Assembly: GCF_030013205.1 (NCBI RefSeq) | Contig: NZ_CP122648.1 | Length of the DNA stretch: 64,000 bases | Source: Escherichia coli | Lineage (GTDB): Bacteria; Pseudomonadota; Gammaproteobacteria; Enterobacterales; Enterobacteriaceae | Strand: one strand, 5' to 3' | Shown here: positions 1-64,000 of the stretch, piece by piece | Layout of the letters: every line of letters starts with the position of its first letter | How positions within the stretch are numbered: position 1 is the stretch's first letter | Notes under the pieces: generated by a model | Database searches by the model: none | What the model was told of the DNA's origin: nothing | The model's input: the letters and a program-made list of their open reading frames with translations, nothing else | Made by a program: the position numbers and the translations under genes

Positions 1-330
1 CAGCCCCACTCCGCCCGGAGTTTTCGGGTTGTGACCGATCATGGTTGATTCGGTGATGATAGTTTCAGTGATGGTTTCCATCGCCACATCACCAATAACC
101 GGAGTTGCTTCGTTGATACGAATAAGCGAAATATCGCTAACATTGATGCCGACTTTTTTCGTTGCCTGTGCGAGCGCCTCCTGAATACCATGGACGTTAC
201 GCAACGTACCTTTAATTCCGGTGGTTTCCGCCAGGGCGCTACTCACGAACGACAACTCTCCAGTTGCACTGAGCGTTGCCAGCGCAATCTCTGTTGATGA
301 GTTGCCGATATCAATGCCTGCTATATATCG
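1..330 (-). CDS. pduG: diol dehydratase reactivase large subunit PduG, N-terminal part only (gene runs off the window start)
   Basis: Reverse-strand reading from ATG near 330 gives MRYIAGIDIGNSSTEIALA..., typical PduG/DhaF N-terminus; sits directly downstream of pduE in canonical pdu order. Confidence 0.7.
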
Positions 331-342
331 CATAGTTCGTCC

Positions 343-861
343 TTAATCGTCGCCTTTCAGTTTTTTGCGCTCGACATAAAGCTCCGCAGCTTCACGGACA
401 AATGCAGCACAAATTTTGGCCTGATAACGCCGTTCAAGATCGTCAGCAATGGCAATAAGTTCTTGCTTAGTCGAACGATAAGGGCGTAACGCATTGTAGA
501 TTTCGAGGATGCGATCATCCGGTACTGAGGTAAGCTCAGCGGCGCGTTCAAAATTCATCGCCAGGCGATCGCGACCAGCATCTCTGGCAATCGCGGCCTG
601 AATACGCAATGTTTCAGGGGTTATACGCATATCCTGGGCGGTGACGTTATCGCTGAGTACATTTTCCAGAGTGAAATCGTCGAGCGTTTTATTGGTCGCC
701 GTTTTAACCCATTCCGGATGTTTATTTGCCAGCGGATAATCCGTCACTTTGGCGCTCTGTATTGATGCGTTGGGGACCGCAGAAACAGAAGCTGCATCCT
801 GTAAACTGTTCATGCGGTTCAACACGTCCCTGACCATCGACTCAATTGCATCGGTATTCAT
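343..861 (-). CDS. pduE: propanediol dehydratase small (gamma) subunit
   Basis: 172 aa ORF; size and position after pduC/pduD match PduE. Confidence 0.85.
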   Translation of the reverse strand: MNTDAIESMVRDVLNRMNSLQDAASVSAVPNASIQSAKVTDYPLANKHPEWVKTATNKTLDDFTLENVLSDNVTAQDMRITPETLRIQAAIARDAGRDRLAMNFERAAELTSVPDDRILEIYNALRPYRSTKQELIAIADDLERRYQAKICAAFVREAAELYVERKKLKGDD

Positions 862-875
862 GAAGATTTCCTTTG

Positions 876-1544
876 TTAAAATGTCACGCGCAGTTCTTGC
901 GGTTTTTTGCCAGTGACCACGTACTTCGTCTCTTTGATATGCAAAATGGCAGATTTAGCTTGGTATTTCGGCCGCGCCATTTGATCGTTGAGGGTCGGCA
1001 CCGGTTGTGGAGACTCACGCTTTGCATAACGCGCGGCGTTTTTGCCAATCTGACGATAAGTTTCCAGCGTCAACAAAGGCGCTTGTGGGAATAGTTCCAG
1101 GTTAGACAAGGGAGGAAGACCCTGCTGGTGGATAACCGTTGTGCCTTTCGACTGAATACCGATAGCAATACCTGAACCACTAAGACGATCGCCTTCGACT
1201 GCTACGAATGCGACATCGGACGATTTAAAGCAGCGAATCACACGGGCTTTAATGCCTTCTTCTTCGATACCAGCAATCACTTCGCGCAAGATGTTTTTAT
1301 GCGGAATACCGATGATATTGACGGTTTGCGCCAGGCCGAACGCCGGGCCTACAGCAATAATGACTTCATCTTGCTGAGTGCCTTGTTGGGCTTCGCCAAT
1401 TTCGGTCAGAAAAGTTCCGGTATCTGGCGCGGAAGAGACAGTTGCACAGGCAGGTGCGCGAAATGAAACGGGCTTGTCGCTGGTTTGCATTTCTGCCAGC
1501 ACGTCTTCGATAATCTGACGCAGTAATTTTTCGTTAATTTCCAT
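876..1544 (-). CDS. pduD: propanediol dehydratase medium (beta) subunit
   Basis: 222 aa ORF between pduC and pduE; matches PduD size and order. Confidence 0.85.
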
Positions 1545-1553
1545 TTCTCACCC

Positions 1554-3218
1554 TTAGTCAATTTCGTTGGGATCAAGTGCACCGGGAATATTTTTGATCT
1601 CTTCCCAGCGTTCCCCTTGCAGGCGGTAACCTGTAGCCGGTCCGGCGTAATCATTGATGTCATTGACCGCTGAGAGCACTTGTCCGTCATCGACGATGAT
1701 GGCTGAGGTATGGAGATAATCGCCGGTCAGTTTTGCTTTTTGCATGTTGAGCATGTCCTGGGCGACATCGGTAAAACCGCCTTGCGCCAGGGCTTTCACC
1801 ACTTCCAGGCTGTTCCGGTTTTTATTGATAATCTCCTGGGCGAACTTGATGTCTTCCACAATATTGCGCTCAGGCATATCTTTTGATCCGTGGGCATAGG
1901 TTGCCGCTTCGACTTCTTCATCGGTAATAGGCGGTAGTCCCATACCGGCAAAGACAGCCTGTAAAGCGCGAGCGGCTTTATTGCGGATAGCGATAACATC
2001 TTCTTCGCGTACTGGTCGCAGGCCGCCATCAACCTTCAGGTCACGCTGAATGACGTTGTAATCATCGAAGTCTTCAGCATCTTCGTTTGAACCAGCAAAC
2101 ATGTTGTCGTAGTTCGGCACAGCGGAAAAACCGGAAGAGATAAAGTCGGTACCTGGCAGAAACTGCATCAGGAAACGTGCGGTACGGCGCATATCCGAGT
2201 GGGTAAAGGTCTGGTCATTACTGGAGGCGCATTCCAGATCCAGCGATGAGCAAATTAAGTTTTCCGCTAATACTGCGCGGATGCCTGATGGCACAGCCGA
2301 TGGAACACCGATGCAGCTTACCGAACCATTCTGTAGACCCTGAACTCCTGCGGCTTTGGTGATGTAAATGCAACGAGCCTCGAGATAAAGCATTGATTTG
2401 CCTTCTGCGTAACCCATCTGTACTTCAGAGCCGGAGCCGGAAGTAAAGCGCATTTTTAAGCCGCGAGACGCATAGGATGACGCGAGAAATCCTTTTGACC
2501 ACGGGGTGTTATCGCCATCGGTGAAAACAGGTTCTGTACCATAGACAGAAATTGTTTCGGCGTAACAGGTGTGGCCTAACATACCGAGTTTCAGTTCGGT
2601 GGCTTCTTCCAGTGAACACTGGGTCAAGACGCCCGGACGTCCCACCTGTGAGCCGACCAGCAGGGCGATGGCGTTGAACGGGGCATAGCGAGCAACGGCA
2701 ACGGTGGTTTCCTGTTCATCAAACCCGCGCCATGCGCCTTCAGCTGCGTCGGCGGCAATTTGTACCGGGTTATCTTTGACGTTGGTGACGTGAGCCTGTT
2801 GTGATGGTGTTCGACGGGCGCGCATTTTCTGCATCGCCATCATCATCTCTACCACGTTCATCTGCGAAACAACTTCGACGATTTTTGCAGGCGTCATTGC
2901 TGTGGTAAGGGGAACGATATCGCTACGTTTGACATTTGGATCGCACAACATATTGGCAAGTTTTACCGAATCCATCGCGATGACTTCTTCGGCGCGCGCG
3001 AGATTGATGCCGTAGCGGGCGATAAAGTGGTCGATCAGGTCAAACTGGCTGGCGGGTTTTCCATCCAGTTCGGTAACGACGCCGTTAACAATTTTGATTG
3101 ACGGTTTAGGATCGTTCGGGCTTTCCATCGCAATGAAGCCTTCTTCAATCCACTCTTTAACGAAACCGTCCTGGTTGACCGGGCGTTTTGCCAGTGCTTC
3201 AAATCTTTTCGATCTCAT
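1554..3218 (-). CDS. pduC: B12-dependent propanediol/glycerol dehydratase large (alpha) subunit
   Basis: 554 aa ORF starting MRSKRFEALAKRPVNQDGFVKEWIEEG..., the expected length and N-terminus of PduC. Confidence 0.92.
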   Translation of the reverse strand: MRSKRFEALAKRPVNQDGFVKEWIEEGFIAMESPNDPKPSIKIVNGVVTELDGKPASQFDLIDHFIARYGINLARAEEVIAMDSVKLANMLCDPNVKRSDIVPLTTAMTPAKIVEVVSQMNVVEMMMAMQKMRARRTPSQQAHVTNVKDNPVQIAADAAEGAWRGFDEQETTVAVARYAPFNAIALLVGSQVGRPGVLTQCSLEEATELKLGMLGHTCYAETISVYGTEPVFTDGDNTPWSKGFLASSYASRGLKMRFTSGSGSEVQMGYAEGKSMLYLEARCIYITKAAGVQGLQNGSVSCIGVPSAVPSGIRAVLAENLICSSLDLECASSNDQTFTHSDMRRTARFLMQFLPGTDFISSGFSAVPNYDNMFAGSNEDAEDFDDYNVIQRDLKVDGGLRPVREEDVIAIRNKAARALQAVFAGMGLPPITDEEVEAATYAHGSKDMPERNIVEDIKFAQEIINKNRNSLEVVKALAQGGFTDVAQDMLNMQKAKLTGDYLHTSAIIVDDGQVLSAVNDINDYAGPATGYRLQGERWEEIKNIPGALDPNEID

Positions 3219-3236
3219 AAATCTGCCTCAGAGAAT

Positions 3237-4049
3237 TCAGATGTAGGAAGGGCGATCGTTTTTCGGTGTATCGCCGAGAGTCGAAAGCACGGTTTTACCG
3301 ATTTCGCGTGCGGAGATGACCGCCTGGCGGACTGCGCCGGAGTCACCCGAGATAATCAGAATGACTTCATTGCTGTAGCTGGTGCCTTGAGCGGGGGAGC
3401 TGTATGCCACAACATCCACATTGGCGGACTTCAGCGCGGTGTCGGCCATCAGAACACCCACAGCAGCCGGAGCGCCGACAATAACGCCGCAAGCCCGTCC
3501 CAATGGTGCACCAAACGCTTTTTCCAGTGCATAGCTGGCGCGGGCGGTATATTGCAGCTCAAGATGTCCGGCTTCGTTGGCATAGACATCGCCAAAGGTC
3601 CGATCGAGTTCTTTCAGGGCGACTTCAATACCGCGTTTCACGTCGGAAACATCGTTGCCACCTAAGAGGATCAATGAGCCATGTCCGGCACCGCCTTTAG
3701 TATCCCGAGGAAGTTCAATGCTAATAATTTCAGTGTTGGTGGCTTTTACCGCTTCATCAGCGGCCATAATGTGTGGCCCTGCGCCAATACGCGCACCCAG
3801 AATGCCAATGGAACGATAGCGTTTTTCAAGTTTCATCGCGTCCAACAGGGCGCTATCAACGTTCGCAATGACCAGACCTACAGTGTCGCCAATAGCGGTG
3901 CCAACAAATTCTGTTAACGTGCAGCTTTTTTCTGCCATAGCCGTCTCTCGTATTTGATGAGTGGTTTTCGGGAGAACCTCATGCTCTGGCGTCGCTACGC
4001 GAGCGATGACCTGCGCCATGATCTGTTTGACCAGTTCATTGCTGCTCAT
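3237..4049 (-). CDS. pduB: microcompartment shell protein PduB
   Basis: 270 aa ORF with tandem BMC-like regions, between pduA and pduC. Confidence 0.85.
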
Positions 4050-4330
4050 GGGTTAATTCCCTTTGGTAAGATTTTTTCGACATCGGTATGTGGGCGGGGA
4101 ATAACATGTACGGCTTTTACTTCGCCGACGTTACGCGCAGCTGCGGCACCTGCGTCTGTTGCCGCTTTTACCGCCCCGACATCACCACGAACGATGACGG
4201 TCACCAGCCCGGAACCTATTTTTTCGTAGCCGACCAGCAAAACATTTGCCGACTTCACCATGGCGTCTGCGGCCTCTATGGCGGCAGTTAAGCCTTTGGT
4301 TTCTACCATTCCTAACGCTTCTTGTTGCAT
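4046..4330 (-). CDS. pduA: microcompartment shell protein PduA (BMC domain)
   Basis: 94 aa [33 protein letters not shown]..., classic BMC hexamer sequence; first gene of pdu operon. Confidence 0.9.
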
Positions 4331-4842
4331 AAAGACCTCGCCTGGATTTTTTTGACGATATGACTATAAAAAAAAGCGAGGAAAAAGAATGGCTGACTTA
4401 ATCGGCTAATGAGAAAAATTAATAGAGAACAAATATTATAAAATTGCTTTTATGAACTATATGTTGTTAATTTATTGGTTGTTTTGTGGGTGTTTCAATG
4501 TGAATTAATTGCGTTGGCTAGTGAGTTTAATCGCGAATAATATTTCGTTGAGTTTGGTTCGAAGGAAGGAACTGTGATATTTGTTTCAATTTTATTATGT
4601 CATGATGGCAATTTTTTATTGTAAAAGTTTGGTGGAAATTATTACTTTCAACACTGATTAACGCTGTGTTGCATGATTCGGCAATGACAATAATTTGTTA
4701 TGTTAGCACGATTTTTACACGAGTCTGTCATGCATGTTGGCAATATTTTCTGCAGAGCAATTTTTTATAGTTGCGCTCGGTATACACAACAATCAGCGCA
4801 TAGTTGGCTGATAAAGAAAAACTCCGTAAAGAAGGTGTCACT
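4331..4842. promoter_or_regulatory. divergent pduA / pduF-pocR control region (AT-rich intergenic)
   Basis: ~500 bp AT-rich non-coding spacer between divergently transcribed pduA and pduF; in Salmonella this region carries the PocR-dependent promoters. Confidence 0.5.
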
Positions 4843-5652
4843 ATGAATGATTCACTCAAGGCGCAATGCGTTGCCGAGTTTTTAGGCACCGGACTGTTCC
4901 TCTTTTTTGGCATTGGTTGTTTGTGCGCCCTGAAAGTTGCCGGGGCAAGTCTGGGACTGTGGGAAATTTGTATCATTTGGGGGTTAGGGATTTCGCTTGC
5001 TGTTTACCTTACGGCAGGTATTTCCGGCGCTCATCTCAACCCGGCAGTTACCATTGCTCTGTGGCTGTTTGCCTCTTTCCCAGCCCGTAAAGTGCTGCCA
5101 TTTTGTGTGGCGCAATTAGCGGGTGCCTTTGGTGGTGCGGTTCTGGCATATTCTCTATACAGCAATTTGTTTATCGATTTTGAATCTGCTCACAATATGG
5201 TGCGTGGTAGTGCAGAAAGTTTACAACTCGCCAGTATCTTCAGTACTTATCCTGCAGCGGCGATTAATGTATGGCAAGCTGCGTTGGTCGAAGTGGTCAT
5301 AACGTCCATGTTAATGGGGTTGATTATGGCGTTGACCGATGACGGTAATGGCGTACCCAAAGGACCGCTTGCGCCTTTACTTATTGGTATTCTGGTTGCT
5401 GTTATTGGTGCTTCTACCGGACCATTAACCGGTTTTGCCATGAATCCAGCGCGTGATTTTGGACCTAAAATTTTCACCTGGCTTGCGGGTTGGGGGGAAA
5501 TTGCGATGACTGGTGGACGCAATATTCCTTATTTCATTGTACCCATTATTGCACCGATCATTGGGGCATGTGTTGGTGCGGCGATTTATCGCTATCTCAT
5601 TGCAAAGAATTTACCTGTCAATAGTGTAACGCCTAAAGAAATTAGCGAATAA
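4843..5652 (+). CDS. pduF: propanediol diffusion facilitator (MIP/aquaporin family)
   Basis: ORF 4804-5652; likely start at internal ATG 4843 (MNDSLKAQC...) preceded by AAGAAGG; NPA-type channel motifs. Confidence 0.85.
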   Translation: MNDSLKAQCVAEFLGTGLFLFFGIGCLCALKVAGASLGLWEICIIWGLGISLAVYLTAGISGAHLNPAVTIALWLFASFPARKVLPFCVAQLAGAFGGAVLAYSLYSNLFIDFESAHNMVRGSAESLQLASIFSTYPAAAINVWQAALVEVVITSMLMGLIMALTDDGNGVPKGPLAPLLIGILVAVIGASTGPLTGFAMNPARDFGPKIFTWLAGWGEIAMTGGRNIPYFIVPIIAPIIGACVGAAIYRYLIAKNLPVNSVTPKEISE

Positions 5653-5854
5653 CGAAATAATCTGGCAGTTATAAACGTTTATTTTTTTACTGTTTGTGAT
5701 CTGCTTTCCGAACTTATTAAAAAGTCTCCCGCTTCACGGAGGCTTTTGTTATTGTCCTTTGTGCTTCTCGTGAGTAAATCATCAGGGATGATGTGAAGAT
5801 TAAATGTAAAACAATTGTTTTGCTATAACAATAAATTAACTGGGAGGTTTTATC

Positions 5855-6769
5855 ATGATTTCTGCGGCGACACTTAATTCAGAACTCATTAATAAAATCG
5901 CGCAGGATTTTGCGCAGGCGACCAGCCTTGCGGTTGTCGTGGTCAATATTCACGGCGATGAAATTTCCGAGCTGTTTAACTTCACTCCATTTTGTCAGAT
6001 GATGCGGCAACACCCTCAGCTAAGCACTCGATGTCGCATGAGCGATCGTTGTGGGGGCCTGGAAGCCTCTAAATCCGATCAGCCTTGTATTTATCGCTGT
6101 CATGCCGGATTAACCGATTTCTCTATTCCACTGGTAATCGCCGGGCATTTAGTCGGTTTTGTATTGTGCGGGCAAGTTCGTCTGCGTAATGATGATGTCG
6201 ATTTGGTCGATATTCTGAATGTCGATGATTGCTGGCAGGCAGATCCCGAATTACTTAATGAATTCCGCAAAGTTCCTGAGATGGATTACTCAAGAGTTAT
6301 GGCCTCTGCTGATTTGTTGAAGTTGATTGTGGAAAATTGCCTCAAAAAACAACTCAATTTTGTGGTTATTAAAGAGAACAAATCTCAGTCAGATTCGGTG
6401 CGCCAGACTCGTGCGCCTAATCCCCACGACAATAAAATGAAAAAAGCTTTACGCTATATTGATGCGCATTTATCAGACGATTTGCGTCTGGAAGATGTCG
6501 CCTCGCACGTTTATCTAAGTCCTTATTATTTCAGTAAGTTATTCAAGAAATACCATGGAATCGGTTTTAATGCGTGGGTAAACCAACAACGGATGGCCAG
6601 CGCTCGTGAGTTACTGTGCCATAGTGACTGGAGCATCGCCAGCATTGCGCGTAATTTAGGTTTTTCGCAAACCAGTTATTTTTGCAAAGTTTTCCGTCAA
6701 ACTTATCAGGTTACGCCGCAGGTGTATCGACAGCAAGTGAGTGAAAATGCGGCGATGGAAACGGTATAG
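5855..6769 (+). CDS. pocR: AraC-family regulator of pdu/cob regulon
   Basis: 304 aa ORF with C-terminal AraC HTH, positioned between pduF and the cob leader as in Salmonella. Confidence 0.85.
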   Translation: MISAATLNSELINKIAQDFAQATSLAVVVVNIHGDEISELFNFTPFCQMMRQHPQLSTRCRMSDRCGGLEASKSDQPCIYRCHAGLTDFSIPLVIAGHLVGFVLCGQVRLRNDDVDLVDILNVDDCWQADPELLNEFRKVPEMDYSRVMASADLLKLIVENCLKKQLNFVVIKENKSQSDSVRQTRAPNPHDNKMKKALRYIDAHLSDDLRLEDVASHVYLSPYYFSKLFKKYHGIGFNAWVNQQRMASARELLCHSDWSIASIARNLGFSQTSYFCKVFRQTYQVTPQVYRQQVSENAAMETV

Positions 6770-6869
6770 AGTAAATGCTAAAAAAAGGGAAGGTTTAAAT
6801 AAACGCTGGAATGAATAATTAACGTTATTTACGTGTTATGGGAAAAGTGAAATCAGCTCATAACATACG

Positions 6870-7035
6870 CTGACAGGTGTGGCACATTTGTGCCTGGGAA
6901 GAGGGTGAAAATCCCTCGCAGCCCCCGCTGCTGTAATGCTGACAAACCCGAAAATACCACTGATCGCGAGATTGGGAAGGTCGGGGGAGGATGACGCTAA
7001 GCCAGAAGACCAGCCTGTCAGTCAATACCAACAAC
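6870..7035 (+). promoter_or_regulatory. cobalamin (B12) riboswitch, cob operon leader
   Basis: Conserved riboswitch blocks read directly: gtgcctgggaag...gggtgaaaatccc...gcagcccccgctgctgtaa...B12 box gccagaagaccagcctg. Confidence 0.6.
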
Positions 7036-7181
7036 TTCGGTGGGAAGTGGGTTGCCCGGAAGCGTCCGGTAGAGTACCGGCGCGTCTTTATACCCCTACC
7101 ACCCTGAAAGGATCAGGGTATGGCGGCATCATTTAGTTCTTTCATCGCAGTGCCGACAGGCACCAGGGCTGCACTTAAGGT

Positions 7182-7688
7182 GTGGCAATCTTGTTTCATG
7201 GCTCATCAACCAGACCGACATTACAGGAAACTAAGTGGAGGGCGAGAGGCATGAAAACGATAAAACCCGAATCGATAGCTCTTTTTTGCCTCTTATCTGG
7301 AGATGTGGACCTGGCGAAACATCTGGCTGAAATATTGCCAATAACCTGTTTTGTTGGTGAGGACTGGCAGCAAGATTTCCAGCCTCTTGACGGTGGGCCT
7401 GTGCAATCGTTATCAGATGTGTATGGCGATTATTCAGTGCTGCTATTGATAGCAGCTGAAAGCGAGATATCCGTACCAGAATGGCTCGCTCATTCTGAAG
7501 GAACGACGGTAATTGTGATTGCAGAACACAATGCCCGTTTGCTGACTGGTCCGGCTGGTGGGGCTGTAGCATTAATCCATTATCTGAATGAAATCTGTCA
7601 TTCCAGAGAAACCGCTGTCAATGACGCATTTTGTCGTACGTTAACACGAGGAAGTCTGGCTATTCCGCAATGCCATCTTCTTTCGTAA
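7182..7688 (+). CDS. hypothetical protein; possibly a remnant left by deletion of cbiA-cbiP
   Basis: 168 aa ORF between riboswitch and cobU with no family I can assign; the position where cbi genes lie in Salmonella. Confidence 0.3.
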   Translation: MAILFHGSSTRPTLQETKWRARGMKTIKPESIALFCLLSGDVDLAKHLAEILPITCFVGEDWQQDFQPLDGGPVQSLSDVYGDYSVLLLIAAESEISVPEWLAHSEGTTVIVIAEHNARLLTGPAGGAVALIHYLNEICHSRETAVNDAFCRTLTRGSLAIPQCHLLS

Positions 7689-7820
7689 TGGATTGAGAAT
7701 GCTGGATTTTTAATTGTATTACGCGCAGTATTAATCGCGTAAATGTTTTGCGGTCAGCAACGGTGGGGATCCATTGTTCTGTTCAATGAATACCATCATA
7801 CAATTGAATCAGGAGTCGGT

Positions 7821-8366
7821 ATGATGATTTTGGTGACGGGGGGCGCACGGAGCGGGAAGAGTCGCCACGCAGAGGCGCTTATTGGGGACTCTTCACAGGT
7901 TCTGTATATCGCCACCTCTCAAATCCTTGATGATGAGATGGCTGCACGGATAGAACATCATCGGAAAGGCCGCCCGGCGCACTGGCGCACGGTGGAGCGC
8001 TGGCAACATCTTGATGAATTAATTCATGCAGACATTAACCCGCATGAAGCTGTGTTGCTGGAATGCGTTACCACAATGGTGACTAATCTGTTGTTTGATT
8101 ATGGCGGAGATAAAGACCCTGATGAATGGGATTATCAGGCGATGGAACAGGCGATTAATGCTGAGATTCAGTTGTTGATTGCTGCCTGCCAACGTTGCCC
8201 CGCGAAGATTGTATTAGTGACTAACGAAGTGGGAATGGGGATTGTGCCGGAGAGTCGTTTGGCACGACATTTTCGTGATATTGCCGGGCGGGTAAATCAG
8301 CAGCTGGCCGCTGCGGCAAATGAAGTGTGGCTGGTGGTTTCGGGTATTGGAGTAAAAATCAAATGA
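7821..8366 (+). CDS. cobU: adenosylcobinamide kinase / adenosylcobinamide-phosphate guanylyltransferase
   Basis: ORF 7743-8366; true start likely ATG 7821 ([19 protein letters not shown]-loop) preceded by AGGAG. Confidence 0.9.
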
Positions 8367-9106
8367 GTAAATTATTTTGGGCGATGCTCTCTTTTATTAC
8401 GCGTCTGCCTGTGCCGCGTCGCTGGTCCCAGGGACTGGATTTCGAGCATTATTCTCGCGGTATTATTACTTTTCCTTTAATTGGATTATTGCTTGGCGCG
8501 ATTAGCGGGCTGGTCTTCATGGTGCTGCAGGCATGGTGTGGCGTACCACTGGCGGCACTGTTTAGCGTACTTGTGCTGGCGCTTATGACCGGGGGATTCC
8601 ACCTGGACGGCCTCGCCGATACTTGTGATGGCGTATTTTCTGCACGTAGCCGCGATCGCATGTTGGAAATCATGCGTGATAGCCGTTTAGGTACCCACGG
8701 CGGTCTGGCATTGATTTTTGTTGTACTGGCAAAGATTTTGGTGTTAAGCGAGTTGGCTTTGCGTGGCGAACCGATCCTTGCATCGCTGGCGGCAGCATGC
8801 GCGGTCAGCCGCGGGACTGCCGCATTATTGATGTATCGTCATCGTTATGCCCGGGAAGAAGGGCTTGGCAATGTGTTCATTGGCAAAATTGATGGGCGAC
8901 AAACCTGCGTCACACTCGGTTTAGCCGCTATTTTTGCTGCTGTATTATTGCCAGGTATGCATGGTGTGGCTGCTATGGTGGTGACGATGGTGGCGATTTT
9001 CATCCTCGGTCAGCTTCTCAAACGTACGCTGGGCGGGCAAACCGGCGATACGCTGGGAGCAGCCATAGAGCTTGGTGAACTGGTCTTCCTGCTGGCACTG
9101 CTATAA
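8363..9106 (+). CDS. cobS: cobalamin 5'-phosphate synthase
   Basis: Start ATG overlaps cobU stop (ATGA); [16 protein letters not shown]..., polytopic membrane protein. Confidence 0.9.
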
Positions 9107-9117
9107 AGAGACGTGAC

Positions 9118-10197
9118 ATGCAAACACTTGCCGATTTACTGAATACGATCCCTGCCATCGATCCTGCCGCTATGTCGCGTGCACAACGGCATATCGACGG
9201 GTTACTCAAACCTGTTGGTAGCCTGGGAAGGCTGGAGGCGCTTGCCATACAACTGGCGGGAATGCCGGGGTTGAATGGCATACCGCATGTGGGCAAAAAA
9301 GCGGTACTGGTTATGTGTGCCGATCACGGCGTCTGGGAGGAAGGGGTCGCTATTTCCCCAAAAGAAGTGACAGCCATTCAGGCTGAAAATATGACCCGCG
9401 GAACAACCGGCGTGTGTGTGCTGGCAGCACAAGCGGGCGCTAACGTCCACGTAATTGATGTTGGTATTGATACTGCTGAGCCTATCCCCGGGCTTATCAA
9501 CATGCGTGTCGCACGAGGTAGCGGCAATATTGCTTCAGCTCCGGCAATGAGTCGCCGTCAGGCTGAAAAGTTGCTTTTGGACGTCATATGTTATACGCGG
9601 GAGCTGGCAAAAAACGGTGTCACGCTGTTTGGTGTAGGTGAACTGGGGATGGCAAACACGACACCGGCAGCAGCAATAGTCAGCACAATCACTGGCCGGG
9701 ATCCTGAAGAAGTGGTTGGGATTGGCGCAAACCTGCCGACAGATAAACTGGCTAATAAAATTGATGTTGTGCGTCGGGCGATTACGTTGAATCAACCAAA
9801 TCCTCAGGATGGTGTTGATGTCCTGGCAAAAGTGGGTGGATTTGATTTGGTCGGAATAGCTGGAGTGATGTTAGGTGCTGCTTCCTGCGGTTTACCCGTG
9901 TTGCTGGATGGATTTCTTTCTTATGCTGCTGCGCTCGCAGCCTGCCAGATGTCTCCTGCAATCAAACCGTATCTCATTCCTTCTCACTTGTCGGCAGAAA
10001 AAGGCGCGCGTATAGCGCTGTCGCATTTGGGGCTGGAGCCTTATCTCAATATGGATATGCGTTTAGGTGAGGGGAGTGGTGCAGCTCTGGCGATGCCCAT
10101 CATCGAAGCTGCTTGTGCGATATACAACAACATGGGCGAACTTGCTGCCAGTAATATTGTTCTACCGGGGAATACGACTTCTGATTTGAACAGTTAA
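9118..10197 (+). CDS. cobT: nicotinate-nucleotide--dimethylbenzimidazole phosphoribosyltransferase
   Basis: 359 aa ORF directly after cobS; matches CobT length and sequence. Confidence 0.9.
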
Positions 10198-10258
10198 AAA
10201 CGAAAAGTCTGATAAAAGCTATACTTAACCGATAGCTTTCGCGACTTAGGAAAGGGAC

Positions 10259-11194
10259 ATGATGCGTCGTGTAAATATTTTTTGCTCATTTGCTCTACTT
10301 TTTGCCAGCCATAATAGCCTGGCGGTAACTTATCCATTACCTCCAGAGGGTAGCCGTTTAGTGGGACAGTCGCTTACTGTAACTGTTCCTGATCACAATA
10401 CCCAGCCGCTGGAGACTTTTGCCGCACAATACGGGCAAGGGTTAAGTAACATGCTGGAAGCGAATCCGGGCGCTGATGTTTTCTTGCCGAAGTCAGGCTT
10501 GCAACTCACCATTCCGCAGCAACTGATTTTGCCCGCCACTGTTCGTAAAGGGATTGTGGTTAACGTCGCTGAGATGCGTCTTTATTACTACCCACCAGAC
10601 AGTAATACTGTGGAGGTTTTTCCTATTGGTATCGGCCAGGCTGGGCGAGAAACCCCGCGTAACTGGGTGACTACCGTTGAACGTAAACAAGAAGCACCAA
10701 CCTGGACGCCAACGCCGAACACCCGGCGCGAATATGCGAAACGAGGGGAGAGTTTGCCCGCATTTGTTCCTGCGGGGCCCGATAATCCCATGGGGCTGTA
10801 CGCGATTTATATTGGCAGGTTGTATGCCATCCACGGTACCAATGCCAATTTTGGTATTGGGCTCCGGGTAAGTCAGGGCTGTATTCGTCTGCGCAATGAC
10901 GATATCAAATATCTGTTTGATAATGTTCCTGTAGGTACTCGTGTGCAACTTATTGATCAGCCAGTGAAATACACAACGGAACCGGATGGTTCAAAGTGGC
11001 TGGAAGTTCATGAGCCGCTGTCGCGCAATCGTGCTGAATATGAGTCTGACCGAAAAGTGCCATTGCCGGTAACCCCATCTTTGCGGGCGTTTATCAACGG
11101 GCAAGAAGTTGATGTGAATCGCGCAAATGCTGCGTTGCAACGTCGATCGGGAATGCCTGTGCAAATTAGTTCTGGTTCAAGACAGATGTTTTAA
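10259..11194 (+). CDS. ldtA: L,D-transpeptidase LdtA (ErfK)
   Basis: 311 aa ORF with signal peptide and YkuD catalytic region (HGTN...GCIRL). Confidence 0.9.
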
Positions 11195-11215
11195 GAGCGT
11201 TGGTAATTAGAAAGC

Positions 11216-11244
11216 AAAAAGCCTGCTAGAAAGCAGGCTTTTTT
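11216..11244. terminator. bidirectional rho-independent terminator between ldtA and asnV
   Basis: Hairpin gcctgct-agaa-agcaggc flanked by A-run and T-run. Confidence 0.6.
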
Positions 11245-11249
11245 GAATT

Positions 11250-11325
11250 TGGCTCCTCTGACTGGACTCGAACCAGTGACATACGGATTAACAGTCCGCC
11301 GTTCTACCGACTGAACTACAGAGGA
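11250..11325 (-). tRNA. asnV: tRNA-Asn (GUU)
   Basis: Reverse complement of tcctctgtagttcagtcggtagaacggcggactGTTaatccg...ggagcca; identical to the three other Asn tRNA copies in the window. Confidence 0.9.
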
Positions 11326-11579
11326 ATCGTGTGAATGGGGCGCATATTAATGGCAGTACATGGTGATGTCAAAGGGTGAAATGCATTTTTTTGTTTGTTT
11401 GCTGTCAATTTCAACAAAGTGGTGAGCTTTCAATCTTATTGGTAATGAACCATCGTGGTGCATACCCTCCTTTTATAGGGCAGGGGAACGCGACAGCTGA
11501 TAAAAAGAGCCAATGACGAACCTATCATAATCTCTTATTTGACAGTTGCTTAGCTTGTACATCAACGCCAAAATAAAAC

Positions 11580-11595
11580 TGGCAAGCATCTTGCA
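11580..11595 (+). promoter_or_regulatory. sigma-54 (-24/-12) promoter of nac
   Basis: tGGcaagcatcttGCa with correct GG-to-GC spacing ~55 bp upstream of the nac start; nac is known to be sigma-54/NtrC dependent. Confidence 0.55.
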
Positions 11596-11650
11596 ATCTG
11601 GTTGTAAGTAATGGCGGCACTTGGGCCGATTCTTAAAAACCGGAGGCAAC

Positions 11651-12568
11651 ATGAACTTCAGACGCCTGAAATACTTCGTAAAAATTGTAGATATTGGTAG
11701 CCTGACCCAGGCTGCTGAAGTATTGCATATCGCACAACCGGCGCTCAGCCAGCAGGTTGCCACACTGGAAGGTGAGTTAAATCAACAACTTTTGATTCGC
11801 ACAAAACGGGGCGTTACGCCAACTGACGCCGGAAAAATTCTCTATACCCATGCGCGGGCCATTTTACGTCAGTGTGAGCAGGCCCAACTGGCGGTGCATA
11901 ACGTTGGTCAGGCATTATCGGGGCAAGTCTCGATTGGCTTTGCGCCAGGAACCGCTGCGTCATCCATCACCATGCCCTTATTACAGGCGGTTCGCGCTGA
12001 ATTTCCGGAGGTCGTTATCTATCTTCATGAAAATAGCGGTGCAGTGCTTAACGAAAAACTGATAAATCACCAACTCGATATGGCGGTGATTTATGAGCAT
12101 TCCCCTGTGGCTGGTGTATCCAGTCAGGCTTTACTGAAAGAAGATCTTTTTCTGGTAGGAACTCAAGATTGCCCGGGGCAAAGCGTTGATGTTAATGCTA
12201 TTGCGCAAATGAACCTCTTTCTCCCAAGTGATTACAGTGCAGTTAGACTTCGTGTTGATGAGGCTTTTTCCCTACGGCGACTTACGGCAAAAGTCATTGG
12301 TGAAATTGAGTCTATTGCCACGCTTACCGCAGCGATTGCTAGCGGCATGGGCGTTGCAGTATTACCCGAATCGGCCGCGTGTTCGTTATGTGGCGCAGTA
12401 AACGGGTGGATGTCACGCATTACCACACCTTCCATGAGTCTCTCTTTGTCATTAAATTTACCCGCCAGAGCGAACTTATCACCACAGGCGCAAGCAGTGA
12501 AAGAGTTGTTAATGTCAGTGATGAGTTCTCCAGTGATGGAAAAAAGGCAGTGGCAATTGGTCAGCTAA
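11651..12568 (+). CDS. nac: nitrogen assimilation control protein (LysR family)
   Basis: ORF 11621-12568; start at internal ATG 11651 (MNFRRLKYFVKIVDIGSLTQAAEVLH, LysR HTH). Confidence 0.9.
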   Translation: MNFRRLKYFVKIVDIGSLTQAAEVLHIAQPALSQQVATLEGELNQQLLIRTKRGVTPTDAGKILYTHARAILRQCEQAQLAVHNVGQALSGQVSIGFAPGTAASSITMPLLQAVRAEFPEVVIYLHENSGAVLNEKLINHQLDMAVIYEHSPVAGVSSQALLKEDLFLVGTQDCPGQSVDVNAIAQMNLFLPSDYSAVRLRVDEAFSLRRLTAKVIGEIESIATLTAAIASGMGVAVLPESAACSLCGAVNGWMSRITTPSMSLSLSLNLPARANLSPQAQAVKELLMSVMSSPVMEKRQWQLVS

Positions 12569-12669
12569 GCGTTATATCGGGATGGAATAAGATGCGGGTT
12601 TTTATTATTTGTTATGCCGGGCATTAGACTTTAACAATAACGGGATATCTGAACTGCCCGGAGTTTACC

Positions 12670-13620
12670 GTGAATTTCCAACAACTAAAGATAATCCGCG
12701 AGGCTGCACGTCAGGATTACAACCTGACAGAGGTTGCGAATATGCTTTTTACCTCACAGTCAGGCGTCAGCCGTCACATTCGGGAACTGGAGGATGAACT
12801 TGGCATCGAAATATTTGTTCGACGAGGTAAGCGACTGCTGGGCATGACTGAACCGGGCAAAGCATTACTGGTCATTGCAGAACGTATTCTGAATGAAGCC
12901 AGTAATGTTCGTCGGCTTGCAGACCTGTTTACCAACGATACGTCTGGCGTTCTCACTATTGCAACGACGCATACTCAGGCACGTTATAGCTTGCCAGAGG
13001 TCATTAAATCTTTTCGCGAACTATTCCCGGAGGTTCGGCTCGAGCTAATCCAGGGGACGCCACAGGAAATTGCGACGTTGTTGCAAAATGGCGAAGCTGA
13101 TATTGGTATTGCCAGCGAGCGTTTGAGTAATGACCCGCAGCTCGTCGCCTTCCCGTGGTTTCGTTGGCACCATAGTTTGCTTGTTCCACTCGATCATCCC
13201 TTGACGCAAATTACACCATTGACGCTGGAATCAATAGCGAAGTGGCCGTTAATTACTTACCGACAGGGGATTACGGGGCGCTCACGTATTGATGACGCAT
13301 TTGTCCGCAAAGGTTTGCTGGCAGATATTGTATTAAGTGCGCAGGATTCTGATGTCATTAAAACCTATGTTGCTCTTGGGCTGGGGATCGGATTAGTTGC
13401 CGAACAATCCAGTGGTGAACAAGAGGAAAAGAATTTAATCCGTCTGGATACGAGGTATCTTTTCGATGCTAATACTGTCTGGTTGGGACTGAAGAGAGGG
13501 CAACTTCAACGTAACTATGTTTGGCGCTTTCTGGAACTTTGTAATGCAGGACTGTCAGTTGAGGATATCAAGCGCCAGGTGATGGAGAACAGTGAAGAGG
13601 AAATTGATTATCAGATATAG
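12670..13620 (+). CDS. cbl: LysR-family regulator Cbl (sulfonate utilization)
   Basis: 316 aa ORF MNFQQLKIIREAARQDYNLTEVANMLFTSQSGVSRHIRELE...; CysB paralog next to nac. Confidence 0.9.
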   Translation: MNFQQLKIIREAARQDYNLTEVANMLFTSQSGVSRHIRELEDELGIEIFVRRGKRLLGMTEPGKALLVIAERILNEASNVRRLADLFTNDTSGVLTIATTHTQARYSLPEVIKSFRELFPEVRLELIQGTPQEIATLLQNGEADIGIASERLSNDPQLVAFPWFRWHHSLLVPLDHPLTQITPLTLESIAKWPLITYRQGITGRSRIDDAFVRKGLLADIVLSAQDSDVIKTYVALGLGIGLVAEQSSGEQEEKNLIRLDTRYLFDANTVWLGLKRGQLQRNYVWRFLELCNAGLSVEDIKRQVMENSEEEIDYQI

Positions 13621-13621
13621 C

Positions 13622-13650
13622 AAAAAGCCCGCTATAAAAGCGGGCTTTTC
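13622..13650. terminator. bidirectional rho-independent terminator between cbl and asnU
   Basis: Hairpin agcccgc-tataaaa-gcgggct with flanking A/T runs. Confidence 0.6.
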
Positions 13651-13657
13651 AGAAATT

Positions 13658-13733
13658 TGGCTCCTCTGACTGGACTCGAACCAGTGACATACGGATTAAC
13701 AGTCCGCCGTTCTACCGACTGAACTACAGAGGA
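13658..13733 (-). tRNA. asnU: tRNA-Asn (GUU)
   Basis: Reverse complement matches the tRNA-Asn sequence exactly. Confidence 0.9.
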
Positions 13734-13893
13734 ATCGCTGTTGAGGCACATCTTAACGGCGAAAAATCTTTTGTCAAACCCGATTTTTAAATTTCCCAAC
13801 TGTTTGCCGTTTCTATCAACAGTTTGTTGCATTTGCAGACAATTTGTTGGCGAAAATCTTTGCAGCTTTGCTGATTCTCCCTCATTATTTGAA

Positions 13894-15381
13894 ATGTGGT
13901 TTCACTTTCTGCAATTAAGGTCGGCTTTGAATATCTCCTCTGCTTTACGCCAGGTTGTTCACGGCACTCGCTGGCACGCTAAACGCAAGAGCTACAAAGT
14001 GTTGTTCTGGCGCGAGATAACCCCGCTTGCTGTTCCTATCTTCATGGAGAACGCCTGTGTCCTGTTGATGGGTGTCCTGAGCACTTTTCTGGTCAGCTGG
14101 CTGGGAAAAGATGCGATGGCCGGCGTGGGATTGGCGGACAGCTTCAATATGGTCATTATGGCATTTTTTGCGGCTATCGATCTTGGTACCACTGTCGTTG
14201 TGGCATTTAGTCTCGGTAAGCGGGATCGACGACGAGCGAGGGTGGCGACGCGGCAGTCATTGGTGATCATGACGTTGTTTGCCGTGCTGTTGGCAACGCT
14301 TATTCATCATTTTGGCGAACAAATTATTGATTTCGTTGCGGGTGATGCCACGACAGAAGTTAAAGCACTGGCGTTGACTTATCTGGAGCTGACGGTACTC
14401 AGTTATCCAGCAGCTGCCATCACTTTGATTGGTAGCGGGGCACTTCGTGGTGCAGGGAATACGAAAATACCGCTACTGATTAACGGTAGCCTGAATATTC
14501 TTAATATTATTATTAGCGGCATATTGATTTACGGCCTTTTCTCCTGGCCGGGACTGGGATTTGTCGGGGCTGGGTTGGGGTTAACCATTTCTCGTTATAT
14601 TGGCGCAGTGGCAATTTTGTGGGTGCTGGCGATTGGTTTTAATCCTGCGCTAAGGATTTCGTTAAAGAGCTATTTTAAACCGCTGAATTTTAGCATTATC
14701 TGGGAAGTCATGGGGATTGGTATTCCAGCGAGTGTCGAATCAGTATTATTTACCAGTGGTCGGTTATTAACCCAAATGTTCGTTGCCGGGATGGGGACCA
14801 GTGTTATTGCCGGGAATTTTATCGCGTTTTCAATTGCGGCTCTTATCAACTTACCCGGAAGTGCGCTCGGCTCTGCTTCTACGATCATTACAGGCCGAAG
14901 GTTGGGGGTAGGGCAGATAGCGCAAGCAGAGATTCAGTTGCGGCATGTGTTCTGGCTGTCCACTCTTGGATTAACGGCCATCGCCTGGCTAACGGCTCCC
15001 TTTGCCGGGGTTATGGCATCGTTTTACACCCAGGATCCACAGGTTAAACATGTCGTTGTGATTCTGATTTGGCTAAATGCTTTATTTATGCCTATTTGGT
15101 CCGCCTCATGGGTGCTACCCGCTGGATTTAAGGGTGCTCGCGATGCCCGTTACGCCATGTGGGTTTCTATGTTGAGCATGTGGGGTTGCCGGGTTGTAGT
15201 CGGTTATGTGCTGGGAATCATGCTTGGCTGGGGTGTGGTTGGTGTCTGGATGGGAATGTTTGCCGACTGGGCTGTGCGGGCCGTGCTGTTTTACTGGCGA
15301 ATGGTTACTGGACGTTGGCTGTGGAAATATCCTCGACCCGAGCCGCAAAAGTGTGAAAAAAAGCCAGTTGTGTCGGAATAA
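13894..15381 (+). CDS. yeeO: MATE-family efflux transporter
   Basis: ORF 13741-15381, 12-TM-like hydrophobic profile; start uncertain, 13894 (MWFHFLQ...) chosen because 13741 abuts asnU. Confidence 0.8.
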   Translation: MWFHFLQLRSALNISSALRQVVHGTRWHAKRKSYKVLFWREITPLAVPIFMENACVLLMGVLSTFLVSWLGKDAMAGVGLADSFNMVIMAFFAAIDLGTTVVVAFSLGKRDRRRARVATRQSLVIMTLFAVLLATLIHHFGEQIIDFVAGDATTEVKALALTYLELTVLSYPAAAITLIGSGALRGAGNTKIPLLINGSLNILNIIISGILIYGLFSWPGLGFVGAGLGLTISRYIGAVAILWVLAIGFNPALRISLKSYFKPLNFSIIWEVMGIGIPASVESVLFTSGRLLTQMFVAGMGTSVIAGNFIAFSIAALINLPGSALGSASTIITGRRLGVGQIAQAEIQLRHVFWLSTLGLTAIAWLTAPFAGVMASFYTQDPQVKHVVVILIWLNALFMPIWSASWVLPAGFKGARDARYAMWVSMLSMWGCRVVVGYVLGIMLGWGVVGVWMGMFADWAVRAVLFYWRMVTGRWLWKYPRPEPQKCEKKPVVSE

Positions 15382-15481
15382 ACGACAAAATGCAGATTAT
15401 TTCAGCAAACGATTTCAAATTTAAAAAACAGGCTTTGACATTGTGGATGGGCATCGCTAATATTCGCCTCGTTCTCACGAT

Positions 15482-15557
15482 TCCTCTGTAGTTCAGTCGG
15501 TAGAACGGCGGACTGTTAATCCGTATGTCACTGGTTCGAGTCCAGTCAGAGGAGCCA
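15482..15557 (+). tRNA. asnW: tRNA-Asn (GUU); integration site of the island that follows
   Basis: tcctctgtagttcagtcggtagaacggcggactgttaatccgtatgtcactggttcgagtccagtcagaggagcca. Confidence 0.9.
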
Positions 15558-15718
15558 AATTCAAGTTTTCATGCTTATCTGTACGTCTCTATTTGTTTAC
15601 GATTCAGTAAGTTAGCGTGAAAATCCTTCCCGGTGCGTATCTGGTTTTCTCTCTGTATCGGGATAATTTGGTGGTCAGATCTGGGGTCAGTTTGGTTCGA
15701 TTCTGGAGTGACCCCCAA

Positions 15719-16980
15719 ATGTCTTTAAACGATTCTAAAATCCGCAAGTTAAAACCCTCTTCCCGTCCGGTAAAACTCTCCGACTCTCACGGTCTGTATC
15801 TGCTCGTCAATCCGGGCGGTTCACGCATCTGGTATCTCAAATATCGTTTCAACGGAAAAGAATCCAGAGTCAGTCTTGGCGCATACCCGCTTGTCTCACT
15901 GGCAGAAGCCAGGCAACAGCGCGACGGTATCCGTAAGTTACTGGCGCAGAATATCAACCCGGCGCAGCAGCGCATGGCGGAGAAAGCGGCCTGCTCCCCT
16001 GAAAAGTGCTTTAAGGCAGTGGCGCTGGCCTGGCACAAAACCAACAAAAAATGGTCGGCTGATTATGCCGCCCGTATTCTCGCCAGTATGGAAAACCATA
16101 TCTTCCCGGCGATTGGTCATCTGCCAGTTGCCACTCTTAAAACGCAGGATTTACTGCTTTGTTGCGGGTTATCGAGGATAAAGGCTTTCTGGAAGTCGCG
16201 TCCCGAACCCGGCAGCAACTCAGCAACATCATGCGCTATGCCGTTCAGCAGGGGCTTACCGAAAGCAATCCGGCGCAGCATCTGGATGGCGTTGTCGCCT
16301 CACCCGTAAAGAATCACTACCCCGCGTTACTGCTGGAGCGGTTGCCCGAACTGCTTGGCCGCATCGGTGACTATCAGCAGGGCCGGGAGTTAACACGGCT
16401 GGCGGTGGTGCTGACGTTGCACCTGTTTATCCGTTCCAGCGAACTGCGTTTCGCCCGCTGGAGCGAGATCGATTTCAGGCACAAAATCTGGACCATCCCC
16501 GCCACCCGCGAGGCAATCGACAAAGTACGGTTTTCGGGGCGTGGCGCAAAAATACGTACCCCGCATATCGTGCCGCTCTCCCGCCAGGCGATTGCCATTC
16601 TGAAACAGATACAGGAGCTTTCCGGCCATCTGGATCTGGTGTTTCCCGGTGATCATAACCCGTACAAGCCAATGAGTGAAAACACCACCAACCGGGCGCT
16701 ACGCCTGATGGGGTATGATACGAAAACTGAAATCTGCGGGCATGGACTCAGGGCGATGGCCTGTAGCGCCCTGGTGGAGTCGGAGCTGTGGTCACGCGAT
16801 ACGGTGGAGCGGCAAATGAGCCACCAGGAGCGTAACAGCGTGCGGGCAGCCTATGTGCATAAAGCGGAGCATCTGGAGGCCAGAAAGGCCATGATGCAGT
16901 GGTGGTCGGATTATCTGGATGTGTGCCGCGAGGGGTATGTTGCGCCGTACATTTATGCCCGGCAGCATAAGGCAGCCTGA
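15719..16980 (+). pseudogene. P4-type tyrosine integrase, frameshifted
   Basis: Two overlapping ORFs in different frames (15617-16309, 16159-16980) that together span one integrase (MSLNDSKIRKLKP... / ...RHHGLQ-like catalytic C-terminus); frame breaks near 16155-16165. Confidence 0.8.
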
Positions 16981-17119
16981 ATCAGAAATAACGGAAATCA
17001 TTAAAAATGTAAAAGCAGATCCTGATTGACCGGGATCTGCTTATTGTATTGAGAAGTATTACCATTTTTCTGTTATTATCAATCGGAAAGTATCTAAAAA
17101 TATTTGGCCCCAAATAATT

Positions 17120-17560
17120 TTGGTGAAAACCAATCAATAAACCATTTATCAATAGGTAAGTACCGGAAATTATTCCAGTAGAATATTTTCAGGCGATTGC
17201 CTATTAATAAATACATTATTGATAGATAAGTGCCTTCTGTGATTTGTCCGCAAATCACAGAAGATGAAAACCTATCAATACGGGATATTTTCACGGAAAT
17301 ACCAATTAATACTCCAGAATATCTCCTGACCATATACTCTGAAACCTGTAAGAACTGCATCAGATATTGAGAGACCATATAGATATAAGTCTGAAATTAT
17401 TTTGTTTCCAATGATTTCAGGCGAAAACCTATCAATGCATCTGTTTTCAATAGGCAGCCACCTTCCGTGATTAACATGTTAATCACGGAAGGTGAAAAGC
17501 TATCAATAATCGATATTTTCACGGAATTACCACTTAATACATCCCAAAAAATGCGCCATA
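17120..17560. repeat. two tandem ~220 bp units, each with a long palindrome, in AT-rich non-coding DNA
   Basis: Palindromes cttctgtgatttgtccgcaaatcacagaag (~17234-17263) and ccttccgtgattaacatgttaatcacggaagg (~17457-17488), each followed by gaaaa(c/g)ctatcaata...gatattttcacggaa. Confidence 0.5.
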
Positions 17561-18317
17561 AAATACCGGGCAATCTTTCCTGATACACATTATCACTGCA
17601 CCAGCTATACAGAGACAAAATAATCTGCACCAGCCCCTGTAAATCGGTTATTTGTGCCAGTGTCCCGCCGCTCTACCTGTTCAGGGTTGTGCCAGTTTCT
17701 GGCCCTTTGGTTTTCGGCCCTTTCCGGTCAGGCGCTGTTACCCTTATTGCCCCTTAACCTTTATGACCCTTTCCCTTTCTGACGCAACCAGTTTATTTTG
17801 AAATGCTCCATGACAGTCTGCACCAGACTGTATTTTCACCACAGGATAACGATCACAAAGTGCAAAAAAATAACATGAAGCACCAAAGATTGTTAATCTA
17901 TATGTAGCAGGTAATGATGTCAAAAACTGTCGCAGCATTTTTTATAAAATTATGAGACATTCTGTGGGCATATAATATATGTCACAAGATGCAGGAAAAC
18001 AAAGAGAGAGTTTTCAGATATAATCCTGCGTTAGAATTAATGTGATGCCCCGGTGAATTTACATTTTAAAATTTCCCTGTCCCGTAATATCGGTAAAAAC
18101 GATTGAAACACCAGCTATTAATCGGGAACGTCTCGAGTGATTACAGGGTAATCACTATAATATCCCGGCAAACTATATTGGTTAAGCAGGAGAATCTGAT
18201 CAGTTGATATTTATTCGTCATGCTGTAACGATATTTTCACAATATAAACCCGTTCGCCCCCTGCGCCAGATCCGGTACAGAGGGTACGATAAATCGCTGT
18301 CGTTACGCAGTAACGTA

Positions 18318-18935
18318 CTATTTTGCGACATTCATGAATTCAGTCATTCCTCCCTCCAGCGGTAGCCGTACACCTGTTTCACCCAGCGACCGCGACCGTC
18401 GCCATGACCCAGATCCGTCGCCGTCAGCGCCAGTGACTCCTTTTCGCTGAATCCCTGCGCCAGTATCCAGGACTGTCGTATAACGGGGACGCCCGCCTTT
18501 GGTGCCAAATACCACTTTTAGCCGGGTTTCACCGCGGGAAATGGCTTTCAGCCACGTTTTCAGCGACTGTGAACTCTGTACCGCCTCCTGCGAACGCAGC
18601 CCCATCAGCCGCGCAATCTCCAGCGCTGCTGCCAGCCCTGCGTCCTGAGTACGGGCTTTCTCCATCACCTGCCTGCGTCCAGCCTGTCTCAGCACGGCCC
18701 GCAACGCTGCCATTTCGTTTTGCAACGTTCGTAAACCAATATCCAGCTCCAGCCGTTCCTCAATGTAGCATTCGATATGGCGAACCTTGATCTGCTCCAC
18801 CCGCTGGATCTGGATATTCAGCGCCCGTAAATGTTCACTGAACCGTTTTGTAATATGGATACGGTCATTCACCGTTTTGAAGCTGCCGCCCGCTTTCTTC
18901 GCCAGCGCCTTCATTTCACTGCTTAATTTACTCAT
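18318..18935 (-). pseudogene. integrase-domain (Integrase_1-like) protein, apparently truncated
   Basis: N-terminal 160 aa (MSKLSSEMKALAKKAGGSFKTV...VVFGTKGGRPR) resemble island-associated integrase-domain proteins, then the sequence degenerates to low complexity and stops early. Confidence 0.45.
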
Positions 18936-19851
18936 GAATCCCTCTGCAACAAAAACAAACAGTCTCCGGCGTGTGCTTTTTGGCTGCGCCAGAACGATAC
19001 CTTTACGCCGGAGTGGTAGTTTGTTGAGGTTTAGGGAGTTTCAGGCTGTACGCAGTACAGACTGCCTGCGAAGCAGGAGTGTCTCCGGGGCTTCTTGCCC
19101 CCCTCGGTATCGATCTTTTTCTCCTTTACTCTTAGCTGACAGCGGCCCCAAAGGGCATGTCAGACGGCGGAAATATGGCGCAGGCCAGAACTGGCGCGGC
19201 TTGTGGCGGTAAGTTGTGCGGCGTCACTTTGCTTTTTCGCTGGCGCGACCAAAGTGACGCCTCGTCTGGTGCAGGGGGTAAACGTTACGTTTCTGGTGCA
19301 GGGTGACGGTCACGCGGCAGCAAAGCCTGACGGCAATGCAGGCCGCAGCCCGTCAATGTAAGGCGCTGGTTGTCAGCAGAAGATAAAACCCGGCAAAGCC
19401 AGAGTGTCAGCCCGTAAAGCCGGGTATCTGGTGCAGTGATGGTGTATATGTACGTCAGTCTCAGATGCAGGTATTTTTGCATCCCCGGCGTTTTCAGAGA
19501 TCAACGCCGGTAAAGGATGCCATGCTGGCGAAGCCAGGCGCTTCTTTCAGACGTGAAGCGACAAAGGGACTGCCCGGAGGCAGTTTGTTGCAGGCGGGAG
19601 ACTGCGCCATTATTTCTGGTGCAGGAAGGAAAAACTGTTTCCGGGTTTAAAAGATTGTTTGCTTACCTGGTGACGGAAAAACTGCCGCGCTTCGCTTGTC
19701 TTCTCCCGGCGCGCTGCCAGCAAAAGCAGGCAGCGCGCCGGGAGAGTCTGGTTTTACTGTAACAATGCGCCTGACGGTTCAGCCATCAGGATCGGCGTTT
19801 ATGCATGAGTCTTCCGGTACGGTTGCCCCGATCATCGATGTATCTGGACGG

Positions 19852-20040
19852 TCAGATAATTTCCGGTGATGTTTCCAGCGCATCCGCAATCAGTTTTTCG
19901 CCGCGCGGCCTGGAGCGGGTCAGCGCATTTGCCAGCGTGGAAGACGCCAGCCCGGCCCTGCGGGAAACCTCAGCCAGCGATGTTCCCTTTTTTCTCAGGC
20001 CCGCGATAATATCGGCGGGGTGCCAGTCGGGTTGCATCAT
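19852..20040 (-). pseudogene. Ner/Nlp-like HTH DNA-binding protein, shortened by an in-frame TGA
   Basis: MMQPDWHPADIIAGLRKKGTSLAEVSRRAGLASSTLANALTR... matches the Ner-like family; ends ...SPEII-TGA-PSRY where the family has IWPSRY (TGG to TGA). Confidence 0.55.
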
Positions 20041-20498
20041 GCTGGCCTCCCGTCGATAACCTGTATGCCGTCAGCAGTACATATCCAGCGTGGGGCGTTC
20101 AGATTGGCGGCAAAATACCAGACCAGTTCGCACAGCAGCCCGGTCAGCGTGGTTTCGGTTTCCGGCAGCAGCACGTGGCCGTTCAGTATCTGCGTCAGCG
20201 CCAGGCAGTAATCGCAGAGTGATCCTGCATCAGGCTCAAAACCGGGTGAAACATCGGGAAGATCATTCGTAATAAACCCGTCAATCAGATGTGGTGGGAT
20301 CGGCTCGTTCAGCGTGGGCCGCAACAGTGCAAGACAGGTATTAAGCCTGCCACAGAGCGCCGTTTTCAGCGCCGGATCGCAGCACTCGATGAGCGTTGTG
20401 GCAACGCGATCGCAGTACTCCGCCAGATCGGTGAAATCGGTAGCGGCACTAAAGGGAACAGCAAGTAAATTGCATTCAGAGGTGAGAGTAGTCGCCAT
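20037..20498 (-). CDS. hypothetical protein, cotranscribed with the Ner-like gene
   Basis: 153 aa ORF whose stop overlaps the start of the downstream Ner-like ORF by 4 bp; no family assignable. Confidence 0.4.
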   Translation of the reverse strand: MATTLTSECNLLAVPFSAATDFTDLAEYCDRVATTLIECCDPALKTALCGRLNTCLALLRPTLNEPIPPHLIDGFITNDLPDVSPGFEPDAGSLCDYCLALTQILNGHVLLPETETTLTGLLCELVWYFAANLNAPRWICTADGIQVIDGRPA

Positions 20499-21019
20499 AA
20501 GGCCGTCTACAGTGAGTGATAAATATTCCAGCCACTGGAGAGGCTAATCTCACGGGTGGTGGAACCGGACGGGGTTAGCCTTACCAGCCTCACTGACACT
20601 GGCGCGTCTTTCGACGCCCCCGCCCGATCCCGCCATTGAGATGAGACCGTGCGCGACACACAAATATTGTATCGTCAGTGAGGATCTTCAGGAGGCTAAT
20701 CCCGACGCCTGATTTTGCAGGCGCGGCGCAACAATACAATGTTCGGTAATTTTCAGCAAGAGGTTTAGCGGAAGCAGACGCACAGGAAAATACAATCACG
20801 CGATAAATATTAAATACAATTATATTTATATAAAATATATATTGAGCAATATGCAGACACTTTCCAGTAAATATCCTGTCAGTTAATTCGTCCCGTTGAT
20901 ATCAGTCAAAAAAATAAATGTAAAAAGAGCGTATTTCGTTTCATACAGTAACGTTATTTATCATTTTGTCCGGTGTCGCCAGCATCAGGCCAGATGAACC
21001 ATAAAAAAGGATATCAGCG

Positions 21020-32824: not shown

Positions 32825-35800
32825 TCAGAGGTTTTTATAACATGTCGCATGAGCAAACCCAAGCTTTTCATATACACTTTGCTCACCTGTTGCCAGAGAA
32901 ATTACGTATTGTTCGCTTGAGTTTGCGGGACTAGATGACCAATACATATTTGATTGAAAACCAGCTTCAGTCGTGTAATGCCCCATATCTCCCCATTCAC
33001 TGTACAGTGACCCGATGCCTCGGGAACGACTATGGTTTAAATGGTCTCCAAGGGGAAGTGTGTAGCCATTGCTACTGCAAAAATTTTCAGCAAGGCTGTA
33101 TATCATGAAAGCATCGCCGGCGTTCACCCACCAACTCTTCACTCGGATTTCGTATATATAGCTAGGGCCGCCTGTTTTTGGCGTCGCCGTAATCCTCTCC
33201 CATTTGCTGCCGACATTTTTAAATGTCACTTTACCGGTAGCATCAACATCGACCCAGGAGCCAGAGCTTGAAAACTCATAATCAGCCGCCGTTTTTCCTG
33301 GAGCAAAGTTGTCATTATTCAACTGATAATACGCCCCGGTGAATCCCTGCGAAGGGAATGTAGTTGTTGGTAGGTTAGCACCATTGACCAACACTGTACC
33401 GCTCATTATTTTGTCTTCTGCGCGAGTGAATTGTATTGTGGTACTCAGACCCGCTTGATGAACACCATTCAATACAGGGATCAGCGTTGCGATACCCTCT
33501 CCGCCGCCTGTAACAGTGGCTTTGTAATCACCGTTGATATTTTGACTGTAATCAATTGCGCTAATTTTCACATAGGGCACGTTAGTACCTGATTGCACAA
33601 ATTCCATCCCTTCAGAAACTTTGATCGGATTGCCTGATATATCGTACAAAACAAGATGTAGCTCAGCACTATCGGTATAGTCCCCTTTCAGTGATGACCG
33701 ATTGTTCTTAAGGACGGACTGCGAGGCGTCAGCCGGGCCTGCCACCAGCGTTATATCTACTGTTTGCATTCCACCAGCGGTCGTGACTGCGCTTACCGTG
33801 ACGCTACCTGTCATCGCTCCTTTCACGCTTGTTGTCGCGATTCCGTTTTGATCGGTCACCGCTGTTAATGACGTTAATGTGGCAGAGCCGCTTTTTAAGG
33901 TGAAGTACACAGTGAGACCTTCGATCAGGTTACCACTGCCATCCTCAACCGTTGCCTTTAAGGTACTTAAATCACTGTTGGTGGCGGCGATAGTCGATGG
34001 ATCAGCGATAAAGCTAGCAACATGTGCGGTGCTTGAGTTGCCAGTGACTTTCACGGTTGTCTGTGTCTGTATTGTTACGCCGTTATGGAACGATGCAGTC
34101 ACCGTATATGTACCGACTTTATTGCTGGTCAGAACGACTGGTGCCTGACCTGAAGAGTTGGTTCTCACTTTTCCGCCACTTAACGTTGCACCTTCTGGCG
34201 TTACGCTAAAGTTGATGACCTGACCTTCCACTGGAGTGCCATTTGCAGAAGTTAGCGTTGCCGTCAGAGTTGCACCTGTTGGGGAATTGACACCGATAAG
34301 CGGGCTGGACGCCGTGAGTGTCAGTTTTTCATCAATAGCCTCCAGTTGTTTCTCAATTGAGGCTCCATTCGCCAGGGATGCTTTCACCATATACGAACCG
34401 TTTCTTTCGGGCGTCATGGTGACCTCGGCTATACCCTGCGTATTAGTAGACACCGTATTCTGGCTGATGATCATTTGCGAGGATGGCTCTGCACTGAATG
34501 TCACGGGTTGATGCGCAACCGGGTTGCCAAACTGGTCGTTAACGTGAGCTTTAACTGCTACGTCTTGTGCGACCATTACCTGACCTTCAGGTATCTCCAG
34601 ACTGGTAAACGTCGCAGAATTAACATCTGCACTGGCATTCAGTAATCGCGAGATGACTTCAGTAGGTTTATCTGCCAGAGAGGCTGAAACTGTTTTCAGT
34701 CCGACCTCGGTGCTTGTCACAAGAATTTCAGCGAATCCCTGACTATCCGTTTCAACGCTGGTGCTGCTTAGCGTGACGGAGGTTCCGCGGAAATTAACTT
34801 TTATGCCTTCTACCGGGTTGCCGTTAGCGTCAGTGACGCTTGCCGTCATGGTTGCGCCCTCGGTCGTGCTGACGACGAATGAGTATACAGAGGTTAAGGA
34901 GGTCAGTTTTGCGGTACCAGCATCGGCAATCAACGTCACCTGTTTCGTATCACTGACACCATAATTGTTCACGCTAACTGTCACGGGGTAGGTGCCGGAT
35001 TTTGTACCGCTCAGTGTAACTTCAGCCTTGCCGTTGATGTCTGTAATGGCGGAACCGCCTTGTCCGAGAGTGAAGCTTGCGCTCACATCTGCCGGTAGCG
35101 TGAATGTCACCGCCTCATTGGCTAACGGGTTGCCGTTTCCATCAGTCACTGTTGCCTGAAGTGTGGTCATCCCAACGTTATTGGCGATAAAGTTGTCCTC
35201 GGTAACGTTAAGATTAACCTGCGCAGTGAGCGTATCCGCAGTAAAGTTCACCACCAGTTGTCCGCTCTTACCGCCAGCCATCGATGCTGTAACAGTATGA
35301 GCGCCTGCTTTTGTACCTTTCAGCGTGACTTTCGCTTTGCCTTCAGTATCCGTAATCGCTTTACCGCCATCGCTCAGCGTGAAGTTCGCCCTCACATCTT
35401 CCGGCAGAGTAAATGTTACCTCAGTGTTGGCTATCGCATTGCCCTCTGTATCAGCGACTGTTGCTGTGAGTGTCGTGAGATCGTTATTGTCGGCAATCAC
35501 CGGATCCTTAGAGGCTGCCAGCGAGATTTCAGCATTCGCGACGTTCGGCACATAGGTCACTGTTTGTTGCATCGAATCACCATTTTCGAGGGTTGCCGTC
35601 ACTTGATAAACCCCGGCTTTTGTAGCGGTAAAGCTTGCGTAAAAATTGCCGTAGTAGTTGGTAGTATATATACCAGTTATTACTGGGGGTCACGCCTTCA
35701 CTTGGTGAAACGCTGAGGGTCACCTGATGCTGGGGGACACCGTTGCCGTAATTATCCTTCACCTCAATATACAGACTGGTTGTCTCGCCTGCGGAGACTG

Positions 35801-37604
35801 TATCAAAAAGTGCATGTAGCAAAGTGAGATGTGCCGTAGACGCATCAGCATTGACATTAATTGATGTGCTAAGCGTGGAGCTACCATTTTCCAGACTGGC
35901 CTCAACGGTATCTGGTCTCGCTCCTGATTCTATCGAGGAGCGGGTATTGGTATAAGTGACGGTAGCCTTACCCTGTTCGTTCGTTACGGCTTGGCCGCCA
36001 TTCGTCATTTCGGCAGAGTTTGTTCTGCTGGTGAAGTTCACAGTCACACCTTTCACCGGAAAGCCATTATTATCAACGACTGTGGCGGTAATGACGCTGC
36101 CGGTGCTGTTCTGCGGGGTACCGGCGAATATGCTGTCTGGGACAGGCGTCAACTCGATAATTTTTGCCGCCGCTGTGTCGCCAATAAAATGCACAGTTTT
36201 GTTGTCGCTGGCACCAGTATTAGCCAGTGATGCAGTAACAGTCTGCTCACCAAAGGCAACGCCTGCGAGAGTGGCCTGCGCGATGCCAGACTCATTGGTA
36301 TTACTTTCCCCTGGGGTCAGGGTGAGGCCTGAAGAAGCTGTGCTGAATGTTACCGGAAGATTGTTCACCTCATTGTCGAACTGATCTTTGACCGTTGCAG
36401 TTAGCGTTGCGCTATCGACGCCATTACCTGTTATCTCATTTTTTGATATCTGCAGGACAACCTGAGCCGAGGTTTTGTCCGCCACAAACGTTACCGGCTG
36501 CGAATCACTGGTATTGTTATTACTCAGCGTTACGGTAACCGTATGCGTGCCCGCTTTTTTGCCTTTGAGGGTGACATGCGCTTCGCCATTGGCCTGAGTG
36601 ATGGCAATACCGTTATTTTCGAGGGTAAAGTTTGCCGCAACGTCCTGTGGCATGGTGAAGTTCACGGTTATTCCCGCCACCGGATGATTCGACGGATCTT
36701 TCACCGTTGCCGTCAGCTGCACGCTGTCGCTGTTATTCGTCACCACCTGTTGAGCAGGGATATTCAGCGTGACCTGCGCGTTGCTGGCATCGGGCGCAAT
36801 ATTGACTGTCTTCGTATCGTTGTTGCCGTTAGGCAGTGTGGCTTCGGCTGTATGAACACCCAAAACCGTGCCCTTAAGGGTAACTTCAGCAACACCACTG
36901 TCGTTTGTATTGCTCGTGCTCTGACTAAGTTGTGTATCAGCCGGGTTAGTACTAAAGGTGACCGGTAGATCTATTACTACGTTATCAAAAGGATCTTTCA
37001 CTGTTGCTGTCAGCGTTGTCTCATCCACGCCATTCCCAATGATTTCCGCTTTCGAGGTTTGCAGAACGACAACTGCGCTGTCCTTATCCGCCACGAATGT
37101 GACTGGCTGCGCATCGCTGGCATTATTGTTACCCAGCGTTGCGGTAACCGTATGCGTGCCCGCTTTTTTACCTTTGAGCGTGACATGCGCTTCCCCATTG
37201 GCCTGAGTGATGGCAATACCGTTATTTTCGAGGGTAAAGTTTGCCGCAACGTCCTGTGGCATGGTGAAGTTCACCGTTATTCCCGCCACCGGATGATTCG
37301 ACGGATCTTTCACCGTTGCCGTCAGCTGCACGCTGTCGCTGTTATTCGTCACCACCTGTTGAGCAGGGATGTTCAGGGTGACCTGCGCGTTGCTGGTATC
37401 GGGCGCAATATTGACTGTCTTCGTATCTCTATTGCCGTTACCCGCAGTTAAGCGGCGTAGTTTAATTCCCATCCCGCATAAAATTTGTCTGTCATTTATT
37501 TCTTCTCCACTTCTCTTCTTCGTAGCCATGCTTACCTTCCCTGAACGAGCTAACATAAATGCGCCCTTTCTAGCACAGCGAAAAAATATAAATCCTGATA
37601 GCAA
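32825..37604 (-). pseudogene. yeeJ: yeeJ-like inverse-autotransporter adhesin (Big-domain repeats), frameshifted and apparently lacking the beta-barrel region
   Basis: Two overlapping ORFs in different frames (35577-37604, 32825-35602); MATKKRSGEEINDRQILCGMGIKLRRLTAG runs straight into Ig-like repeats; C-terminal lectin-like end ...FAHATCYKNL. Confidence 0.75.
36480..37440. repeat. near-identical ~600 bp tandem duplication inside yeeJ (Big-domain coding repeats)
   Basis: 36541-36850 and 37141-37450 nearly identical at DNA level; protein motif NGN(R/N)DTKTVNIAPD(T/A)SNAQVTLNIPAQQ repeated. Confidence 0.7.
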
Positions 37605-37841
37605 TATGATTGAAAATTAATAACTTTTCGTTAGGTAGTTTTGGGTGTGAGTTGCAAGAGGGGAGACTACTGAATTACTCAAGTTTTATAATCGAGGGGA
37701 AAATGGTGATGGCGTCCATAGCAAAACGCCCTCAACCATTAAGGTCGAGGGCGCTTAAGATGTCAAAAACCCGCTATCCGTTAAAAAGCAATGCTCAACT
37801 AAGATCAGTGACATTGCGCTAAAAAGCGAATTTTTAGAATT

Positions 37842-37917
37842 TGGCTCCTCTGACTGGACTCGAACCAGTGACATACGGATTAACAGTCCGCCGTTCTACC
37901 GACTGAACTACAGAGGA
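37842..37917 (-). tRNA. asnT: tRNA-Asn (GUU)
   Basis: Reverse complement identical to the other Asn tRNAs. Confidence 0.9.
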
Positions 37918-38017
37918 ATCGTGTGAACGGGGCGCATATTACTTAGCGGTACCTTGTCTGTCAACACTAAATTTCATAAGTCATTTCAATTGGTTAATTA
38001 ATCTGCAAAGTTGTTAA

Positions 38018-38815
38018 TTAATGAACATTCGTCGCCGAAAACGAGTCTGTATCATTAGCGTGATGCAGTCTCTGCAAAGGATCTTGTTGATAAAATTGGC
38101 AGAAACGTTGCCACAATGAAGGGAAACGAGGAGCAAAAAGTTCTGGGGCGCTAAAGAAATATTCAGAAAGTACGGCAAAACACTCAGCAGGATCACTGGC
38201 AGCATAAGCATCGATGCTCGCCGCATTCTCGCCAACTAATTCGATTTCTTCCTGAATATTGTTCATTGCAGCATGAAGATCGTGTTCCCAGCCAGCAACC
38301 TCACGCAACGGAATAAAGGGAACTCCGCTGGCGCGATCGCCGTTACGGGTGTCCAGCTTATGAGCGACTTCATGAATAATCAGGTTAAAACCAGAAGCAT
38401 CAAAAGAATCTTGTATATCCAACCAGTTCAAAACGATAGGCCCTTGCTGCCAGCTCTGACCTGACTGAACAATACGTTGGTTATGCACCAAACCGATATC
38501 GTCTTCCCATTCATCATCGACCACAAATGGCGCAGGATAAATTAAGACTTCATGAAAACCATCCAGCCATTCCAGTCCTAACTCCAGAACGGGAAGGCAA
38601 AATAGAAGTGCTATCCGGCAGCTTCTTAATGAATCCAGTTCAAAGCCCTGTAAAGGAACAAGCCGCTTTTGCTGTAAAAAACGTTCGGCAAGAGTGACTA
38701 ATTTGCTTTGTTCCTGTTCCGTCAGACACGTTAAAAGGGGGATCGATAGTGCTTCCTGCCAGGGAAGGGCAGTTTGATGTGCTGATTCTTGTACTTTCCA
38801 GGGCCACTTAATCAT
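38018..38815 (-). CDS. mtfA: Mlc titration factor A (zinc-dependent peptidase family)
   Basis: ORF 38018-38854; start at [23 protein letters not shown]...; HEVAH motif. Confidence 0.9.
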
Positions 38816-38907
38816 CGTTTTGCTCGCAAACTCGTCACTTGAACAAAATTGCACGGACAGGGACTGTTAAAATGCCAAATTTCCTGGCATCATGGCAACC
38901 ATCTGAA

Positions 38908-38998
38908 CGGAGAGATGCCGGAGCGGCTGAACGGACCGGTCTCGAAAACCGGAGTGGGGGCAACTCCACCGGGGGTTCAAATCCCCCTCTCTCCGCCA
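38908..38998 (+). tRNA. serU: tRNA-Ser (CGA); attachment site of the prophage that follows
   Basis: ggagagatgccggagcggctgaacggaccggtctCGAaaaccgg...long variable arm...ggttcaaatccccctctctccgcca. Confidence 0.85.
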
Positions 38999-39050
38999 AA
39001 ATTCAATCACTTACACATCATTAAGTCAGTGACAAAAATCACACTTGGAA

Positions 39051-40076
39051 TTACTTGGAATATTTTCTTGGAATATTTTCAGGTAACGGGACATCAAGTG
39101 TTGGTGAAACTTTAACCTTTCTGTCATAGATTAGCACTTGCCCTTCGGTTTTGTGACCAGAGAAAAGTTGCTTATCCCGGCTGCTTCCTTCATAGTCTGA
39201 AATTCCTTTCGCCTTCAGATCATGAAAGGTGAAGTCGGTTAAAATACCTGAAATTTTGCCTGCGCGATTTCTTGCTTCTACCCACATTTCGTTAAAGCCT
39301 TTGTACATATATCGGTTGCCGTATTGATTGCTGATCACATAGGCAGATTTTGGTAACTGTTTTGCTTTTTCGATCGCTGCCTGTAATCGTGGACTCCATG
39401 CTTTTATCTGTTTTTTTCCGGTTTTCCCTTGCTGGATGAATATCCCGTCGTTTCCAATCTGTTCCCATTTCAGCGATAACACATCGGAAACCCTCGCTGC
39501 ACACAGATAGGCAATTTCCATTGCGATAAAAACAGGAAGAGGTGCAACGCTTAATACTGCCTGGTATTCTTTGTCGGTTACATATCGTTCGCGGTTTTTG
39601 GCCTTGAATTTACTTACACCTGCACATGGGTTAGCCTTCACGTACCCTCGCTCATACCCCCAACTGTAAACACGGGACATACGGCTTTTTTCATGGTTGG
39701 CTTGCGTTTTACTCTGCTCCCCTCTTTTGTCCATGTATCGACGGATGTGTTCTGGTTTTATGGAATCCGCTGGTACCTTACCGAATACGGCAAGCAACTT
39801 TTTTTGATGTTGCAGATAATCTTTTTGTGTTCTTGGACTAAGGTCACTGTAATAGGCGCTGGCGAGGAATTTTTCCCACAAGCGACCGAATGTCATTGCA
39901 CGATCGCGATTATTTACAGTTTCCTCATACTTTTTCCATAAAGCAGCCAAACCATCCTTGATGGCGGTTAGTGTGACAGATTCTCTGGATGTTGGTTTCC
40001 ATACATAACTATATTTATTTGGGTATACATTTGGAGGTAATTTTTCGTGTTCAGGATTTTTCCTTCGTCTTCCCAT
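39051..40076 (-). CDS. int: lambdoid phage tyrosine integrase
   Basis: 341 aa ORF adjacent to the tRNA-Ser 3' end; integrase-like C-terminal catalytic region. Confidence 0.85.
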   Translation of the reverse strand: MGRRRKNPEHEKLPPNVYPNKYSYVWKPTSRESVTLTAIKDGLAALWKKYEETVNNRDRAMTFGRLWEKFLASAYYSDLSPRTQKDYLQHQKKLLAVFGKVPADSIKPEHIRRYMDKRGEQSKTQANHEKSRMSRVYSWGYERGYVKANPCAGVSKFKAKNRERYVTDKEYQAVLSVAPLPVFIAMEIAYLCAARVSDVLSLKWEQIGNDGIFIQQGKTGKKQIKAWSPRLQAAIEKAKQLPKSAYVISNQYGNRYMYKGFNEMWVEARNRAGKISGILTDFTFHDLKAKGISDYEGSSRDKQLFSGHKTEGQVLIYDRKVKVSPTLDVPLPENIPRKYSK

Positions 40077-40279
40077 CAGATCGCACCAAAATTCGGCTCT
40101 ACCTCGCGTGGTGGTAAAGTTTTATTGCAGGTAAATAGATCCCGGCTGACAATCGGTTTGCCACTACGATTGGTATAGAACGGAAGCCCGTTTTCCATTA
40201 ACCATTTTCGCTGGTGGCTTGCATATTTGCAGCCCGTTAATATTAGCAATTCATCTTCGGTTAAAAATAAGCTGCTCAT
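40076..40279 (-). CDS. xis: excisionase-like protein
   Basis: 67 aa ORF overlapping the int start, in the expected xis position. Confidence 0.6.
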   Translation of the reverse strand: MSSLFLTEDELLILTGCKYASHQRKWLMENGLPFYTNRSGKPIVSRDLFTCNKTLPPREVEPNFGAI

Positions 40280-40337
40280 AGCTATATCTCATAACCGCCG
40301 CTAACTATATACGGTTAGCGGCAATTAGGGTTGAACA

Positions 40338-42779
40338 TTAAAAATCAGCCTGACTCGGGATCAGTTTTTGCCAGATAGCTGAAACGTATTTTGCCTGGTA
40401 ACGAGCGTCATCAAGTGCATTATGGCGCTCACCTTCGAATGGGATAGCAGTTCTGGCATCGAAGTCTATGGCTTTCCCCAGCTCAACGATTGTGCGTACA
40501 TCGCGATCGTTGCAGTAGCGCCACGGGCAGGGGATACCCTGTCGTTCGTATGAACGGCGTAAAATCACGTTGTCGAAGTTGGCCCCATTACCCCAGACCT
40601 GAACAAAAAATTCACCGGAGTTTTCGGCGATAAATTCCCGCAATTGCAGTAGTGCATCATCTAACGGGATTTCATCGGTCATAATGGCAGACTGCGCTTC
40701 ACGTGATTGCTTCAGCCACCATTTAATGACGTCACGATCAATGACTCCGCCAGCAGTATCCAGATCGATGGTCTTGCTAAATTCCGGTCCCATATCTCCG
40801 GTTTGTGGATCGAAAAATATTGCGCCTATTGAGATAATCGGGGCATCGGGATTTTTTCCCATGGTTTCAAGGTCGATCATCAGATGAATCCCCGCTCTGC
40901 TGGTGGATGTGAGCTTATGATGACCATTCACCTTAATTAAGGGATCTGTCGCCTCGCCAGTTTTATTATCGCTGGCGTGATGCTGATTGCCGCTAGGGTT
41001 CTCCTTGTGTGGATGTTCAGCGCCTTCCATTTCCTCCGGATCATTTTCCTGAACTTCAACCTGATTCTCTTCATCGAATGTTTCCTGGTATGTTGCGTCG
41101 CCCATCACCGCGCCACAATCAGGGCAGTTGCCGCCACCGCTCTGACCGCAGGCGGTGCAGACTTTTTCCGGTTCCTGTTGCGCTACTGGTTCGGATTGTT
41201 TCGTTTCTGGCTCGTTTTGTAACGCATTTGGGCTGTTTTGTTCCGCTTTTTGGTCGTTCCGTTCCGATTCATGCTGGTTCTGGTTCACAGAATCGCGAGT
41301 CTGGATCCCCTTGACCCATTTCGGATCATTAGGGTCGCTAATCCCCTCAACAAATTCACCACGCGATACAGCAAGTAACTTATCGGCGTCAGGCTGGCTG
41401 ATATTGGCTGCCTGCATAATTTTGTTTACTTCGTCAGCGGTGACTTTTACTTGGTTAGCGGAACTCACCTGCGACTGAGCATCCAGCGACTGCGCGTTCT
41501 GGCAATGTTCAGTTGTATCCGGTTCCATTGTTTCAGTTGTTGCCTGTTCACCTGCCATTGCGTCAGATGGTTGTGGTTTTTCTTCTTCTGTTTCACGCTC
41601 AGTAACCACCTCGCGGTTAATTTCTTCCAGGATATCTTTTTCCGGCGTATGCCGGGCAGCTGTGAGAGTTTCCTTGCTGGGGTTCTCGTGATCAGTTTCC
41701 GTCAAATAGGCGTTGATATACCCCTGAAGGCGTCCCGGGTAGTGATAAAATTCAGGGTGTGCGCTTCGGATAAGTGCAAAAATAGCGGCGCGGGAATAGT
41801 CCAGAACACCCGGGGTTGCACGAAGTGCTGCGGACCATTCTTTGAACGGACTTTCTTTTTTCAGGACTACTTCTTTTGCGCGACGATAAACGCTGCCGGG
41901 AATTTCATAAATATTAAAATCCATCGGAAGTGTGGCTGCTGCAATCTCCACATCCAGTGTGTCGAGGGTGTGTACTAAATTCGGATTGCGATCGGTTTTG
42001 TTCCCACCGCCAGCATTAGCACCGGAAGCCGTGCGGGTGATGCGTGAAACACGATTTCCTTTCATCCACTCTTTTGTCAGCAGACCCCGATCAGTGTAGT
42101 CAGCGTCCAGGTATGCTTCGAAAAAAGCAGTTATTAGTCCCAGGTATGAATTACCAGGATTAGGGAAAACTTTGTCAGTGTCACGAACCAGTTTGTGGAG
42201 GTCGCGAATCTCCAGCGAGTCGAGCAGACTGGTTTTATGCGAAATAGCCAGGGCAGTAACAGCCGGTAGTTCTTCAGCCCGTGCAATGTGTAATGCCTGG
42301 AGTTCGTCGCGTGAGACGTGCGTTACTGGTTTTTCGCTGCCGTGTTGAGCAAGCCAACGAATGGGCAGTTCCTGACCGGAGACAGGCAGAAGCATGCTCT
42401 CCTCAATCTCAGTCATGTCTTCGCCGTTGATGTTGGTATTGTCAGTGCTGGCTGGTTTGTCCTGAACAGAGGGGGAAGGGCCGATAAATGTCATTGTGAT
42501 GCCATCTTTCCCGCCTTTTTCATAGCGGTTGCAGAATTCAGTGTCAAACACGCCTTCTGGCGGAAGGTCGTCAACAACGGGCAAATTGACGCGGACGGGT
42601 TTTTTAAAGTCGTCTTCATCATAATCGTTGTCATCCATTGCGGTAATGCAGCGGGAGATTGCAACAGATAATTTTTTTGCTGTAGTCCAGTAAAAACCAC
42701 CTTTAATTCCCAGGCGTTTTCTTACTTTGTCATTTTTTGCTTCGCAATATAGTGCAAATTCTTCTTTATCAGTGCTCAT
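40338..42779 (-). CDS. prophage exonuclease with C-terminal DnaQ-like (DEDDh) 3'-5' exonuclease domain and internal CxxC...CxxC ribbon
   Basis: 813 aa; C-terminal motifs HLMIDLETMG...GNGANFDNVIL...HNALDDARY; proteins of this build are often annotated exodeoxyribonuclease VIII-like. Confidence 0.55.
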   Translation of the reverse strand: MSTDKEEFALYCEAKNDKVRKRLGIKGGFYWTTAKKLSVAISRCITAMDDNDYDEDDFKKPVRVNLPVVDDLPPEGVFDTEFCNRYEKGGKDGITMTFIGPSPSVQDKPASTDNTNINGEDMTEIEESMLLPVSGQELPIRWLAQHGSEKPVTHVSRDELQALHIARAEELPAVTALAISHKTSLLDSLEIRDLHKLVRDTDKVFPNPGNSYLGLITAFFEAYLDADYTDRGLLTKEWMKGNRVSRITRTASGANAGGGNKTDRNPNLVHTLDTLDVEIAAATLPMDFNIYEIPGSVYRRAKEVVLKKESPFKEWSAALRATPGVLDYSRAAIFALIRSAHPEFYHYPGRLQGYINAYLTETDHENPSKETLTAARHTPEKDILEEINREVVTERETEEEKPQPSDAMAGEQATTETMEPDTTEHCQNAQSLDAQSQVSSANQVKVTADEVNKIMQAANISQPDADKLLAVSRGEFVEGISDPNDPKWVKGIQTRDSVNQNQHESERNDQKAEQNSPNALQNEPETKQSEPVAQQEPEKVCTACGQSGGGNCPDCGAVMGDATYQETFDEENQVEVQENDPEEMEGAEHPHKENPSGNQHHASDNKTGEATDPLIKVNGHHKLTSTSRAGIHLMIDLETMGKNPDAPIISIGAIFFDPQTGDMGPEFSKTIDLDTAGGVIDRDVIKWWLKQSREAQSAIMTDEIPLDDALLQLREFIAENSGEFFVQVWGNGANFDNVILRRSYERQGIPCPWRYCNDRDVRTIVELGKAIDFDARTAIPFEGERHNALDDARYQAKYVSAIWQKLIPSQADF

Positions 42780-42987
42780 TATTGATAAACCTCATCACAG
42801 ATTTAAGGGTGAACAAATCTCTGCCATTGCTGACATATAAGAATGAAACTGGATATTTATTACGGTGCTGTTTTAAAATCCTGCCGGGATTTCGTTATCC
42901 TGGTGAATAACTTTATCGACCGGATAACAGTTGCCTGGAATTTTCTGTTCGGTTGCTGCGGCCATACATTCCGGTAATGACTCCAAC

Positions 42988-43491
42988 TTACTGATAGTGT
43001 TTTATGTTCAGATAATGCCCGATGACCTTGTCATGCAGCTCCACCGATTTTGAGAACGACAGTGACTTCCGTCCCAGCCTTGCCAGATGTTGTCTCAGAT
43101 TCAGGTTATGCCGCTCAATGCGCTGAGTATAACGCTTGCTGATAACGTGCAGCTTTCCCTTCAGGCGTGATTCATACAGCGGCCAGCCATCCGTCATCCA
43201 TACCACGACCTCAAAGGCCGACAGCAGGCTCAGAAGACGCTCCAGTGTGGCCAGAGTGCGTTCACCGAAGACGTGCGCCACAACCGTCCTCCGCATCCTG
43301 TCATACGCGTAAAACAGCCAGCGCTGACGTGATTTAGCACCGACGTAGCCCCACTGTTCGTCCATTTCAGCGCAGACAATCACATCACTGCCCGGTTGTA
43401 TGCGCGAGGTTACCGACTGCGGCCTGAGTTTTTTAAGTGGCGGAAAATCGTGTTGAGGCCAACGCCAATAATGCGTGCACTGGCGCGACAT
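42988..43491 (-). CDS. insB: IS1 transposase InsB
   Basis: Identical 167 aa product to the first copy. Confidence 0.9.
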
Positions 43492-43685
43492 CCGACGCCA
43501 TTCATGGCCATATCAATGATTTTCTGGTGCGTACCGGGCTGAGAGGCGGCGTAAGTGAACTGTAGTTGCCATGTTTTACGGCAGTGAGAGCAGAGATAGC
43601 GCTGATGTCCGGCGGTGCTTTTGCCGTTACGCACCACCCCGTCAGTAGCTGAACAGGAGGGACAGCTGATAGAAACAGAAGCCAC
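43410..43685 (-). CDS. insA: IS1 InsA
   Basis: Identical 91 aa product to the first copy. Confidence 0.9.
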
Positions 43686-43833
43686 TGGAGCACCTCAAAA
43701 ACACCATCATACACTAAATCAGTAAGTTGGCAGCATCACCTACATTCCTGCATTGTTCTGTGAACACTGACTGCAATATCAACTGACTCTCCGGAAACAA
43801 GAAAAACCGTCAGAATAAGTGCAAATACTGGAT

Positions 43834-44022
43834 TCATTGTGCACATCCTTTTGGCATCAGACGTAAACGGGCCAGCATTGAAACAATGCATACTTTATTT
43901 AATAACTCCCGTTCGTGTTTTCTTTTGTTAATGGCCTCTTCAGTGAATACAGGATTACTGATAGTGACACCAATTTCAAAACAACCTTCAGACGTATTAA
44001 CGTTTGGTAATAACGTTTTCAT
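43834..44022 (-). CDS. dicB: cell-division inhibitor DicB homolog
   Basis: Internal start MKTLLPNVNTSEGCFEIGVTISNPVFTEEAINKRKHERELLNKVCIVSMLARLRLMPKGCAQ (62 aa), closely matching the DicB I recall from Qin. Confidence 0.75.
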   Translation of the reverse strand: MKTLLPNVNTSEGCFEIGVTISNPVFTEEAINKRKHERELLNKVCIVSMLARLRLMPKGCAQ

Positions 44023-44196
44023 TATCGCGCCCTCAACAATGAGTTTTGTGATGCGGTGCCTGGTGCCTCCAGGTGACGTTAACCAGTTAACAATTAACGC
44101 CGGATACAGAGAATCCACCCATAACACTGTTTTGGGTTTTAACTGTTCCGCGTGCGCTTAGCCGCATTCACCGCATCACAAAATTCACTTTAAAAA

Positions 44197-44249
44197 TGGC
44201 GGCAGAGCAGTCACGGAGTAAAACTGATACCGCCAAACGTCACCAGAAA
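44197..44249 (-). ncRNA. dicF: DicF small RNA
   Basis: Reverse complement reads tttctggtgacgtttggcggtatcagttttactccgtgactgctctgccgcc, just upstream of dicB. Confidence 0.7.
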
Positions 44250-44793
44250 ATTGATAACAGAGGGCGTTGCAGCGGGGTTGTCACTTAAGCGTATGGTCAA
44301 CCTGACAACCCGGTGTCCTCAACGGGGAAGGAATAACCTCGCCATACTTACCGCCGCGCCATTTCGCGGAGTGCCACAACCGGAAGCGCACGGTCGACGA
44401 AAATTTAACGACAGGCTATCTATGAACCAGCTACCTCGCCGTGCGCTTTCGCGTTATGGTCTGACTTTTCAGGGAAATATCCTTTCAGTAAACTGTCAGT
44501 GCCGGATGTTCACCCGTGTCCGGCGCACGCACTCCACCTCACCCGTGGAGAACTCCTTAATTACCAACCCTCAGGAGGGTGAATGTTAAAATCAACTCTT
44601 ATTGCTAAATGCCTTTATCAAAATCGCATGGTAAGCAGCATTTCAATAGGCGAGTCTGCAGTTAAAAGTATTTTCGAAGAGTACTTCCCCGGGCATGATT
44701 TTAATAAATGGAATACCAAATTACCGCCAGCAGTTTCAACGCGTATTCTGAAATCAACTGAAAGAGCAAGTACAATTCGCGTTAACTATTTCA

Positions 44794-45201
44794 TTAAAGA
44801 TTTGTGGGATCTTTGATATCCACAGAGCCTAAAGTATGTGCATATGGATGTGCTATTGTGCGCCCTCGCAGATTTGCATCATTTTCTAAATTCACTGAAC
44901 GAAACAGGGCATCAACAAGGCTCTGTACAATGCAAAGGCAATCGAAGACTGTCGCTGTTTCTGTTTTGATTGATGAAAGAACATGGCCATTCACGCAAAC
45001 AGAAATTACCCGTTCATTAACATCGCTTTCCTGCTTTTGATTATCAGAACCATATAGCCCAGAAAAAGCATTGCGCACATTACGAACCATATTATCGATG
45101 GTTTCTTTTTTGGTGTATGCCGGGTCAATTTTCACCAGACTATCACCGAGAGTCGTTGCAGCAATTGTCTGGATTTCTTTTGGTAAATCTTTAAATTCCA
45201 T
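44794..45201 (-). CDS. hypothetical prophage protein (dic operon region)
   Basis: 135 aa ORF co-oriented with the dic operon; no family assignable. Confidence 0.4.
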   Translation of the reverse strand: MEFKDLPKEIQTIAATTLGDSLVKIDPAYTKKETIDNMVRNVRNAFSGLYGSDNQKQESDVNERVISVCVNGHVLSSIKTETATVFDCLCIVQSLVDALFRSVNLENDANLRGRTIAHPYAHTLGSVDIKDPTNL

Positions 45202-45223
45202 TATTAGCCTCGTTGGTTAGCTA

Positions 45224-45442
45224 TTAACGTGGGTATGTAATCATTCTGGCAATGCTTAATGCCGCTGCTTTTTCCAGATTGGTGATATCCTGCTCCAGAG
45301 CGGACAGATTTTCAGCCTGCTTAGCCCTGGCTTCATTGGCCCATTTCAGATCCTGCACTGCATTAATTTTCTGGCGCATCCACTTATAAAGTTCATCATC
45401 GGTATAGTCTGGCGCGATGATGACGGGTTCTCGTTTCTGCAT
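45224..45442 (-). CDS. hypothetical prophage protein (YdfB/YdfC-like position)
   Basis: 72 aa ORF in the dic operon. Confidence 0.4.
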   Translation of the reverse strand: MQKREPVIIAPDYTDDELYKWMRQKINAVQDLKWANEARAKQAENLSALEQDITNLEKAAALSIARMITYPR

Positions 45443-45601
45443 ACTGATTCCTCGCGGTGCTGTTTCGCTTATCAGCCGTTAGATTTTGCCGAACTGGAAA
45501 GCGCCTGTTTAAACTCACTGAAGCTGAGAGCTTCTTCGCCTTCGGCAAGTCCTTCGAAGTATTCTTCGTAAGCCTTTTCCATGATTGTGTCGAAATCCAT
45601 A

Positions 45602-45838
45602 TTACTCACCTGAGTTTCTTTCCAGCCAGCGACGCGCGCCAGATTCGGTTTTAAACGTTTTGCTTTTGGTATACGTCATCGCGGTGAACGTGCCGTCCTG
45701 GTTGGGAAACACGCCGTATACCAGAGATTCGTTGTTGCCAAGATCGATAGTATCCATGCTGACCTCATTTCCCCTTAACGCCGGGGTAGCGGAACAAAAA
45801 CCTGCTGCATAGTTATTAAAGTTGAACCCTGCCGTCAT
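45602..45838 (-). CDS. hypothetical prophage protein
   Basis: 78 aa ORF; a further ~47-codon ORF (MDFDTIMEKAYEEYFEGLAEGEE..., ~45460-45600, minus) lies just downstream. Confidence 0.4.
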   Translation of the reverse strand: MTAGFNFNNYAAGFCSATPALRGNEVSMDTIDLGNNESLVYGVFPNQDGTFTAMTYTKSKTFKTESGARRWLERNSGE

Positions 45839-46021
45839 GTTCTTACGCCTCGGGCTGGCTACTTAACCCCTGACCACTGCCTGGTAACTCGAAGTATTGC
45901 CCTGCATTCTGTGGGGCGGGGTGGGTTGGTATGAAAAGAAGGATACCCATAGGTATTTAAAAGTAAATACCCATGGGTAACTTTTTGCGGTGTCTTAACT
46001 GGTGACTAGTTGTTTGGTGAG

Positions 46022-46441
46022 CTATGATGCGTTTTGTGCTTTCTTTTTACGGATTTCTTCGTAGATCATATTGTAATACTGTTTTTTCTCTTCAAGAGTT
46101 TTTAATAAGTTATCCGCTTCACTTTCTGGCAGTTCGTCTAAGAGATCTAAAAAAATACGTTGTCGTGGCGTTAGAACCCTTGTTTCATAACTGGAGGCTG
46201 TGTTCGTTGATGATGAAACGATACCATCCATCCATCCCCGGGGTAACCCAAAGGACTCTTCGATAATCTCCACCATATCATCAGCGATCCGTTTTTTTCC
46301 CTTTTTCCCCTCTGGGTACAACATTCTTGATACATAAGAAGGCTCGCGCCCGATCTTTCTGGCCACGTTAACCGCTTTACCATCGCATTTCTCATCACGA
46401 ATTTTGATGAGTTGCTGTCGTCTAAATTCATATTTGTCCAT
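46022..46441 (-). CDS. prophage repressor (HTH; DicA/CI-like role)
   Basis: 139 aa with HTH AVNVARKIGREPSYVSRML; transcribed divergently from the cro-like gene. Confidence 0.6.
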   Translation of the reverse strand: MDKYEFRRQQLIKIRDEKCDGKAVNVARKIGREPSYVSRMLYPEGKKGKKRIADDMVEIIEESFGLPRGWMDGIVSSSTNTASSYETRVLTPRQRIFLDLLDELPESEADNLLKTLEEKKQYYNMIYEEIRKKKAQNAS

Positions 46442-46541
46442 AGGTAAATAATAGATGCGATTACCGCAAGGTAAACAACCTGTGGGTATTGACTTTTGTT
46501 TACCTGTGGGTATTCTTTACTGTGTTTACTAAGGAGTAGCT

Positions 46542-46823
46542 ATGGAAGAATTAAGAATATTTCTCAATTCTCTTTCGTCAGATGAACAGCGTATGTTTGC
46601 ATGCGAGTGTGGTACCAGCATCGGTTATCTAAGAAAGGCATTGAGTAAAGGTCAAGTGTTAGGGGCATCGTTATGCGTCCTTATTGAGCGAGCCAGTAAT
46701 GGTGAAGTTACACGTCAGCAACTAAGGCCTTTTGATTGGATGAATATTTGGCCCGAGCTGGAAGATACCAAAACGTTAACACAACCACTTTCTAGGAGCT
46801 TGATTCATGAAAATCAAGCATGA
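46542..46823 (+). CDS. Cro/DicC-like small regulator
   Basis: 93 aa ORF facing the repressor across a ~100 bp operator-like spacer. Confidence 0.5.
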   Translation: MEELRIFLNSLSSDEQRMFACECGTSIGYLRKALSKGQVLGASLCVLIERASNGEVTRQQLRPFDWMNIWPELEDTKTLTQPLSRSLIHENQA

Positions 46824-47232
46824 ACACATCCGCATGGCGATGAATGCCTGGGCGCATCCGGACGGTGAAAAAGTTCCGGCAGCTGAAATAACCAGGGCTT
46901 ATTTTGAACTGGGTATGACGTTCCCAGAACTGTATGACGACAGCCATCCGGAAGCCCTGGCTCGCAATACCCAGAAAATTTTCCGCTGGGTAGAGAAAGA
47001 CACCCCTGATGCAGTTGAAAAAATTCAGGCGTTGTTACCAGCGATCGAAAAGGCAATGCCACCTTTGCTGGTGGCCAGAATGCGCAGCCACAGTTCAGCT
47101 TATTTTCGGGAGCTGGTGGAGACGCGGGAGCGACTGGTGAGAGACGCTGATGATTTTGTCGCAGTGGCAATCGCCGGTTTCAATCAGATGAACCGTGGTG
47201 GCCCGGCAGGAAATGCTGTGGCAGTACATTGA
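46807..47232 (+). CDS. YdaT-like prophage protein
   Basis: 141 aa starting MKIKHEHI and ending ...VH, like Rac YdaT. Confidence 0.5.
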   Translation: MKIKHEHIRMAMNAWAHPDGEKVPAAEITRAYFELGMTFPELYDDSHPEALARNTQKIFRWVEKDTPDAVEKIQALLPAIEKAMPPLLVARMRSHSSAYFRELVETRERLVRDADDFVAVAIAGFNQMNRGGPAGNAVAVH

Positions 47233-47297
47233 CTGACAATAGCCATATCGAATCGCTTCCGGCAACTCGTGAGTAAAAAGATTCGGTATCAGAAGAG

Positions 47298-48374
47298 GTG
47301 AGTATGGCTAACGCCTGGCTCAGATTATGGCATGACATGCCAAATGACCCTAAGTGGCGAACAATTGCCAGGGTGTCAGGGCAGCCAATTGCAACAGTGA
47401 TGGCAGTGTATATCCACCTCCTGGTGAGCGCGTCACGAAATGTCACGCGAGGTCACATTGATGTCACGACAGAAGATTTGGCAAGTGCGCTCGACGTGAC
47501 AGAAGAGGTAATTGATTCAATTTTGCAGACGATGCAGGGGCGGGTACTTGATGGTGATTTAATCACTGGATGGGAAAAACGCCAGGTGCTTAAAGAGGAC
47601 AACGGCAATATTTCGCAAACCGCAAAATCTCCTGCAGAGCGCAAGAGGGCGCAGCGAGAGAGGGAAAGAAAGCGGGAACAAAATGGCGATTGTCACGGCG
47701 CGTCACGAAATGTCACGCACATGTCACGACGAGTCACGACAGATAAAGATACAGATAAAGATACAGATCAAGAAGATCAAAACACTATGGTCCATGGCGT
47801 AAAAAACGCCACGAACCGGGCAGGGGATGTTCAGACCGTCAATCTTGGTCAGCCAGCAGGCACGACACCGGAAGCCGATTCAGCGTATGCGCTGAAAGCC
47901 GATTCGGGCGCTGTGCAGCAGGTGATGACCGCAAGGCTGGAGCAATCACACCAACTGCAGCAGCCCGAAGCCGATTCCGCCATTCAGCGGGAAGCCGATC
48001 GGGTAGTCCCGGAAAACACCGGGCAGTCTGTGGGACGAGTGGATTATCCGGATGTGTTCGAACAGGTCTGGCGGGAGTACCCGTTGCGTGCCGGAGCAAA
48101 CCCGAAGAAATCCGCTTTCAGTGCCTGGAAGGCCAGATTACGCGAGGGGGTGCCACCAGAGGCCATGCTGGATGGCGTGAGGCGTTACGCAAGATACTTG
48201 GCGGCTACCGGGAAAACGGGAACGGAATTTGTTCAGCGAGCGACGACGTTTTTTGGACCGGACCGGAATTTTGAGAACCCCTGGTTGCTCCCGGTAAGCG
48301 GCACGAACAACCAGCGTTGTGTGAATCATATTTCTGAACCGGATAACGAAATTCCGCCGGGCTTCAGGGGGTAA
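47298..48374 (+). CDS. phage replication initiator-like protein with internal iteron clusters
   Basis: 358 aa; two clusters of GTCACG-type repeats inside the gene (~47425-47475, ~47690-47745), as in lambda O/ori. Confidence 0.5.
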   Translation: MSMANAWLRLWHDMPNDPKWRTIARVSGQPIATVMAVYIHLLVSASRNVTRGHIDVTTEDLASALDVTEEVIDSILQTMQGRVLDGDLITGWEKRQVLKEDNGNISQTAKSPAERKRAQRERERKREQNGDCHGASRNVTHMSRRVTTDKDTDKDTDQEDQNTMVHGVKNATNRAGDVQTVNLGQPAGTTPEADSAYALKADSGAVQQVMTARLEQSHQLQQPEADSAIQREADRVVPENTGQSVGRVDYPDVFEQVWREYPLRAGANPKKSAFSAWKARLREGVPPEAMLDGVRRYARYLAATGKTGTEFVQRATTFFGPDRNFENPWLLPVSGTNNQRCVNHISEPDNEIPPGFRG

Positions 48375-48414
48375 GTGTTAATTTCTGGTCATGAGGTAAT
48401 TTTCAGGAGGGCTT

Positions 48415-48837
48415 GTGGCAAAAGTTTTTACACAAGAAGAGCGGGAAAAAATTAAAGGACAGGTTGTTGAACTCGTACGCCAGAGTGGGCGTGAGACGTT
48501 ACGGCAACTGGAAGTCAAGACAGGTGCGACAAGATATCTGATGAGCGTTCTCGCAAGAGAGCTGGTTGCCAGCGGCGATGTATACAACTCTGGTTACGGG
48601 TTATTCCCGTCTGAACAGGCGCGTAAGGACTGGCAAAATGCCCGTAAAAAGCTCTCAAGGGCAAAGCTGAAGAAACCATCTGCGGTTGATCCGGACCTTA
48701 TCTGGTCATTACCTGACGGAGAAATACGTCGCTACGACAGGCGTCAGAACATAATCTGTCGCGAGTGCCGGAAGAGTGAAGTTATGCAGCGCATATTGTC
48801 GTTTTATCAGGGTGATGTTCGGTATTTATTGAAGTGA
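48415..48837 (+). CDS. hypothetical prophage protein
   Basis: 140 aa ORF following the replication gene. Confidence 0.4.
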   Translation: MAKVFTQEEREKIKGQVVELVRQSGRETLRQLEVKTGATRYLMSVLARELVASGDVYNSGYGLFPSEQARKDWQNARKKLSRAKLKKPSAVDPDLIWSLPDGEIRRYDRRQNIICRECRKSEVMQRILSFYQGDVRYLLK

Positions 48838-48983
48838 CGAGATTAAAGTGCATTAGTTCAGATGCAAATTGACATTTTGTGGCACAGGGTAGAGCTAGCG
48901 TGGTTGTCCGCTTTGTGCCAACAGCGGACATTATAGATGGTATATGTAGAAAGTGAACATGCGTAGATTGTATGATTTAGCCG

Positions 48984-49793
48984 TCACTTAATTATTGGAT
49001 AACTCACACAAGTATGACCGTTGCTTATCGCATACATTTGGTTTCCCTTAAGATTTACAAATGGAAATGTCGTATACTCATAATTTATAGAGGTCATATT
49101 AAATGTAAGGAATTTATCTTCAAGTTCTAATTTTGTAGAGTGGGCAGGGTATGTTCCTTCATTTTTCATTGTGATAATAAAACCGATAGGAAAAAAATGT
49201 AAAGCACAAATAAATGCCACATGTCCTTCGTTCATAAATGCTACACTTTGAGCGGATATGTGCATTCTGTGTGGGTAAAACCAGTAGTAAATATCATGAG
49301 TTTCCTCAAAACTTGAATTTTTACCCAAAACATAATCCTTTAAAGGTGTATAGAAGGGGCTATCTACGGGTTCTTTTTTACAATCTTCAACTGAAGTTGC
49401 TGATAGCACGTGCCCAATCATAGCCTTAGTGAAAGATATGCTATCAAAAGGTATTCTAATGAATGGATATACATTCATACCATTCATATATCGACTTAAC
49501 TGTTCTTTAAAGGACTTTGTTACATTTTCAATTGCAACATCGAGCCCACCTAATACCTTATTGTTACAGTGGCTGCAAATGGTTCTGAAATAAGAGCCAT
49601 TTTTAGCATTTAATGGTTTAACTGGTTCCTGAATACCAAAAAATTCGCTAACTGTTTTCTGCAAAACAGGGCCTAAGGTTATGGCGCACTTTGGAGGAAC
49701 ATGATCTTTTGTGAGCAAGCCATATTTCCCACAAATATTGCAATAACCTTCAGTAATGCCATTGTGCTTCCATCGTTCACTAATTTTCGTCAT
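48984..49793 (-). CDS. HNH-nuclease-domain protein with unknown C-terminal domain; candidate defense/abortive-infection cargo
   Basis: 269 aa; N-terminal HNH signature C18-x2-C21...D30-H31...N62/N65...C73-x2-C76-N-N-K; visibly AT-rich and opposite in orientation to the flanking prophage genes. Confidence 0.6.
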   Translation of the reverse strand: MTKISERWKHNGITEGYCNICGKYGLLTKDHVPPKCAITLGPVLQKTVSEFFGIQEPVKPLNAKNGSYFRTICSHCNNKVLGGLDVAIENVTKSFKEQLSRYMNGMNVYPFIRIPFDSISFTKAMIGHVLSATSVEDCKKEPVDSPFYTPLKDYVLGKNSSFEETHDIYYWFYPHRMHISAQSVAFMNEGHVAFICALHFFPIGFIITMKNEGTYPAHSTKLELEDKFLTFNMTSINYEYTTFPFVNLKGNQMYAISNGHTCVSYPIIK

Positions 49794-50116
49794 TTTTATT
49801 CCCTCAGTAGCATAAGCTATCTATACGTTTTTTAATCCTATCAAAGATACAACTTAACGTCAGGAAAATGATAGTGTTTATCTAAGTAATACAATTAACT
49901 TCAACGCGTGACAGTCTGCTTTTCGCTAAAAGCGGACTAGAAGGTTAGCTTGCGTCGGACTTGGCGTATTTAAAGAAGTGCTGGTGGTGACTGGTTGTTG
50001 TGTTCCATTTCTACAGAACAAAATCACAGAAACTATACCCAATAGTTGTATTGAATCACTGACGAGACAGCCTCATATTTATCAGGACTGGTGTACGTCC
50101 AATACAGGAGGTTGTG

Positions 50117-50206
50117 GTGCTGGTTCTCAAATGTGCGCTGGCTATTGCTGCTGTAATGGCAATTTATTGCCTTGCTGTTGTTCTTATGGATCGCCTTTCT
50201 GATTGA
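50117..50206 (+). CDS. candidate small hydrophobic peptide (29 aa), type I toxin-like
   Basis: AGGAGG 5 nt upstream of GTG; MLVLKCALAIAAVMAIYCLAVVLMDRLSD; below the ORF-track length cutoff, read by hand. Confidence 0.3.
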   Translation: MLVLKCALAIAAVMAIYCLAVVLMDRLSD

Positions 50207-50254
50207 TTTTATATTGGCGAGGTGACGTGAGTTAAGTAGAATTGCTGCGGGTGC

Positions 50255-50683
50255 TTGAGGCTATCTTCCTCTGATGTGTCAGGCATCCTCAACGCACCCG
50301 CACTTAACCCGCTTCGGCGGGTTTTGTTTTTTCCTGGCATTCTGGTTTACAATTCGCACGCCAGCCTGAACAACTGGCACCTGCTGCGCCAGCAGAGACA
50401 ACCGATGGCGCACGATACCAAATTACACAATTCTGATAATTCAGCCGTCTTTGCCAGCAGGCACGGGCGGCGCTCTCACGCATTTAAATCTGATTGGTAC
50501 CAGCATCCCCCATGTACTGAAGAACAAGCTGAATGGCTAATTCAGTGCTGCCGCAGACACGGATACGAGATTAAGAAAGCCCTCAGCCTCGATTATCGTC
50601 ACTGGATAATCTCCGTCAGGCTTCCTTACTCCGAACGCCCACCGCGTCCGTCCCGCACATTCCAGCAACGGATCTGGAGGTAA
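50255..50683 (+). CDS. hypothetical nin-region protein (possibly YbcN-like)
   Basis: 142 aa ORF upstream of the DUF968-like gene; start may be the internal Met (MAHDTKLHNSDN...). Confidence 0.4.
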   Translation: MRLSSSDVSGILNAPALNPLRRVLFFPGILVYNSHASLNNWHLLRQQRQPMAHDTKLHNSDNSAVFASRHGRRSHAFKSDWYQHPPCTEEQAEWLIQCCRRHGYEIKKALSLDYRHWIISVRLPYSERPPRPSRTFQQRIWR

Positions 50684-50684
50684 C

Positions 50685-51740
50685 GTGCGGGTATTACTTC
50701 GACCTGTTCCGGTACCGGAACTTGGGCTGGTGGTGCTAAAGCCGGGCCGTGAATCCATGCAGGTATTTCATAACCCTCGAGTGCTGGTGGAGCCGGAACC
50801 GAAAAGCATGCGCGGTCTGCCATCCGGGATTGTTCCTGCCGTTCGCCAGCCACTGATGGAAGATAAATCATTACTGCCATTTTTCAGCGACGAACGGGTG
50901 ATTCGTGCTGCTGGCGGCGCAGGCGCATTGTCTGACTGGCTCCTGCGTCATATTAAATCCTGCCAGTGGCCTCATGGTGACTACCATCACAGTGAAACCG
51001 TCATACATCGTTACGGTACTGGCGCGATGGTATTGTGCTGGCACTGTGACAACCAGCTGCGCGACCAGACATCAGAGTCACTCGGGCAACTTGCTCAACA
51101 AAACCTGTCAGCATGGATGATTGACGTCATCCGTCACGCAATGAATGGCACACAGGAGCGGGAATTATCGCTGGCTGAATTATCCTGGTGGGCGGTCCGC
51201 AATCAGGTGGCGGACGCGCTACCGGAAGCGGTATTACGTCGTTCGCTGGGGTTGCGTGCGGAAAAAATCCGCCCAATGTACCGTGAAAGCGACATCGTGC
51301 CGGGAGAGCAGACCGCCACCAGCATACTGAAGCAGCGCACAAAAAATCTTGCGCCGCTGCCTCACGCCCACCAGCAAAACCCGCCACAGGAAAAGACGGT
51401 GGTCAGCATTGCCGTTGATCCGGAGTCACCGGCTCAGTATCTCCAGCGCCAGAAACCACAACGGGAAGAGATGCCTGTATACACGCGTTGGGTAAAAACG
51501 CAGAAATGCATGACGTGCGGTAATCAGGCAGATGATCCGCATCACATCATTGGTCATGGACTGGGAGGGATGGGAACAAAGGCTGATGATTTGTTTGTTA
51601 TTCCGCTGTGCCGTAAATGTCATAACGAACTGCACGCCGGGGTAAAAGATTTTGAAGAAAAACACGGCAGCCAGCTGTTGTTGCTGATTCGTTTTTTAAT
51701 GCACGCGAGAAATTCGGGTGTCCTGAAGTGGAAAGCATGA
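50685..51740 (+). CDS. nin-region protein with C-terminal HNH-like zinc motif (DUF968-like)
   Basis: 351 aa; C-terminal CMTCGNQADDPHHIIGHGLGG...PLCRKCHNELH. Confidence 0.55.
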   Translation: MRVLLRPVPVPELGLVVLKPGRESMQVFHNPRVLVEPEPKSMRGLPSGIVPAVRQPLMEDKSLLPFFSDERVIRAAGGAGALSDWLLRHIKSCQWPHGDYHHSETVIHRYGTGAMVLCWHCDNQLRDQTSESLGQLAQQNLSAWMIDVIRHAMNGTQERELSLAELSWWAVRNQVADALPEAVLRRSLGLRAEKIRPMYRESDIVPGEQTATSILKQRTKNLAPLPHAHQQNPPQEKTVVSIAVDPESPAQYLQRQKPQREEMPVYTRWVKTQKCMTCGNQADDPHHIIGHGLGGMGTKADDLFVIPLCRKCHNELHAGVKDFEEKHGSQLLLLIRFLMHARNSGVLKWKA

Positions 51741-52106
51741 ATGACTGAACGCATAGAATTTGTTTTGCCTTACCCGCCGACGGTGAATACCTACTGGCGA
51801 CGTCATGGCAATACGTATTTCATCTCGGAAGCCGGAAAGCGTTATCGCCGTGATGTGGCGCTAATTGTTCGCCAGCAGCGGCTGAAATTAAGCCTGTCCG
51901 GAAGGCTGGCGATAAAGATTATTGCAGAGCCACCGGATAAGCGCCGCCGCGACCTGGACAATATCCTGAAGGCACCACTGGATGCGCTGACGCATGCCGG
52001 ACTACTTATAGACGACGAGCAGTTTGATGAAATCAATATTGTGCGCGGTCAGCTCGTTCCTGGTGGGCGGCTGGGGATAAAAATCACAGAACTGGAGTGC
52101 GCATGA
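51741..52106 (+). CDS. rusA: Holliday junction resolvase RusA
   Basis: 121 aa with RusA motifs ...PDKRRRDLDNILKAPLDAL...; directly upstream of Q. Confidence 0.85.
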   Translation: MTERIEFVLPYPPTVNTYWRRHGNTYFISEAGKRYRRDVALIVRQQRLKLSLSGRLAIKIIAEPPDKRRRDLDNILKAPLDALTHAGLLIDDEQFDEINIVRGQLVPGGRLGIKITELECA

Positions 52107-52771
52107 ATAACCAGTATTTACAGTTTGTGCGTGAGCAGCTCATTATCGCCACCGCTGATTTGAGTGGGGCAACAAAAGGTCAGCTTGAAGCCTGGCAAGA
52201 GAATGCCATGTTCGATACAGGGCGTTACAGGCGAAAAAAAATCCGGTACCGCGATGAAGTGACTGGAAAAATGATAACGCGGGATAATCCACCAATCCCG
52301 GGAAAGCAATCGCTGGCGAAGGGGACGTCAATTCCTCTGGTCAGTCCGGTTGAGTTTTCGACATCATCGTGGCGGCGGGCTGTTCTGTCTCTTGAAGAAC
52401 ATCATAAAGCCTGGTTGTTGTGGTGTTACAGCGGGAGTATTTGTTGGGAATATCAGATCGCGATAACACAGTGGGCGTGGAATGAATTTAATACTCAATC
52501 CGGTACCAGAAAAATTGCAGGGAAAACGCAGGAACGCCTGAAAAAATTAATCTGGCTGGCGGCGCAGGCAGTAAAAGCAGAACTTTTTGGTGGGGAAGGT
52601 TATGAATACCAGGAGCTGGCATTACTGGCGGGAGTGACAACTAAAAACTGGTCCAAAACATTTACTGGTCACTGGGTTGCAATGAAACACACTTTTCATC
52701 GGCTGGATAGTGAGGCTTTATTGTTCGTGACGAGAACACGTTCAAAACAAAAGGCGGCGTTTTCACTGTAA
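52097..52771 (+). CDS. late-gene antiterminator Q-like protein
   Basis: 224 aa ORF after rusA and before a strong terminator, the standard Q position. Confidence 0.55.
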   Translation: MRMNNQYLQFVREQLIIATADLSGATKGQLEAWQENAMFDTGRYRRKKIRYRDEVTGKMITRDNPPIPGKQSLAKGTSIPLVSPVEFSTSSWRRAVLSLEEHHKAWLLWCYSGSICWEYQIAITQWAWNEFNTQSGTRKIAGKTQERLKKLIWLAAQAVKAELFGGEGYEYQELALLAGVTTKNWSKTFTGHWVAMKHTFHRLDSEALLFVTRTRSKQKAAFSL

Positions 52772-52854
52772 AGTATTGCAAAAGTAGATTAAAAGGCATA
52801 TATTTCGTGCATATTTGATATTTTGCTGATTTTGTACGCGATGGCAAAGAATAT

Positions 52855-52882
52855 AAAACCCGCCTCCGAGCGGGTTTTTTTA
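52855..52882 (+). terminator. tR'-like rho-independent terminator of the late leader
   Basis: aaaacccgcctccgagcgggttttttt. Confidence 0.6.
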
Positions 52883-53296
52883 TGCCCGAAAAGCGGTACA
52901 TTAAACACGCTGGTGGTTGCGAATACTGGTCTTTCAGCTTGCTGGCTTTTTCGACAAGAGTTATTGGTATGTCACGTTAACCAGAACAGGGAAAAGGCAT
53001 GCTAAAACAGTAGGACATGGCCGAAACCGCCAGAGTGGTATTTAATGAATTAAGCATCACCGAACCGGCGACAGTCGGGGTATTGCGCAGAATACTTACC
53101 TTTCACGCGAACGCTGCCAGTTAATACGGACCCGGCTTGTGATGGTGGGTATGGCAGGTTATCCTTTTTATTTGTGGTAAATGGGCGGCTTGTGGGTGTT
53201 AGCGGCACCAGCCAGTCATTTGCTTATGTGTTGATGAGAATTTACCTCTTTGGGATATAATTGAGCTAACCTTTTGCTAATTAGAGTAAAATTATA

Positions 53297-54010
53297 ATGG
53301 CTGTTGTCTGTTCAGTTATCATGGTTTGCTCCCCAATTAATATTTTTCTTGAAAAGGATACGTTGTCACTTAAGCCCGGCTCAGTTGTTTTGGCCACCAA
53401 ATGCATCAGGGAGCTTTTCCTTATGCATTATGGCAAAGTTAAAATTGTCGATATAAACCATTCTATAGTAAGTCAATATCTGGAAAGTCAGCATAAGCTG
53501 ACAAGAACTCCTCTGACTGACATTCCGCTTTACTTGTCGCAGGAACCCAACAATCCTGCGTTGGCTGTGGCTTTAATTACCAGCCAGAGACTTTCCGGAG
53601 AGACCACGGACATGTTTCTTATGATGGCCTGCCTGTCGTTGTTTGAATCAGATGAACGGATGTTATTATTTTTAAGTGGATGTTTATCCAGTATAAGTGC
53701 CAAAGTCAGAGCGATAATTCAAACAGATATATCAGCAAGCTGGACGCTTGGTGCGATTGCTCTACAGTTGCATATGAGTGAGAGCTTGTTAAAGAAAAAA
53801 CTCAAGGATGAAGGTCTCAGGTTCAGTAATTTGTTACTTGAGGAACGGATGCGGGTTGCTGTAAATATGTTATGCTCCCGGCATGGATATGGACAGGCTG
53901 TAGCAGAAAAATGCGGTTATTCAAGTAGATCCTACTTTATCTCTGTATTTCACCGCTATTATGGCTTCCCGCCAGACAGATATGTATCTATGCAAGGGCT
54001 TGATTTTTGA
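53297..54010 (+). CDS. AraC-family transcriptional regulator (prophage moron)
   Basis: 237 aa, AT-rich, C-terminal AraC HTH (...GYSSRSYFISVFHRYYGFPPDRY); sits between Q and the lysis genes. Confidence 0.7.
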   Translation: MAVVCSVIMVCSPINIFLEKDTLSLKPGSVVLATKCIRELFLMHYGKVKIVDINHSIVSQYLESQHKLTRTPLTDIPLYLSQEPNNPALAVALITSQRLSGETTDMFLMMACLSLFESDERMLLFLSGCLSSISAKVRAIIQTDISASWTLGAIALQLHMSESLLKKKLKDEGLRFSNLLLEERMRVAVNMLCSRHGYGQAVAEKCGYSSRSYFISVFHRYYGFPPDRYVSMQGLDF

Positions 54011-54036
54011 TTTAATCTGATTATTATTTTCGGCCC

Positions 54037-54112
54037 GGCCCTTTAGCTCAGTGGTGAGAGCGAGCGACTCATAATCGCCAGGTCGCTGGTTCGAATCCAG
54101 CAAGGGCCACCA
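54037..54112 (+). tRNA. tRNA with CAU anticodon (ileX/ileZ-like Ile2 or Met)
   Basis: ggccctttagctcagtggtgagagcgagcgactCATaatcgccaggtcgctggttcgaatccagcaagggccacca. Confidence 0.7.
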
Positions 54113-54113
54113 A

Positions 54114-54190
54114 CCGCCACCAGTTCACCAAGAAAGAGTGTTAACCCTTTAAGTTGAGTGTGCGAGGTTCGAGTCCTCGGTGGCGGTCCA
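54114..54190 (+). tRNA. atypical tRNA-like gene (possible UUU anticodon; D-arm lacks GG)
   Basis: Acceptor ccgccac/gtggcgg, T-arm cgagg-ttcgagt-cctcg, 3' CCA; anticodon loop cctttaa has C at position 33. Confidence 0.4.
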
Positions 54191-54192
54191 GT

Positions 54193-54268
<76 letters not shown>

Positions 54269-54271
54269 TAT

Positions 54272-54346
<75 letters not shown>

Positions 54347-54608
54347 GCAGTAGACGATACCAGGTTGTTTTGGGCACTGACATATTATATGTGGGATGTT
54401 TTCCTGAATCTTTATCCACATCCTGTTCTGTAATACGTGATATCGGTTACAGTCCAGTGCTGTCTTTTTACAACAGCGTAATGGTGCATTATCGGTGGAG
54501 ATGTTGTATTTCCTGACAGGGCCGGTGATGCATCATTCCGATGTTGTTAACATCTATAAAAAACGTTGAGATTAATCACGTATTAAGCAAAACCTGGAAA
54601 TTCATCTT

Positions 54609-54635
54609 AACCGCCGTACCAGGCGGTTTTTTTTA
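54609..54635 (+). terminator. rho-independent terminator in the tRNA-to-lysis spacer
   Basis: ccgccgtaccaggcgg followed by TTTTTTTT; a second hairpin gggccgctggtggccc plus T-run lies at ~54762-54786. Confidence 0.55.
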
Positions 54636-54804
54636 TTCAGTTTCTTCATGGCTCGCTACTGCGGGCCTTTTTCATTTCTTCGCCCTGCTCAGCGTATGTC
54701 AAATCTGAATACACCACACAAAAGGTATCTGCGGGTGCCTTTGACGGGGTGTTGTTTTTTACGGGCCGCTGGTGGCCCTTTTTTATTTACAGGAGAAAAA
54801 AAGT

Positions 54805-55197
54805 ATGTCTGAACCCTTATCCGGTTCCGGCACGGCGGCTGCGCTCGGAGGGGCGACGGTATTCGGGCTGTTCACCGGAACGGATTTCGGGATTGTGTTT
54901 GGTGCGTTCGCGGGGGCGTTGTTTGTGGCAACGATGCCGCAGGCGCTTTCTGTCTGGCGGGTGGCGGCGCATTTTCTGGTGTCGTTTATTATCGGCGTAC
55001 TGGGGGCGGATGTGATGGCGTCTTATCTGGTCGAAAAACTGGGGCTTCACAGTAAATCTGTCGACGCGCTGTGTGCAGTGCTGGTGTCTGTGGTGTCGGT
55101 GAAGATTCTGTCGTTCATCCACCAGCAGGATATCGCATCGCTGGTGTCAGGACTGTTCTCCCGCCTGCGAGGCGGAGGAGGCGGTAATGTTAAGTAA
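54805..55197 (+). CDS. putative holin / lysis membrane protein
   Basis: ORF 54772-55197; start ATG 54805 after AGGAG; Gly/Ala-rich TM segments; first gene of the lysis cluster. Confidence 0.5.
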   Translation: MSEPLSGSGTAAALGGATVFGLFTGTDFGIVFGAFAGALFVATMPQALSVWRVAAHFLVSFIIGVLGADVMASYLVEKLGLHSKSVDALCAVLVSVVSVKILSFIHQQDIASLVSGLFSRLRGGGGGNVK

Positions 55198-55462
55198 CCT
55201 TCCCGGATTACTGAATGTGGCGTTATGCACGGTTATCGTGCTGACGCTCTTTTTTTATCGTCGTCGCGATTCCAGGCATAAACCGCTGATGTCATGGCTG
55301 GCCTGGCTGCTGATGCTGCTGTATGCCTTTGCGCCCCTCAGCTATCTGTGTGGTCGCCCGTTAGCAACGGGCTGGCTGGATGTGTTTTTTAATCTGCTGT
55401 TCTGCGTGCTGGTGATACGCGCACGCGGGAGCGTCACAAGAATCTTTCCATTGTTGAGGTGA
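55187..55462 (+). CDS. small lysis-cassette membrane protein
   Basis: 91 aa hydrophobic ORF overlapping both neighbours. Confidence 0.4.
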   Translation: MLSNLPGLLNVALCTVIVLTLFFYRRRDSRHKPLMSWLAWLLMLLYAFAPLSYLCGRPLATGWLDVFFNLLFCVLVIRARGSVTRIFPLLR

Positions 55463-55842
55463 ATATGTCGGGTAAATTCAGATTCAGCCGCCGGAGCGAG
55501 AAAAATCTGGAAGGCGTCAAACCACAGCTGGTTGCTGTAGTTCGCCGCGCCCTTGAACTGTCGGAGGTTGATTTCGGTATTACGGAGGGCCTGCGCACGA
55601 AAGAACGCCAGAAACAGCTGGTTGCAGAAGGTAAGAGCCAGACCATGAACAGCCGCCACCTGACCGGTGATGCGGTGGATGTTGTGGCCTGGGTTGGCAG
55701 CCAGGTGTCATGGGACTGGCCTCTGTACGAGAAAATCGCGCAGGCATTTAAGCAGGCTGCCGCAGAGCTGGGAACTGCCATCGAATGGGGCGGGGACTGC
55801 AAAACGCTGAAAGACGGACCTCACTTTCAGTTGAAGCGCTGA
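55459..55842 (+). CDS. endolysin, peptidase M15 (VanY-like) family
   Basis: 127 aa with SRHLTGDAVDV...DGPHFQL metallopeptidase motifs. Confidence 0.75.
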   Translation: MNMSGKFRFSRRSEKNLEGVKPQLVAVVRRALELSEVDFGITEGLRTKERQKQLVAEGKSQTMNSRHLTGDAVDVVAWVGSQVSWDWPLYEKIAQAFKQAAAELGTAIEWGGDCKTLKDGPHFQLKR

Positions 55843-55856
55843 TAATCAGGTGTGTT

Positions 55857-56039
55857 ATGAGCAGAAAACACTGGACACACAGAATGCCGCGAACGGCGGC
55901 GAAATGGGCACTGGTAGCGATACTGGTGCCTTTTTTATTGGCGGGATGCGTCAGCCTGGATAGGGCGCGTCAGCTTTTGGATGCTGCCTCTCAGGTCTGT
56001 GAAATTGTCAATGGTGTCCGGCAGTGTATGCAGAACTGA
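55857..56039 (+). CDS. lipoprotein spanin-like (Rz1/o-spanin-like)
   Basis: Start at MSRKHWTHRM...; signal peptide with lipobox LLAGC; follows the endolysin. Confidence 0.5.
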   Translation: MSRKHWTHRMPRTAAKWALVAILVPFLLAGCVSLDRARQLLDAASQVCEIVNGVRQCMQN

Positions 56040-56080
56040 ACGACGGTGAGAGCAGAATATTTTTAGTGGAGCGAAGTTCT

Positions 56081-56431
56081 ATGCCATCACGAATCCCACG
56101 CGCCTGCCGTAAGCGTGGATGTGCAGGTACAACCACAGACAGTTCTGGTTACTGCGATAAACATCGTGGCGAAGGATGGGTACAGCATCAACGCGGACTG
56201 AGCCGCCACCAGCGTGGCTATGGCTCGAAATGGGATACCATACGTGCGCGCATACTGAAGCGTGATAATCATCTGTGTCAGAACTGCCTGCGCAATGGGA
56301 GAGCCGTTGAAGCCAGAACTGTGGACCACATCATTCCGAAAGCTCATGGTGGCACGGATGCAGACAGTAACCTGCAGAGTCTGTGCTGGTCCTGTCATAA
56401 AGCAAAAACAGCGCGCGAACGCATCAATTGA
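56081..56431 (+). CDS. HNH endonuclease (terminase-associated)
   Basis: CxxC...DHIIPKAHGG...N...CWSCHKAK motifs; immediately upstream of the terminase small subunit. Confidence 0.75.
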   Translation: MPSRIPRACRKRGCAGTTTDSSGYCDKHRGEGWVQHQRGLSRHQRGYGSKWDTIRARILKRDNHLCQNCLRNGRAVEARTVDHIIPKAHGGTDADSNLQSLCWSCHKAKTARERIN

Positions 56432-56578
56432 TAATAGTTCCCATCTGTAGGGGAGGGGCGGGTCAAATCTCTGCAACCCTGGCTGCTCAGTACCGCCGCC
56501 TGACCTTTCCTCGCATCGCCGCAGGTTCGAAAACTTTTTTTTGGAATGTGATTAAATGATTGATAGGTAAAACCGATT

Positions 56579-57061
56579 ATGTCAGGCCCCCCGAAAACCC
56601 CGCCACGCCTGCATTTGATACGAGGCAACCCCTCAAAACGTCCCGTTAAAGACCCCAAAAAAACCGCTAAAAAGGACGAAAAAGGTCTTCCTAAAATTCC
56701 GCAACATTTAGGGGCGCAGGGGAAGTACTGGTTCAGGCGAATGGCGGAAGAGTTGAATGCGGAAGGGATCATTTCTCAGCTCGATGCACGTGCGCTCGAG
56801 TTACTGGTGGAAGCCTACACCGAATACCGGCATCACTGCGAAATACTCGATGTTGAGGGTTATACCTACCGCACGGAAACGCAGAATGGCGATGTGCTGA
56901 TCAAGGCACACCCGGCTGCTGCGATGAAGGCTGATGCCTGGAAGCGAATCCGGGCGATGCTTGCAGAGTTTGGTATGTCACCGGCAAGCCGGGCGAAAGT
57001 AAATACCGCCGGACCGGATGATGTTGATCCGCTGGCAGAGCTTTTAAAAGCGAGAGACTGA
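56579..57061 (+). CDS. terminase small subunit (P27-like)
   Basis: 160 aa; stop overlaps the large-subunit start. Confidence 0.7.
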   Translation: MSGPPKTPPRLHLIRGNPSKRPVKDPKKTAKKDEKGLPKIPQHLGAQGKYWFRRMAEELNAEGIISQLDARALELLVEAYTEYRHHCEILDVEGYTYRTETQNGDVLIKAHPAAAMKADAWKRIRAMLAEFGMSPASRAKVNTAGPDDVDPLAELLKARD

Positions 57062-58797
57062 TGGCAAAAGTGGCTGACGGGATCCGCTACGCCGAACGTG
57101 TTGTTGCAGGAGAAATTGTTGCTGGCGAATTTGTCCGTCTGGCCTGCCAGCGTTTTCTTGATGATCTGAAGTACGGCGAAGAGCGGGGGATTTATTTCAG
57201 TGAACCCCGTGCACAGCACATCCTGAATTTCTACAAATTTGTACCCCATGTGAAAGGGGCGCTGGCAGGTCAGCCCATTGAGTTGATGGACTGGCATGTG
57301 TTTATCCTCATTAATATTTTTGGTTTTGTCATTCCGCTGGTGAATGAAGAAACCGGGGAAGTTGTCATGCGCAGCGATGGCAGTGGATGCCCGGTGATGG
57401 TGCGCCGGTTCCGGACAGCATACAACGAAGTTGCCCGTAAAAACGCAAAATCAACCCTGTCATCGGGTATCGGTCTGTATATGACGGGGGCAGATGGTGA
57501 AGGCGGGGCTGAGGTGTATTCAGCCGCAACCACGCGTGACCAGGCCAGAATCGTGTTTGAAGACGCCAAAAATATGGTCAGAAAAGCCCGGTCGACACTC
57601 GGGCGATTGTTTGATTTCAACAAGCTGGCGATCTACCAGGAGCAGAGCGCATCAAAATTTGAACCCCTTTCCTCGGATGCAAACAACCTGGACGGTCTGA
57701 ACATCCACTGCGCCATTATTGATGAGCTGCATGCACATAAAACCCGCGACGTGTGGGACGTTCTGGAAACGGCAACCGGTGCCCGTCTGCAGTCCCTGTT
57801 ATTTGGTATCACCACGGCGGGCTTTAACAAGGAAGGGATTTGTTACGAGCAACGCGATTACGCCATCAAGGTATTGCGAGGCTATAACAGCGACGTGGAG
57901 GGCGCGGTAAAAGACGACTCCTACTTTGCAATTATTTACACGCTCGATGAGGGAGATGATCCGTTTGATGAAACGGTCTGGCAGAAAGCGAATCCCGGCC
58001 TGGGCATCTGTAAACGCTGGGATGATCTGCGTCGTCTGGCGAAAAAGGCGAAGGAGCAGGTCTCGGCGCGGGTGAATTTTTTCACGAAACACATGAATGT
58101 GTGGGTCACTGCCGAATCTGCCTGGATGGACATGATTAAGTGGGAGAAGTGCGAATACATTGCTCCACAGCATGAGCTGAAAACATATCCCATGTGGGTC
58201 GGCGTCGACCTTGCTCATAAGATTGATATCTGTGCGGCGGCAAAACTCTGGCGAACCGATAACGGGCATGTTCATGCCGATTTTAAATTCTGGCTTCCGG
58301 AAGGACGGCTGGAACGATGCTCGCGGCAGCAGGCAGAACTTTACCGGAAGTGGGCAGAGATGGGGAAGCTCATCCTGACGGATGGTGATGTTATCGATCA
58401 TGCTCAGATAAAAAGTGACTTACTGGAATGGATTGGCGGTGAAAACCTCAGGGAACTGGGATTTGACCCGTGGAGCGCAATGCAGTTCAGTCTGGCGCTG
58501 GCTGAAGAAGGGATACCGCTGGTGGAAGTTCCGCAGACGGTCCGCAATCTGTCAGAGGCTATGAAGGAAACGGAATCACTGGTTTATGCCGGACGTTTCC
58601 ACCACAGCAATCATCCGGTCATGAACTGGATGATGTCTAACGTTACGGTAAAACCGGACAAAAACGACAATATCTTCCCGAATAAATCCACGCCGGAAGC
58701 CAAAATCGACGGCCCTGTTGCGATGTTTACAGCAATGAGCCGGATGCTGGTCAATGGCGGTGAACTGAAGTTGCGTAGAGAAGTGGTCAATAATTGA
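57061..58797 (+). CDS. terminase large subunit
   Basis: 578 aa, ATPase plus nuclease layout; last phage gene before the host junction. Confidence 0.8.
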   Translation: MAKVADGIRYAERVVAGEIVAGEFVRLACQRFLDDLKYGEERGIYFSEPRAQHILNFYKFVPHVKGALAGQPIELMDWHVFILINIFGFVIPLVNEETGEVVMRSDGSGCPVMVRRFRTAYNEVARKNAKSTLSSGIGLYMTGADGEGGAEVYSAATTRDQARIVFEDAKNMVRKARSTLGRLFDFNKLAIYQEQSASKFEPLSSDANNLDGLNIHCAIIDELHAHKTRDVWDVLETATGARLQSLLFGITTAGFNKEGICYEQRDYAIKVLRGYNSDVEGAVKDDSYFAIIYTLDEGDDPFDETVWQKANPGLGICKRWDDLRRLAKKAKEQVSARVNFFTKHMNVWVTAESAWMDMIKWEKCEYIAPQHELKTYPMWVGVDLAHKIDICAAAKLWRTDNGHVHADFKFWLPEGRLERCSRQQAELYRKWAEMGKLILTDGDVIDHAQIKSDLLEWIGGENLRELGFDPWSAMQFSLALAEEGIPLVEVPQTVRNLSEAMKETESLVYAGRFHHSNHPVMNWMMSNVTVKPDKNDNIFPNKSTPEAKIDGPVAMFTAMSRMLVNGGELKLRREVVNN

Positions 58798-59183
58798 GCA
58801 AAAAAAGGAACGCGGCCGTCAGATTAAAGCCGCGGGACAAAGTCCATAATTTCCAAGAGTTGTTGAATTTCCCAGCTTTTTTGAAAGCCTTTGTATCATA
58901 CTAACAAGTAAAAAAGGTTTAAATACCAAAATTAACCTATATTTCTGGTTAGCTTTACCATGACAGATGACTTGCTCCTGGAGACATTGGCGCAGCCAGT
59001 CTGTATTGGTGAGTTGTGTATTTATTGTTCGCCGTTTTCTCAGTTTTTTTCTACAGACATAATAAAAAAGACACGTCTCAAGCATGAGCGTGTCTGAGTT
59101 TGTTTTATTTATTTGTCTTGGTAAATTATTGTCGTTACTACCAGGCACTGTTCTGTTAAATAATTGAAGTCAGCGCAAAAAAA

Positions 59184-59834
59184 TCAATGAGACATCATTT
59201 CCTCGACCACTTCTTCGCTACTCAACTGATAGGGATAATACGTTGGCCAGTTTTCCATTTCATTTAATAAAGATTGCTGTGAATCATTACCCATAAAAAT
59301 GTGAAAATGAGATGATTTTCGTGGTGCAATTATATGATCGCTAAATTGTATATATTTAGGGGCTTTGCTTTCAGGATCTTTACATTCGAATAAGTAACGA
59401 ACGCCTTTCTTGCCTGATTTATAGGTGAGTATTTTGTATCCATCGTAATCATATTTACAGGATGTTGTTTCATTATTTCTATGGAATTCAACAATGCCGT
59501 CCTCAATGCCAATCATCTCGATATCTGTTGCATAACCTTTGTGATAATAATCTTTAATTTCAGCAAATGTTTTAGTTTTATCTGCATCCGCTTTCTTCTG
59601 AAAGACGGGGTCAAGTTTGCCACTTTGCAGTAAAGGATAAACGGATTGCCAGACTCCATCCCAGTCACTTAGCGTTCGGTTTTGTACATTGGCATCATCA
59701 AAAACACCATTAGCAGCTTTTTGTTCGACCTCTGTTAAGGGTTTGCCGTGTGAGTGATGACCATGCGAAAAGGCAGGAGCGCTAACAATAAAGACACCTA
59801 AAGCAACAGCCAGTTTATGAAGACGAATCGCCAA
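59184..59834 (-). CDS. zinT: zinc/cadmium-binding periplasmic protein ZinT (YodA)
   Basis: 216 aa with signal peptide and HGHHSHG metal-binding N-terminus. Confidence 0.9.
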
Positions 59835-59865
59835 AACAGTTTCCTCCAGAGTTAATGTATATGAT

Positions 59866-59889
59866 GTGTAATGTTATATTGTAACATAT
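59866..59889. promoter_or_regulatory. putative Zur box in the zinT promoter
   Basis: AT-rich imperfect palindrome gtgtaatgttatattgtaacatat just upstream of zinT. Confidence 0.4.
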
Positions 59890-60023
59890 AACAAAATGCA
59901 ACAACTCTTAGGAGACAAGAGAATAGTTCTCTCAGGTGTGCTTAGCTATCTTATTGAAATAACATAAATTATGTTGGTAATTTGAGGTTGATGACAAACG
60001 AAACATAACCTAATGCGATCTGT

Positions 60024-60060
60024 GTATGCCGGATAGGGCGCTCGCGCCGCATCCGGCAGG
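60024..60060. repeat. REP (repetitive extragenic palindrome) element
   Basis: gccggatagggcgctcgcgccgcatccggc palindrome. Confidence 0.6.
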
Positions 60061-60090
60061 GATAACGCGTACGTTGTCGGCAATATGAAG

Positions 60091-60726
60091 TTATAGAGAT
60101 AATTTGTTGTGAACCTGCTTGCGTAACCGGTTGAAAAAGGAAAGCAACTTCTTATACCGTAAGACTAAAAGCAGTACAGCCAGCCCAGCGTAGATGAGTG
60201 GCTGCGGTGAAATAATCTTCACTGACCACAGATAATGTATTGGGGCCAGGATCGCGACAAGATAGACGAAATTATGCAACTGTTGCCAGTGCTTGCCGAG
60301 TTTTCGCTGCATCGCCTGGGTTGAAGTAAACGCTAAAGCAAGCAAAATAACCCAGCTGATAATTCCTAACGTTAAATAAGGCCGGGTTATTAACTCCTTG
60401 CCTAGTAACGCCAGATTATTCACGCCCAGCTCCAGCAATGCGTAACTGGTTAAATGCAGTGTCGCCCAGGCAAAGCACCATAAGCCTAACAGGCGGCGAG
60501 TGCGTATCAATAACGGCTGTTTTGCGTAGCGTGCCAGAGGTGTGATTAACAAGGTCGCCAGCAAAAATTTCAGTGCAGTGCGACCAGTAAAATGCTGAAT
60601 ATCTTTCACCGGATCGGCACCCAATCCACCGTGATTGATCGCCCAGACCAGCCAGAGAAACGGCAACAATCCGGCAAGATGCAGGCAAACTTTCATCCAT
60701 GTCACCTGTTTTGCTGTCAGACGCAT
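60091..60726 (-). CDS. msrQ: methionine sulfoxide reductase heme-binding subunit MsrQ (YedZ)
   Basis: 211 aa membrane protein, start overlaps msrP stop. Confidence 0.85.
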
Positions 60727-61737
<1,011 letters not shown>

Positions 61738-61839
61738 TCACACTTTTTTGTCGTTAGCCAGCAAGAGCCGTTTACTGTTAATCTGTCAGGGAGTGTCCTC
61801 CCTAACAGTAGCAGAGATCTGCTTTTACATATTTATGCA

Positions 61840-62253
61840 TTAACTGCCACGATAGGTTGAATACCCATATTGGCTAAGTAATAAAGGCACATGATAATGC
61901 TCGTTCACTTTATTAATATGAAATTCAACGGGGATCTCAGGGAAGAAACTTTCAAGATTTTGTTTCTTGAAATAGTCCCCGGTTTTAAATACGACACGGT
62001 AATCGCCCGTAGTCGCAGTTTGCTCGGGCCACAGTGCCTTAATTCGTCCATCCTTATCTGTTTTGGCGGTATTAAGTTGTAACCAGCCGTTATCCGCTTT
62101 CTTTTCAAGAGTGACTGTCACGTCGGCAGCGGGTTTTCCTGTTTGCTGGTTCAAAATGTGCACGCTAAGAATGTTTTGTTGTGCAGCATAGACCAAAGAA
62201 GGTAATGAAAATGCAGCCGTTACTACGGAGAGTACTAAATAACGCTTTAACAT
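61840..62253 (-). CDS. hiuH: 5-hydroxyisourate hydrolase (transthyretin-like)
   Basis: 137 aa with signal peptide and C-terminal YRGS. Confidence 0.85.
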
Positions 62254-62385
62254 GTTTATATCCTTGTCATGTGAATGAGTTTTGAGGATAGCGAAAAAAC
62301 GTCCAGGGTAACCTTACAGCAGCATTACAATTTTGTAATGAACCAGGCTGTTTCTATAACATATGATTTATGGCATATTATTTTC

Positions 62386-63057
62386 ATGAAGATTCTACTT
62401 ATTGAAGATAATCAAAGGACCCAGGAATGGGTAACGCAGGGGCTTTCCGAAGCGGGTTATGTCATTGATGCCGTTTCTGATGGCAGAGATGGGCTTTATC
62501 TTGCGCTTAAGGATGATTATGCATTGATCATTCTGGATATTATGCTTCCGGGTATGGATGGCTGGCAGATCTTACAAACGTTAAGAACGGCAAAGCAAAC
62601 TCCTGTTATTTGCCTTACTGCAAGAGATTCTGTCGATGACAGAGTCAGAGGGCTGGACAGTGGGGCAAATGATTATCTGGTAAAACCTTTTTCATTTTCT
62701 GAGTTGCTGGCAAGGGTTCGGGCACAATTAAGGCAACATCACGCTTTGAATTCAACATTAGAAATCAGTGGCTTAAGAATGGACTCTGTTAGTCAAAGTG
62801 TGAGCAGGGACAATATCAGTATTACACTGACGCGCAAGGAGTTTCAGTTACTTTGGCTACTGGCCTCCAGAGCTGGCGAGATTATCCCCAGAACGGTTAT
62901 TGCGAGTGAAATTTGGGGAATCAACTTTGATAGTGATACCAATACGGTGGACGTCGCCATTCGCAGGCTCCGCGCAAAAGTTGATGATCCTTTTCCTGAA
63001 AAGCTAATCGCCACAATCCGGGGGATGGGCTATTCATTCGTAGCGGTAAAAAAATAA
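62386..63057 (+). CDS. hprR: two-component response regulator HprR (YedW)
   Basis: ORF 62275-63057; start at MKILLIEDN; OmpR-family receiver plus winged helix. Confidence 0.85.
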   Translation: MKILLIEDNQRTQEWVTQGLSEAGYVIDAVSDGRDGLYLALKDDYALIILDIMLPGMDGWQILQTLRTAKQTPVICLTARDSVDDRVRGLDSGANDYLVKPFSFSELLARVRAQLRQHHALNSTLEISGLRMDSVSQSVSRDNISITLTRKEFQLLWLLASRAGEIIPRTVIASEIWGINFDSDTNTVDVAIRRLRAKVDDPFPEKLIATIRGMGYSFVAVKK

Positions 63058-64000
63058 TGAAAAGATTATCTATAACCGTCCGTTTAACCTTGCTTTTTAT
63101 ATTGGTGCTGTCTGTTGCTGGCGCTGGAATTGTCTGGACTCTCTATAATGGCCTGGCAAGTGAGTTGAAATGGCGCGATGATACAACACTCATTAACCGG
63201 ACAGCGCAGATCAAGCAGTTGTTAATTGATGGGGTAAATCCAGATACGTTACCTGTGTACTTTAACCGGATGATGGATGTTAGTCAGGATATCTTGATCA
63301 TTCATGGTGATAGCATCAACAAAATTGTTAACCGGACGAATGTCAGTGATGACATGTTAAATAACATACCTGCTACTGAGACAATCAGCGCAGCTGGCAT
63401 TTACAGAAGCATTATTAATGATACAGAGATAGATGCTTTACGAATTAATATTGATGAAGTTTCGCCATCATTAACGGTTACTGTGGCTAAATTGGCTTCA
63501 GCCAGACATAACATGCTTGAACAGTATAAAATTAATAGCATTATAATTTGCATTGTCGCCATTATACTTTGCTCAGTATTAAGTCCGCTGTTAATCAGAA
63601 CGGGGTTACGAGAGATCAAAAAGTTGAGTGGTGTAACGGAAGCGCTGAATTATAACGATAACCGGGAGCCTGTTGAGGTTAGCGCATTACCGAGAGAACT
63701 AAAACCTCTTGGGCAGGCGTTGAATAAAATGCACCAAGCCTTAGTCAAAGATTTTGAACGCCTAAGTCAATTTGCTGACGATCTCGCTCATGAACTTAGA
63801 ACGCCAATTAATGCATTACTGGGTCAGAATCAGGTTACGCTCAGTCAAACCAGAAGTATCGCTGAATATCAAAAAACAATTGCCGGAAACATTGAAGAGC
63901 TGGAAAATATTTCGCGGTTAACAGAGAACATACTGTTTCTTGCCAGGGCAGATAAAAATAATGTTTTGGTGAAACTGGACTCGCTTTCTCTCAATAAGGA
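63058..64000 (+). CDS. hprS: sensor histidine kinase HprS (YedV), N-terminal part (runs off window end)
   Basis: Starts MKRLSITVRLTLLFILVLSVAGAG...; H-box LAHELRTPINAL at ~63790; no stop before 64000. Confidence 0.8.

Follow-up and report, generated by a model that had tools for sequence, protein, structure and literature searches.

The window, i.e. the whole stretch of 64,000 nucleotides of Escherichia coli DNA that was analysed (contig NZ_CP122648.1), carries a cobalamin riboswitch between pocR and the cobUST genes for nucleotide-loop assembly (cobinamide salvage), with two truncated reading frames between the switch and cobU. Pfam domains and the RefSeq annotation, read from the 100% identical strain CFSAN018748, agreed on pocR upstream and cobUST downstream, as had been predicted from the sequence. 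The features of the locus are the following:

5855–6769, plus strand: pocR, propanediol-responsive AraC-type activator (Pfam PocR and HTH_AraC; RefSeq annotation)
6822–6857, plus strand: block upstream of the aptamer, with 24% variable sites vs. 40% in the spacer 6770–6821 (six Escherichia lineages)
6858–7032, plus strand: Cobalamin (AdoCbl) riboswitch aptamer (RF00174, 113.8 bits; 14% variable sites; 88% identity to E. fergusonii)
7028–7052, plus strand: 25-mer CCAACAACTTCGGTGGGAAGTGGGT, identical in 7/7 aligned leaders (Escherichia lineages, Salmonella, Klebsiella)
7033–7119, plus strand: expression platform, ending in an SD-sequestering hairpin (93% identity to E. fergusonii)
7101–7119, plus strand: SD hairpin, formed by ACCCTGA (7101–7107), the loop AAGGA, which is the SD (7108–7112), and TCAGGGT (7113–7119)
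7120–7254, plus strand: 44-codon stump ORF, with the cbiA start and about 15 cbiA codons, its last ~11 codons coming from the cbiF 3' end
7168–7196, plus strand: terminator-like hairpin and U-run inside the 44-codon ORF, the sole such site in 6700–8000 and not above shuffles
7251–7688, plus strand: cbiG', 145-aa N-terminal stump of cobalt-precorrin-5A hydrolase (matches to NCBIfam NF004463 and Salmonella CbiG)
7689–7820, plus strand: intergenic stretch of 132 nt, decayed cbiP 3' end (weak collinear cbiP match at 7714–7768)
7821–8366, plus strand: cobU (Pfam CobU; RefSeq annotation)
8363–9106, plus strand: cobS (Pfam CobS; RefSeq annotation)
9118–10197, plus strand: cobT (Pfam DBI_PRT; RefSeq annotation)

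The Rfam covariance-model scan identified 6858–7032 as a full-length match to RF00174 (Cobalamin; E 9e-28), whose gathering score is 31.5 bits; all of the model was covered (positions 1–189 of 189) and the aptamer is not truncated. A riboswitch had been proposed downstream of pocR from position 6870 onwards, and only its start needed correction, as the aptamer begins 12 nt earlier. The B12-box core AGCCAGAAGACCnGCC is present as AAGCCAGAAGACCAGCCUG, which shows 0 mismatches to the model consensus in the cmscan alignment and is invariant in Escherichia, Salmonella and Klebsiella except for the variable base before GCC. The aptamer lies in the 5' leader of cbiA', cbiG' and cobUST, and cobUST are the sole complete cob genes remaining on the same strand. 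Aptamers ahead of complete operons scored 106.9 bits in Salmonella and 98.1 bits in Klebsiella, and the scores across the Escherichia lineages were undiminished (105–114 bits). Judged by its sequence, the aptamer is intact and on a par with those heading complete operons, and a response to AdoCbl would be expected of it. It is a known kind of riboswitch that sits in a new, reduced operon context; no description of this E. coli riboswitch turned up in the literature searches, the sole trace being an expression table of strain LF82 that lists "CbiG".

When the leader was aligned to that of the Salmonella enterica cob operon (cbiA), which occupies the same position after pocR, 83% identity was found over 275 nt that include the SD hairpin and the cbiA ATG, revealing the two as orthologous, as anticipated. 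Both leaders share RF00174, the invariant 25-mer and an SD hairpin (ACCCUGA...UCAGGGU) abutting the cbiA ATG, the loop being AAGGA in the E. coli window vs. ACAGGA in Salmonella; the homology of the leader DNA extends to 7128. The hairpin, which directly abuts ATG 7120 and is near-identical in Salmonella and Citrobacter, was predicted by folding at about −11 kcal/mol in five of the six Escherichia lineages, and its enclosed SD at 7101–7119 is the arrangement of a translational OFF platform of the Salmonella cob or E. coli btuB type. According to work by Richter-Dahlfors, Ravnum and Andersson between 1994 and 2001, B12 reportedly represses translation of Salmonella cbiA through the SD hairpin, which an upstream "translational enhancer" opens.

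The 25-mer CCAACAACTTCGGTGGGAAGTGGGT was found exactly in 40 loci of Citrobacter, Salmonella, Klebsiella, Edwardsiella, Raoultella, Escherichia and others in a scan of one genome per species, and is a candidate anti-sequestor that matches the "translational enhancer" region. In the minimum-free-energy fold it pairs with 7091–7103, joining GGUGGG (7039–7044) to a CCUACC region 5' of the SD hairpin, in a fold that is no better than shuffles (z = −1.6); the invariance of the 25-mer leaves no covariation. The fold of the whole leader was likewise no better than shuffles (z = −0.8), and thermodynamics speaks neither for nor against a switching model.

The conserved block at 6822–6857 may represent the promoter or transcription-start region, with a start predicted at roughly 6840–6857. 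No sigma-70-like promoter was detected by sequence scan in 6700–8000; at 6822–6857, the missing consensus is compatible with an activator-dependent promoter, though no demonstration of one. In Salmonella, PocR drives the cob promoter. The stretch from the pocR stop (6769) to the aptamer showed no terminator-like site.

Behind the switch, a single unassignable ORF of 168 aa (7182–7688) had been expected before cobUST. This ORF exists, but it can be assigned as an N-terminal stump of CbiG whose conserved form has 145 aa and starts at ATG 7251, and it is not alone, as the 44-codon ORF precedes it. The extension from GTG 7182 to 168 aa was discarded, being open in this E. coli lineage alone and interrupted by an in-frame stop in other Escherichia lineages. 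An antisense ORF of 113 aa (7231–7572, minus strand) was rejected as well, with stops in all other lineages.

The 44-codon ORF begins at the regulated start codon, and its TGA (7252–7254) overlaps the ATG of cbiG' (ATGA). By tblastx, Citrobacter cbiA matched 7102–7164 and the cbiF/cbiG junction matched from 7218 onwards, the cbiA-derived part comprising the start codon and about 15 codons (MAASFSSFIAVPTGT vs. MAASFHAFVLAGTGS in Citrobacter). With 44 codons it is not a CbiA, which is a full-length amidotransferase of ~459 aa with the P-loop GTGSGCGKTT. In six Escherichia lineages the ORF is open, of equal length, and keeps the ATGA overlap; its dN/dS is about 0.9 (0.91) and its chance of staying open was estimated as 0.08.

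The product of cbiG' matched NF004463 over positions 1–125 of 351 (E 1e-18) with 67.6 bits vs. an equivalog cut-off of 546 bits, and its residues 1–112 align to residues 1–119 of Salmonella CbiG with 43% identity (E 6e-24). By these matches, cbiG' is homologous to CbiG but stays below the cut-off for membership of that family. Pfam returned no match, even at E ≤ 10, for the 168- and 145-aa forms of the window or for the cbiG' ORFs of E. fergusonii and strain RIT691, whereas Salmonella CbiG, a complete protein of ~350 aa, gives all three Pfam domains (CbiG_N, CbiG_mid and CbiG_C). The motifs of CbiG_N are lost in the stump: TGPAGGAV replaces SGHAGGAN (SGHxGGAN), and the DPVITTATD block is deleted in the Escherichia stumps, E. 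fergusonii included, the RIT691 ORF stopping just short of it. An AlphaFold2 prediction from a 13-sequence alignment gave a weak model (pLDDT 62, pTM 0.59), for which Foldseek against the PDB gave no match with E under 0.01; what it returned were generic alpha/beta folds, among them PurE (TM 0.38). The cbiG' frame is open in six lineages with a chance probability of 0.002, and its dN/dS ranged from 0.38 to 0.79 (median 0.53), compared to ~0.2 (0.21) for cobU. The gene is labelled "hypothetical protein" in RefSeq and "CbiG" in strain LF82, an adherent-invasive strain in which the stump (LF82_328) lies beside pocR and pdu and is transcribed, with RPKM of 13–17 (PMC4509574).

The Salmonella switch heads about 20 genes (cbiA–P and cobUST), whereas in the E. 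coli window 15 cbi genes are gone and cbiA and cbiG are truncated. The best explanation of the sequence is probably two deletions, one from about codon 15 of cbiA to the 3' end of cbiF and the other from about codon 120 of cbiG to the 3' end of cbiP; 7165–7217 and 7590–7713 showed no significant similarity to cbi genes of Salmonella, Klebsiella or Citrobacter, and the exact junctions are thus imprecise. The gap between cbiG' and cobU holds the cobU SD AGGAG (7811–7815) and a conserved TACAAT (7799–7804), and homology to Salmonella resumes at 7790, 31 nt ahead of cobU. No conserved intrinsic terminator was found between cbiG' and cobU; a hairpin at 7717–7743 was discarded as a terminator or operator, as other species do not conserve its right arm. 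At 7168–7196, the U-run is conserved and the stem varies from −3 to −11 kcal/mol among lineages, so that a translation-sensitive attenuator is possible there on weak evidence. A Rho-loading signature (C-rich/G-poor, rut-like) was absent in 7120–7800.

About 12% of the complete E. coli genomes carry the arrangement of switch and stumps, and RefSeq already annotates a riboswitch in them; E. albertii, E. marmotae, E. whittamii and E. fergusonii have the arrangement too. The remaining complete E. coli genomes (about 88%) lack the switch. Several independent deletions have left their cobUST with 160–300 nt of the native upstream sequence, and every one of them spares at least 160 nt ahead of cobU; where a deletion removes pdu, the switch goes with it, as does the start of cbiG'. 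As expected for K-12, for which an IS5 upstream of cobU and the absence of the pdu operon had been given, homology in BL21/K-12-type genomes starts only at window position 7517, behind IS remnants, and a PduV stump is all that is left at the far end. The disconnected piece in these genomes carries a deletion of 9 bp as well as a premature stop codon, and its identity is 88–90%, vs. 95% for cobU. This decay counts in favour of a function of the connected module.

Among the six Escherichia lineages, divergence was 3–6% in the aptamer and 5–9% in the platform vs. 16–27% in the flanks. Variable sites amounted to 14% in the aptamer and 18% in the platform, compared to 47% in the next 131 nt of the adjacent ORF (p = 1e-10, by Fisher's test, for the aptamer and 1e-5 for the platform). 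Between E. coli and E. fergusonii, the identities of 88% and 93% for aptamer and platform compare with 79% for pocR, 74% for pduF and 78% for ldtA. No other part of the locus is as well conserved as aptamer and platform, a pattern that indicates purifying selection on the RNA. The order in E. fergusonii is pdu–pduF–pocR–riboswitch (112.9 bits)–49-codon ORF–cbiG'–ldtA without cobUST, the cbiG' ORF having 156 aa in most members of its own cluster. Strain RIT691, of a different genus-level lineage, carries pocR–riboswitch (103.4 bits)–a fused 179-aa cbiA'::cbiG' ORF–nac, again without cobUST, and E. albertii keeps both stump ORFs with a broken cobU and a missing cobT. The conservation across the genus, even where salvage genes are missing, suggests that the switch still has some role; its retention together with cbiG' in these three cases also implies that gating of cobUST is not the sole reason for keeping it.

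Taking as observed the integrity of the aptamer, its orthology, the conservation of the platform and the architecture and conservation of the ORFs, we favour, with a probability of roughly 55%, a reading in which the orthologue of the Salmonella cbiA AdoCbl riboswitch heads an operon reduced to the 44-codon cbiA'/'cbiF, cbiG' and cobUST, and exerts AdoCbl-dependent polarity onto cobUST; the ligand response, this polarity and the positions of the promoters are what we infer. The transcript would start at a PocR-dependent cob promoter or arrive by read-through from pocR. When AdoCbl is absent, the invariant upstream segment 7039–7052 would hold the SD hairpin open, the 44-codon ORF would be translated, cbiG' would be translated by coupling at the ATGA, and transcription would proceed into cobUST. 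When AdoCbl is present, the SD hairpin would close and the stump ORFs would stay untranslated, and the untranslated RNA would then be prone to premature termination by Rho or at the hairpin and U-run. The propanediol-induced share of cobUST expression would in this way be feedback-repressed by B12, and a weaker switch-independent promoter near cobU would provide basal expression.

The ORF lengths and the ATGA junction, fixed in six lineages, were counted for coupled translation, and the near-neutral evolution of the 44-codon ORF is expected if solely its translation matters. Several observations weigh against the model: the gap of 132 nt between cbiG' and cobU is untranslated, neither a Rho-loading signature nor a sigma-70-like promoter was found in the stretches scanned, and cbiG' has a dN/dS (0.5) below what a mere relay of translation would need. 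That the riboswitch gates the salvage genes, as proposed in the original prediction, agrees with an intact switch, deleted cbi genes and the position of cobUST on the strand of the switch, no conserved terminator lying between; that it does so directly does not hold, as the path would lead through both translated stump ORFs and then through the decayed cbiP stretch of 132 nt, and cobU clearly also has signals for switch-independent expression. Such expression is expected because about 88% of E. coli keep cobUST, presumably expressed, without the switch, which is therefore dispensable for salvage.

Parts of this mechanism have counterparts in other systems. In the AdoCbl switch of E. coli btuB, translation is blocked by SD sequestration, followed by Rho termination within the ORF (+81 to +210), and an attenuator has been suggested at +18 to +48 (PMC11162775). 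The switch of the window belongs to the same Rfam family and has its hairpin and U-run at +49 to +77 of the first ORF; in contrast, btuB has a paralogous leader that serves a functional transporter, whereas the window switch leads into two stumps, with functional genes 700 nt further on. The B12 switch of Mycobacterium tuberculosis ppe2 controls translation of a short upstream ORF, which the downstream gene requires by way of termination–reinitiation (PMC11260477). The ATGA at which the 44-codon ORF meets cbiG' corresponds to this, although riboswitch class and organism are unrelated and ppe2 has a dedicated leader uORF, not the remains of cbiA and cbiF.

A further parallel was found in Raoultella, where a riboswitch of the same lineage, with 81–90 bits and the exact 25-mer, is followed by a cbiA stump of 20–21 codons, cbiB, cbiP, cobU and cobS. 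The cbiA start codon, the SD hairpin and an ATGA overlap with the next gene (here cbiB) are kept, with late and salvage genes only. In contrast to the E. coli locus, cobD lies upstream with no pocR or pdu, there is no cbiG stump, a complete gene follows the cbiA stump at once, and the aptamer lacks the hairpin that the E. coli one has at window positions 6880–6893. The reduced cob operon of Raoultella is an independent deletion and thus a parallel case.

A tentative alternative to polarity onto cobUST is that the selected unit consists of the riboswitch and cbiG', as a protein or as a leader RNA, with its own function under B12 control that is linked to the adjacent B12-requiring pocR/pdu system, the control of cobUST being incidental. 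E. fergusonii and RIT691, which keep the switch with a 156-aa cbiG' or the fused 179-aa ORF in the absence of cobUST, speak for it, along with E. albertii, which holds both ORFs despite a shattered cobU and a lost cobT. Aptamer and platform being better conserved than pocR, pduF and ldtA, the median dN/dS of cbiG' lying clearly under that of the 44-codon ORF, the low chance (0.002) of its frame staying open, the joint loss of pdu with the switch and the start of cbiG', and the transcription of LF82_328 all point the same way. Yet a stump without the defining motifs of CbiG_N or a Pfam match, with a model of pLDDT 62 and no significant structural neighbour, has no nameable function; its protein evolves 2–3 times faster than cobU, 88% of E. 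coli live without the module, and, compared with the divergence that was measured, E. fergusonii and RIT691 could have lost cobUST recently. More speculatively still, riboswitch and truncated CbiG might have been co-opted across Escherichia and RIT691 as a self-standing pocR/pdu module with a function outside corrin synthesis and cobUST, e.g. in reporting or handling cobalamin for the B12-dependent propanediol pathway.

It appears improbable that the locus is a mere relic, in which the switch may bind B12 and switch translation of the stumps with no physiological consequence, kept by inertia and by linkage to pocR and pdu while cobUST depends entirely on its own promoter. The several independent E. 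coli deletions that drop the switch and spare cobUST with at least 160 nt upstream of cobU would fit such a relic, as would the missing rut-like signature and consensus promoters and the neutral peptide of the 44-codon ORF. However, the low divergence and variability of aptamer and platform relative to their flanks, Rfam scores of 105–114 bits in every lineage and the openness of both ORFs over genus-level time are unlike neutral relics, and the piece severed in K-12-type strains did decay. An action on the upstream gene, in which the switch as the 3' region of pduF–pocR transcripts would match pdu induction to the cofactor through B12-dependent termination or stability, is very unlikely. In its favour, no terminator-like site separates pocR from the aptamer, the switch always accompanies pocR in Escherichia and RIT691 and is retained where cobUST was lost, and a non-classical tuning of pocR by B12 riboswitches is discussed in work on riboswitches that act by antisense (PMC9943018). 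Against it, the platform, with a classical hairpin that sequesters the SD before a start codon, faces downstream, Raoultella has the same switch behind cobD, and no structure joins the aptamer to the pocR coding region, which leaves the idea purely inferential.

For annotation, the "hypothetical protein" should be corrected to a CbiG stump and the unannotated 44-codon ORF at the regulated start codon added. As a case of operon loss, the locus shows that the surviving deletions, here and in Raoultella, kept the aptamer, the SD hairpin, the start codon and the coupled junction, which suggests that the regulatory head of the operon remained under selection while its cargo shrank. The favoured reading of polarity onto cobUST provides a testable model of how E. 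coli that use propanediol could couple the salvage of cobinamide to induction by propanediol and to feedback by B12.

The 2.6 kb spanning the riboswitch region was 100% identical to E. coli strain CFSAN018748, for which RefSeq gives the gene order pduA-X (opposite strand), pduF, pocR, "riboswitch (cobalamin)", "hypothetical protein", cobU, cobS, cobT and ldtA. In the window, pocR, cobU, cobS and cobT were confirmed by domain search. The Rfam Cobalamin model, RF00174, matched untruncated over 189 of 189 model positions with 113.8 bits (gathering score, 31.5), bearing out the original prediction that a cobalamin riboswitch is present; it was already in the RefSeq automatic annotation.

5855-6769: pocR
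6858-7032, plus strand: riboswitch aptamer (RF00174 match)
7033-7119: riboswitch platform
7120-7254: 44-codon ORF (cbiA'/'cbiF)
7251-7688: cbiG', 145 aa
7821-8366: cobU, followed by cobS and cobT

The enterobacterial sRNA STnc230 (Rfam, 69.2 bits; 5711-5794, minus strand) was detected between pduF and pocR on the opposite strand, at a position identical in Salmonella, Klebsiella, E. fergusonii, E. marmotae and E. albertii.

Complete pdu-cob loci of Salmonella and Klebsiella were taken from two chromosome pieces filed as plasmids. These PLSDB records, CP075030.1 (Salmonella, 302 kb) and CP125156.1 (Klebsiella, 5.37 Mb), hold the chromosomal pdu-cob region and its neighbours, and look like chromosome pieces or whole chromosomes. 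Positions 6854-7128 were 83% identical to the leader between pocR and cbiA in Salmonella, the alignment stopping just beyond the cbiA ATG, which is position 7120 of the window. A 25-mer (7028-7052) showed no difference among seven aligned leaders and, used as an exact-match probe, retrieved 40 loci from Citrobacter, Salmonella, Klebsiella, Edwardsiella, Raoultella, Yokenella, Intestinirhabdus and Escherichia. The Shine-Dalgarno (SD) hairpin, ACCCUGA-AAGGA-UCAGGGU (7101-7119), abuts the ATG without a gap and is essentially that of Salmonella and Citrobacter; reportedly, from work of the Andersson laboratory, B12-dependent translational repression of cbiA takes place there. The RNA is a regular Cobalamin-family member, orthologous to the classic, experimentally studied leader, and sits in an unusual, reduced context.

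The 44-codon ORF opens at ATG 7120, its peptide starting MAASFSSFIAVPTG (Citrobacter CbiA N-terminus for comparison, MAASFHAFVLAGTGSGCGKTT). Its first ~15 codons come from cbiA (tblastx match 7102-7164), its last ~11 correspond to the cbiF 3' end (homology from 7218), and its TGA (7252-7254) overlaps the cbiG' ATG at 7251. The cbiG' product matched the first 125 positions of the CbiG (cobalt-precorrin-5A hydrolase) model in NCBIfam (E 1e-18; 67.6 bits, below the 546-bit cut-off), and residues 1-119 of Salmonella CbiG (43% identity, E 6e-24). Pfam searches gave zero matches for cbiG' even at E<=10 and detected CbiG_N, CbiG_mid and CbiG_C in Salmonella CbiG. The motifs SGHxGGAN and DPVITTATD are altered or deleted. 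Judged by its sequence, cbiG' is a stump and not a CbiG; the LF82 genome annotation names the ORF "CbiG". The original prediction of one unassignable 168 aa ORF followed by cobUST was thus right about the ORF (7182-7688) and cobUST, but the homology to CbiG removes the "unassignable". The 168-aa upstream extension of cbiG' and a 113-aa antisense ORF were discarded, each being open in the window's lineage only.

Homology to Salmonella picks up again 31 nt upstream of cobU, within the cbiP 3' end, of which a weak collinear trace is seen from 7714. At least two deletions therefore account for the loss, one of most of cbiA through cbiF and one of most of cbiG through cbiP.

The full arrangement of pocR, riboswitch, ORF and cobU was found in 641-644 of 5,426 complete E. 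coli genomes (12%), and cobU in 5,401 of the same set. The remaining genomes showed several distinct deletion endpoints, every one with at least 160 nt kept upstream of cobU.

About 7348 and 7356: fused to a pduV stump
7517: most of these genomes, K-12 type
7562: O157:H7
7634-7656: further endpoints

The originally predicted contrast with K-12 holds, as K-12/BL21-type genomes align only from 7517 on, behind IS remnants; a PduV stump is left beside tmaR, at the opposite end of the old locus. The K-12-type leftover piece carries a 9-bp deletion and a premature stop, and is 88-90% identical to the window, compared with 95% for cobU. By these alignments, the leftover piece decays once disconnected.

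Downstream of the cob locus, further matches point to integrated elements.

18991-19118, minus strand: EFASI RNA (Rfam, 100.8 bits)
20552-20640, minus strand: C4 antisense RNA (Rfam, 62.2 bits)
44197-44248, minus strand: DicF (Rfam, 73.4 bits)
11253 to 54343: nine matches to the Rfam tRNA model, the three that lie in locus L001 being annotated as tRNA-Asn

A frameshifted tyrosine-type integrase (RefSeq) in the 15700-16400 region (L001 17920-18601), right after the third tRNA-Asn and downstream of yeeO, probably marks the border of an island that entered at a tRNA-Asn gene.

Outside E. coli, the same arrangement was found in E. albertii, E. marmotae, E. whittamii and other Escherichia lineages.

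Divergence and variable sites in an alignment of six Escherichia lineages, with divergence counted from the window sequence
Aptamer: divergence 3-6%; variable sites 14%
Platform: divergence 5-9%; variable sites 18%
44-codon ORF: divergence 16-27%; variable sites 47%
cbiG': divergence 16-20%; variable sites 40%
cbiG'-cobU gap: divergence 8-22%; variable sites 32%
cobU: divergence 10-12% without E. albertii, whose cobU is broken; variable sites 32%

Variable sites were fewer than in the 44-codon ORF both in the aptamer (Fisher p = 1e-10) and in the platform (p = 1e-5), and Rfam Cobalamin scores were 105-114 bits across all Escherichia lineages. Both stump ORFs were open in 6/6 lineages, with constant length and the ATGA overlap kept; under random re-placement of the observed substitutions, the probability of all lineages staying open was 0.08 for the 44-codon ORF and 0.002 for cbiG'. 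Median dN/dS, by a method corrected for transition/transversion bias, was 0.91 for the 44-codon ORF, 0.53 for cbiG' (0.47 for its CbiG-homologous part) and 0.21 for cobU. Because the short ORF is open in all lineages yet has a dN/dS of 0.91, its frame is conserved and its peptide is not; by the same measure, weak purifying selection acts on the cbiG' protein.

The pocR 3' end and spacer (6710-6857) differed by ~4.5% from the E. whittamii-type lineage (L008/L009), compared with ~21% from other lineages, and further downstream L008 diverges as much as the others do; this shift suggests a recombination breakpoint close to the aptamer. In Escherichia sp. MOD1-EC7003 (L054), pduA-pduF-pocR-riboswitch is followed by full-length cbiA, and therefore complete cob operons occur in Escherichia too. 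Its leader is Klebsiella-like, with the SD hairpin variant of Klebsiella spallanzanii, and this operon was probably acquired by transfer.

A similar reduction was found in Raoultella spp. (L031, L044, L045, L050), which carry the same riboswitch lineage (81-90 bits), the aptamer lacking the hairpin found at 6880-6893 in E. coli. The order there is cobD, riboswitch, cbiA stump and cbiB-cbiP-cobU-cobS, without pocR/pdu upstream. An in-frame reduction has left 20-21 codons of cbiA, ending in a stop that overlaps the ATG of cbiB. On this comparison Raoultella is an independent natural replicate of cob operon reduction. In two lineages, then, the regulated start codon and a coupled junction have survived the loss of the corrin-ring genes; among the comparative evidence, this speaks most strongly for the switch still governing the remaining genes.

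Aptamer, platform and regulated start codon form the conserved core, and every complete cob gene downstream lies on the same strand. The simplest reading, and the most likely mechanism, is that the switch would still work as in Salmonella. Adenosylcobalamin would close the SD hairpin, and translation from ATG 7120 would stop. The ATGA overlap would couple cbiG' translation to that of the 44-codon ORF; cbiG' has its own GGAGG 10 nt upstream. Leader RNA left untranslated would be terminated prematurely, through Rho or at a hairpin and U-run (7168-7196) that resembles the early attenuator suggested for btuB and differs in strength among lineages. Rho-mediated termination has been shown for the E. 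coli btuB switch (PMC11162775), and in M. tuberculosis a B12 switch was demonstrated to control a translated leader ORF needed by the downstream gene (PMC11260477). The PocR/propanediol-induced share of cobUST transcription would come under B12 feedback (PocR control of cob is reviewed in PMC8123684).

A promoter scan of 6700-8000 revealed no promoter-like site, and no rut-like composition was found in 7120-7800. The proposed gating of the salvage genes is partly supported, a conserved switch lying upstream on the same strand, but it would not be direct, with the stump ORFs and a 132-nt gap of untranslated, decayed cbiP sequence intervening. Since cobUST is kept by most E. coli in the absence of the switch, cobU must have a switch-independent promoter nearby, the sole candidate seen being a conserved TACAAT at 7799-7804. 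An own cobU promoter had been named as speaking against gating; this objection thus probably applies in part, but such a promoter does not exclude read-through control.

The switch and cbiG' were also found without intact cobUST. E. fergusonii (L016 9488-10700) has pdu-pduF-pocR, the riboswitch (112.9 bits) with SD hairpin and ATG unchanged, a 49-codon ORF overlapping cbiG' (156 aa in most cluster members), a REP-like element and ldtA; cobUST is wholly absent. Identity between E. coli and E. fergusonii was 88% for the aptamer, 93% for the platform, 79% for pocR, 74% for pduF, 78% for ldtA, 66% for cbiG' and 56% for the short ORF. A few kb past ldtA, E. fergusonii carries a choline-type glycyl-radical microcompartment cluster. 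In E. albertii (L004-L006 10436-10957, L018), riboswitch and both stump ORFs are intact, whereas several deletions and stops disrupt cobU, and cobT is missing, cobS being directly followed by ldtA. The more distant enterobacterium RIT691 has pocR, the riboswitch (103.4 bits), a single fused 179-aa cbiA'::cbiG' ORF and nac. Two indels relative to true CbiG are shared by the E. coli-group and E. fergusonii stumps, which therefore descend from one truncated ancestor; RIT691 has neither.

The mundane alternative is that cobUST was lost recently in those lineages. Persistence without intact cobUST, together with a dN/dS of ~0.5, leaves room for a function of the switch and cbiG' that would be independent of cobUST. 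No such function was found; the structure prediction for cbiG' was weak (pLDDT 62) and gave no significant structural neighbours. No description was found in the searchable literature of the remnant's anatomy (regulated cbiA start, coupled stump ORFs), its conservation across Escherichia or its persistence without cobUST. Interest in the locus would rise if the module of switch and cbiG' has a function of its own.

Follow-up and report, generated by a model that had tools for sequence, protein, structure and literature searches.

Palindromic dyad units beside an MpsA-family gene in a P4-like island of Escherichia coli: candidate accessory DNA structures of a mobilisation module

In an island inserted at a tRNA-Asn gene of Escherichia coli, 1.34 kb of DNA without annotation separates two convergent genes and holds an array of palindromic repeats. 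What is this array, and to which of its neighbours does it belong? The window, by which we mean the whole 64-kb stretch that was analysed, covers the E. coli asn-tRNA cluster (cobUST, ldtA, nac, cbl, and yeeO). The landmarks that frame the unannotated stretch are as follows, in window coordinates.

15482 to 15557, + strand: tRNA-Asn, the island insertion site on the attL side (ARAGORN; the same tRNA-int layout is found in RefSeq records).
15719 to 16980, + strand: P4-type tyrosine integrase gene (int), a frameshifted pseudogene, also marked "frameshifted" in the identical RefSeq record.
17013 to 17042, no strand assigned: terminator-like hairpin AAGCAGATCC...GGATCTGCTT, immediately 3' of int.
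18318 to 18935, − strand: "integrase-domain" gene (PF12834+PF12835), MpsA/MOB_M-like; a truncated, frameshifted pseudogene of 205 aa, compared with 294 aa when intact.
18991 to 19118, − strand: EFASI Rfam motif (RF02957), 56 nt upstream of the relaxase-like gene.

The island backbone is P4-like, with a P4-type int, a P4-like arm site, a C4 RNA, and Ash. The intact orthologue of int encodes Arm-DNA-bind_3, Phage_int_M, and Phage_integrase domains, and comparison with the P4 arm repeats (TTGGGGGCAY) identified a P4-like arm-type sequence, TTTGGGGGTCA, that overlaps the start of int (window ~15700-15722). The hairpin behind int is kept in most relatives examined and has an A-run on one side and a T-run on the other, so it likely works as a terminator in both directions. 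Past the PF12834+PF12835 pseudogene follow EFASI and C4 RNA motifs, an HTH gene, and RHS cargo. The backbone encodes several DNA-binding proteins: a Ner/SfsB-like HTH_35 protein, HigA, and the P4-type Int.

Two further observations concern the window at large. The nac-cbl-yeeO segment (window 11250-15557), which is bounded by inverted tRNA-Asn genes, has the opposite orientation in two of the other loci (L003 and L004) among E. coli strains, and the island occupies different asn tRNA copies in different strains; together this implies that the tRNA-Asn repeats have recombined with each other. DicF (44197-44248, −), STnc230 (5711-5794, −), and a cobalamin riboswitch (6858-7032, +) are ordinary annotated features unrelated to the repeat.

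A preliminary description of the locus had reported two tandem units of about 220 bp, each with a long palindrome, downstream of the island integrase. The tandem repeat is real and does lie there: positions 17182-17312 and 17410-17540 form a direct repeat, offset by 228 nt and 73% identical, which TRF missed because it consists of only two diverged copies. Palindrome 1 (17234-17263, CTTCTGTGATTTG tccg CAAATCACAGAAG) is the imperfect 30-bp palindrome that had been described, built as 13+4+13 bp. Palindrome 2 (17459-17494, CACCTTCCGTGATTAACA followed directly by TGTTAATCACGGAAGGTG) is indeed perfect but measures 36 bp instead of the 32 bp originally given. The conserved block GAAAACCTATCAAT...GATATTTTCACGGAA that had been noted behind both palindromes recurs at 17266-17312 and 17494-17540. 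With arms of at least 13 nt and a loop of at most 6 nt, palindromes 1 and 2 are the sole perfect inverted repeats in the window, and 20 first-order shuffles produced none. The sequence CCTATCAATA, allowing one mismatch at most, has 11 matches in the 64 kb, six of them inside 17130-17508, and none of 100 shuffles reached 11.

The size of the repeating unit had to be revised. A pair of copies with a shared flanking block exists, as described, but the basic unit is a 61-bp dyad of fixed length, made up of the box TTGATAGGAAA, a palindromic interior of 35-36 nt, and the box GAAAACCTATCAAT. Comparison with copies of greater divergence, from E. coli (L007) and Salmonella (L009), revealed this unit, and a permissive scan located four in the window.

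17079 to 17138, no strand assigned: dyad unit U0, TCAATCGGAAA, 35 nt, GAAAACCAATCAAT; degenerate here, with a weak hairpin (z −0.8).
17149 to 17208, no strand assigned: dyad unit U1, TCAATAGGTAA, then GAAATTATTC cagta GAATATTTTC, then GATTGCCTATTAAT; ssDNA fold −11.7 kcal/mol, z −5.6.
17219 to 17279, no strand assigned: dyad unit U2, which holds palindrome 1; ssDNA fold z −6.7 (+ strand) and −7.5 (− strand).
17447 to 17507, no strand assigned: dyad unit U3, which holds palindrome 2; ssDNA fold z −7.8 (+ strand) and −7.2 (− strand).
17182 to 17540, no strand assigned: segmental duplication from U2 to U3, the direct repeat given above, including a post-unit block GATATTTTCACGGAAnTACCAnTTAATAC at 17283-17312 and 17511-17540.

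U0, U1, and U2 follow an exact 70-nt period with 9 nt between units, and no dyad unit lies elsewhere in the window. The 228-nt duplication is confined to Escherichia and is missing in Escherichia whittamii (L010) and in a variant with a single long unit (L007). Hairpins of variable length were ruled out by the constant 35-36-nt interior. Three features go beyond the preliminary description: the 61-bp unit with its two upstream copies, a conserved core to the right of the array, and the convergent PF12835 gene. The last of these, and not the integrase, is the most informative neighbour of the array.

We first consider what the array is not. As had been stated before, no credible gene covers the repeat: its open reading frames, of 94, 77, 46, and 38 aa, had no Pfam match even at an E value of ≤1. 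Among the best 25 RefSeq records listed, none had an annotation under the spacer match, and the same was true of most in a range of more diverged ones; the exception, a 99-aa hypothetical protein annotated in O145 strains, had no Pfam or PHROG match. Spacer homologues differ by indels of 14 nt and 8 nt. Given no family match and indels that are not multiples of three, we rejected a protein-coding gene and also a degraded internal duplication of a known gene, the outcome that the preliminary description had set beforehand against its own reading. Rfam gave no match above noise for the units, and no known RNA family was recognised. A terminator scan returned three sites (17013-17042, 17691-17703, and 18301-18315), all of them outside the units; with no T-runs either, the units are not intrinsic terminators. 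No convincing promoters were found in or beside them.

Two well-known classes of palindromic DNA were compared and set aside. Like REP/BIME elements, which they match in size, the units are imperfect palindromes that lie in clusters between convergent genes, but REP sequences occur in hundreds of copies per genome and are associated with RAYT transposases, whereas the units occur in 1-4 places per E. coli genome and every fetched locus lies in the same module. This rules out REP/BIME, a MITE, or another dispersed repeat. Integron attC sites share with the units outer inverted boxes, a variable self-complementary interior, selection on structure, and a nearby tyrosine recombinase. However, attC sites span 57-141 bp, carry essential strand-specific extrahelical bases, have cassettes between them, and are served by an IntI-type integrase, while the units are of fixed length, abut one another 9 nt apart without cassettes, and neighbour a PF12834/PF12835 gene and not IntI.

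For a comparative analysis, 79 loci were fetched from GTDB genomes with the neighbouring small recombinase protein as the query, and the association of units with this gene is therefore partly by construction. Units were present in about 25 of the 79 loci and in at least 10 genera (Escherichia, Salmonella, Citrobacter, Klebsiella, Phytobacter, Entomohabitans, Tatumella, Tenebrionibacter, Brenneria, and Affinibrenneria), with one to five units per locus and a conserved order relative to the other landmarks. In every unit-bearing locus they lie 27-1240 nt from the 3' end of the PF12835 gene. Most relatives of the gene have no units, which are thus not essential to the basic function of the protein. 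The boxes and the 35-36-nt interior were found in 71 of 81 detected units. Interiors fall into several classes, all of them self-complementary: GTACAAAATTATTCGA/TCGAATAATTTTGTAC, TACAAAAAATTTTG cccc CAAAATTTTTTGTA, ACCCAAAATTATTTG gggg CAAATAATTTTGGGT, and the E. coli type CTTCTGTGATTTG/CACCTTCCGTGATTAACA. A BLAST search recovered the spacer from 431 of 5426 complete E. coli genomes but from none of their plasmids; phage records had no match, and the match in one Salmonella record came with the same genes alongside. Nine matches were obtained in a pattern scan of IMG/VR, of which eight were chance matches with non-palindromic interiors and one was the same module.

The variable positions of the interior change symmetrically. 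In a covariation alignment of 32 non-redundant units (A3), 14 of the 16 pairs of the inner helix have changed on both sides, with 91% of positions paired. Compensated cells numbered 113, versus 47±8 in shuffles (none of 500 reached this count), and sliding the register left only 36-44% pairing. Compensation is also seen within classes, from T·A to C·G between U2 and U3 and from CA/TG to CG/CG between U3 and the unit of L007. The outer boxes form a conserved dyad that is 74% paired and shows little compensation; box residues and an ATT-N8-AAT motif are invariant across the 32 units. Folded as ssDNA, U1 to U3 reach z scores of −5.6 to −7.8, and for U2 and U3 this holds on either strand. From genus to genus, orthologous units share 87-96% identity where third-codon positions of int share 69%, and this comparison indicates that purifying selection acts on the units.

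These results bear on the possibility that the units are functionless, self-perpetuating palindromes that arise by local duplication, are kept symmetric by template-switch (quasipalindrome) correction, and hitch-hike in a constrained spacer. The range of copy number, the recent duplication of U2/U3, the many relatives without units, and the decay of the element in the window would all suit such an origin. Against it stand the identity of the units across genera relative to synonymous sites, the invariance of the boxes and of several other positions in the non-redundant set, and the conservation of unit positions relative to the core across genera. We consider this explanation unlikely.

A second possibility is that the units act as RNA, either as hairpins in a long 3' untranslated region of the relaxase-like mRNA or in an SGI1-like 3'-derived sRNA, with a role in stability, processing, or protein sponging. 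Since the sole strong terminator is the one beside int, past the units, transcription of the mRNA probably continues across them, and SGI1 does need an sRNA from its mob region (PMC9299015). On the gene-sense strand, the core pairs of the helix include seven G·U and one A·C. A functional RNA, however, normally tolerates G·U on its own strand, and the units have no overall wobble bias, with 21 G·T and 21 A·C mismatches in the 32 units and near-exclusive Watson-Crick pairing (389 Watson-Crick, one G·T, and seven A·C over the 13 core pairs), which places the constraint at the DNA level. The units belong to no Rfam family and are equally symmetric on both strands, and conserved flanking boxes together with a fixed length would be unusual for stabiliser hairpins. 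An RNA role is thus distinctly unlikely in our view, and the structured-RNA locus that had been suggested earlier is not supported.

Duplex operators of an island regulator were considered in the same light. The Ner/SfsB-like HTH_35 protein, HigA, or the arm-binding domain of the P4-type Int could bind the units and control convergent transcription or excision. Fixed spacing, conserved boxes, several copies, an A/T-rich context, and a backbone with multiple DNA-binding proteins are all in keeping with this, and ATT-N8-AAT with a constant interior length would equally suit duplex recognition. In addition, class c and d centres in relatives (L037/L081) read TTGGGGGCA, the P4 Int arm-site consensus, in either orientation. 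Neither U1 and U3 of E. coli nor classes a and b have these G-run centres, though, so the resemblance was treated as a possible coincidence and Int arm-type sites were rejected. No copy of the box motif lies in the arm region between tRNA and int, and the lack of convincing promoters also speaks against operators. The non-conserved positions change on both arms together, which argues for intrastrand pairing rather than reading of half-sites by a dimer. We therefore regard operators as a decidedly doubtful explanation. The earlier impression of an operator or iteron array holds insofar as this is a cis-acting-looking dyad array in an iteron-rich region, but not as a simple operator, given that the arms vary symmetrically.

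Taken at the level of sequence evolution, the pattern indicates DNA hairpins or cruciforms under selection, as opposed to a gene, an RNA, or a plain operator. The fixed length and the invariant positions would further imply a defined geometry that is recognised by a protein.

To the right of the array lies a second conserved element, the core.

17596 to 17826, + strand: core, with 9-mers CTGCACCAG at 17596, 17625, and 17818 and TTGTGCCAG at 17652 and 17687, pentamers at 17703-17778, and CCGGTCAGGCGCTGTTACCCTTA at 17724-17746.

The core is the best-conserved part of the spacer, more so than the units. Its CTGCRCCAG 9-mers share one orientation, its CCCTT/CCTTT pentamers lie on the + strand only, and CCGGTCAGGCGCTGTTACCCTTA (CCGGTyTGGCGCTGTTACCCTT, 17724-17746) is invariant. 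Of the 79 loci, 29 have the core; in each of them it sits on the downstream side of the small recombinase gene, and its orientation never varies. Where the spacer is short, at 220-310 bp (Brenneria, Lonsdalea, Samsonia, and others), it contains the core without units, and where units occur, they flank the core. In two loci (L078 and L081), core and units are kept beside the PF12835 gene even though the adjacent integrase is unrelated (~34% identity), which shows that both travel with the small recombinase side. Covariation was uninformative for a consensus structure of the core, the sequence being too invariant, and a G-quadruplex was rejected because it was found in only 3 of 27 loci. The one-strand CCCTT/CCTTT array around CCGGTCAGGCGCTGTTACCCTTA (window 17700-17790) is kept from Escherichia to Brenneria; the pentamer equals the target of poxvirus topoisomerase IB and lies here beside a gene of the tyrosine-recombinase fold.

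The 9-mer also extends beyond the core. In 60 full-length loci we counted 102 CTGCRCCAG copies in the 500 bp upstream of EFASI, followed by none for ~2 kb, and 168 copies in the reverse orientation from EFASI through the gene to ~900 bp downstream. CTGCRCCAG/CTGGYGCAG is thus strictly polar and flips at EFASI, with some copies within coding sequence. The same flip is seen in the window, where CTGCRCCAG lies on the + strand up to 18984 and CTGGYGCAG is found at 19266, 19293, and 19428. The surroundings of EFASI and the downstream core therefore share one polar 9-mer.

Iteron-like 9-mers and A/T-rich dyads raise the possibility of a replication origin or cis-replication region like crr of P4, where two iteron-bearing direct repeats come just after the final gene of the left operon. 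The P4-like backbone and the placement of a directly repeated cis element right after the last left-operon gene provide a positional analogy. The P4 repeats, however, are 120 bp long and carry TGTTCACC iterons bound by the alpha primase, whereas the spacer contains no TGTTCACC and the backbone encodes neither alpha nor any recognisable initiator. P4 ori/crr iterons were accordingly rejected, and an origin of this type is highly improbable.

The gene with which core and units travel is labelled "phage integrase N-terminal domain." Its intact 294-aa protein consists of PF12834 (N-terminal SAM-like) and PF12835 (Integrase_1) and has weak XerC/D similarity; PF12835 matches over the full model at 4e-59. 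PF12835 is the signature used by the Burrus group for MpsA, the atypical relaxase of the tyrosine recombinase family from SGI1 (PMC10484663), so the link to MpsA is made at the Pfam level. Relaxases of the MOB_M class, according to a 2026 preprint, are the commonest in E. coli and Salmonella chromosomes, a fact recognised only recently; they abound beside integrases in islands of these species, have been mis-annotated as integrases, and lie near an integrase in 96% of cases (bioRxiv 10.64898/2026.01.13.699239). PF12834 is an extra domain that is absent from the known MOB_M members MpsA, MobK, and TcpM, and no relatives of the protein with solved structures were found by sequence. Homologues were found on two plasmids, a Pantoea MPF_G plasmid typed as non-mobilisable by MOB-suite, on which the gene precedes leading-region-type genes, and an 8-kb Caballeronia plasmid; nothing comparable to the repeat array lies beside the distant plasmid homologues.

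Given its core-binding domain, the protein could instead be an ordinary site-specific recombinase. The units might then be core-type recombination sites of this adjacent small enzyme, used for resolution, inversion, or deletion, with two monomers on the inverted inner arms around a 6-8-bp centre and the outer boxes as accessory sites. The geometry fits: arms of 11-15 bp in inverted orientation enclose a variable, G/C-rich centre that measures 4-8 bp, and ATT-N8-AAT is invariant. A protein with a core-binding-type N-terminal domain, a catalytic domain, and weak similarity to XerC/D fits as well. Unit number is moreover polymorphic at homologous break points: L006 has a deletion of ~70 nt, which corresponds to one period, and L010 carries a U2/U3 hybrid. 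Slippage between boxes or homologous recombination would explain these polymorphisms equally well, however, and recognition of half-sites would not be expected to produce symmetric covariation at the variable positions. Units within one element differ in their arms and centres and so could not recombine with each other, and most relatives of the gene do without them. We judge recombination sites to be unlikely.

On the other side of the gene, EFASI lies directly upstream and on the same strand in 22 of 22 loci examined (the window and 21 relatives, L012-L087, at ~3760-3945), and it is present also in distant relatives that have no downstream core. On this comparative footing, EFASI appears as the universal cis partner of the PF12834+PF12835 gene and the dyad units as a lineage-specific addition. 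In the distant relatives, a further Rfam motif, STAXI (L058, L062, L073, L083, and L087) or radC (L047, L049, L054, and L056), is often found just upstream of EFASI at ~3100-3630, and in a Lonsdalea locus (L049, 5205-5270) a retron msr RNA match follows immediately downstream of the relaxase-like gene.

The closest parallel to this arrangement is the mob module of SGI1 (mpsA-mpsB, sgm-sRNA, and oriT_SGI1; relatives at dusA/yicC), which likewise places a PF12835 gene of the tyrosine-recombinase fold on an island with an integrase adjacent. The SGI1 oriT is a 125-bp inverted-repeat array beside mpsA (PMC6414798), and in its distant relatives three stem-loops are kept through A-T/G-C swaps (bioRxiv 10.1101/2021.06.18.448947), as the inverted-repeat DNA beside the gene is here. 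The essential sRNA of SGI1 is encoded in the mob region between mpsA and oriT (PMC9299015), so that each system has a structured RNA-like element beside the gene, sgm-sRNA in one and EFASI in the other. By this analogy, the position of EFASI would be equivalent to that of the oriT/sgm-sRNA of SGI1, and EFASI, instead of being an independent sRNA, may represent an oriT at the DNA level or a counterpart of the sgm-sRNA. The two systems also differ: oriT_SGI1 is single, GC-rich, 125 bp long, and upstream of mpsA, whereas the units are A/T-rich, present in one to five copies, and downstream, and MpsA lacks a core-binding domain and needs MpsB, whereas the protein described here has a fused N-terminal SAM-like domain.

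Plasmid pIGRK offers a likeness on the side of the gene where the units lie. It has been argued that MobK, as a 3'-linked tyrosine enzyme, blocks rolling-circle priming and makes extra single-strand origins necessary, and a single-strand initiation site (ssi) has been placed just downstream of mobK (PMC8152469). In both systems, the gene for a tyrosine-recombinase-like protein thus has cis elements to either side (in pIGRK, oriT upstream and a hairpin-type ssi downstream). Unlike the island, however, pIGRK is a small plasmid with one predicted ssi and not an array of boxed dyads, and MobK has no core-binding domain.

The region as a whole is a conserved non-coding cis region that runs from EFASI through the MpsA-family gene to the CTGCRCCAG/CCCTT core in a P4-like island at tRNA-Asn. 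Within it, the reading that we favour, while stopping short of calling it probable, is that the four ~61-bp dyads are accessory cis-acting DNA structures of the mobilisation module of the island. The units would form hairpins in single-stranded DNA or cruciforms in supercoiled DNA, and these, with a fixed distance between the two boxes, would be recognised as structured DNA by the PF12835 protein. The sequence comparisons establish the anatomy of the units, their compensatory evolution, the purifying selection on them, their restriction to this module, and their linkage to the PF12835 gene side; binding of this protein to the units, relaxase activity, and a role in transfer, most likely in the processing of the excised island DNA during conjugative mobilisation, are what we infer. 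The units could serve as accessory relaxosome sites or as Holliday-junction-like entry sites or, alternatively, as the single-strand initiation sites needed by a 3'-linked tyrosine-type relaxase. We found no description of boxed dyad units in Rfam or in the searchable literature, and they look like a newly described variety of the inverted-repeat cis sites of mobilisation modules.

We hold this reading tentatively because the MOB_M link is at the Pfam level, the protein has a core-binding domain, most relatives have no units, and the known MOB_M oriTs are upstream of the gene (the EFASI side here), whereas the units are downstream. In the window, both int and the relaxase-like gene are pseudogenes, and the array in this strain is therefore probably a non-functional relic.

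A more far-reaching version, which is unlikely, takes the boxed dyads as an unrecognised class of cruciforms or hairpins recognised by protein (Holliday-junction mimics or ssi for MOB_M relaxases), EFASI as the true oriT mis-filed as an sRNA, and the polar 9-mers as a loading array. Should the units prove functionless, they would still be a clean example of palindromes held symmetric over inter-genus distances. The module presents a compact, structure-conserved cis landscape of EFASI, polar 9-mers, CCCTT core, and boxed hairpin units, and natural variants with and without each part make it testable how a 3'-linked enzyme supports strand transfer and complementary-strand synthesis. If the far-reaching version is true, it would give a handle on how such a relaxase starts and finishes the conjugative transfer of islands that are very common in E. 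coli and Salmonella.

Follow-up and report, generated by a model that had tools for sequence, protein, structure and literature searches.

On the minus strand of a 64,000-nt stretch of Escherichia coli DNA, here called the window, two overlapping open reading frames of 153 and 62 codons lie side by side, the second of which, a small Ner-like regulator, ends with a TGA at a place where its family carries tryptophan. We asked whether this TGA is a genuine mutation, a tolerated end of the gene, a stop codon that is read through or an error in the sequence, and to what kind of unit the two genes belong. The answer that we consider highly probable is that the TGA is a genuine, recent and lineage-specific nonsense mutation (TGG to TGA, a G-to-A change at Trp63) in a degenerating island at a tRNA-Asn gene, and that the module is an RNA-immunity unit of the P4/P1 type.

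The stop codon at Trp63 of the Ner-like gene

The features of the two genes were as follows.

20037..20498, minus strand: orf153, 153 aa, of an uncharacterised family found across Enterobacterales (ORF list; homologue search); its stop overlaps the start of the helix-turn-helix (HTH) gene in ATGA, 20037–20040
19852..20040, minus strand: truncated Ner-like HTH_35 ORF of 62 aa, also carrying W44R at a conserved position (ORF list, Pfam, alignments)
19852..19854, minus strand: premature stop TGA, ancestral TGG (Trp63), next base C (alignment A1; allele in 49 of 5426 genomes)
19786..19851, minus strand: orphaned remainder, past the TGA, of the HTH gene that ancestrally encoded 84 aa, comprising codons 64–84 and the original stop (translation; alignment with intact 84-aa homologues in PCN033, O145, CUVET19 and Salmonella)

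The Ner/Nlp-like family membership proposed in a first-pass annotation was upheld by Pfam, where the 62-aa ORF scored 83 bits on HTH_35 (PF13693; 1.5e-23, profile positions 1–58 of 75, gathering cut-off 25), by sub-cut-off similarity to the NCBIfam SfsB model, and by the relatives of solved structure, Mu Ner (1NEQ, 1.3e-22) and EnrR (7F9H, 1.3e-19). The gene is not sfsB itself: even the restored 84-aa sequence reached 110 bits on the SfsB equivalog model (NF007670) against a cut-off of 150, and the chromosomal sfsB is a separate locus with 68% DNA identity.

That annotation had also read the ORF as ending SPEII-TGA with PSRY in the next codons, as is seen at 19852–19854, and had suspected a tryptophan codon turned into a stop, which agrees with the TGG of the nearest relatives (alignments A1 and A5). 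Past the TGA the frame translates as PSRYIDDRGNRTGRLMHKRRS before a second stop at 19786–19788. With W restored in place of the stop, the HTH_35 score rose by 23 bits to 106 and the match lengthened to profile positions 1–70, so that the codons 3′ of the stop, unlike chance sequence, still bear the family signal. Codon 63 is TGG in PCN033 (locus 99.4% identical), TUM9757 and CUVET19-1704, TTG in DSM 103263 and TGT in O145 RM9872 (alignment A1), and encodes W in other genera; the full-length gene has 255 nt (84 aa) in PCN033, O145 and CUVET19-1704. Since codon 63 encodes C in the otherwise intact O145 allele, Trp63 may be dispensable in that sub-lineage.

Of 5426 complete E. coli genomes, 49 contain an identical copy of the 61-mer with the TGA and 18 contain its TGG version. 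The TGA-bearing assemblies are independent and come from pigs, cattle, humans and wastewater, with the allele confined to near-identical sequences.

When a natural C-terminus at the position of the stop was sought among the intact relatives, none was found to end there. These proteins have 68, 73 or 84 aa, contain IWPSRY in every case and extend 5 to 21 residues past the W, the shortest terminating ...WPSRYR. In the family alignment P64, R66 and Y67 are invariant and W63 and S65 nearly so, whereas the 62-aa ORF ends ...EII and lacks the conserved C-terminal I-W-P-S-R-Y, with WPSRY encoded only past the TGA. These observations, and the confidently ordered state of the lost segment in an AlphaFold2 model (residues 59–67, block pLDDT 85–92; residues 71–84 disordered), make it unlikely that the 62-aa product still works as a short form with a tolerated or natural C-terminus and represses its targets, perhaps with a changed specificity or in a dominant-negative way. 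The allele moreover has arginine at position 44, where all other aligned family members keep W or Y. What speaks for a short form is that the 83-bit HTH_35 score is retained, that the allele persists in 49 genomes, and that in the model all four main helices survive in the 62-aa form, the helix-turn-helix among them, so that it could on that prediction keep some DNA binding. RefSeq lists the ORF as an ordinary CDS, which also fits such a form.

The tRNA-Asn island and its lesions

The two genes lie in a 10.5-kb island at tRNA-Asn in the E. coli chromosome (15542–26041), with the following further features.

15482..15561, plus strand: tRNA-Asn (Rfam tRNA match 15482–15554) and attL, the 20-bp direct repeat CCAGTCAGAGGAGCCAAATT at 15542–15561
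15719..16980, plus strand: frameshifted pseudogene of a P4-type tyrosine integrase (so annotated by RefSeq at the K_EC180 locus, which is 100% identical and where locus coordinate + 7599 = window coordinate)
17818..19624: seven TCTGGYGCAG motifs from a motif scan, those at 17818, 18261 and 18984 in minus orientation and those at 19265, 19292, 19427 and 19615 in plus orientation
18344..18935, minus strand: second recombinase pseudogene, Phage_int_SAM_2 (PF12834, 1.3e-40) and Integrase_1 (PF12835, 1.2e-28), annotated as frameshifted
18991..19118, minus strand: EFASI RNA motif (Rfam RF02957, 100.8 bits; gathering score 51.2), directly adjoining the integrase-like gene on its 5′ side
19702..19745, no strand assigned: GC-rich 20-bp hairpin 3′ of the HTH gene, a possible bidirectional terminator (inverted repeat I3, 95% complementary; terminator-like match)
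21020..25129, plus strand: PAAR-Rhs toxin gene, cut by a TGA at 25010–25012 (ancestral TGG), with the ancestral stop TAG at 25127–25129 (ORFs, alignment)
25186..25746, plus strand: TPR/Sel1-repeat gene 3′ of the Rhs tip (Pfam TPR and Sel1, RefSeq annotation), a presumed immunity gene by its position
26022..26041, plus strand: attR, direct repeat of the tRNA-Asn 3′ end and the same 20-mer as attL

The TCTGGYGCAG motifs, seven against 0.26 expected, lie to either side of the EFASI RNA and integrase-like gene, and the 64-kb window holds no copies outside 17818..19624. An EFASI RNA is found at the same position in six related loci, and related inverted motifs flank the EFASI/integrase-like genes in Klebsiella and Hafnia. 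Because the GC-rich hairpin, of which Hafnia and Salmonella have a homologue, follows the HTH gene, the EFASI RNA and the integrase-like gene probably form a separate transcription unit. Tandem Repeats Finder detected nothing in the AT-rich stretch at 16.9–18.4 kb.

Besides its frameshift, the second recombinase has internal deletions of about 186 bp and 91 bp when compared with the related loci L003 and L002. The Shine-Dalgarno (SD) sequence of orf153 reads GTAG (T at 20509) versus GGAG in the other 13 aligned loci, a change common to the window and PCN033 only, by which the SD appears to be weakened in the window lineage. Sister lineages have acquired lesions of their own, with HTH frameshifts in TUM9757 and DSM 103263 and an orf153 frameshift in PCN033. 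Since it is accompanied by W44R, the SD change, broken integrases and these sister-strain frameshifts, the TGA in the HTH gene is best read as ordinary gene decay, apparently one of several inactivating lesions in a degenerating island, a context that the first-pass annotation had missed.

The same annotation had pointed to a second in-frame TGA at the Rhs tip with sense codons after it, and rightly so: the TGA at 25010–25012 is followed by 38 sense codons up to the TAG, and again represents TGG to TGA (alignment A2), the position being TGG in strains 1190, XJ6.1 and D9. In strain 1190 the Rhs CDS reaches the TAG; XJ6.1 and D9 have internal stops or frameshifts in Rhs. The 61-mer with the Rhs TGA occurs in 18 of the 91 genomes carrying this tip, all 18 from swine, and since it is identical in these genomes the Rhs stop is not an assembly error.

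A leaky or programmed read-through, in which the near-cognate tRNA-Trp would insert the ancestral residue, wild-type protein would to some extent be produced at full length and the TGA would attenuate expression without being a knockout, is in our estimate improbable, somewhat more so than a functional short form. Its stop context is TGA-C, which in the form of UGA-C Poole, Brown and Tate are said to have found in 1995 to be the weakest termination signal of E. coli; among natural suppressors of UGA, tRNA-Trp is the classic example. The 21 codons past the TGA and the original stop are also intact, but as the allele occurs only among near-identical sequences this is uninformative with regard to selection. 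Against read-through, the TGA is not conserved, with TGG, TGT or TTG in diverged relatives and W in other genera, and other inactivating lesions lie in the same operon and island. A sequencing or assembly error, the true base being G, has nothing in its favour except its a priori possibility and we count it as refuted, because the TGA 61-mer of the HTH gene recurs in 49 independently assembled complete genomes, as does that of Rhs in 18.

Antisense RNA elements upstream of orf153

The sequence 5′ of orf153 contains these elements.

20731..20759, minus strand: promoter-like TTGCTG-N17-TATTGT, whose end is some 7 nt ahead of the 5′ end of the isrK-like element (sequence reading, conservation)
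20662..20737, minus strand: isrK-like/c4-a1b1 leader element with a1, TTAGCCT, at 20693–20699 and b1, CCTCACTGAC, at 20674–20683 (Rfam, complementarity, covariation)
20552..20640, minus strand: C4/CI-type antisense RNA gene (full-length match 1–87 to Rfam RF01695, 62.2 bits; gathering score 45)
20541..20547, minus strand: a2, TTAGCCT, target for the single-stranded a′ element of C4 (complementarity)
20507..20516, minus strand: b2 target, CTCACTG at 20510–20516, abutting the orf153 SD (complementarity)

The C4 gene scores 71–86 bits in related loci. The leader element is slightly below threshold in the window (isrK 45.5 bits, gathering 50; c4-a1b1 43.8 bits, gathering 46.7) and above it in relatives. 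The loops of C4 have exact complements of 7–10 nt at a1/b1 and at a2/b2 in the window, the latter sites lying just 5′ of the orf153 start. A strict sigma-70 consensus scan did not find the promoter upstream of the isrK-like element, so its assignment is tentative and draws on its conservation in relatives as TTGC..N17..TATCTT.

Covariation was assessed in 14 loci from eight genera, gathered by exact-protein look-ups. The a′–a2 and b′–b2 pairings taken together were 95.8% paired, with compensatory changes on both sides in 10 of 16 pairs, and a1–a′ with b1–b′ were 96.4% paired, 11 of the 14 pairs having changed on both sides. Slid pairings used as controls gave 24–47%, and no shuffle out of 500 reached the observed covariation score. 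The 14 loci hold at least five a types and at least seven b types.

The order isrK, C4, orf153, HTH_35 was found in E. coli, Dickeya, Klebsiella, Hafnia and one IMG/VR contig. Usually an EFASI RNA and a recombinase of the Integrase_1 type come next after this cassette, between TCTGGYGCAG motifs, and the cargo beside it varies: PAAR-Rhs or T6SS genes, DarTG with type I restriction-modification, AbiE, reverse transcriptase or NERD helicase. The C4 region is annotated in relatives as an ORF for an 'ash family protein', and PF10554 matches its translation in P4 and in locus L003. The 4-bp overlap of the two ORFs, described earlier in the first-pass annotation, is the shared ATGA at 20037–20040; the same junction is present in nine of nine two-gene loci examined in the above genera and contig, which strengthens the case for translational coupling of orf153 and the HTH gene. 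A total of 196 homologues of orf153 were found, all hypothetical and devoid of Pfam domains, and searches of Pfam, PHROG, NCBIfam and PADLOC for a function gave no match; the fold predicted with AlphaFold2 (pLDDT 83) is a four-helix bundle with a C-terminal beta hairpin.

As judged from these elements, the two-gene module appears to be the coding part of a unit controlled by C4 antisense RNA, which the first-pass annotation had overlooked. By analogy with c4-icd-ant of P1 and seqA-CI-seqC of P4, we picture a unit transcribed on the minus strand that would run from the promoter through the isrK-like leader (a1, b1), C4, a2/b2, the SD with orf153 and ATGA to the Ner-like gene. The leader would be processed and C4 excised, whereupon the exposed elements a′ (AGGCUAA) and b′ (CAGUGAG) of C4 could pair with a2 and b2 on the same type of transcript. 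Such pairing would mask the ribosome-binding site of orf153, and through ATGA coupling and polarity the Ner-like regulator should also be silenced. Once the block is lifted, orf153, positioned as kil in P4 and icd in P1, would be produced, followed by the Ner-like DNA-binding protein, which may either repress in the manner of Cro and Ner or, like EnrR, counteract the silencing of AT-rich DNA in the island.

In the window strain this unit seems to be in the course of being lost, with its integrases broken, the orf153 SD weakened, the Rhs tip changed from TGG to TGA, and the HTH protein probably impaired first by W44R and then by loss of the conserved, ordered WPSRY segment and the basic tail. 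In the other 13 aligned loci b2 extends into the GGAG found 8–9 nt before the ATG; in the window, where b′–b2 pairing amounts to only 7 nt and stops short of the mutated SD, antisense control may already fail. An inner terminator hairpin, located between b1 and C4 in other loci, is absent from the window and from O145.

Relation to known immunity systems and wider meaning

Equivalence of isrK with seqA, and of C4 with CI RNA, has been described (PMC3632133, PMC4825925). As in the immunity region of P4, which runs from P_LE through seqA (isrK-like), CI RNA (C4) and seqC to kil, an isrK-like element, C4 and a first translated ORF about 55 nt downstream follow each other on one strand, and the first P4 ORF, of 65 aa, begins MATTLTPSHPEF where orf153 begins MATTLTSEC, MATTLT being common to both. 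The island integrase is also P4-type and at a tRNA gene, and in both systems the RNA gene lies beneath an ORF annotated as 'Ash/cI protein'. Past the first few codons, however, the regulated genes are unrelated, being in P4 the 65-aa ORF, epsilon, ORF151 and alpha, and in the island a 153-aa helical protein and a Ner-like HTH protein. ORF151 of P4, similar to orf153 in size and position, showed no similarity when the orf153 family was analysed with hhalign, and with the P4 'cI ORF' only the first 19 residues aligned. The P4-like core genes alpha (primase-helicase), epsilon, sid, delta and psu were not found among the annotated features of the island. That the island is a P4 satellite or other phage was rejected, because an IMG/VR scan gave one orf153 locus and tblastn against 50,697 phage records only one 1.5-kb fragment record.

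In the immI region of P1/P7 (c4-icd-ant), an operon is repressed by an antisense RNA cut from its own leader, as the Rfam descriptions also state, and the unit found here would work likewise. It resembles immI in having a pair of short recognition elements, both with one copy upstream (a1/b1) and one downstream (a2/b2), in the position of b2, which in the other 13 aligned loci reaches the ribosome-binding site of the first ORF, in the overlap of that ORF's end with the start of the second gene, and in having distinct specificities through co-variation of loops and targets. It differs in that it lies in a chromosomal island and not in a plasmid prophage, with neither Icd nor Ant downstream: orf153 lacks Pfam, PHROG or NCBIfam matches, albeit placed in the slot that we take to be that of P4 kil and P1 icd, and the second gene encodes an HTH_35 protein. 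In isrK-orf45-anrP of Salmonella Gifsy-1, an isrK-type leader RNA likewise governs translation of the first ORF and thereby a downstream regulator (PMC4825925), although the downstream genes are others and the host element is a lambdoid prophage, not a tRNA island. The architecture is that of P4/P1 RNA immunity, with other genes placed behind it.

The HTH protein belongs to the same sequence family (HTH_35) as Mu Ner, SfsB/Nlp of E. coli and EnrR of Edwardsiella, of which EnrR, too, is the product of a genomic island; it regulates its own gene, binds to AT-rich DNA and works against H-NS at genes of the T3SS and T6SS (PMC9023278). Unlike EnrR it lacks the N-terminal extension, its residue 4 aligning to EnrR residue 17, and unlike the family in general the window protein is cut before the conserved WPSRY.

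Taken alone the truncation is of minor interest: it is a textbook nonsense mutation and a sign that an immobilised island is decaying. The proper annotation of the ORF is that of a pseudogene, not of a 62-aa 'helix-turn-helix protein'. Calls of 'Ash family protein' beside the module are translations of the C4/CI RNA gene, and a widespread, unnamed 153-aa family occupies the P4 kil/P1 icd position under predicted antisense-RNA control. More speculatively, and with odds that we would place well below even, the isrK-like/C4/orf153/Ner-like cassette might be the control backbone of an undescribed class of non-phage, tRNA-integrating enterobacterial islands with swappable cargo, in which a borrowed P4-type RNA immunity gates orf153 and an EnrR-like regulator. 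If so, that regulator would activate the AT-rich cargo or recombination of the island, co-resident islands would be hetero-immune owing to the many a/b specificities that co-vary, and the TGA allele would be a natural loss-of-switch mutant. The same backbone accompanies diverse defence and T6SS-effector cargo in several enterobacterial genera, and natural TGG/TGA allele pairs, such as strain 1190 or PCN033 versus K_EC180, offer ready material for studies of the role of the Ner-like protein in the island.

The premature stop in the HTH_35 gene

As stated in the first-pass annotation, the reading frame of 153 aa (orf153, 20037–20498) and that of 62 aa (19852–20040), both on the minus strand, overlap by the 4 bases ATGA, and the Ner-like identity proposed for the shorter one was borne out by a Pfam HTH_35 match (1.5e-23) with Mu Ner and EnrR as PDB relatives. 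The 62-aa frame ends with SPEII followed by TGA and continues beyond as PSRYIDDRGNRTGRLMHKRRS to a further stop; with a Trp codon in place of the TGA, the Pfam score was 106 bits instead of 83, and the match reached profile position 70 instead of 58. That a Trp codon had become a stop was also evident from DNA alignment, since five related E. coli loci carry TGG (three), TTG (one) or TGT (one) at this position, with TGA found only in the window. The intact gene encodes 84 aa in PCN033, O145 RM9872, CUVET19-1704 and a Salmonella island, 73 aa in Dickeya, Klebsiella, Hafnia and Enterobacter, and 68 aa in E. coli A13. In the AlphaFold2 model of the Ner-like protein, helices (residues 8–17, 22–28, 33–41 and 45–54) are followed by short turns (59–62 and 64–67) and a disordered basic tail (71–84), and the truncation spares the helix-turn-helix while taking away W63 to Y67 plus the tail.

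Leaky read-through of the UGA-C by tRNATrp would restore the wild-type protein and probably occurs at some low level. There is, however, no sign of selection for it, the stop codon not being conserved among related loci and the TGA allele being so young that the intact codons beyond it carry no information. It is unlikely that the 62-aa product instead ends at a natural C-terminus, because IWPSRY precedes the end of every intact 84-, 73- and 68-aa homologue, so that in the family comparison the natural C-terminus was never at the TGA position. A read error is excluded by the recurrence of the 61-mer centred on this TGA, which 49 of 5426 complete genomes carry unchanged (a further 18 have the TGG form, making up the 67 genomes with a locus identity of at least 99%), and of the 61-mer around a second TGA, in the Rhs toxin gene, in 18 of the 91 genomes carrying the toxin tip, all 18 from swine. 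The TGA is therefore real.

Decay of the island

The 1.1 kb around the HTH TGA is 100% identical to many E. coli chromosomes, such as swine K_EC180, in the record of which the locus is placed between yeeO/tRNA-Asn and yeeN. The 3' end of tRNA-Asn (CCAGTCAGAGGAGCCAAATT) at 15542–15561 has a second copy at 26022–26041, and this repeat at both ends delimits an island of 10.5 kb.

Island content, in order
P4-type integrase gene, frameshifted (first)
AT-rich stretch
Second recombinase gene, frameshifted (PF12834 and PF12835)
orf153 and the HTH gene
PAAR-Rhs toxin gene
TPR/Sel1 gene (last)

Between both integrase genes, in a stretch of 33% G+C, lies a 131-nt direct repeat (17182–17312 and 17410–17540; 73% identity, 228 nt between copies) with an internal imperfect palindrome of 41 nt. 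The window has four tRNA-Asn-like copies (11253, 13661, 15482 and 37845) and Rfam matches to DicF RNA (44197–44248, minus strand, 73 bits), which implies a Qin/Kim-type prophage remnant nearby, to STnc230 (5711–5794, minus strand) and to a cobalamin riboswitch 5' of cob genes (6858–7032, plus strand).

The second in-frame TGA pointed out in the Rhs tip (25010–25012) is indeed TGG in strains 1190, XJ6.1 and D9, the intact coding sequence ending with TAG at 25127–25129. Because XJ6.1 has TGA at the HTH codon yet TGG in the Rhs tip, and because the Rhs-TGA genomes are all from swine, the Rhs mutation looks like a later one that probably arose inside the HTH-TGA group. The intact Rhs coding sequence is 4182 nt long (1190 and XJ6.1) and the span from start to ancestral stop in the window 4110 nt (21020–25129), an additional difference of about 72 nt somewhere internal. 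The toxin tip (about 140 aa) gave no Pfam match.

The HTH TGA is one of many lesions, and the event is ordinary pseudogenisation. In the window lineage the P4-type int is frameshifted, two deletions (about 186 bp and about 91 bp) have shortened the second recombinase gene, a W44R change in the HTH protein affects a position held by W or Y in all other aligned family members, and the Shine-Dalgarno sequence of orf153 reads GTAG, a change common to PCN033 only, versus GGAG in the other 13 aligned loci. Sister lineages inactivated the same genes by different lesions, with the HTH gene broken by one-base deletions in TUM9757 and DSM 103263 and truncated also in a thrW island and an IMG/VR contig, orf153 frameshifted in PCN033, and Rhs having internal stops or frameshifts in XJ6.1 and D9. 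As TGG to TGA is among the few single transitions that give a stop, two such changes in a decaying island are unremarkable.

A predicted antisense RNA control region

Elements upstream of orf153
20552–20640, minus strand: C4 antisense RNA (Rfam 62.2 bits, gathering score 45), 54 nt upstream of the orf153 start
20662–20737, minus strand: isrK-like (c4-a1b1) element, Rfam scores slightly below threshold in the window
20674–20683: b1, upstream complement of a C4 element
20693–20699: a1, upstream complement of a C4 element
20541–20547: a2, downstream complement of a C4 element
20510–20516: b2, downstream complement, immediately preceding the orf153 ribosome-binding site

The order isrK, C4, orf153 and HTH_35 was found in ten related loci (from E. 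coli, Dickeya, Klebsiella and Hafnia, plus one viral contig), with the RNA elements above threshold. Exact complements to both the loop of the C4 hairpin (GUCAGUGAGG) and the single-stranded AGGCUAA beside it occur at two places, and over 14 loci from eight genera these a and b elements vary in concert, falling into five types for a (GGCUAA/UUAGCC, GUUCCAA/UUGGAAC and AGACCAA/UUGGUCU among them) and seven for b. Pairing of the exposed C4 elements a' and b' with a2 and b2 reached 95.8% over the 14 loci, both sides being changed in 10 of 16 pairs, and pairing with a1 and b1 reached 96.4% (both sides changed in 11 of 14); sliding the partners by 1–3 columns gave only 24–47%, and none of 500 shuffles attained the observed covariation score. 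An inner GACGCG...CGCGTC-T7 terminator hairpin lies between b1 and C4 in other loci and is missing from the window (20640–20680), O145 and Salmonella alleles, in which the short isrK-like transcript may run on past this point.

The control region follows the logic of P1/P7 c4-icd-ant and of P4 immunity, and isrK and C4 have been equated with P4 seqA and the P4 CI RNA, respectively (PMC3632133, PMC4825925). In P4 (X51522), isrK (8615–8692) and C4 (8420–8507) are followed by an ORF of 65 aa. It begins MATTLTPSHPEF, as compared with MATTLTSEC in orf153, with complete divergence beyond the start. This ORF is kil, which is under immunity control and is the first gene of the left operon to be translated; the position of orf153 is that of P4 kil and P1 icd, and a functional parallel may be conjectured by analogy. 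The 'ash family protein' ORFs beside orf153 in relatives are the C4 RNA region translated, as is the old 'cI protein' ORF of P4. The orf153 family comprises at least 196 clusters over Enterobacterales, all annotated as hypothetical and none having a Pfam domain, and is essentially absent from phage genomes; AlphaFold2 modelled the protein confidently as a bundle of four helices with a hairpin at the C-terminus, and fold searches were uninformative.

EnrR, the nearest characterised island-borne relative of the Ner-like protein, controls its own expression, binds AT-rich DNA and counters H-NS at T3SS and T6SS genes (PMC9023278), and has an N-terminal extension missing from the window protein. 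With the Rhs tip and immunity region at 33–40% G+C, counter-silencing is a conceivable role for the Ner-like protein by analogy with EnrR.

Recombinase neighbourhood and shared backbone

Elements around the second recombinase (Integrase_1-type) gene
18991–19118, minus strand: EFASI RNA (Rfam RF02957; 94–119 bits across the window, O145 RM9872 (L002), CUVET19-1704 (L003), L004, Klebsiella (L015, L016) and Hafnia (L017))
17818, 18261 and 18984, minus strand: TCTGGYGCAG copies
19265, 19292, 19427 and 19615, plus strand: TCTGGYGCAG copies

EFASI RNA lies 3' of the HTH gene in 6 of the 10 related loci, with the Integrase_1-type gene next in loci with genes listed; it was detected in all scanned related loci possessing that gene, 50–190 nt upstream of its start in the window, L003, L015 and L017. 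The seven TCTGGYGCAG copies in the 64-kb window (0.26 expected), all within 17818–19624, converge on the EFASI RNA and the Integrase_1-type gene, a segment enclosed by a 25-nt inverted repeat (17583–17607 and 19425–19449), and in Klebsiella (L015) and Hafnia (L017) related inverted CTGC[AG]CCAGA / TCTGG[TC]GCAG pairs border the homologous genes. These motifs and repeats may be sites of recombinase binding or of inversion. With the tRNA and P4-type int as reference, the block from isrK to Integrase_1 is reversed in Hafnia (L017), as compared with the window, Klebsiella (L016) and Dickeya (L013), owing either to an ability of the block to invert or to a different assembly of the islands. A HigA-family antitoxin gene lies between the HTH gene and EFASI in O145 and CUVET19 (5241–5899 in both loci) whose place in the window (19378–19682) and the Salmonella island (L022) is occupied by about 300 bp of unrelated sequence.

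One backbone carries diverse cargo (L005, L013, L015/L016, L017, L002, L003 and L022), including a 1070-aa reverse transcriptase with AbiE, DarTG with type I RM, AbiE with TacAT and DUF4747, a NERD/UvrD-type protein of 1615 aa, T6SS tssF/G/vgrG and Rhs toxins. The initial finding is accurate and its interpretation right; the present analysis adds the recognition of a region for control by antisense RNA, in which three-way covariation is strong, of the 'Ash' ORF as mis-annotated, and of a conserved uncharacterised backbone common to islands that differ in their T6SS and defence cargo and look like a hotspot for defence or effector genes.

Follow-up and report, generated by a model that had tools for sequence, protein, structure and literature searches.

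Loss of the N-terminal export module and a frameshift in the yeeJ locus of pig enterotoxigenic Escherichia coli

The window, a 64,000-nucleotide stretch of E. coli DNA, contains a long minus-strand locus that reads as tandem Ig-like domains in two overlapping frames, which raises the question of whether it still specifies a surface adhesin or is the relic of one. The gene order mtfA - tRNA-Asn - yeeJ - GT9 (yeeL) - shiA - amn, together with near-identity to yeeJ DNA, makes this the yeeJ orthologue of a pig enterotoxigenic E. coli (ETEC) lineage, and the tRNA-Asn, as the conserved upstream neighbour, fixes it as the yeeJ locus (Table 1). Two intact alleles were used for comparison, the long-variant yeeJ of strain M7424 (7,983 nt; 2660 aa; WP_001376948.1) and that of EC581. 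Precise alignment to both reveals a 3,279-bp deletion, one inserted T and 2-4 other substitutions, the sequences being otherwise collinear. The locus is thus homologous to an intact gene and orthologous in position, and it carries disabling lesions, fixed in the lineage and accumulating; we hold with high confidence that the inverse-autotransporter adhesin gene yeeJ (long, UMN026-type) survives here as a decaying pseudogene, in a porcine enterotoxigenic lineage. It is an ordinary dead yeeJ copy whose pseudogene status is already in public annotation: PGAP labels the identical RefSeq sequence ‘Ig-like domain-containing protein; frameshifted; incomplete; missing N-terminus’.

Table 1. Features of the yeeJ locus and its upstream neighbour (window positions)
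Feature	Position	Strand	Remarks
yeeJ pseudogene remnant	32825..37529	-	conserved ATG (MATKK...) to native stop codon
Retained 5′ end	37439..37529	-	codons 1-30 (MATKKRSGEEINDRQILCGMGIKLRRLTAG) and first base of codon 31
K-12-annotated start ATG	37470-37472	-	within retained 5′ end
Deletion junction	37438..37439	-	2-nt microhomology TA (37439-37440)
Repeat copy 1 (one Big_1 Ig-like domain)	37087..37440	-	5′ side truncated by deletion
Repeat copy 2	36478..36831	-	609 nt downstream of copy 1
Remnant of long-variant-specific segment (906-bp fragment missing from K-12 yeeJ)	36717..37438	-	from K-12 comparison
Inserted T (A on + strand), +1 frameshift	35675	-	AATAAC[T]GGTAT; outside any homopolymer
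Premature stop codon	35577..35579	-	32 codons past frameshift
3′ part of yeeJ, original frame	32825..35674	-	Ig-like domains and C-terminal lectin-like region
tRNA-Asn (asnT position)	37842..37917	-	conserved upstream neighbour of yeeJ

When the allele is set beside known relatives, its type becomes clear. It occupies the same locus (mtfA - tRNA-Asn - yeeJ - GT9 glycosyltransferase - shiA) as YeeJ of the UMN026/M7424 type, the long variant of this type Ve inverse autotransporter; the remaining 4.74 kb are 99.9% identical and alike in Ig-repeat architecture, the 906-bp long-variant segment included, but codons 31-1123 are absent and a +1 frameshift is present. The short variant of K-12 MG1655 (b1978; characterized in PMC5595812) is likewise orthologous in gene and context, with 95.8% identity over the 3′ 4.0 kb. 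In K-12 the N-terminal export module is complete and the 906-bp fragment missing, whereas the window allele is the opposite in both respects; collinearity between the two begins only at gene-strand position 1285. The yeeJ of M7424 is 906 nt longer than that of K-12, and this UMN026-type fragment of the long variant has been described (PMC5595812). As in the inverse autotransporters of the intimin/invasin family, the remaining passenger consists of Big_1/Invasin_D3-type Ig domains followed, ahead of the C-terminus, by an invasin-D4-like region; unlike them, the window allele has neither an IAT_beta barrel nor LysM, and the defining secretion module is therefore absent.

The deletion is in frame and removes codons 31-1123 of the 2660-aa protein, and with them the signal-peptide core, LysM, the entire beta-barrel and about five Ig domains (Big_1). 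The 562 nt 5′ of the break, promoter region included, are 100% identical to EC581, in which the gene is intact. The loss from codon 31 onward includes ICLVTQLAFPMAAAA, the hydrophobic segment at the core of the Sec signal peptide, and the best 15-aa hydropathy near the N-terminus falls from 1.78 in the intact protein, over that same segment, to 0.79 in the window allele. Pfam places IAT_beta (PF11924) at residues 144-419 of intact YeeJ with 373 bits and finds it in neither window ORF, and a tblastn search with YeeJ residues 31-520 gave no match in the 64-kb window, so the translocator is missing. The same search detected no periplasmic LysM; the stretch assigned to this domain, after the signal peptide and before the barrel, is part of the deleted codons. 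Since Pfam at E<=0.001 leaves LysM unlisted in the intact protein as well, its loss is read from the coordinates and the published domain map. The original prediction had proposed that the barrel was missing, and this is borne out: ORF 35577-37604 (-) reads MATKKRSGEEINDRQILCGMGIKLRRLTAG and then passes directly into Ig repeats, the intervening 3,279 bp being deleted relative to M7424, and an intact barrel was looked for by precise alignment and not found.

The deletion came first, an illegitimate event at the level of microhomology that fused codon 30/31 to codon 1124 and, over the 3,279 bp lost, left the frame intact. It took out the signal peptide's hydrophobic core, the LysM domain, the translocator with its 12-stranded beta-barrel and the leading Ig-like domains. 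With no Sec signal, and no barrel through which the passenger could be exported, any product would be confined to the cytoplasm, and we infer from this domain content that the adhesin function would thereby have been lost. That yeeJ is non-functional, as had been claimed from the sequence, agrees with the deletion of signal-peptide core, LysM and barrel, with the frameshift in the remainder and with the NCBI annotation; the conclusion is correct and unremarkable.

The passenger still carries tandem Big_1 Ig-like domains (5 + 6 stretches by Pfam), Invasin_D3, Invasin_D4 and the C-terminal lectin-like cap, divided between two ORFs that overlap at 35577-35602. Its reading frame is interrupted by the extra T, which leads to the premature stop; when this T is removed in silico, a single 1,567-codon ORF results that differs from M7424 YeeJ by 2 amino-acid changes and the absence of residues 31-1123. 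As for the downstream 925-aa ORF, its GTG ‘start’ at 35602 is a mere ORF-caller artefact. A +1 frameshift had been expected near 35600-35660; the frameshift is real, and the T responsible lies 15 nt beyond that range.

The distribution of the two lesions indicates the order in which they arose. Among 5,426 complete E. coli genomes, the deletion junction sequence occurs in 9 and the T insertion in 7, all of them within those 9. Over 5.3 kb the window is 100% identical to eight pig isolates, K_EC180 from Korea and seven Belgian ETEC, and differs at two positions from the ninth, ETEC4075. ETEC4075 and ETEC4068, sister strains from the same study, carry this deletion but not the T, and in ETEC4068 an IS2 sits inside the remnant. 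The frameshift in neighbouring shiA is found in 14 genomes, all 14 with a yeeJ deletion, which is of the window type in nine (seven of these nine with the T insertion); a sister clade has a larger, 6.6-kb yeeJ deletion. As seven of nine deletion genomes carry the T and one other carries IS2 instead, the deletion came first and decay continued. In this second step, with selection gone, sub-lineages gained further lesions, the T stopping translation in the window's sub-lineage and IS2 entering a sister strain instead.

The same genomes bear on whether the lesions exist at all. Repeat-rich genes collapse easily in assemblies and several other window genes are flagged as frameshifted, so that deletion, frameshift or both might be assembly or sequencing artefacts concealing an intact yeeJ. 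This is extremely improbable, given that the identical junction in nine complete genomes and the identical T in seven come from two laboratories in two countries and that the K_EC180 genome was read by PacBio plus Illumina sequencing (PMC8071739). Furthermore, the junction joins unique sequence to repeat with 2-nt microhomology, where collapse between two copies would look otherwise, and the lesions nest cleanly with the shiA frameshift. The narrower proposal that the T is a sequencing error, which would have undone the predicted frameshift, was rejected on the recurrence of this T in seven assemblies and its position outside a homopolymer.

Nor do the remaining ORFs argue strongly for a gene that is truncated and still alive. 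The in-frame deletion, the unchanged upstream region and the long ORFs left behind would suit a shortened Ig-repeat/lectin protein, cytoplasmic or exported in another way, that has taken on a new role and is made from the 675-aa or the 925-aa ORF. However, signal peptide and barrel are both missing, the GTG of the 925-aa ORF is merely the first start codon after the stop in that frame, and the differing later lesions of sister strains (T, IS2), together with the 6.6-kb deletion in the sister clade, form a pattern of relaxed selection, which leaves such a protein very unlikely. We therefore retain the decaying pseudogene as the best description of this locus. In strains without the T, such as ETEC4075, the 1,567-codon ORF is open behind an unchanged upstream region and could yield a cytoplasmic Ig-repeat protein.

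The Ig repeats next to the junction invite a different account of the deletion. The two copies are 94% identical over 354 nt and 86% over 494 nt; the full 609-nt unit is 78% identical, and its other 255 nt only 56%. The original prediction of a near-identical tandem duplication of ~600 bp thus holds for the presence of a repeat and overstates its extent. The same pair occurs in intact yeeJ alleles of many strains and is longer there (688 nt at 89%), and so it is no strain-specific defect: the ~350-nt repeat at 609-nt spacing is a native Ig-domain repeat, part of the normal architecture of the published long variant (PMC5595812), and not a lesion. A recent strain-specific duplication that destabilized the locus and led to deletion by homologous recombination would account for a direct repeat at this spacing whose first copy adjoins the junction. 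It is nevertheless scarcely credible, because the pair is present in intact alleles and matches the 906-bp long-variant region (PMC5595812), the high identity is limited to 354 nt, and the deletion begins on its left in unique signal-peptide sequence, the two ends sharing no more than TA. On this last ground, homologous recombination between Ig repeats was rejected as the cause, and a microhomology-level event remains our preferred origin of the deletion.

The window thus adds one more lineage without the YeeJ biofilm adhesin, namely pig ETEC related to O139:H1 strains, and its main use is for correct annotation and for inventories of ETEC adhesins. The loss fits published data that yeeJ is often disrupted, with 15 of 96 genomes affected in one survey (PMC5595812), beyond which we found nothing in the literature on yeeJ pseudogenes or deletions. 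Further independent disruptions were also seen in our analysis. Like the window allele, the other disrupted alleles (those of the survey, and W13-16, fM51a, GDSC2227PM, BKQWHE, AST19, 1218KP and NCTC9087) are loss-of-function alleles at the native locus and mostly deletions that take the N-terminal export module. They differ in that each has its own 3′ breakpoint, with 325 bp to 6.6 kb deleted, and in that the T insertion is confined to the window's sub-lineage.

More interesting than the pseudogene itself is a recurrent identical breakpoint. At least seven different yeeJ deletions, in several unrelated strains and at least five flank haplotypes, share the 5′ breakpoint directly after ...ACTGCGGGTA. 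The window's exact breakpoint was also found in W13-16, fM51a, GDSC2227PM, BKQWHE, AST19 and metagenome contig L013, whereas the disruptions of 1218KP and NCTC9087 do not use it. From this common start the deletions run for 325 bp to 6.6 kb, and their downstream ends are unrelated in position, two backgrounds having nested pairs; a metagenome scan for ...GGGTA followed by any base except T returned one contig, a seventh junction type. Many deletions with one fixed start in several haplotypes point to a fixed nick, a fork-arrest site or a similar determinant, and we tentatively propose, with rather less than even confidence, that deletions in yeeJ may have a site-specific hot spot at window 37439, the base that follows ...ACTGCGGGTA at codon 30/31. 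Such a determinant may sit in or beside the retained left flank and cause E. coli strains to lose YeeJ export convergently. If the breakpoint is site-specific, yeeJ would offer a natural example of a deletion hot spot that has one fixed end and no IS element, and would suggest repeated selection for, or mutational bias towards, adhesin silencing.

Several possible determinants were looked for at this site. No hairpin signal emerged when the DNA was folded within ±50 nt or ±20 nt, for either strand (z-scores -0.9 to +1.2), an inverted-repeat search found no inverted repeats at the breakpoint, and no genome had the 120-nt region split into two places, as an inserted IS or prophage would leave it. 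The microhomology potential of the left site is unexceptional (20th-75th percentile for k = 2-6 among 1,328 candidate positions), as is its 15-mer similarity to the passenger. By eye, the deleted-side sequence bears a faint resemblance to the IS1 inverted repeat and to the Ter core, and a Dcm site (CCTGG, starting 5 nt to the 3′ side of the break) might conceivably play a role.

The yeeJ remnant (table below) has the GT9 glycosyltransferase gene and shiA downstream, and its neighbours are those of yeeJ in K-12. Among pig isolates, K_EC180 (Korea) and seven Belgian ETEC strains match this region at 100% identity over 5.3 kb, with an eighth Belgian strain, ETEC4075, differing at two positions; K_EC180 is collinear with the whole window except for four single-base gaps. 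Identical sequence is labeled a pseudogene by PGAP.

Features of the yeeJ region and of the rest of the window
Feature	Window position	Strand	Description
ORF 1 of yeeJ remnant	35577-37604	-	675 aa; conserved YeeJ N-terminus ...MATKKRSGEEINDRQILCGMGIKLRRLTAG, then Ig-like repeats at once
ORF 2 of yeeJ remnant	32825-35602	-	925 aa; different frame from ORF 1; YeeJ C-terminus at end
tRNA-Asn	37842-37917		upstream of yeeJ remnant, with mtfA
GT9 glycosyltransferase gene (yeeL homologue)	30734-32563	+	IS1 inserted at 31635-32402
shiA	29104-30419	-	1-nt deletion at 30186/30187, CCGACC[G]CTAGG, giving 372-aa and 78-aa ORFs
tRNA-Ser(CGA)	38909-38998		adjoins lambdoid prophage remnant
Lambdoid prophage remnant	about 39026-58800
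Second IS1	42973-43740
Island at another tRNA-Asn	15483-25747
RHS repeat protein gene	21021-25013		1,330 aa
Diol dehydratase reactivase alpha-subunit gene	1-334		frameshifted, at window edge
Cobalamin riboswitch	6859-7033

Two intact alleles are closest to that of the window, one from the pig isolate EC581 and the other, of 7,983 nt and 2660 aa, from M7424. Alignment with them shows a 3,279-bp deletion in the window allele, besides a single extra base and 2-4 substitutions. The deletion fuses ...CTTAACTGCGGGTA to ACGGCAATAGAG... between window positions 37439 and 37438, its ends having TA alone in common, and removes codons 31-1123 in frame. YeeJ has been mapped as a signal peptide, a 49-aa LysM domain, a 12-stranded barrel, Invasin_D3, Big_1 repeats and a C-type lectin domain (PMC5595812). 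The Pfam inverse-autotransporter barrel, PF11924, lies at residues 144-419 of intact YeeJ, inside the deletion, and is found in neither window ORF; the hydrophobic signal-peptide core, ICLVTQLAFPMAAAA, is also lost, and the 64-kb window holds no coding sequence for the barrel, LysM or signal-peptide core. The original prediction of a missing barrel was correct, and precise alignment to intact alleles recovered none.

The +1 frameshift that it proposed is likewise real: at 35675 the gene strand carries one additional T (AATAAC[T]GGTATAT), and a stop codon follows 32 codons further on, at 35577-35579. Taking the T out restores a single 1,567-codon ORF equal to M7424 YeeJ minus residues 31-1123, save two residues, so that the GTG taken as the "start" of the 925-aa ORF is an ORF-calling artefact. 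A sequencing error is not upheld as an explanation, since the T lies outside any homopolymer and occurs in seven genomes in a nested distribution, among them K_EC180, which was sequenced with both PacBio and Illumina (PMC8071739).

A tandem duplication of about 600 bp had also been suggested; the repeat exists, although it is not near-identical over its full unit. Segments 37087-37440 and 36478-36831 match at 94% over 354 nt and the match extends to 494 nt at 86%, whereas the full 609-nt period is 78% identical, its other 255 nt reaching 56%. Intact alleles have the same pair, which in them spans 688 nt at 89%; the window's is shorter since the deletion cut into its copy 1. Alignment with K-12 shows M7424 yeeJ to be exactly 906 nt longer at the repeat, matching the 906-bp fragment present in the long (UMN026-type) variant and absent from the short (MG1655-type) one, between which no functional difference was seen (PMC5595812). 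We therefore regard the repeat as normal Ig-domain architecture with a known length polymorphism and reject it as a lesion; it was also rejected as mediator of the 3,279-bp deletion.

The distribution of these lesions gives their order. Among 5,426 complete E. coli genomes, nine carry the window-type junction and seven the T insertion, every one of the seven being a junction carrier; the deletion occurs without the T in ETEC4075 and ETEC4068. In ETEC4068 (locus L005) the remnant is interrupted by IS2 at about 5159-6487 of the locus, an independent secondary lesion. The 1-nt deletion in shiA, the shikimate transporter gene, is present in 14 of the 5,426, exactly the nine window-type strains plus five with a larger yeeJ deletion (O139:H1 W13-16, P15-25, ETEC6333, ETEC6334 and ETEC1701). 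EC581 shares with the window lineage only the IS1 in the GT9 gene, and since its yeeJ is intact this IS1 must be older than the yeeJ deletion. Such a nested hierarchy is the pattern of real, inherited mutations, and the deletion therefore preceded the T insertion.

With the barrel missing and the frame shifted, yeeJ is non-functional, as originally proposed. In type Ve secretion the passenger needs a Sec signal and a barrel to reach the surface; lacking both, the window's passenger would be expected to stay off the surface, with loss of adhesin and biofilm function. The locus has undergone an illegitimate in-frame deletion at 2-nt microhomology, and sub-lineages have since acquired further lesions independently. 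The later frameshift, the IS2 and the bigger deletion found in related strains all point to relaxed selection. Disrupted yeeJ is common: the gene was mutated or deleted in 15 of 96 genomes (PMC5595812), and several further independent disrupted alleles were encountered among the strains compared here. As a pseudogene of a well-studied gene, and one that annotation already marks as such, the window locus is unremarkable, its sole aspect beyond the ordinary being a recurrent breakpoint.

Seven distinct deletion junctions (in the window and at loci L008, L011, L012, L013, L014 and L015), ranging from 325 bp to 6.6 kb, have one identical 5' end, after ...ACTGCGGGTA at window 37439 on the gene strand.

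Deletions sharing the 5' breakpoint (M7424 coordinates)
Type	Occurrence	Deleted	First retained bases
Window type	9 genomes	3,279 bp	ACGGCAATAG
W13-16 type	5 genomes	6,606 bp	CATATACGG
GDSC2227PM	1 genome	3,572 bp	ACCGCAACGC
fM51a type	12 genomes	5,621 bp	CCGGCAGATG
BKQWHE	1 genome seen	5,484 bp	CGCTCACTGCG
AST19 / EC0026B	1 + 5 records	5,285 bp	GCCAACACTGAG
Metagenome contig L013	1 contig	325 bp	ACAGATAGCC

Two more alleles break downstream of the common base, NCTC9087 by 7 nt and 1218KP by 56 nt. The seven junctions lie on at least five flank haplotypes, two backgrounds having two nested types each. There is some ascertainment bias, several alleles having been found by probes carrying the left flank; the W13-16 type, however, came to light via shiA, and the coincidence of seven 5' ends at a single base is far beyond chance. 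Three of the seven deletions keep the reading frame and four break it, and the right ends are out of phase with the Ig repeat. Direct microhomology at the junctions is 0-4 nt (TA in most), the left site's potential for it is unexceptional, the breakpoint has no significant hairpin, and no genome searched has an IS or other element inserted there. One reasonable hypothesis is that the common end arises at a fixed nick or fork-arrest site.

Elsewhere in the window, the lambdoid remnant retains a frameshifted integrase, exonuclease, dicB, the Q antiterminator, lysis genes and terS/terL, with zinT directly after; as no structural genes or yodB are annotated in this region, the prophage and adjoining host DNA appear truncated. 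The second IS1, inside a DUF1482 gene of the prophage, is identical to that in the GT9 gene. The island at the other tRNA-Asn has two frameshifted integrase genes and the RHS gene, and in the sister strain W13-16 its RHS region is changed further by an IS1. The frameshifted reactivase gene and the annotated riboswitch belong to the pdu/cob region.

Follow-up and report, generated by a model that had tools for sequence, protein, structure and literature searches.

A defective lambdoid prophage in serU

The window, a stretch of 64,000 nucleotides of Escherichia coli DNA, carries an ordinary defective lambdoid prophage, of a kind already known, that is inserted in the tRNA gene serU and ends beside the host gene zinT (Table 1). 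The preliminary description had it running from int-xis to the large terminase gene and then meeting zinT, and annotation as well as Pfam and PHROGs scans agreed. Positions 38000-60500 are 100% identical to porcine ETEC chromosomes (e.g., ETEC4079), whose RefSeq annotation lists int, DUF4224, exonuclease, dicB, immunity, replication, RusA, and Q genes, followed by three tRNAs, two holins, an M15 endolysin, HNH, terS (P27 family), terL, and then zinT; Pfam and PHROGs scans of the ORFs in the window were in agreement with this annotation. The gene order is lambdoid and lies beside the integration site with the integrase at one end, and the morphogenesis genes are gone when compared with intact relatives (JNEC-KY180 proteins, tblastn). 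No paper on this serU remnant was found in a literature search.

Table 1. Features of the serU prophage and its flanks (positions in the window).
Feature	Position	Strand	Evidence
serU, tRNA-Ser(CGA), at attL	38909-38998	+	ARAGORN, Rfam
Tyrosine integrase, 341-aa ORF	39051-40076	-	Pfam Phage_integrase, annotation
DUF4224 protein, small gene beside int in xis position	40076-40279	-	Pfam DUF4224, E=1.9e-15
Exonuclease, 813 aa, Exonuc_VIII N-terminal region and Rv2179c-like 3'-5' exonuclease domain	40338-42779	-	Pfam, annotation
IS1, 768 bp, within DUF1482 gene	42973-43740	-	blastn, annotation
dicB	43834-44022	-	annotation
DicF sRNA	44197-44248	-	Rfam RF00039, 73.4 bits
Immunity and replication region	46022-48837	.	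PHROGs, annotation
Repressor-like gene	46022-46441	-	PHROGs, annotation
cro-like gene	46542-46823		PHROGs, annotation
cII/YdaT-like gene	46807-47232		PHROGs, annotation
Replication initiator	47298-48374		PHROGs, annotation
DUF977/Ren-like gene	48415-48837		PHROGs, annotation
DUF968/HNH-like gene, RusA resolvase, antiterminator Q	50685-52771	+	PHROGs; Pfam Phage_antiter_Q, E=1.8e-91
AraC-type HTH regulator	53297-54010	+	Pfam HTH_AraC
Three phage tRNAs: CAT (Met/Ile2), Thr-TGT, Gly-TCC	54037-54346	+	ARAGORN, Rfam
Lysis cassette: two holins and M15 peptidase endolysin	54805-55842	+	Pfam Phage_holin_8, Phage_holin_3_7, Peptidase_M15_4
HNH endonuclease	56081-56431	+	Pfam HNH
Small terminase terS, P27 family	56579-57061	+	Pfam Terminase_4
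Large terminase ORF (terL), 578 aa	57061-58797	+	Pfam TerL_ATPase and TerL_nuclease, tblastn, alignments
Deletion joint, 4-bp microhomology GAAC	58762-58765	.	three-way alignment of window, UMNK88, and KK05-19
Remnant of yodB-less serU-zinT spacer (positions 242-669 of 669)	58766-59183	.	colinearity
zinT, intact host gene	59184-59834	-	annotation; 99.5% identical to K-12

The integrase is flagged as frameshifted by PGAP in the identical RefSeq records; its ORF equals in length the annotated integrase of vB_EcoS-689R5, matching it at 340 of 342 aligned positions (stop included), with two residues differing. The IS1 copy is bordered by an 8-bp target duplication, as determined by blastn against the uninterrupted UMNK88 gene, and is 100% identical (blastn) to a second IS1 at 31635-32402. 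A search for defence systems with PADLOC gave no match for the low-GC gene at 48984-49793 or for the genes at 40338-42779, 44794-45201, 46022-46441, 50685-51740, and 53297-54010.

At the left end, the 62-bp att core comprises positions 38937-38998 and is repeated in UMNK88, JNEC-KY180, and CFSAN018748. Integration within a tRNA gene is expected to leave a phage-type compensatory G/C pair in serU at attL, and such a pair was seen: serU is chimeric, with a host 5' part and a phage 3' part, and G 38956 and C 38967, a compensatory pair in the variable arm, are phage-derived, the host type at these positions being A/T (K-12, E. coli C, and KK05-19). Consistent with this, in UMNK88 the G48/C59 pair at attL was of the phage type, whereas attR, like the empty sites, had the A/T pair of the host type. 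Phage-derived DNA begins inside serU, between 38938 and 38956, and not at 38999, where the prophage had been taken to start. Insertion of Stx phages at serU has been published (PMC8065619). The tRNA-Ser 3' end was previously noted to lack a repeat at the right junction, and both searches of the window confirmed this: a 28-nt pattern with up to 3 mismatches occurred once (0 expected by chance), leaving no second copy of the serU 3' end, and a blastn search (word size 7) with the attL region as query and positions 39100-60000 as target returned only noise, with no attR.

The joint within terL

None of 20 structural proteins of JNEC-KY180, from portal to tail-fibre assembly, had a tblastn match (E<=1e-3) in the 64-kb window, whereas terS and terL matched, so the reported absence of structural genes holds, as does the short distance to zinT (386 bp between the stop codons of terL, at 58797, and zinT, at 59184). 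TerL residues 1-568 are phage-derived, with 99.6% identity to the 585-aa TerL of JNEC-KY180, whereas residues 569-578 (LKLRREVVNN; codons 58765-58794) and the stop codon are host spacer; the gene has lost its last 17 codons and reads on into host DNA. The joint could be mapped to the base: the match to phage terL extends up to 58765 and that to the host spacer starts from 58762, with no extra bases, such that terL codon 568/569 is joined to host DNA 241 bp beyond serU. Around the shared GAAC, the two sequences resemble each other imperfectly (phage, TGGTGGTGAAC; host, TGGTGGTGGGAAC). Alignments revealed no IS or filler DNA at the joint, the nearest IS1 being that at 42973-43740, and the joint thus does not have the structure of an IS-mediated adjacent deletion. 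With JNEC-KY180 as a proxy, the joint-to-attR distance plus 241 bp gives a lost length of approximately 20.0 kb, both the size and the content being estimated from relatives that are 96-98.5% identical.

At the same site, UMNK88 and JNEC-KY180 carry portal through tail-fibre genes and a 62-bp attR, although an independent internal deletion has taken most tail genes of the UMNK88 prophage while attR was kept. The clean terL-host joint, together with intact relatives that carry both parts, supports the earlier proposal insofar as the distal half of the prophage was probably lost, along with attR, through one deletion. Alternatively, earlier internal deletions or IS events could have removed the structural genes stepwise, the observed joint being only the last of them, as might be suggested by the UMNK88 prophage and by the IS1 insertion, the pseudogene flag of int, and an IS1-bounded inversion in ETEC6333. 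This course is possible but unlikely, as there is a single novel joint between terL and host DNA, no structural-gene fragments are left, and no intermediate deletion forms were present among 5426 complete E. coli genomes.

The host spacer and the absence of yodB

The preliminary description had attributed the absence of yodB to the same deletion. yodB is indeed lacking in the window, and a synteny check against K-12 confirmed the order zinT-yodB-serU there; in UMNK88, yodB likewise lies between attR and zinT. However, its removal together with the distal half and attR is very unlikely. Positions 58755-59400, which include the retained spacer (58766-59183), are colinear with a yodB-less allele (99.5% identity in KK05-19, 98.5% in E. 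coli C, and 96.6% in Nissle 1917). The first 207 bp of this stretch (58755-58961) sit between serU and yodB in K-12, and beyond them the window enters 222 bp specific to the yodB-less allele. Seen from serU, yodB comes only after the retained 207-bp segment, towards zinT, and a deletion that stopped short of this segment could not have reached the gene. The 222-bp segment, whose alignment with the 995-bp yodB segment is confined to the zinT terminator hairpin (read from the sequence near 59066-59100), is not a scar specific to one clone: the yodB-less spacer occurred in 2304 of the 5426 genomes (~42%) and yodB in 3114 (~57%), and E. coli C and KK05-19 combine the yodB-less allele with an empty attB. 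Moreover, in a swine strain whose zinT flank is identical to that of the window, the prophage is complete, attR is present, and all 669 bp of the yodB-less spacer are intact. Loss of yodB by this deletion is thus not supported; the strain probably already carried the yodB-less allele before the prophage integrated, and the host loss amounts to only 241 bp of intergenic spacer. A 109-aa ORF in the spacer (58819-59148, minus strand) had no Pfam or PHROGs match and was treated as non-coding.

yodB is a presence/absence dimorphism in E. coli; where it is missing next to the scar of a prophage, comparison with K-12 alone is no reason to infer collateral damage.

Distribution, history, and related prophages

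The identical joint was found in exactly 17 of the 5426 complete genomes, all from pigs, and all terS-terL copies at >=99% identity were within these 17. An intact parent prophage at >=99% identity was found neither in the 5426 genomes nor in 50,697 phage records. In 15 of the 17 joint-bearing genomes, ETEC4079 included, the deleted host segment of 241 bp is not found at another chromosomal position; ETEC6333 and ETEC6334 have a second place for it. ETEC6333 also contains an inversion bounded by IS1. The remnant is probably inherited vertically in a porcine ETEC/edema-disease (O139:H1) clone. The joint can serve as a base-exact marker of that one clone, with little importance beyond annotation.

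We consider the following history to be correct with a probability of roughly 0.9. The prophage, lambdoid and equipped with a P27-type terminase and an HK97-type head module, would have inserted itself within the 3' half of serU when the host already had the yodB-less form of the serU-zinT region. At a later time, terL codon 568/569 was probably joined to the spacer by one illegitimate recombination at the 4-bp GAAC, with a loss of ~20 kb. Besides attR and 241 bp of host intergenic spacer, the lost stretch presumably contained the genes for portal, protease, capsid, and connector and every tail gene. A single event appears probable, as does a microhomology-mediated mechanism, although 4 bp is short and could be coincidental. 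The remnant (~38938-58765) would then have been inherited vertically and decayed further, as suggested by the IS1 insertion and the pseudogene flag of int. Because attR and the structural genes are absent, it is predicted to be unable to excise or to form particles.

A rearrangement that left the distal half elsewhere (inversion or translocation between prophages), or a misassembled joint, is highly improbable: prophage- and IS-mediated inversions do occur in the clone, but the identical joint recurs in 17 independent complete assemblies, and the 241-bp segment, which would be expected to travel with attR, has no second location in 15 of them. That the element is a PICI-like satellite naturally devoid of structural genes, as its int and xis-like pair, regulators, replication and terminase genes, and want of capsid and tail genes might suggest, can practically be dismissed, since such islands have both att sites, are excisable, and natively lack structural and lysis genes, whereas this element matches full-length prophages gene by gene as far as the break inside terL (96-98% nucleotide identity), has a terL that lacks 17 codons and runs into host DNA, lacks the attR needed for excision, and carries a full lambdoid lysis cassette and Q. 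It is also purely speculative, and most improbable, that the remnant was kept for its usefulness to the pig-adapted clone (repressor immunity, DicB/DicF, three tRNAs, AraC-type regulator) or that its HNH-TerS-TerL set works, in situ or in trans, together with an HK97-like helper in the same cell to package the DNA beside zinT; the loss of the last 17 residues of TerL argues against packaging activity.

Close relatives of the remnant are the serU prophages of UMNK88, JNEC-KY180 (an Stx1d prophage), and vB_EcoS-689R5, which share its attB, 62-bp core, int, and int-to-terL gene order at 96-98.5% nucleotide identity. These relatives keep the portal through tail genes, whereas the copy in the window ends at terL codon 568; attR is kept in UMNK88 and JNEC-KY180, while the vB_EcoS-689R5 record is incomplete, breaking off inside gene J, and shows the core only in its attL copy. 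The cargo differs as well, the prophage in the window having no stx. In O157 Sakai, many lambdoid prophages of one genome are defective through deletions or IS insertions, and several of them still excise via attL and attR (Asadulghani et al. 2009, PMC2669165). Our remnant resembles them in its deletion and IS damage but differs in having no attR. It is also similar to the cryptic prophages DLP12, Rac, and Qin/Kim of K-12, which have kept lambdoid early, Q, and lysis genes, lost morphogenesis genes by deletion, acquired IS insertions, and been inherited vertically. It has the dicB/DicF, ydfB/C, RusA, and DUF968 (YdfU) genes in common with Qin and Rac. From these K-12 elements the remnant is distinguished by its position at serU, its break inside terL, its HK97/P27-type packaging module, and its restriction to 17 porcine genomes.

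Loss of the distal prophage and attR

Alignment of the prophage remnant at serU (blastn and pairwise) with UMNK88 terL (window 58300-58765) and with the KK05-19 locus, an empty attB where serU ends at 2575 and zinT starts at 3245 (window 58755-59400 versus locus 2817-3461; 99.5%), revealed one novel joint. The phage strand reads ...CAATGGTGGTGAAC followed by CGGAGCC, the host strand ...GTTGGTGGTGGGAAC followed by TGAAGTTGCG, and the window ...CAATGGCGGTGAAC TGAAGTTGCG; this base-level comparison therefore placed the crossover within GAAC, a 4-bp microhomology in an imperfectly similar patch, and revealed neither IS sequence nor filler DNA at the joint. The phage lost everything beyond terL codon 568 and the host lost 241 bp directly 3′ of serU, amounting to ~20.0 kb (joint to attR end plus 241 bp, with JNEC-KY180 as ruler), and the "terL" reading frame now runs into host DNA, which supplies its last ten codons (LKLRREVVNN) and its stop. 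The host sequence at the joint (KK05-19 locus ~2805-2816) is GTTGGTGG, which differs from the Chi octamer GCTGGTGG at a single position, and the phage side (window 58740-58765 region) carries GCTGGTC and TGGTGGTG; this near-Chi sequence may be a coincidence.

The preliminary description of a prophage devoid of structural genes that ends near zinT was confirmed. The stop codons of terL (58797) and zinT (59184) are separated by 386 bp, and none of 20 translated JNEC-KY180 structural genes matched the entire 64-kb window (tblastn, E ≤ 1e-3), with JNEC-KY180 terS giving a match and its terL matching over residues 1-568 of 585 (99.6%). In serU-integrated relatives, the full morphogenesis module follows terL: in the UMNK88 prophage it comprises portal, protease, capsid, connectors, and part of the tail genes, the Stx1d prophage JNEC-KY180 has the complete set from portal to tail-fibre assembly, and the vB_EcoS-689R5 record is similar. 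The 62-bp att core (tRNA positions 29-90) has a second copy at attR in UMNK88, JNEC-KY180, and CFSAN018748. No second copy of the 28-nt serU 3′ end was found in the window with three mismatches allowed (0 expected by chance), bearing out the reported lack of a tRNA-Ser repeat at the right junction.

At attL, tRNA positions 48 and 59 (window 38956 and 38967) are occupied by G and C, in contrast to A and T in empty-site strains and at the UMNK88 attR. G and C are a phage-supplied compensatory pair in the variable-arm stem, which places the integration crossover within tRNA positions 29-47. This chimeric serU is the only 3′-end copy found in the window because attR was deleted, and the 3′ half that serU originally had in the host was not found there. 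The motif CTTGGAAT(A/T), repeated three times in tandem, overlaps the int 3′ end beside attL, with similar motifs on the phage side of UMNK88 attR; these are candidate arm-type integrase binding sites.

Of 5426 complete E. coli genomes, exactly 17 matched a 161-bp joint probe over its full length; all are porcine, with O139:H1 strains among them, and every copy of the remnant's terS-terL at ≥99% identity falls in these 17. A composite probe, joining 862 bp of terL to the 241-bp spacer that was lost, found two places in genomes with intact relatives and a single chromosomal place, that of the terL part, in 15 of the 17, ETEC4079 included; the distal segment was therefore lost rather than moved. 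The recurrence of the joint and the missing second place for the spacer in those 15 led us to reject an artefact, or a rearrangement leaving the distal half elsewhere.

The yodB-less host background

One deletion had been proposed to remove the distal half, attR, and yodB; the first two losses stand, and the third does not. MG1655 has the expected order zinT-yodB-serU. The retained host DNA (58766-59183) runs unbroken into a 222-bp segment adjoining zinT, colinear with empty-site strains. K-12 lacks this segment and has 995 bp in its place, yodB among them. E. coli C and KK05-19 show the yodB-less arrangement with an empty attB (serU, 669-bp spacer, zinT), and Nissle 1917 shows it beside an island integrase. 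The yodB-less segment occurs in 2304 and yodB in 3114 of the 5426 genomes, and the two counts cover almost all of the species. In the swine strain CFSAN018748, the zinT flank matches the window at 100% identity and serU is occupied by a full CDT-I lambdoid prophage; attR and all 669 bp of the yodB-less spacer are present as well. In K-12, yodB lies on the zinT side of a 207-bp block that the window keeps; the deletion ends left of this block and therefore could not have removed yodB. Given these observations, the absence of yodB predates the deletion and reflects a dimorphism that was already present in the host background.

The 995-bp yodB allele (K-12 NC_000913 2042026-2043020, K-12 locus 6027-7021) and the 222-bp allele are unrelated apart from a common zinT terminator hairpin, and their boundary lies exactly at the zinT stop codon. 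A 55-bp stretch of host spacer with the hairpin CGCGGC...GCCGCG is 89% identical to UMNK88 locus 25274-25326, inside the prophage between the phage tRNAs and a TerB gene.

Gene content of the remnant and its surroundings

Window 38000-60500 is 100% identical to porcine ETEC chromosomes (e.g., ETEC4079, NZ_CP122643), and the annotated content agrees with Pfam and PHROGs scans of window ORFs.

Features of the serU region, left to right; RefSeq entries were read from the annotation of identical ETEC4079-type DNA
Feature	Position	Strand	Source
tRNA-Asn and second degraded island	15482-25750		
tRNA-Asn	15482-15557		
IS1, left copy	31635-32402		
serU, tRNA-Ser(CGA)	38909-38998	+	ARAGORN
Tandem repeats	39040-39085		
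Tyrosine integrase, flagged frameshifted	leftmost in prophage order		RefSeq annotation
DUF4224 protein, exonuclease	after integrase		RefSeq annotation
DUF1482 gene, interrupted by IS1	after exonuclease		RefSeq annotation
IS1, prophage copy	42973-43740		
dicB, ydfC, ydfB	after DUF1482 gene		RefSeq annotation
DicF sRNA	44197-44248		Rfam
Repressor-like, cro-like, YdaT genes	after ydfB		RefSeq annotation
Replication gene, DUF977 gene	after YdaT		RefSeq annotation
269-aa gene	48984-49793	-	
DUF968, RusA, Q	after DUF977 gene		RefSeq annotation
HTH regulator, three tRNAs	after Q		RefSeq annotation
The HTH regulator of the preceding row (AraC family)	53297-54010	+	
Two holins, M15 endolysin	after tRNAs		RefSeq annotation
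HNH, P27-family terS, terL	end of phage genes		RefSeq annotation
207-bp block	58755-58961		
Crossover (GAAC)	58762-58765		
55-bp spacer stretch	58793-58847		
Dimorphic interval	58962-59183		
zinT, msrQ, msrP, hiuH, hprR	host genes beyond terL		RefSeq annotation

The int ORF (341 aa) equals the annotated vB_EcoS-689R5 int in length, yet PGAP flags it as frameshifted. The 269-aa gene lies in a low-GC patch (~36% GC) that separates the replication region from the Nin-like region; it is phrog_21495, is kept in relatives, had no match in Pfam and PADLOC searches, and looks like a moron. The AraC-family regulator gene comes directly after Q and before the three phage tRNAs, a position typical of prophage cargo.

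The prophage IS1 has an 8-bp target duplication and is 100% identical to the left copy, in direct orientation; the two flank a yeeJ fragment, asnT, mtfA, serU, int, and the exonuclease gene. To the left of the prophage IS1, the sequence is inverted in both ETEC6333, where it is host DNA, and ETEC6334; this splits the remnant and shows that IS1-driven rearrangement continues. The sister remnant in ETEC6333 carries 1.5 kb of additional DNA between its endolysin and HNH genes (locus 22288-23700), with genes for an Ais-like LPS core heptose(II)-phosphate phosphatase and a DUF1441 protein; neither the window nor UMNK88 has this segment. The second island follows tRNA-Asn and comprises a frameshifted integrase, an integrase fragment, an RHS-repeat core protein, and a TPR protein (annotation of identical ETEC4079 DNA).

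Origin of the joint and comparison with known systems

The joint is single, has a 4-bp microhomology, and lacks an IS; the ~20 kb would have been deleted by illegitimate recombination independent of RecA, through slippage or end-joining at the microhomology. Earlier internal losses may have preceded the final joint, as the UMNK88 prophage has an independent tail-gene deletion. By analogy with lambda gpA, in which the TerL C terminus bears a prohead-docking tail, the loss of 17 C-terminal TerL residues probably also removed this tail. Because attR and the structural genes are missing, the remnant should be locked in place and incapable of virion formation. IS-mediated adjacent deletion was dismissed, with no IS at the joint, and assignment to PICI-like satellites was rejected. 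The remnant is an ordinary defective prophage at a published insertion site of lambdoid and Stx phages (PMC8065619) and belongs to the same class as the K-12 elements DLP12, Rac, and Qin and the defective prophages carried by O157 Sakai (PMC2669165).

Follow-up and report, generated by a model that had tools for sequence, protein, structure and literature searches.

Whether a prophage integrated away from the Qin site carries a genuine Qin-type division-control cassette, and how far such a cassette follows Qin in composition and control, is the question raised by a locus in a 64,000-nucleotide stretch of an Escherichia coli chromosome, called the window in the following. In this window the original prediction had recognized the sequence of the small RNA DicF and a DicB-like open reading frame (ORF) of 62 amino acids (aa) in a prophage at serU. 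Both DicF and DicB are prophage-encoded, and their roles in regulating cell division, metabolism, and phage resistance have been studied extensively. The present comparison covers sequence identity, family membership, operon order, and location, as well as a repressor different from that of Qin and a set of repeated palindromes; the coordinates of the features are collected in Table 1.

Table 1. Features of the dicBF operon and its surroundings. Positions are those of the window.
Feature	Position	Strand	Basis or remark
tRNA-Ser(CGA), serU, integration site	38909-38998	plus	ARAGORN
ydfD 3' fragment	42873-42972	minus	Pfam DUF1482 profile positions 26-57
IS1, 768 bp, inside ydfD	42973-43740		InsA/InsB ORFs; annotated IS1 transposase
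ydfD 5' fragment (DUF1482 lysis protein)	43741-43837	minus	Pfam DUF1482 profile positions 1-29
dicB (62-aa cell-division inhibitor)	43834-44022	minus	PF05358, NF049927, K-12 identity
dicF-dicB spacer (174 nt)	44023-44196	minus	168/174 identical to K-12 (96.6%)
U-tract (UUUUU) 3' of dicF hairpin	44192-44196	minus	Sequence read
dicF (53-nt DicF sRNA including terminator hairpin)	44197-44249	minus	Rfam RF00039 and identity to K-12 b1574
Untranslated precursor region 5' of dicF	44250-44569	minus	97.5% identity to K-12 over 318 nt
Insert absent from Qin, 634 bp	44570-45203		Alignment gap versus K-12
ORF77	44583-44816	plus (convergent, antisense)	In 634-bp insert
ORF135	44794-45201	minus (operon direction)	In 634-bp insert
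ydfC	45224-45442	minus	214/219 identical to K-12 (97.7%); annotated ydfC; phrog_1744
ydfB	45472-45600	minus	In block 96.4% identical to K-12; annotated ydfB
ydfA (DUF1391), first gene of the operon	45602-45757	minus	Pfam DUF1391, 97.7 bits
12-bp palindrome pair TACCTATGGGTA and TACCCATGGGTA, 24 bp apart	45944-45979		Between repressor gene and ydfA
139-aa CI-like repressor gene, at the dicA position	46022-46441	minus	phrog_5736 'transcriptional regulator', E 4e-70
12-bp palindrome pair TACCCACAGGTT and TACCCACAGGTA, 24 bp apart	46477-46512		Between repressor and cro-like gene
Divergent cro-like gene ('transcriptional regulator')	46542-46823	plus	Annotated, as is YdaT

DicF and DicB are encoded in the window

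An Rfam scan of the whole window gave one DicF match, to RF00039 at 44197-44248 on the minus strand, with 73.4 bits as compared with a gathering score of 48 (E = 2.7e-14 in the whole-window scan and 1.9e-15 in a local scan), and the alignment spans model positions 1-52 of 52 without truncation. When dicF from K-12 MG1655 (b1574, 53 nt) was aligned to the window from 44249 down to 44197, 52 of the 53 bases were identical, the sole change being a C to A replacement of the final base preceding the U-tract. The DicF sequence had therefore been recognized correctly, and both comparisons proposed for checking it, with the Rfam DicF model and with K-12 dicF, strongly support it. The changed terminal base is unpaired in the Rfam structure line, and the terminator stem gains one pair from it when the fold is predicted, with a hairpin energy of -17.5 kcal/mol here versus -15.9 in K-12; as modeled, the terminator hairpin is undisturbed by the change.

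Within the polycistronic prophage operon, dicF sits between ydfC and dicB and has a conserved precursor region upstream. Taking over the processing sites from K-12 (PMC10448788), the stretch equivalent to the 190-nt DicF precursor generated by RNase III corresponds to 44197-44386 and is identical to K-12 at 186 of its 190 positions, and the predicted folds of the two precursors are nearly alike. In K-12, DicF base-pairs in an Hfq-dependent manner with the mRNAs of ftsZ, xylR, and pykA and represses their translation (PMC5069750), and from the 52/53 identity of the two RNAs it may be expected that DicF from the window would pair with the same targets. RefSeq records matching 43700-44600 (for example NZ_CP062203.1 and NZ_CP080235.1) have dicB annotated and list no dicF ncRNA feature. 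As the RNA is absent from these records though it scores well above the Rfam threshold, the dicF sRNA deserves to be added to them.

The dicB ORF runs on the minus strand from an ATG at 44022 to a stop ending at 43834. Its 62-residue product matches Pfam DicB (PF05358) with 132.1 bits (cutoff 27; E 5.7e-39), residues 1-62 aligning to profile positions 1-62, and NCBIfam NF049927 with 130.7 bits (cutoff 100). Compared with K-12 DicB, 59 of 62 residues are identical (95%), the differences being D29E, Q36H, and I44V, and at the DNA level identity to K-12 amounts to 95.2%. In genomes with 100% identical DNA, dicB is annotated by PGAP. The predicted DicB-like ORF is thus confirmed over its full length, and the predicted location, 43834-44249, proves to be exactly the span from the dicB stop to the 5' end of dicF, to which the strand, minus for both features and missing from the prediction, can now be added. 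Judged from the sequences, the three substitutions in DicB and the terminal C to A change in dicF appear to be conservative or to lie outside paired positions. According to work on K-12 DicB, the protein binds MinC and inhibits division (PMC4967827) and also inhibits ManYZ, protecting against some phages (PMC6832061); by analogy, the DicB variant from the window may have the same MinC/ManYZ activity.

The ribosome-binding site of dicB, GAGG, is located inside the spacer that separates it from dicF. The same spacer gave an STnc100-like Rfam match (44045-44185, minus) with 38.7 bits, which is under the gathering score of 47. STnc100 is a Salmonella sRNA candidate, and this sub-threshold match probably reflects the homologous prophage region where STnc100 was defined.

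The operon body follows Qin, apart from an IS1 in ydfD and a 634-bp insert

The operon order ydfA-ydfB-ydfC-dicF-dicB-ydfD is the one found in Qin, with 95-98% identity over about 2 kb aligned. This synteny also bears on the idea that DicF and DicB are not present at all and that a chance resemblance or a mis-called ORF had been mistaken for them. Such a reading could appeal to both features being small (53 nt and 62 aa) and to nothing else, and it is refuted by the Rfam and Pfam matches, whose E-values of 2.7e-14 and 5.7e-39 were obtained over the full model and the full length, respectively, by the alignment with K-12, and by the identity of DicB, with the Qin synteny and the PGAP calls for dicB in identical DNA also standing against it; we consider it extremely improbable. 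DicF and DicB being present in a Qin-like operon, the question is how much of Qin accompanies them. All ORFs of the operon are intact except ydfD.

According to PMC8835842, ydfD encodes a lysis protein. In the window this gene is interrupted by IS1, which is flanked by an 8-bp direct duplication, TACATTCC; both the terminal inverted repeat and the flanks were read directly. The start of the 5' fragment, which is identical to K-12 at 88 of 97 positions (90.7%), overlaps the dicB stop (ATGA), and both fragments are annotated as incomplete pseudogene. With ydfD, the lysis gene of the operon, inactivated by IS1, the toxicity of derepression may be lower, and an IS1 located directly 3' of dicB might influence how stable the dicB message is. 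The window contains a second IS1 (31635-32402) that is 100% identical to the one in ydfD and that, as annotated in the O139:H1 locus, interrupts a gene for a family 9 glycosyltransferase.

The second alteration is the 634-bp insert between ydfC and the precursor region, which lies outside the 190-nt DicF precursor, further upstream. Its two ORFs overlap by 23 nt, and ORF77 has a strong Shine-Dalgarno sequence right at the edge of the insert. The two ORFs correspond to phrog_1363 and phrog_10348, both of which are families of unknown function in PHROGs, nothing significant was obtained for them in Pfam, NCBIfam, PADLOC, and PDB sequence searches, and a search for homologues returned only hypothetical proteins from Escherichia and Salmonella. 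For an AlphaFold model based on 18 homologues, the mean pLDDT was 48 and the pTM 0.30, values too poor for a fold search. Since many ORF135 homologues in other genomes are proteins of 201 aa with a different, longer C-terminus, the insert cassette is itself mosaic. At a coverage of at least 80%, the insert occurs in 645 complete E. coli genomes (about 12%), including O157:H7, and the copies in O157:H7 prophages show 93.7-98.9% identity. An insert with a convergent ORF between promoter and dicF could reduce read-through or alter processing. That it represents an accessory cassette, which might act as a small pair of the toxin/antitoxin-like or anti-phage kind or might tune the yield of DicF and DicB through transcriptional interference, is a proposal that we regard as unlikely.

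The operon belongs to a defective lambdoid prophage at serU

The gene content of the prophage was read from the annotated locus of the O139:H1 strain W13-16, which agrees with the window at more than 99.9% identity in the blocks that align. The prophage starts directly past the 3' end of serU, mtfA is found on the opposite side of this gene, and in W13-16 the order after serU is a frameshifted tyrosine integrase, a DUF4224 gene, an 813-aa RecE-like exonuclease, ydfD::IS1, dicB, and the operon. Beyond the operon there follow the immunity region, replication genes, RusA, Q, three phage tRNAs, the lysis genes for holin and endolysin, and the terminase, the large subunit of which (57061-58797) ends the phage, with the chromosomal zinT immediately adjacent. 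An integrase at the tRNA 3' end together with lambdoid early and late genes identifies a lambdoid prophage at serU, as had been predicted. The attL/attR duplication and the complete virion gene set of a functional prophage are missing: the element lacks head and tail genes, and an attR copy, that is, a direct repeat of the serU 3' end, was not found within 38800-60000. Because there are neither head and tail genes nor a second copy of the serU end, this is a defective lambdoid prophage, of about 20 kb.

Several smaller observations concern the same element. At about 50268-50271 the window lacks 332 bp that carry a prophage hokD toxin gene in W13-16 (locus positions 13998-14329), and an IS3 element situated beside zinT in W13-16 is absent from the window. 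A cluster of prophage tRNA genes (54037-54346, plus) separates the region of the Q antiterminator from the lysis genes; according to ARAGORN its members are Met(CAT), Thr(TGT), and Gly(TCC), and RefSeq has the first as tRNA-Ile.

Outside the prophage, an EFASI RNA (18991-19118, minus, 100.8 bits) and a C4 antisense RNA (20552-20640, minus, 62.2 bits) were detected 1.5 kb apart; this pair points to a satellite element, P4-like or retron-associated, in the asn-tRNA region. A cobalamin riboswitch (6858-7032, plus, 113.8 bits), the sRNA STnc230 (5711-5794, minus, 69.2 bits), and four tRNA-Asn genes within 11250-37917 were also found. This backbone of riboswitch, STnc230, and tRNA-Asn genes fits the asnT-asnV/serU region of E. 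coli, and the copy of the operon in the window belongs to a porcine ETEC/O139:H1-type chromosome.

The control region differs from that of Qin and is probably heteroimmune

DNA homology to K-12 Qin starts at about 45798, some 35-40 nt upstream of the ydfA start, and upstream of this point the DNA is unrelated to Qin. The 139-aa repressor encoded there resembles DicA only at its C-terminal end, in residues 89-134 (15 identities in 46 positions, 33%; E 1e-7); its DNA-binding part has no homology to DicA, and the NCBIfam DicA model gave 23.9 bits against a cutoff of 101. With a different repressor and a different palindrome, the Qin-type immunity control dicA/dicC-dicBp is not the one present here. 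The designation of the cassette as Qin-type therefore holds for the operon body and fails for the repressor and operators.

The palindromic motif TACCYAYRGGTA occurs with 10 strand-matches in the window versus 0.72 expected, a number reached in none of 100 shuffles, and 7 of the 10 belong to four sites that surround the repressor gene in a span of 570 bp. In Qin, the operators of DicA occupy the two places equivalent to the two palindrome pairs of the window (PMC10448788). By this analogy, the pair at 45944-45979 would be putative operators that overlap with the promoter of the operon, which would correspond to dicBp, and the four palindromes probably serve as operators for a CI-like repressor that is heteroimmune and similar to DicA over its 46 C-terminal aa. 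From the arrangement of the sites, we infer that this repressor may control the operon by a DicA-like logic. Being under a heteroimmune repressor, dicBF in the window would answer to signals unlike those for DicA/Rem in K-12.

A consensus promoter scan of the region upstream of ydfA gave no site at a threshold of 9 of 12 matches, and a weaker candidate with 8/12 was seen by eye. Because the scan found in total 7 sites versus 6.3 expected from shuffled sequence, and its counts are thus no higher than those of shuffled sequence, the placement of the promoter rests on the analogy with Qin.

A dicBF operon predicted to function as in K-12

It is very probable that the locus represents a standard dicBF early-left (PL-like) operon, ydfA-ydfB-ydfC-[ORF135]-dicF-dicB-ydfD', which resides in a defective serU prophage and would work as in K-12. 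For RNA processing, DicF targets, the MinC mechanism, and repressor-operator binding, this model draws by analogy on K-12 work. In the lysogen, the 139-aa CI-like repressor would keep the promoter upstream of ydfA off, probably by binding the paired TACCYAYRGGTA palindromes, those upstream of ydfA as well as those of the divergent repressor/cro region. Upon derepression, a polycistronic RNA would be formed, from which RNase III and RNase E would excise DicF, its own intrinsic terminator providing the 3' end; in K-12, DicF is processed by RNase III as well as RNase E from a transcript whose start is at dicBp (PMC10448788). Together with Hfq, DicF would then pair with the ftsZ mRNA, and also with those of xylR and pykA, and translation would be blocked. 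Transcripts that read through the terminator would permit translation of DicB, which would bind MinC and bring it to the division septum, leading to a block of Z-ring function. In addition, DicB may inhibit ManYZ, inner-membrane proteins used by some phages for DNA entry.

Alternatively, the module might be an intact-looking but functionally silent relic of a decaying prophage, either never derepressed or stopped from yielding DicF and DicB by the insert and IS1. The defects of the prophage (a frameshifted integrase, missing head and tail genes, no attR duplicate), the IS1 in ydfD, the insert with its convergent ORF upstream of dicF, and the failure of the scan to reveal a strong consensus promoter upstream of ydfA would all agree with such a relic. 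However, the operon ORFs other than ydfD are intact, DicF and its precursor share 97-98% of their bases with the copy in K-12, which is functional, and the repressor gene and putative operators are intact as well. Qin is equally defective, yet it makes DicF in stationary phase (PMC10448788). Furthermore, the insert has been kept in 645 genomes, which argues that it is tolerated. In the light of this evidence a silent relic appears very unlikely, and an operon capable of producing DicF and DicB upon derepression is the reading that we retain.

Comparison with Qin and other known carriers of dicBF

Matches to the 416-bp dicF-dicB core occur in 4650 of 5426 complete E. coli genomes, in 3834 of which they extend over at least 80% of the core, and the number of places per genome has a median of 2 and a maximum of 9; K_EC180, a genome matching the window at 100%, has 4 places that match the query. 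The core is also present in 38 phage records, inducible phages among them, and the arm consisting of ydfD, exonuclease, integrase, and serU is shared (at 80% or more) by at least 267 complete E. coli genomes. A dicBF cassette outside Qin is an ordinary feature, found in most E. coli genomes and at several prophage sites, and it has already been described: the presence of the dicF/dicBF operon in different prophages and in multiple copies has been published (PMC5069750), and many EHEC strains have four dicF copies (PMC7873438). The points specific to the copy in the window, namely the heteroimmune control region, the 634-bp insert, and the IS1 in ydfD, are modest, and beyond correct annotation the finding matters little.

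Among phages, Escherichia phage vB_EcoM-606R7 (ON470580.1), an induced prophage recorded with host flanks, has a dicF-dicB core 99.3% identical to that of the window and the same order of ydfB, ydfC, dicB, ydfD, exonuclease VIII, integrase, tRNA-Ser-CGA, and mtfA. Unlike the window, it has another repressor/cro pair, lacks the 634-bp insert, and carries an intact ydfD without IS1.

In EHEC O157:H7, the dicBF module is likewise located on several different lambdoid prophages per genome. As cited in PMC7873438, the reports of these multiple dicF/dicBF copies are those of Balasubramanian et al. (2016) and Melson and Kendall (2019). The O157:H7 copy inspected lies at the Qin-side site (ynfA), has a RelBE cassette, and is without ydfA and ydfB. 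An equation of the window prophage with an O157:H7 serU prophage was rejected, the best O157:H7 match inspected being at ynfA and not at serU. To our knowledge, no relevance of the EHEC-specific DicF targets pchA and stx2A is known for a porcine ETEC/O139-like background.

The closest point of reference is Qin (Kim) of K-12, with the arrangement ydfABC-dicF-dicB-ydfDE (b1571-b1577), which agrees in gene order and orientation with the operon in the window. Both prophages are defective and lambdoid, and in both the operon lies downstream of a CI-like repressor gene. They occupy different chromosomal sites, the window prophage being at serU and Qin in the ydfJ-rspB region of K-12, between rem/hokD and intQ/ynfP/rspB; since the serU site differs from that of Qin in K-12, the interpretation of the cassette as one carried at another chromosomal site is supported. 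As to its Qin-type character, the gene order stood up to the comparison, and it is modified here by the IS1 splitting ydfD and by the two-ORF insert of 634 bp between ydfC and the dicF precursor, neither of which is found in Qin. The repressor and operators of the window differ from DicA and dicBp of Qin and are probably heteroimmune to them, and the last base of dicF is A in the window and C in Qin. Downstream of ydfD, finally, the window has a full-length RecE-like exonuclease gene, whereas Qin has the ydfE pseudogene and an IS2 remnant.

Follow-up and report, generated by a model that had tools for sequence, protein, structure and literature searches.

Experiments have established lambda ori and SPP1 oriL as origins that lie inside initiator genes and combine repeats with an AT-rich element (PMC6022878, PMC7466680, PMC5737612). 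Lambda ori consists of four 18-bp dyad iterons and a 39-bp high-AT region that is sensitive to unwinding, and ori, but not O function, is lost when 12 or 15 bp of this region are deleted in frame (PMC6022878, PMC7466680). SPP1 oriL lies inside gene 38, comprises AB boxes and an AT-rich unwinding element, and suffices for replication in vitro (PMC5737612). An active origin, oriJ, has also been reported for the Rac prophage (PMC3945230). Here, we analyzed a 64-kb stretch of Escherichia coli DNA (the window) in which the initiator gene of a defective Rac/Qin-like prophage carries two clusters of GTCACG repeats. Sequence comparisons make it quite probable that the two clusters are iterons of a replication origin located in the prophage's own initiator gene. 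In the searchable literature on oriJ, ydaU, replisome organizers, and GTCACG iterons, we found no description of these repeats.

The initiator gene and its prophage

Positions 27249 to 64000 of the window were 99.99% identical to the chromosome of E. coli K_EC180, and the extent of the prophage was taken from this identity. In K_EC180, the prophage runs from tRNA-Ser to the gene for the terminase large subunit, with zinT directly after it. By the same identity, the integrase is frameshifted; together with an IS1 insertion, this marks the prophage as a defective ~20-kb remnant. The prophage also carries the DicF RNA (44197-44248, minus strand) and a cluster of three tRNAs (54037-54343). The features discussed below are as follows, with positions in the window.

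38909-58800: prophage of ~20 kb at tRNA-Ser, delimited by identity to K_EC180
42973-43740: IS1 insertion in the prophage
46489-46516, plus strand: promoter-like site 5' of the cro-like gene (consensus scan, 9/12 matches)
47304-48374, plus strand: initiator gene, 356 aa, from the list of open reading frames
47304-47690, plus strand: region coding for the N-terminal domain (aa 1-129), a predicted winged helix that travels with the repeats
47429-47471, plus strand: repeat cluster 1, four direct units (GTCACG at 47432, 47442, and 47463; GTCACA at 47452)
47495-47500, minus strand: inverted unit, CGTGAC on the plus strand, 27 bp downstream of cluster 1
47689-47741, plus strand: repeat cluster 2, five direct GTCACG units (47692, 47702, 47712, 47723, and 47733)
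47739-47786, plus strand: A-rich, purine-skewed AT-rich tract, two copies of ACAGATAAAGAT (47739-47762) and then ACAGATCAAGAAGATCAAAACACT
47766-47769 and 47775-47778: two GATC sites in the AT-rich tract
47761-47779, no strand assigned: mosaic junction, up to which only or beyond which only E. coli relatives match
47789-47817, no strand assigned: imperfect inverted repeat with a 12-bp stem directly after the tract, with a terminator-like match on the minus strand
48297-48371, plus strand: region coding for a DnaT-like tail, the C-terminal 25 aa (VN.VSEPD..IPPGFRG)

The initiator gene stands where ydaU would be expected in an early-right operon of the Rac/Qin-like type. Genes for YdaS/Cro-like and YdaT-like proteins and, divergently oriented, a repressor-like gene (46022-46441) lie 5' of it, and a DUF977/LygF gene lies 3'; no P gene, DnaC-like loader gene, or DnaB helicase gene follows it in this prophage. 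Its product matched PHROG 3729 ("replication initiation protein") from end to end (E = 1e-256), and its two halves separately matched other replication PHROGs; no Pfam match exceeded threshold. RefSeq labels the product either as a hypothetical protein or as a "phage replisome organizer," the name that NCBI also gives to close relatives. The same gene is present in sequenced phages (e.g., Tritos and Evi), and of 5426 complete E. coli genomes, 1646 contained 80% or more of the queried stretch (window positions 47250-48420, i.e., the initiator gene and its edges).

The promoter-like site at 46489-46516 is weakly suggested as a candidate rightward early promoter, from which the transcript would run through the repeats; the number of promoter-like sites in the scan was not above that in shuffled sequences. 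A perfect DnaA box (TTTTACACA, 48426-48434), the only one in the scanned stretch, lies ~690 bp beyond cluster 2, where the DUF977 gene begins. We rejected it as a part of an origin, its occurrence being within chance expectation (~0.09 expected in the scanned stretch).

A structure model of the N-terminal domain suggested a winged helix, most similar to the DnaD N-terminal domain. The Pfam profile Phage_rep_org_N (PF09681) aligned with the domain over profile positions 1 to 118 of 121, though below threshold (score, 12.8 bits; cutoff, 23.3 bits; E = 0.12), and an hhalign comparison with SPP1 G38P was negative (probability, 0.2). At the other end of the protein, BLASTP aligned the tail with the extreme C terminus of MG1655 DnaT (15/25 identities, both ending in IPPGFRG), and the tail also matched DnaT PDB chains 6aep, 2ru8, and 9zbt. 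The NCBIfam DnaT equivalog scored 19.4 bits against a cutoff of 201 (E = 6.6e-4), with only the last ~25 residues matching. Rac YdaU has the same DnaT-like tail, and in the Aeromonas homologue described below, the end is a shorter PPGF. The prevailing view is that DnaT recruits DnaB/DnaC, in a way that has yet to be explained (PMC13377028). From this resemblance, the initiator tail may mimic a partner contact of DnaT.

GTCACG clusters and the sequence around them

The initiator gene contains nine perfect GTCACG units and one GTCACA, arranged in two clusters. Spacing analysis bore out an earlier note on this DNA, which had described two closely spaced GTCACG clusters inside a replication gene: successive units are 10, 10, and 11 bp apart in cluster 1 and 10, 10, 11, and 10 bp apart in cluster 2, so that in both clusters the spacing (10 or 11 bp) corresponds to one helical turn. 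The distance between the clusters, put at ~270 bp in that note, came out close to this, at 260 bp from start to start. Cluster 2 corresponds to nucleotides 389-435 of the gene, and an identical 19-nt string, GCGTCACGAAATGTCACGC, is common to both clusters.

Across the window, GTCACG occurred 41 times on the two strands, compared with 25.4 ± 5.4 times in dinucleotide-preserving shuffles, which never reached the observed count. Nine of the 41 copies fall within 47432-47738 (310 bp). GTCACG was the only 6-mer in the window with at least four copies inside 52 nt, and no further GTCACG cluster was found elsewhere in the window. Sequences flanking the 6-bp core showed only a weak preference (T at position −1 in 20/34 units); a 6-bp core is short for a specific protein site, and this counts against the origin reading.

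The AT-rich tract encodes DKDTDKDTDQEDQNT. The low-complexity DKDTDKDTD linker that the earlier note placed between the clusters is encoded here, directly downstream of cluster 2 (from 47739). The lowest-GC 40-nt window of the gene (GC, 0.25) begins 5 nt past the final cluster 2 unit; over 60 nt, the GC content of the tract is 0.37, and the AT skew in the minimum-GC 40-mer is ~0.5. The tract is a predicted DNA-unwinding element. When 17 initiator genes, lambda O included, were compared, the lowest-GC 40-mer began no more than ~20 nt from the end of cluster 2 in 14; in Rac ydaU, it began 35 nt after the repeats.

The junction at 47761-47779 was located from database matches: match H15 ends at query position 512, and matches H12 to H14 start at query position 530. 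On its 5' side lie the N-terminal domain, the repeats, and the tract, and on its 3' side lies the C-terminal half of the gene. Conservation in the alignment of homologues likewise falls off directly beyond cluster 2. Sequence related to the inverted repeat at 47789-47817 is also carried by viral locus L091. Farther downstream (47868-47999), an in-frame 36-nt duplication has given rise to four copies of AAGCCGAT, which encode [EK]AD[SR] in a linker within the C-terminal half; in contrast to the GTCACG units, all four copies share one codon phase and so may represent a peptide motif.

At the protein level, cluster 1 codes for aa 43-56, where a helix of the N-terminal domain ends and gives way to a loop, and the interdomain linker comes from cluster 2 together with the tract. 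Loops of variable length occur at these places, and the repeats are thus located where the protein tolerates variation. The peptide of the cluster 1 loop (…NVT…, …NAT…, or …ERGRT…) varies in step with the repeat word.

Repeats in homologous initiator genes

The GTCACG units are spread over all three codon phases (3, 1, 2, and 1 in cluster 1; 2, 3, 1, 3, and 1 in cluster 2; 3 for the inverted unit), the hexamer being read as SR, VT, or xHx depending on phase, and they are therefore not a peptide repeat. A first viral-contig scan with the N-terminal domain returned 80 loci (L004 to L083), which we left out of the conservation tests because their N-terminal domains are 99 to 100% identical and hence uninformative on this point. 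Among these near-identical contigs, the number of copies of the 12-bp unit ACAGATAAAGAT (DKDT) ranged from 2 to at least 5; unlike this adjoining unit of the tract, the GTCACG units were almost invariant.

Genes of Pseudomonas phage phita81A and Aeromonas phage pAEv1818 are ~70% identical in DNA sequence to the initiator gene over the N-terminal half. Both have GTCACG at matching gene positions (nt 129/139/149/160 and nt ~388-418). Each also has an inverted copy, at nt 192 or 202: the Pseudomonas copy is at the matching gene position, and the Aeromonas copy is 10 nt further on. As synonymous sites, we scored the third position of every codon, among the first 128 ungapped ones, that specifies one and the same amino acid in the three genes. 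Inside the hexamers, 9 of 10 such sites were identical in E. coli, Pseudomonas, and Aeromonas, compared with 9 of 63 outside them (Fisher P = 4e-6); with all positions counted, 27/30 were identical in the three genera inside the hexamers and 182/354 outside. The peptides encoded by cluster 2 differ among the three genera (CHGASRNVTHMSRRVTT, DDVTQCHAESRNVT, and ACHDASRNVT), and 3 to 5 GTCACG units at 10-bp spacing persist despite the changed peptide. These comparisons indicate that the GTCACG repeats are under selection at the DNA level. The earlier note had named a lack of conservation in homologous initiator genes as an outcome that would speak against its origin reading; instead, the repeats recur at matching positions in the Pseudomonas and Aeromonas homologues.

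More distant homologues (35 to 55% amino acid identity) were collected by tblastn against GenBank phages and by a viral-contig scan seeded with Ralstonia phage Firinga. They showed the two-cluster layout at matching gene positions, nt ~130-165 and ~400-440, with changed words. The Firinga group has GCAACG at nt 130/140/151/161/182, together with inverted copies, and again at nt 401/411/421/431. The word was GTGACG in L107, L108, and L110; GTAACG in L105 and ctOK67; CGAACGC in ct2G2228; and GTCAC in L109 and MACPNOA1, the general form being G-Y-N-A-C-G(C). Cluster 1 is missing and only cluster 2 is present in Cy-LDV1, MACPNOA1, L109, and ctOK67. Cluster 2 was found in every homologue examined at the DNA level except Mwe-JY25, a short gene with no obvious repeats. 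Units of the words GTGACG and GTAACG, which in one reading phase give the stop codons TGA and TAA, respectively, occupied codon phases 1 and 2 only (e.g., L107 and L110, gene nt 130-490), and these phase-restricted units alternate between 10- and 11-bp spacings. Two units at such spacings amount to 21 nt, or 7 codons, which fits the observation that the extra units in L092 and P0160 are loop insertions of 7 aa.

At E ≤ 1e-3, an exhaustive HMMER search with the N-terminal domain retrieved 6175 proteins that each represent one 50%-identity cluster (2919 at E ≤ 1e-10), and most of the best 150 matches covered only query residues ~1 to 160. Concordant peptide imprints of a word were seen in both segments in 122 of the listed representatives (for example, ASRNVTRGH with CH..SRNVT.DKDKD, and ASNATERGRTQ with NATERNRT..PDKDTDKD), nearly always followed by a linker rich in D, K, T, or E. 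Upon back-translation, a word was compatible at least 3 times with both segments in 108 of the 122 proteins, compared with 20% after shuffling, a statistic that is noisy because RERE-rich linkers inflate the counts; with a threshold of at least 2 compatible sites per segment, real and shuffled proteins were not separable.

Exchange of modules between phages bears on what the word depends on. L092 has the same N-terminal half as the gene studied here (87% nucleotide identity) and GTCACG in both clusters, with cluster 1 grown to six units; its C-terminal half is a different one and adjoins a lambda-P-like gene. L091 has an unrelated N-terminal half, and its own word, AAGGGGCT, likewise forms two clusters (nt ~185-215 and ~440-480); directly after these repeats comes a purine tract, joined to the same C-terminal half as here and then to a DnaC-like gene. 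The gene after the initiator encodes a DnaC-like loader in the Aeromonas phage and a DnaB helicase in Firinga and Cy-LDV1. On these sequence comparisons, the repeat word goes with the N-terminal domain and not with the neighboring genes or the C-terminal half. Unrelated initiator N-modules with their own repeat words occupied the same operon slot at two loci:

L091, 1981-3096
L090, 2620-3477 (Rac ydaU)

A candidate origin and its known counterparts

The conserved positions, the synonymous sites, and the lambda-like layout support the earlier note's reading of an iteron-like origin inside the replication gene. The defective state of the prophage, the homologues that lack cluster 1 or (Mwe-JY25) any obvious repeats, and the difference of the units from the palindromic 18-mers of lambda weigh against it. 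We propose that cluster 2 and the tract would form the core origin and that cluster 1, absent from some distant homologues, would be an accessory site. Derepression of the prophage would lead to rightward early transcription and to production of the 356-aa initiator. The N-terminal winged-helix domain would then bind one short unit (the GTCACG core) per helical turn, such that protomers could align on one face of the DNA; cluster 2 would take up five protomers, and cluster 1, located 260 bp upstream, would take up four or five. The nucleoprotein complex formed in this way, which might bridge the clusters, would destabilize the A-rich tract abutting cluster 2; the tract would be the counterpart of the lambda high-AT region, and cluster 2 would be the counterpart of the lambda iterons. 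Finally, the C-terminal half would bring in the host helicase machinery, and phages would swap this half depending on which partner is encoded downstream (none, DnaC-like, or lambda P-like).

Plasmid iterons serve control as well as origin functions. By analogy, the clusters could act as a looped bipartite origin that also has a control function, although this is a long shot. It is also unlikely that the repeats bind the initiator solely for autoregulation, copy control, handcuffing, or a transcription roadblock while the true origin lies elsewhere. That cluster 1 has no adjoining AT-rich tract and is dispensable in some homologues would suit such a role, as would the plasmid precedent; cluster 2, however, abuts the purine-skewed tract of lowest GC in the gene, at the position of lambda ori, and the window holds no other GTCACG cluster. 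Somewhat less improbable than this, though again a long shot, is the idea that nucleotide changes at the overprinted cluster 1 alter both the site and part of the protein that would read it, which could amount to a switch in origin specificity.

We consider it very unlikely that the repeats are sites for another factor, such as the phage repressor, Cro, YdaT, or a host protein. A promoter-like match on the minus strand does overlap cluster 2 (47716-47689), but such matches were not above shuffled levels, GTCACG is kept in Pseudomonas and Aeromonas phages whose annotated neighbors differ, and the word changes with the class of N-terminal domain. The least probable reading, that the repeats derive from protein-level repetition, slippage or recombination scars, or chance and have no function as DNA, would draw on the low-complexity linker, the slipping copy number of the 12-bp unit, and the adjoining mosaic junctions, but it is largely refuted by the three codon phases and the conservation of synonymous sites in the hexamers (P = 4e-6), as well as by a cluster 2 peptide that changes while the hexamers stay and a motif count that shuffles never reach.

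The origin reading would provide a concrete candidate origin for a prophage replication module, with an N-terminal domain whose family comprises thousands of 50%-identity clusters in metagenomes. Repeat words linked to the N-terminal domain would be natural specificity variants, of use for studying how short sites spaced by one turn are read and for building orthogonal phage-derived replicons. No general concept is changed by the finding.

This locus resembles SPP1 oriL in that a non-AAA+ initiator, or replisome organizer, is encoded by the gene in which the candidate origin lies and in that repeated boxes, to which the encoded protein binds in SPP1, are combined with an adjacent AT-rich element. 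The initiator has no demonstrable sequence relation to G38P, however, and the repeat sequences and the host machinery differ. Plasmid iteron origins of the RepA/pi-type Rep kind likewise place direct repeats beside an AT-rich element and use a winged-helix initiator, a fold that is predicted here. Plasmid iterons measure ~17 to 22 bp, recur at about two helical turns, are mostly found outside the rep gene, and often have DnaA boxes beside them, whereas the units described here are one turn apart and inside the gene.

Rac shares the operon slot (racR-ydaS-ydaT-initiator), and ydaU has repeats of its own, three copies of ATGTTCAAAC and an inverted copy; only one cluster is evident, and the word differs from GTCACG. 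About 20 nt after these repeats comes nearly the same tract as here, AATAAAGATACAGATAAAGATC (NKDTDKD). The YdaU N-terminal domain is a DUF1376 domain (E = 3e-26), of which no match was found in our initiator; in BLASTP, the two proteins had only the tail and the linker in common, and a DnaC-like gene, ydaV, follows ydaU, unlike here. Since L091 and Rac ydaU each have their own repeats followed by a purine- or AT-rich tract, the design recurs across nonhomologous initiators.

Lambda, like the O genes of Stx phages and other lambdoid phages, offers a close parallel in layout. The repeats are internal to the initiator gene in both cases and fall where its N- and C-terminal halves meet. In lambda O, four annotated iterons (gene nt 349-433) are followed by ACACAAAAGACACTATTACAAAAGAAAAAAGAAAAG, which encodes DTKDTITKEKRKD; iterons and tract together span nt 349-480, compared with nt 389-487 for cluster 2 and the tract here. 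An A-rich, purine-skewed tract adjoins the repeats in both and encodes a D/K/T-rich linker (DTKDTITKEKRKD in lambda; DKDTDKDTDQEDQ here), and mosaic or recombination junctions come just after the tract, the annotated lambda recombination points lying just past its AT-rich tract. The N-terminal half binds DNA and the C-terminal half contacts the helicase loader in lambda, a division of labor that, by analogy, we infer for the initiator described here. The earlier note's likening of the locus to lambda ori thus holds for cluster 2 and the tract; lambda ori has one cluster, and cluster 1, 260 bp upstream in the region coding for the N-terminal domain, has no match there. The initiator, moreover, is not a lambda O homologue (no Pfam Phage_rep_O match at E values up to 10), no P gene follows it, and, unlike the 18-bp dyad iterons of lambda, its units of 10 to 11 bp have an asymmetric, nonpalindromic GTCACG core. 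If these repeats are an origin, the lambda design, in which the linker region of the initiator gene holds iterons and an unwinding tract and modules recombine just after it, would extend beyond detectable lambda O homologues; the design, that of lambda ori or SPP1 oriL, would occur here in a different initiator family, with short, asymmetric units spaced by one turn and an extra upstream cluster.
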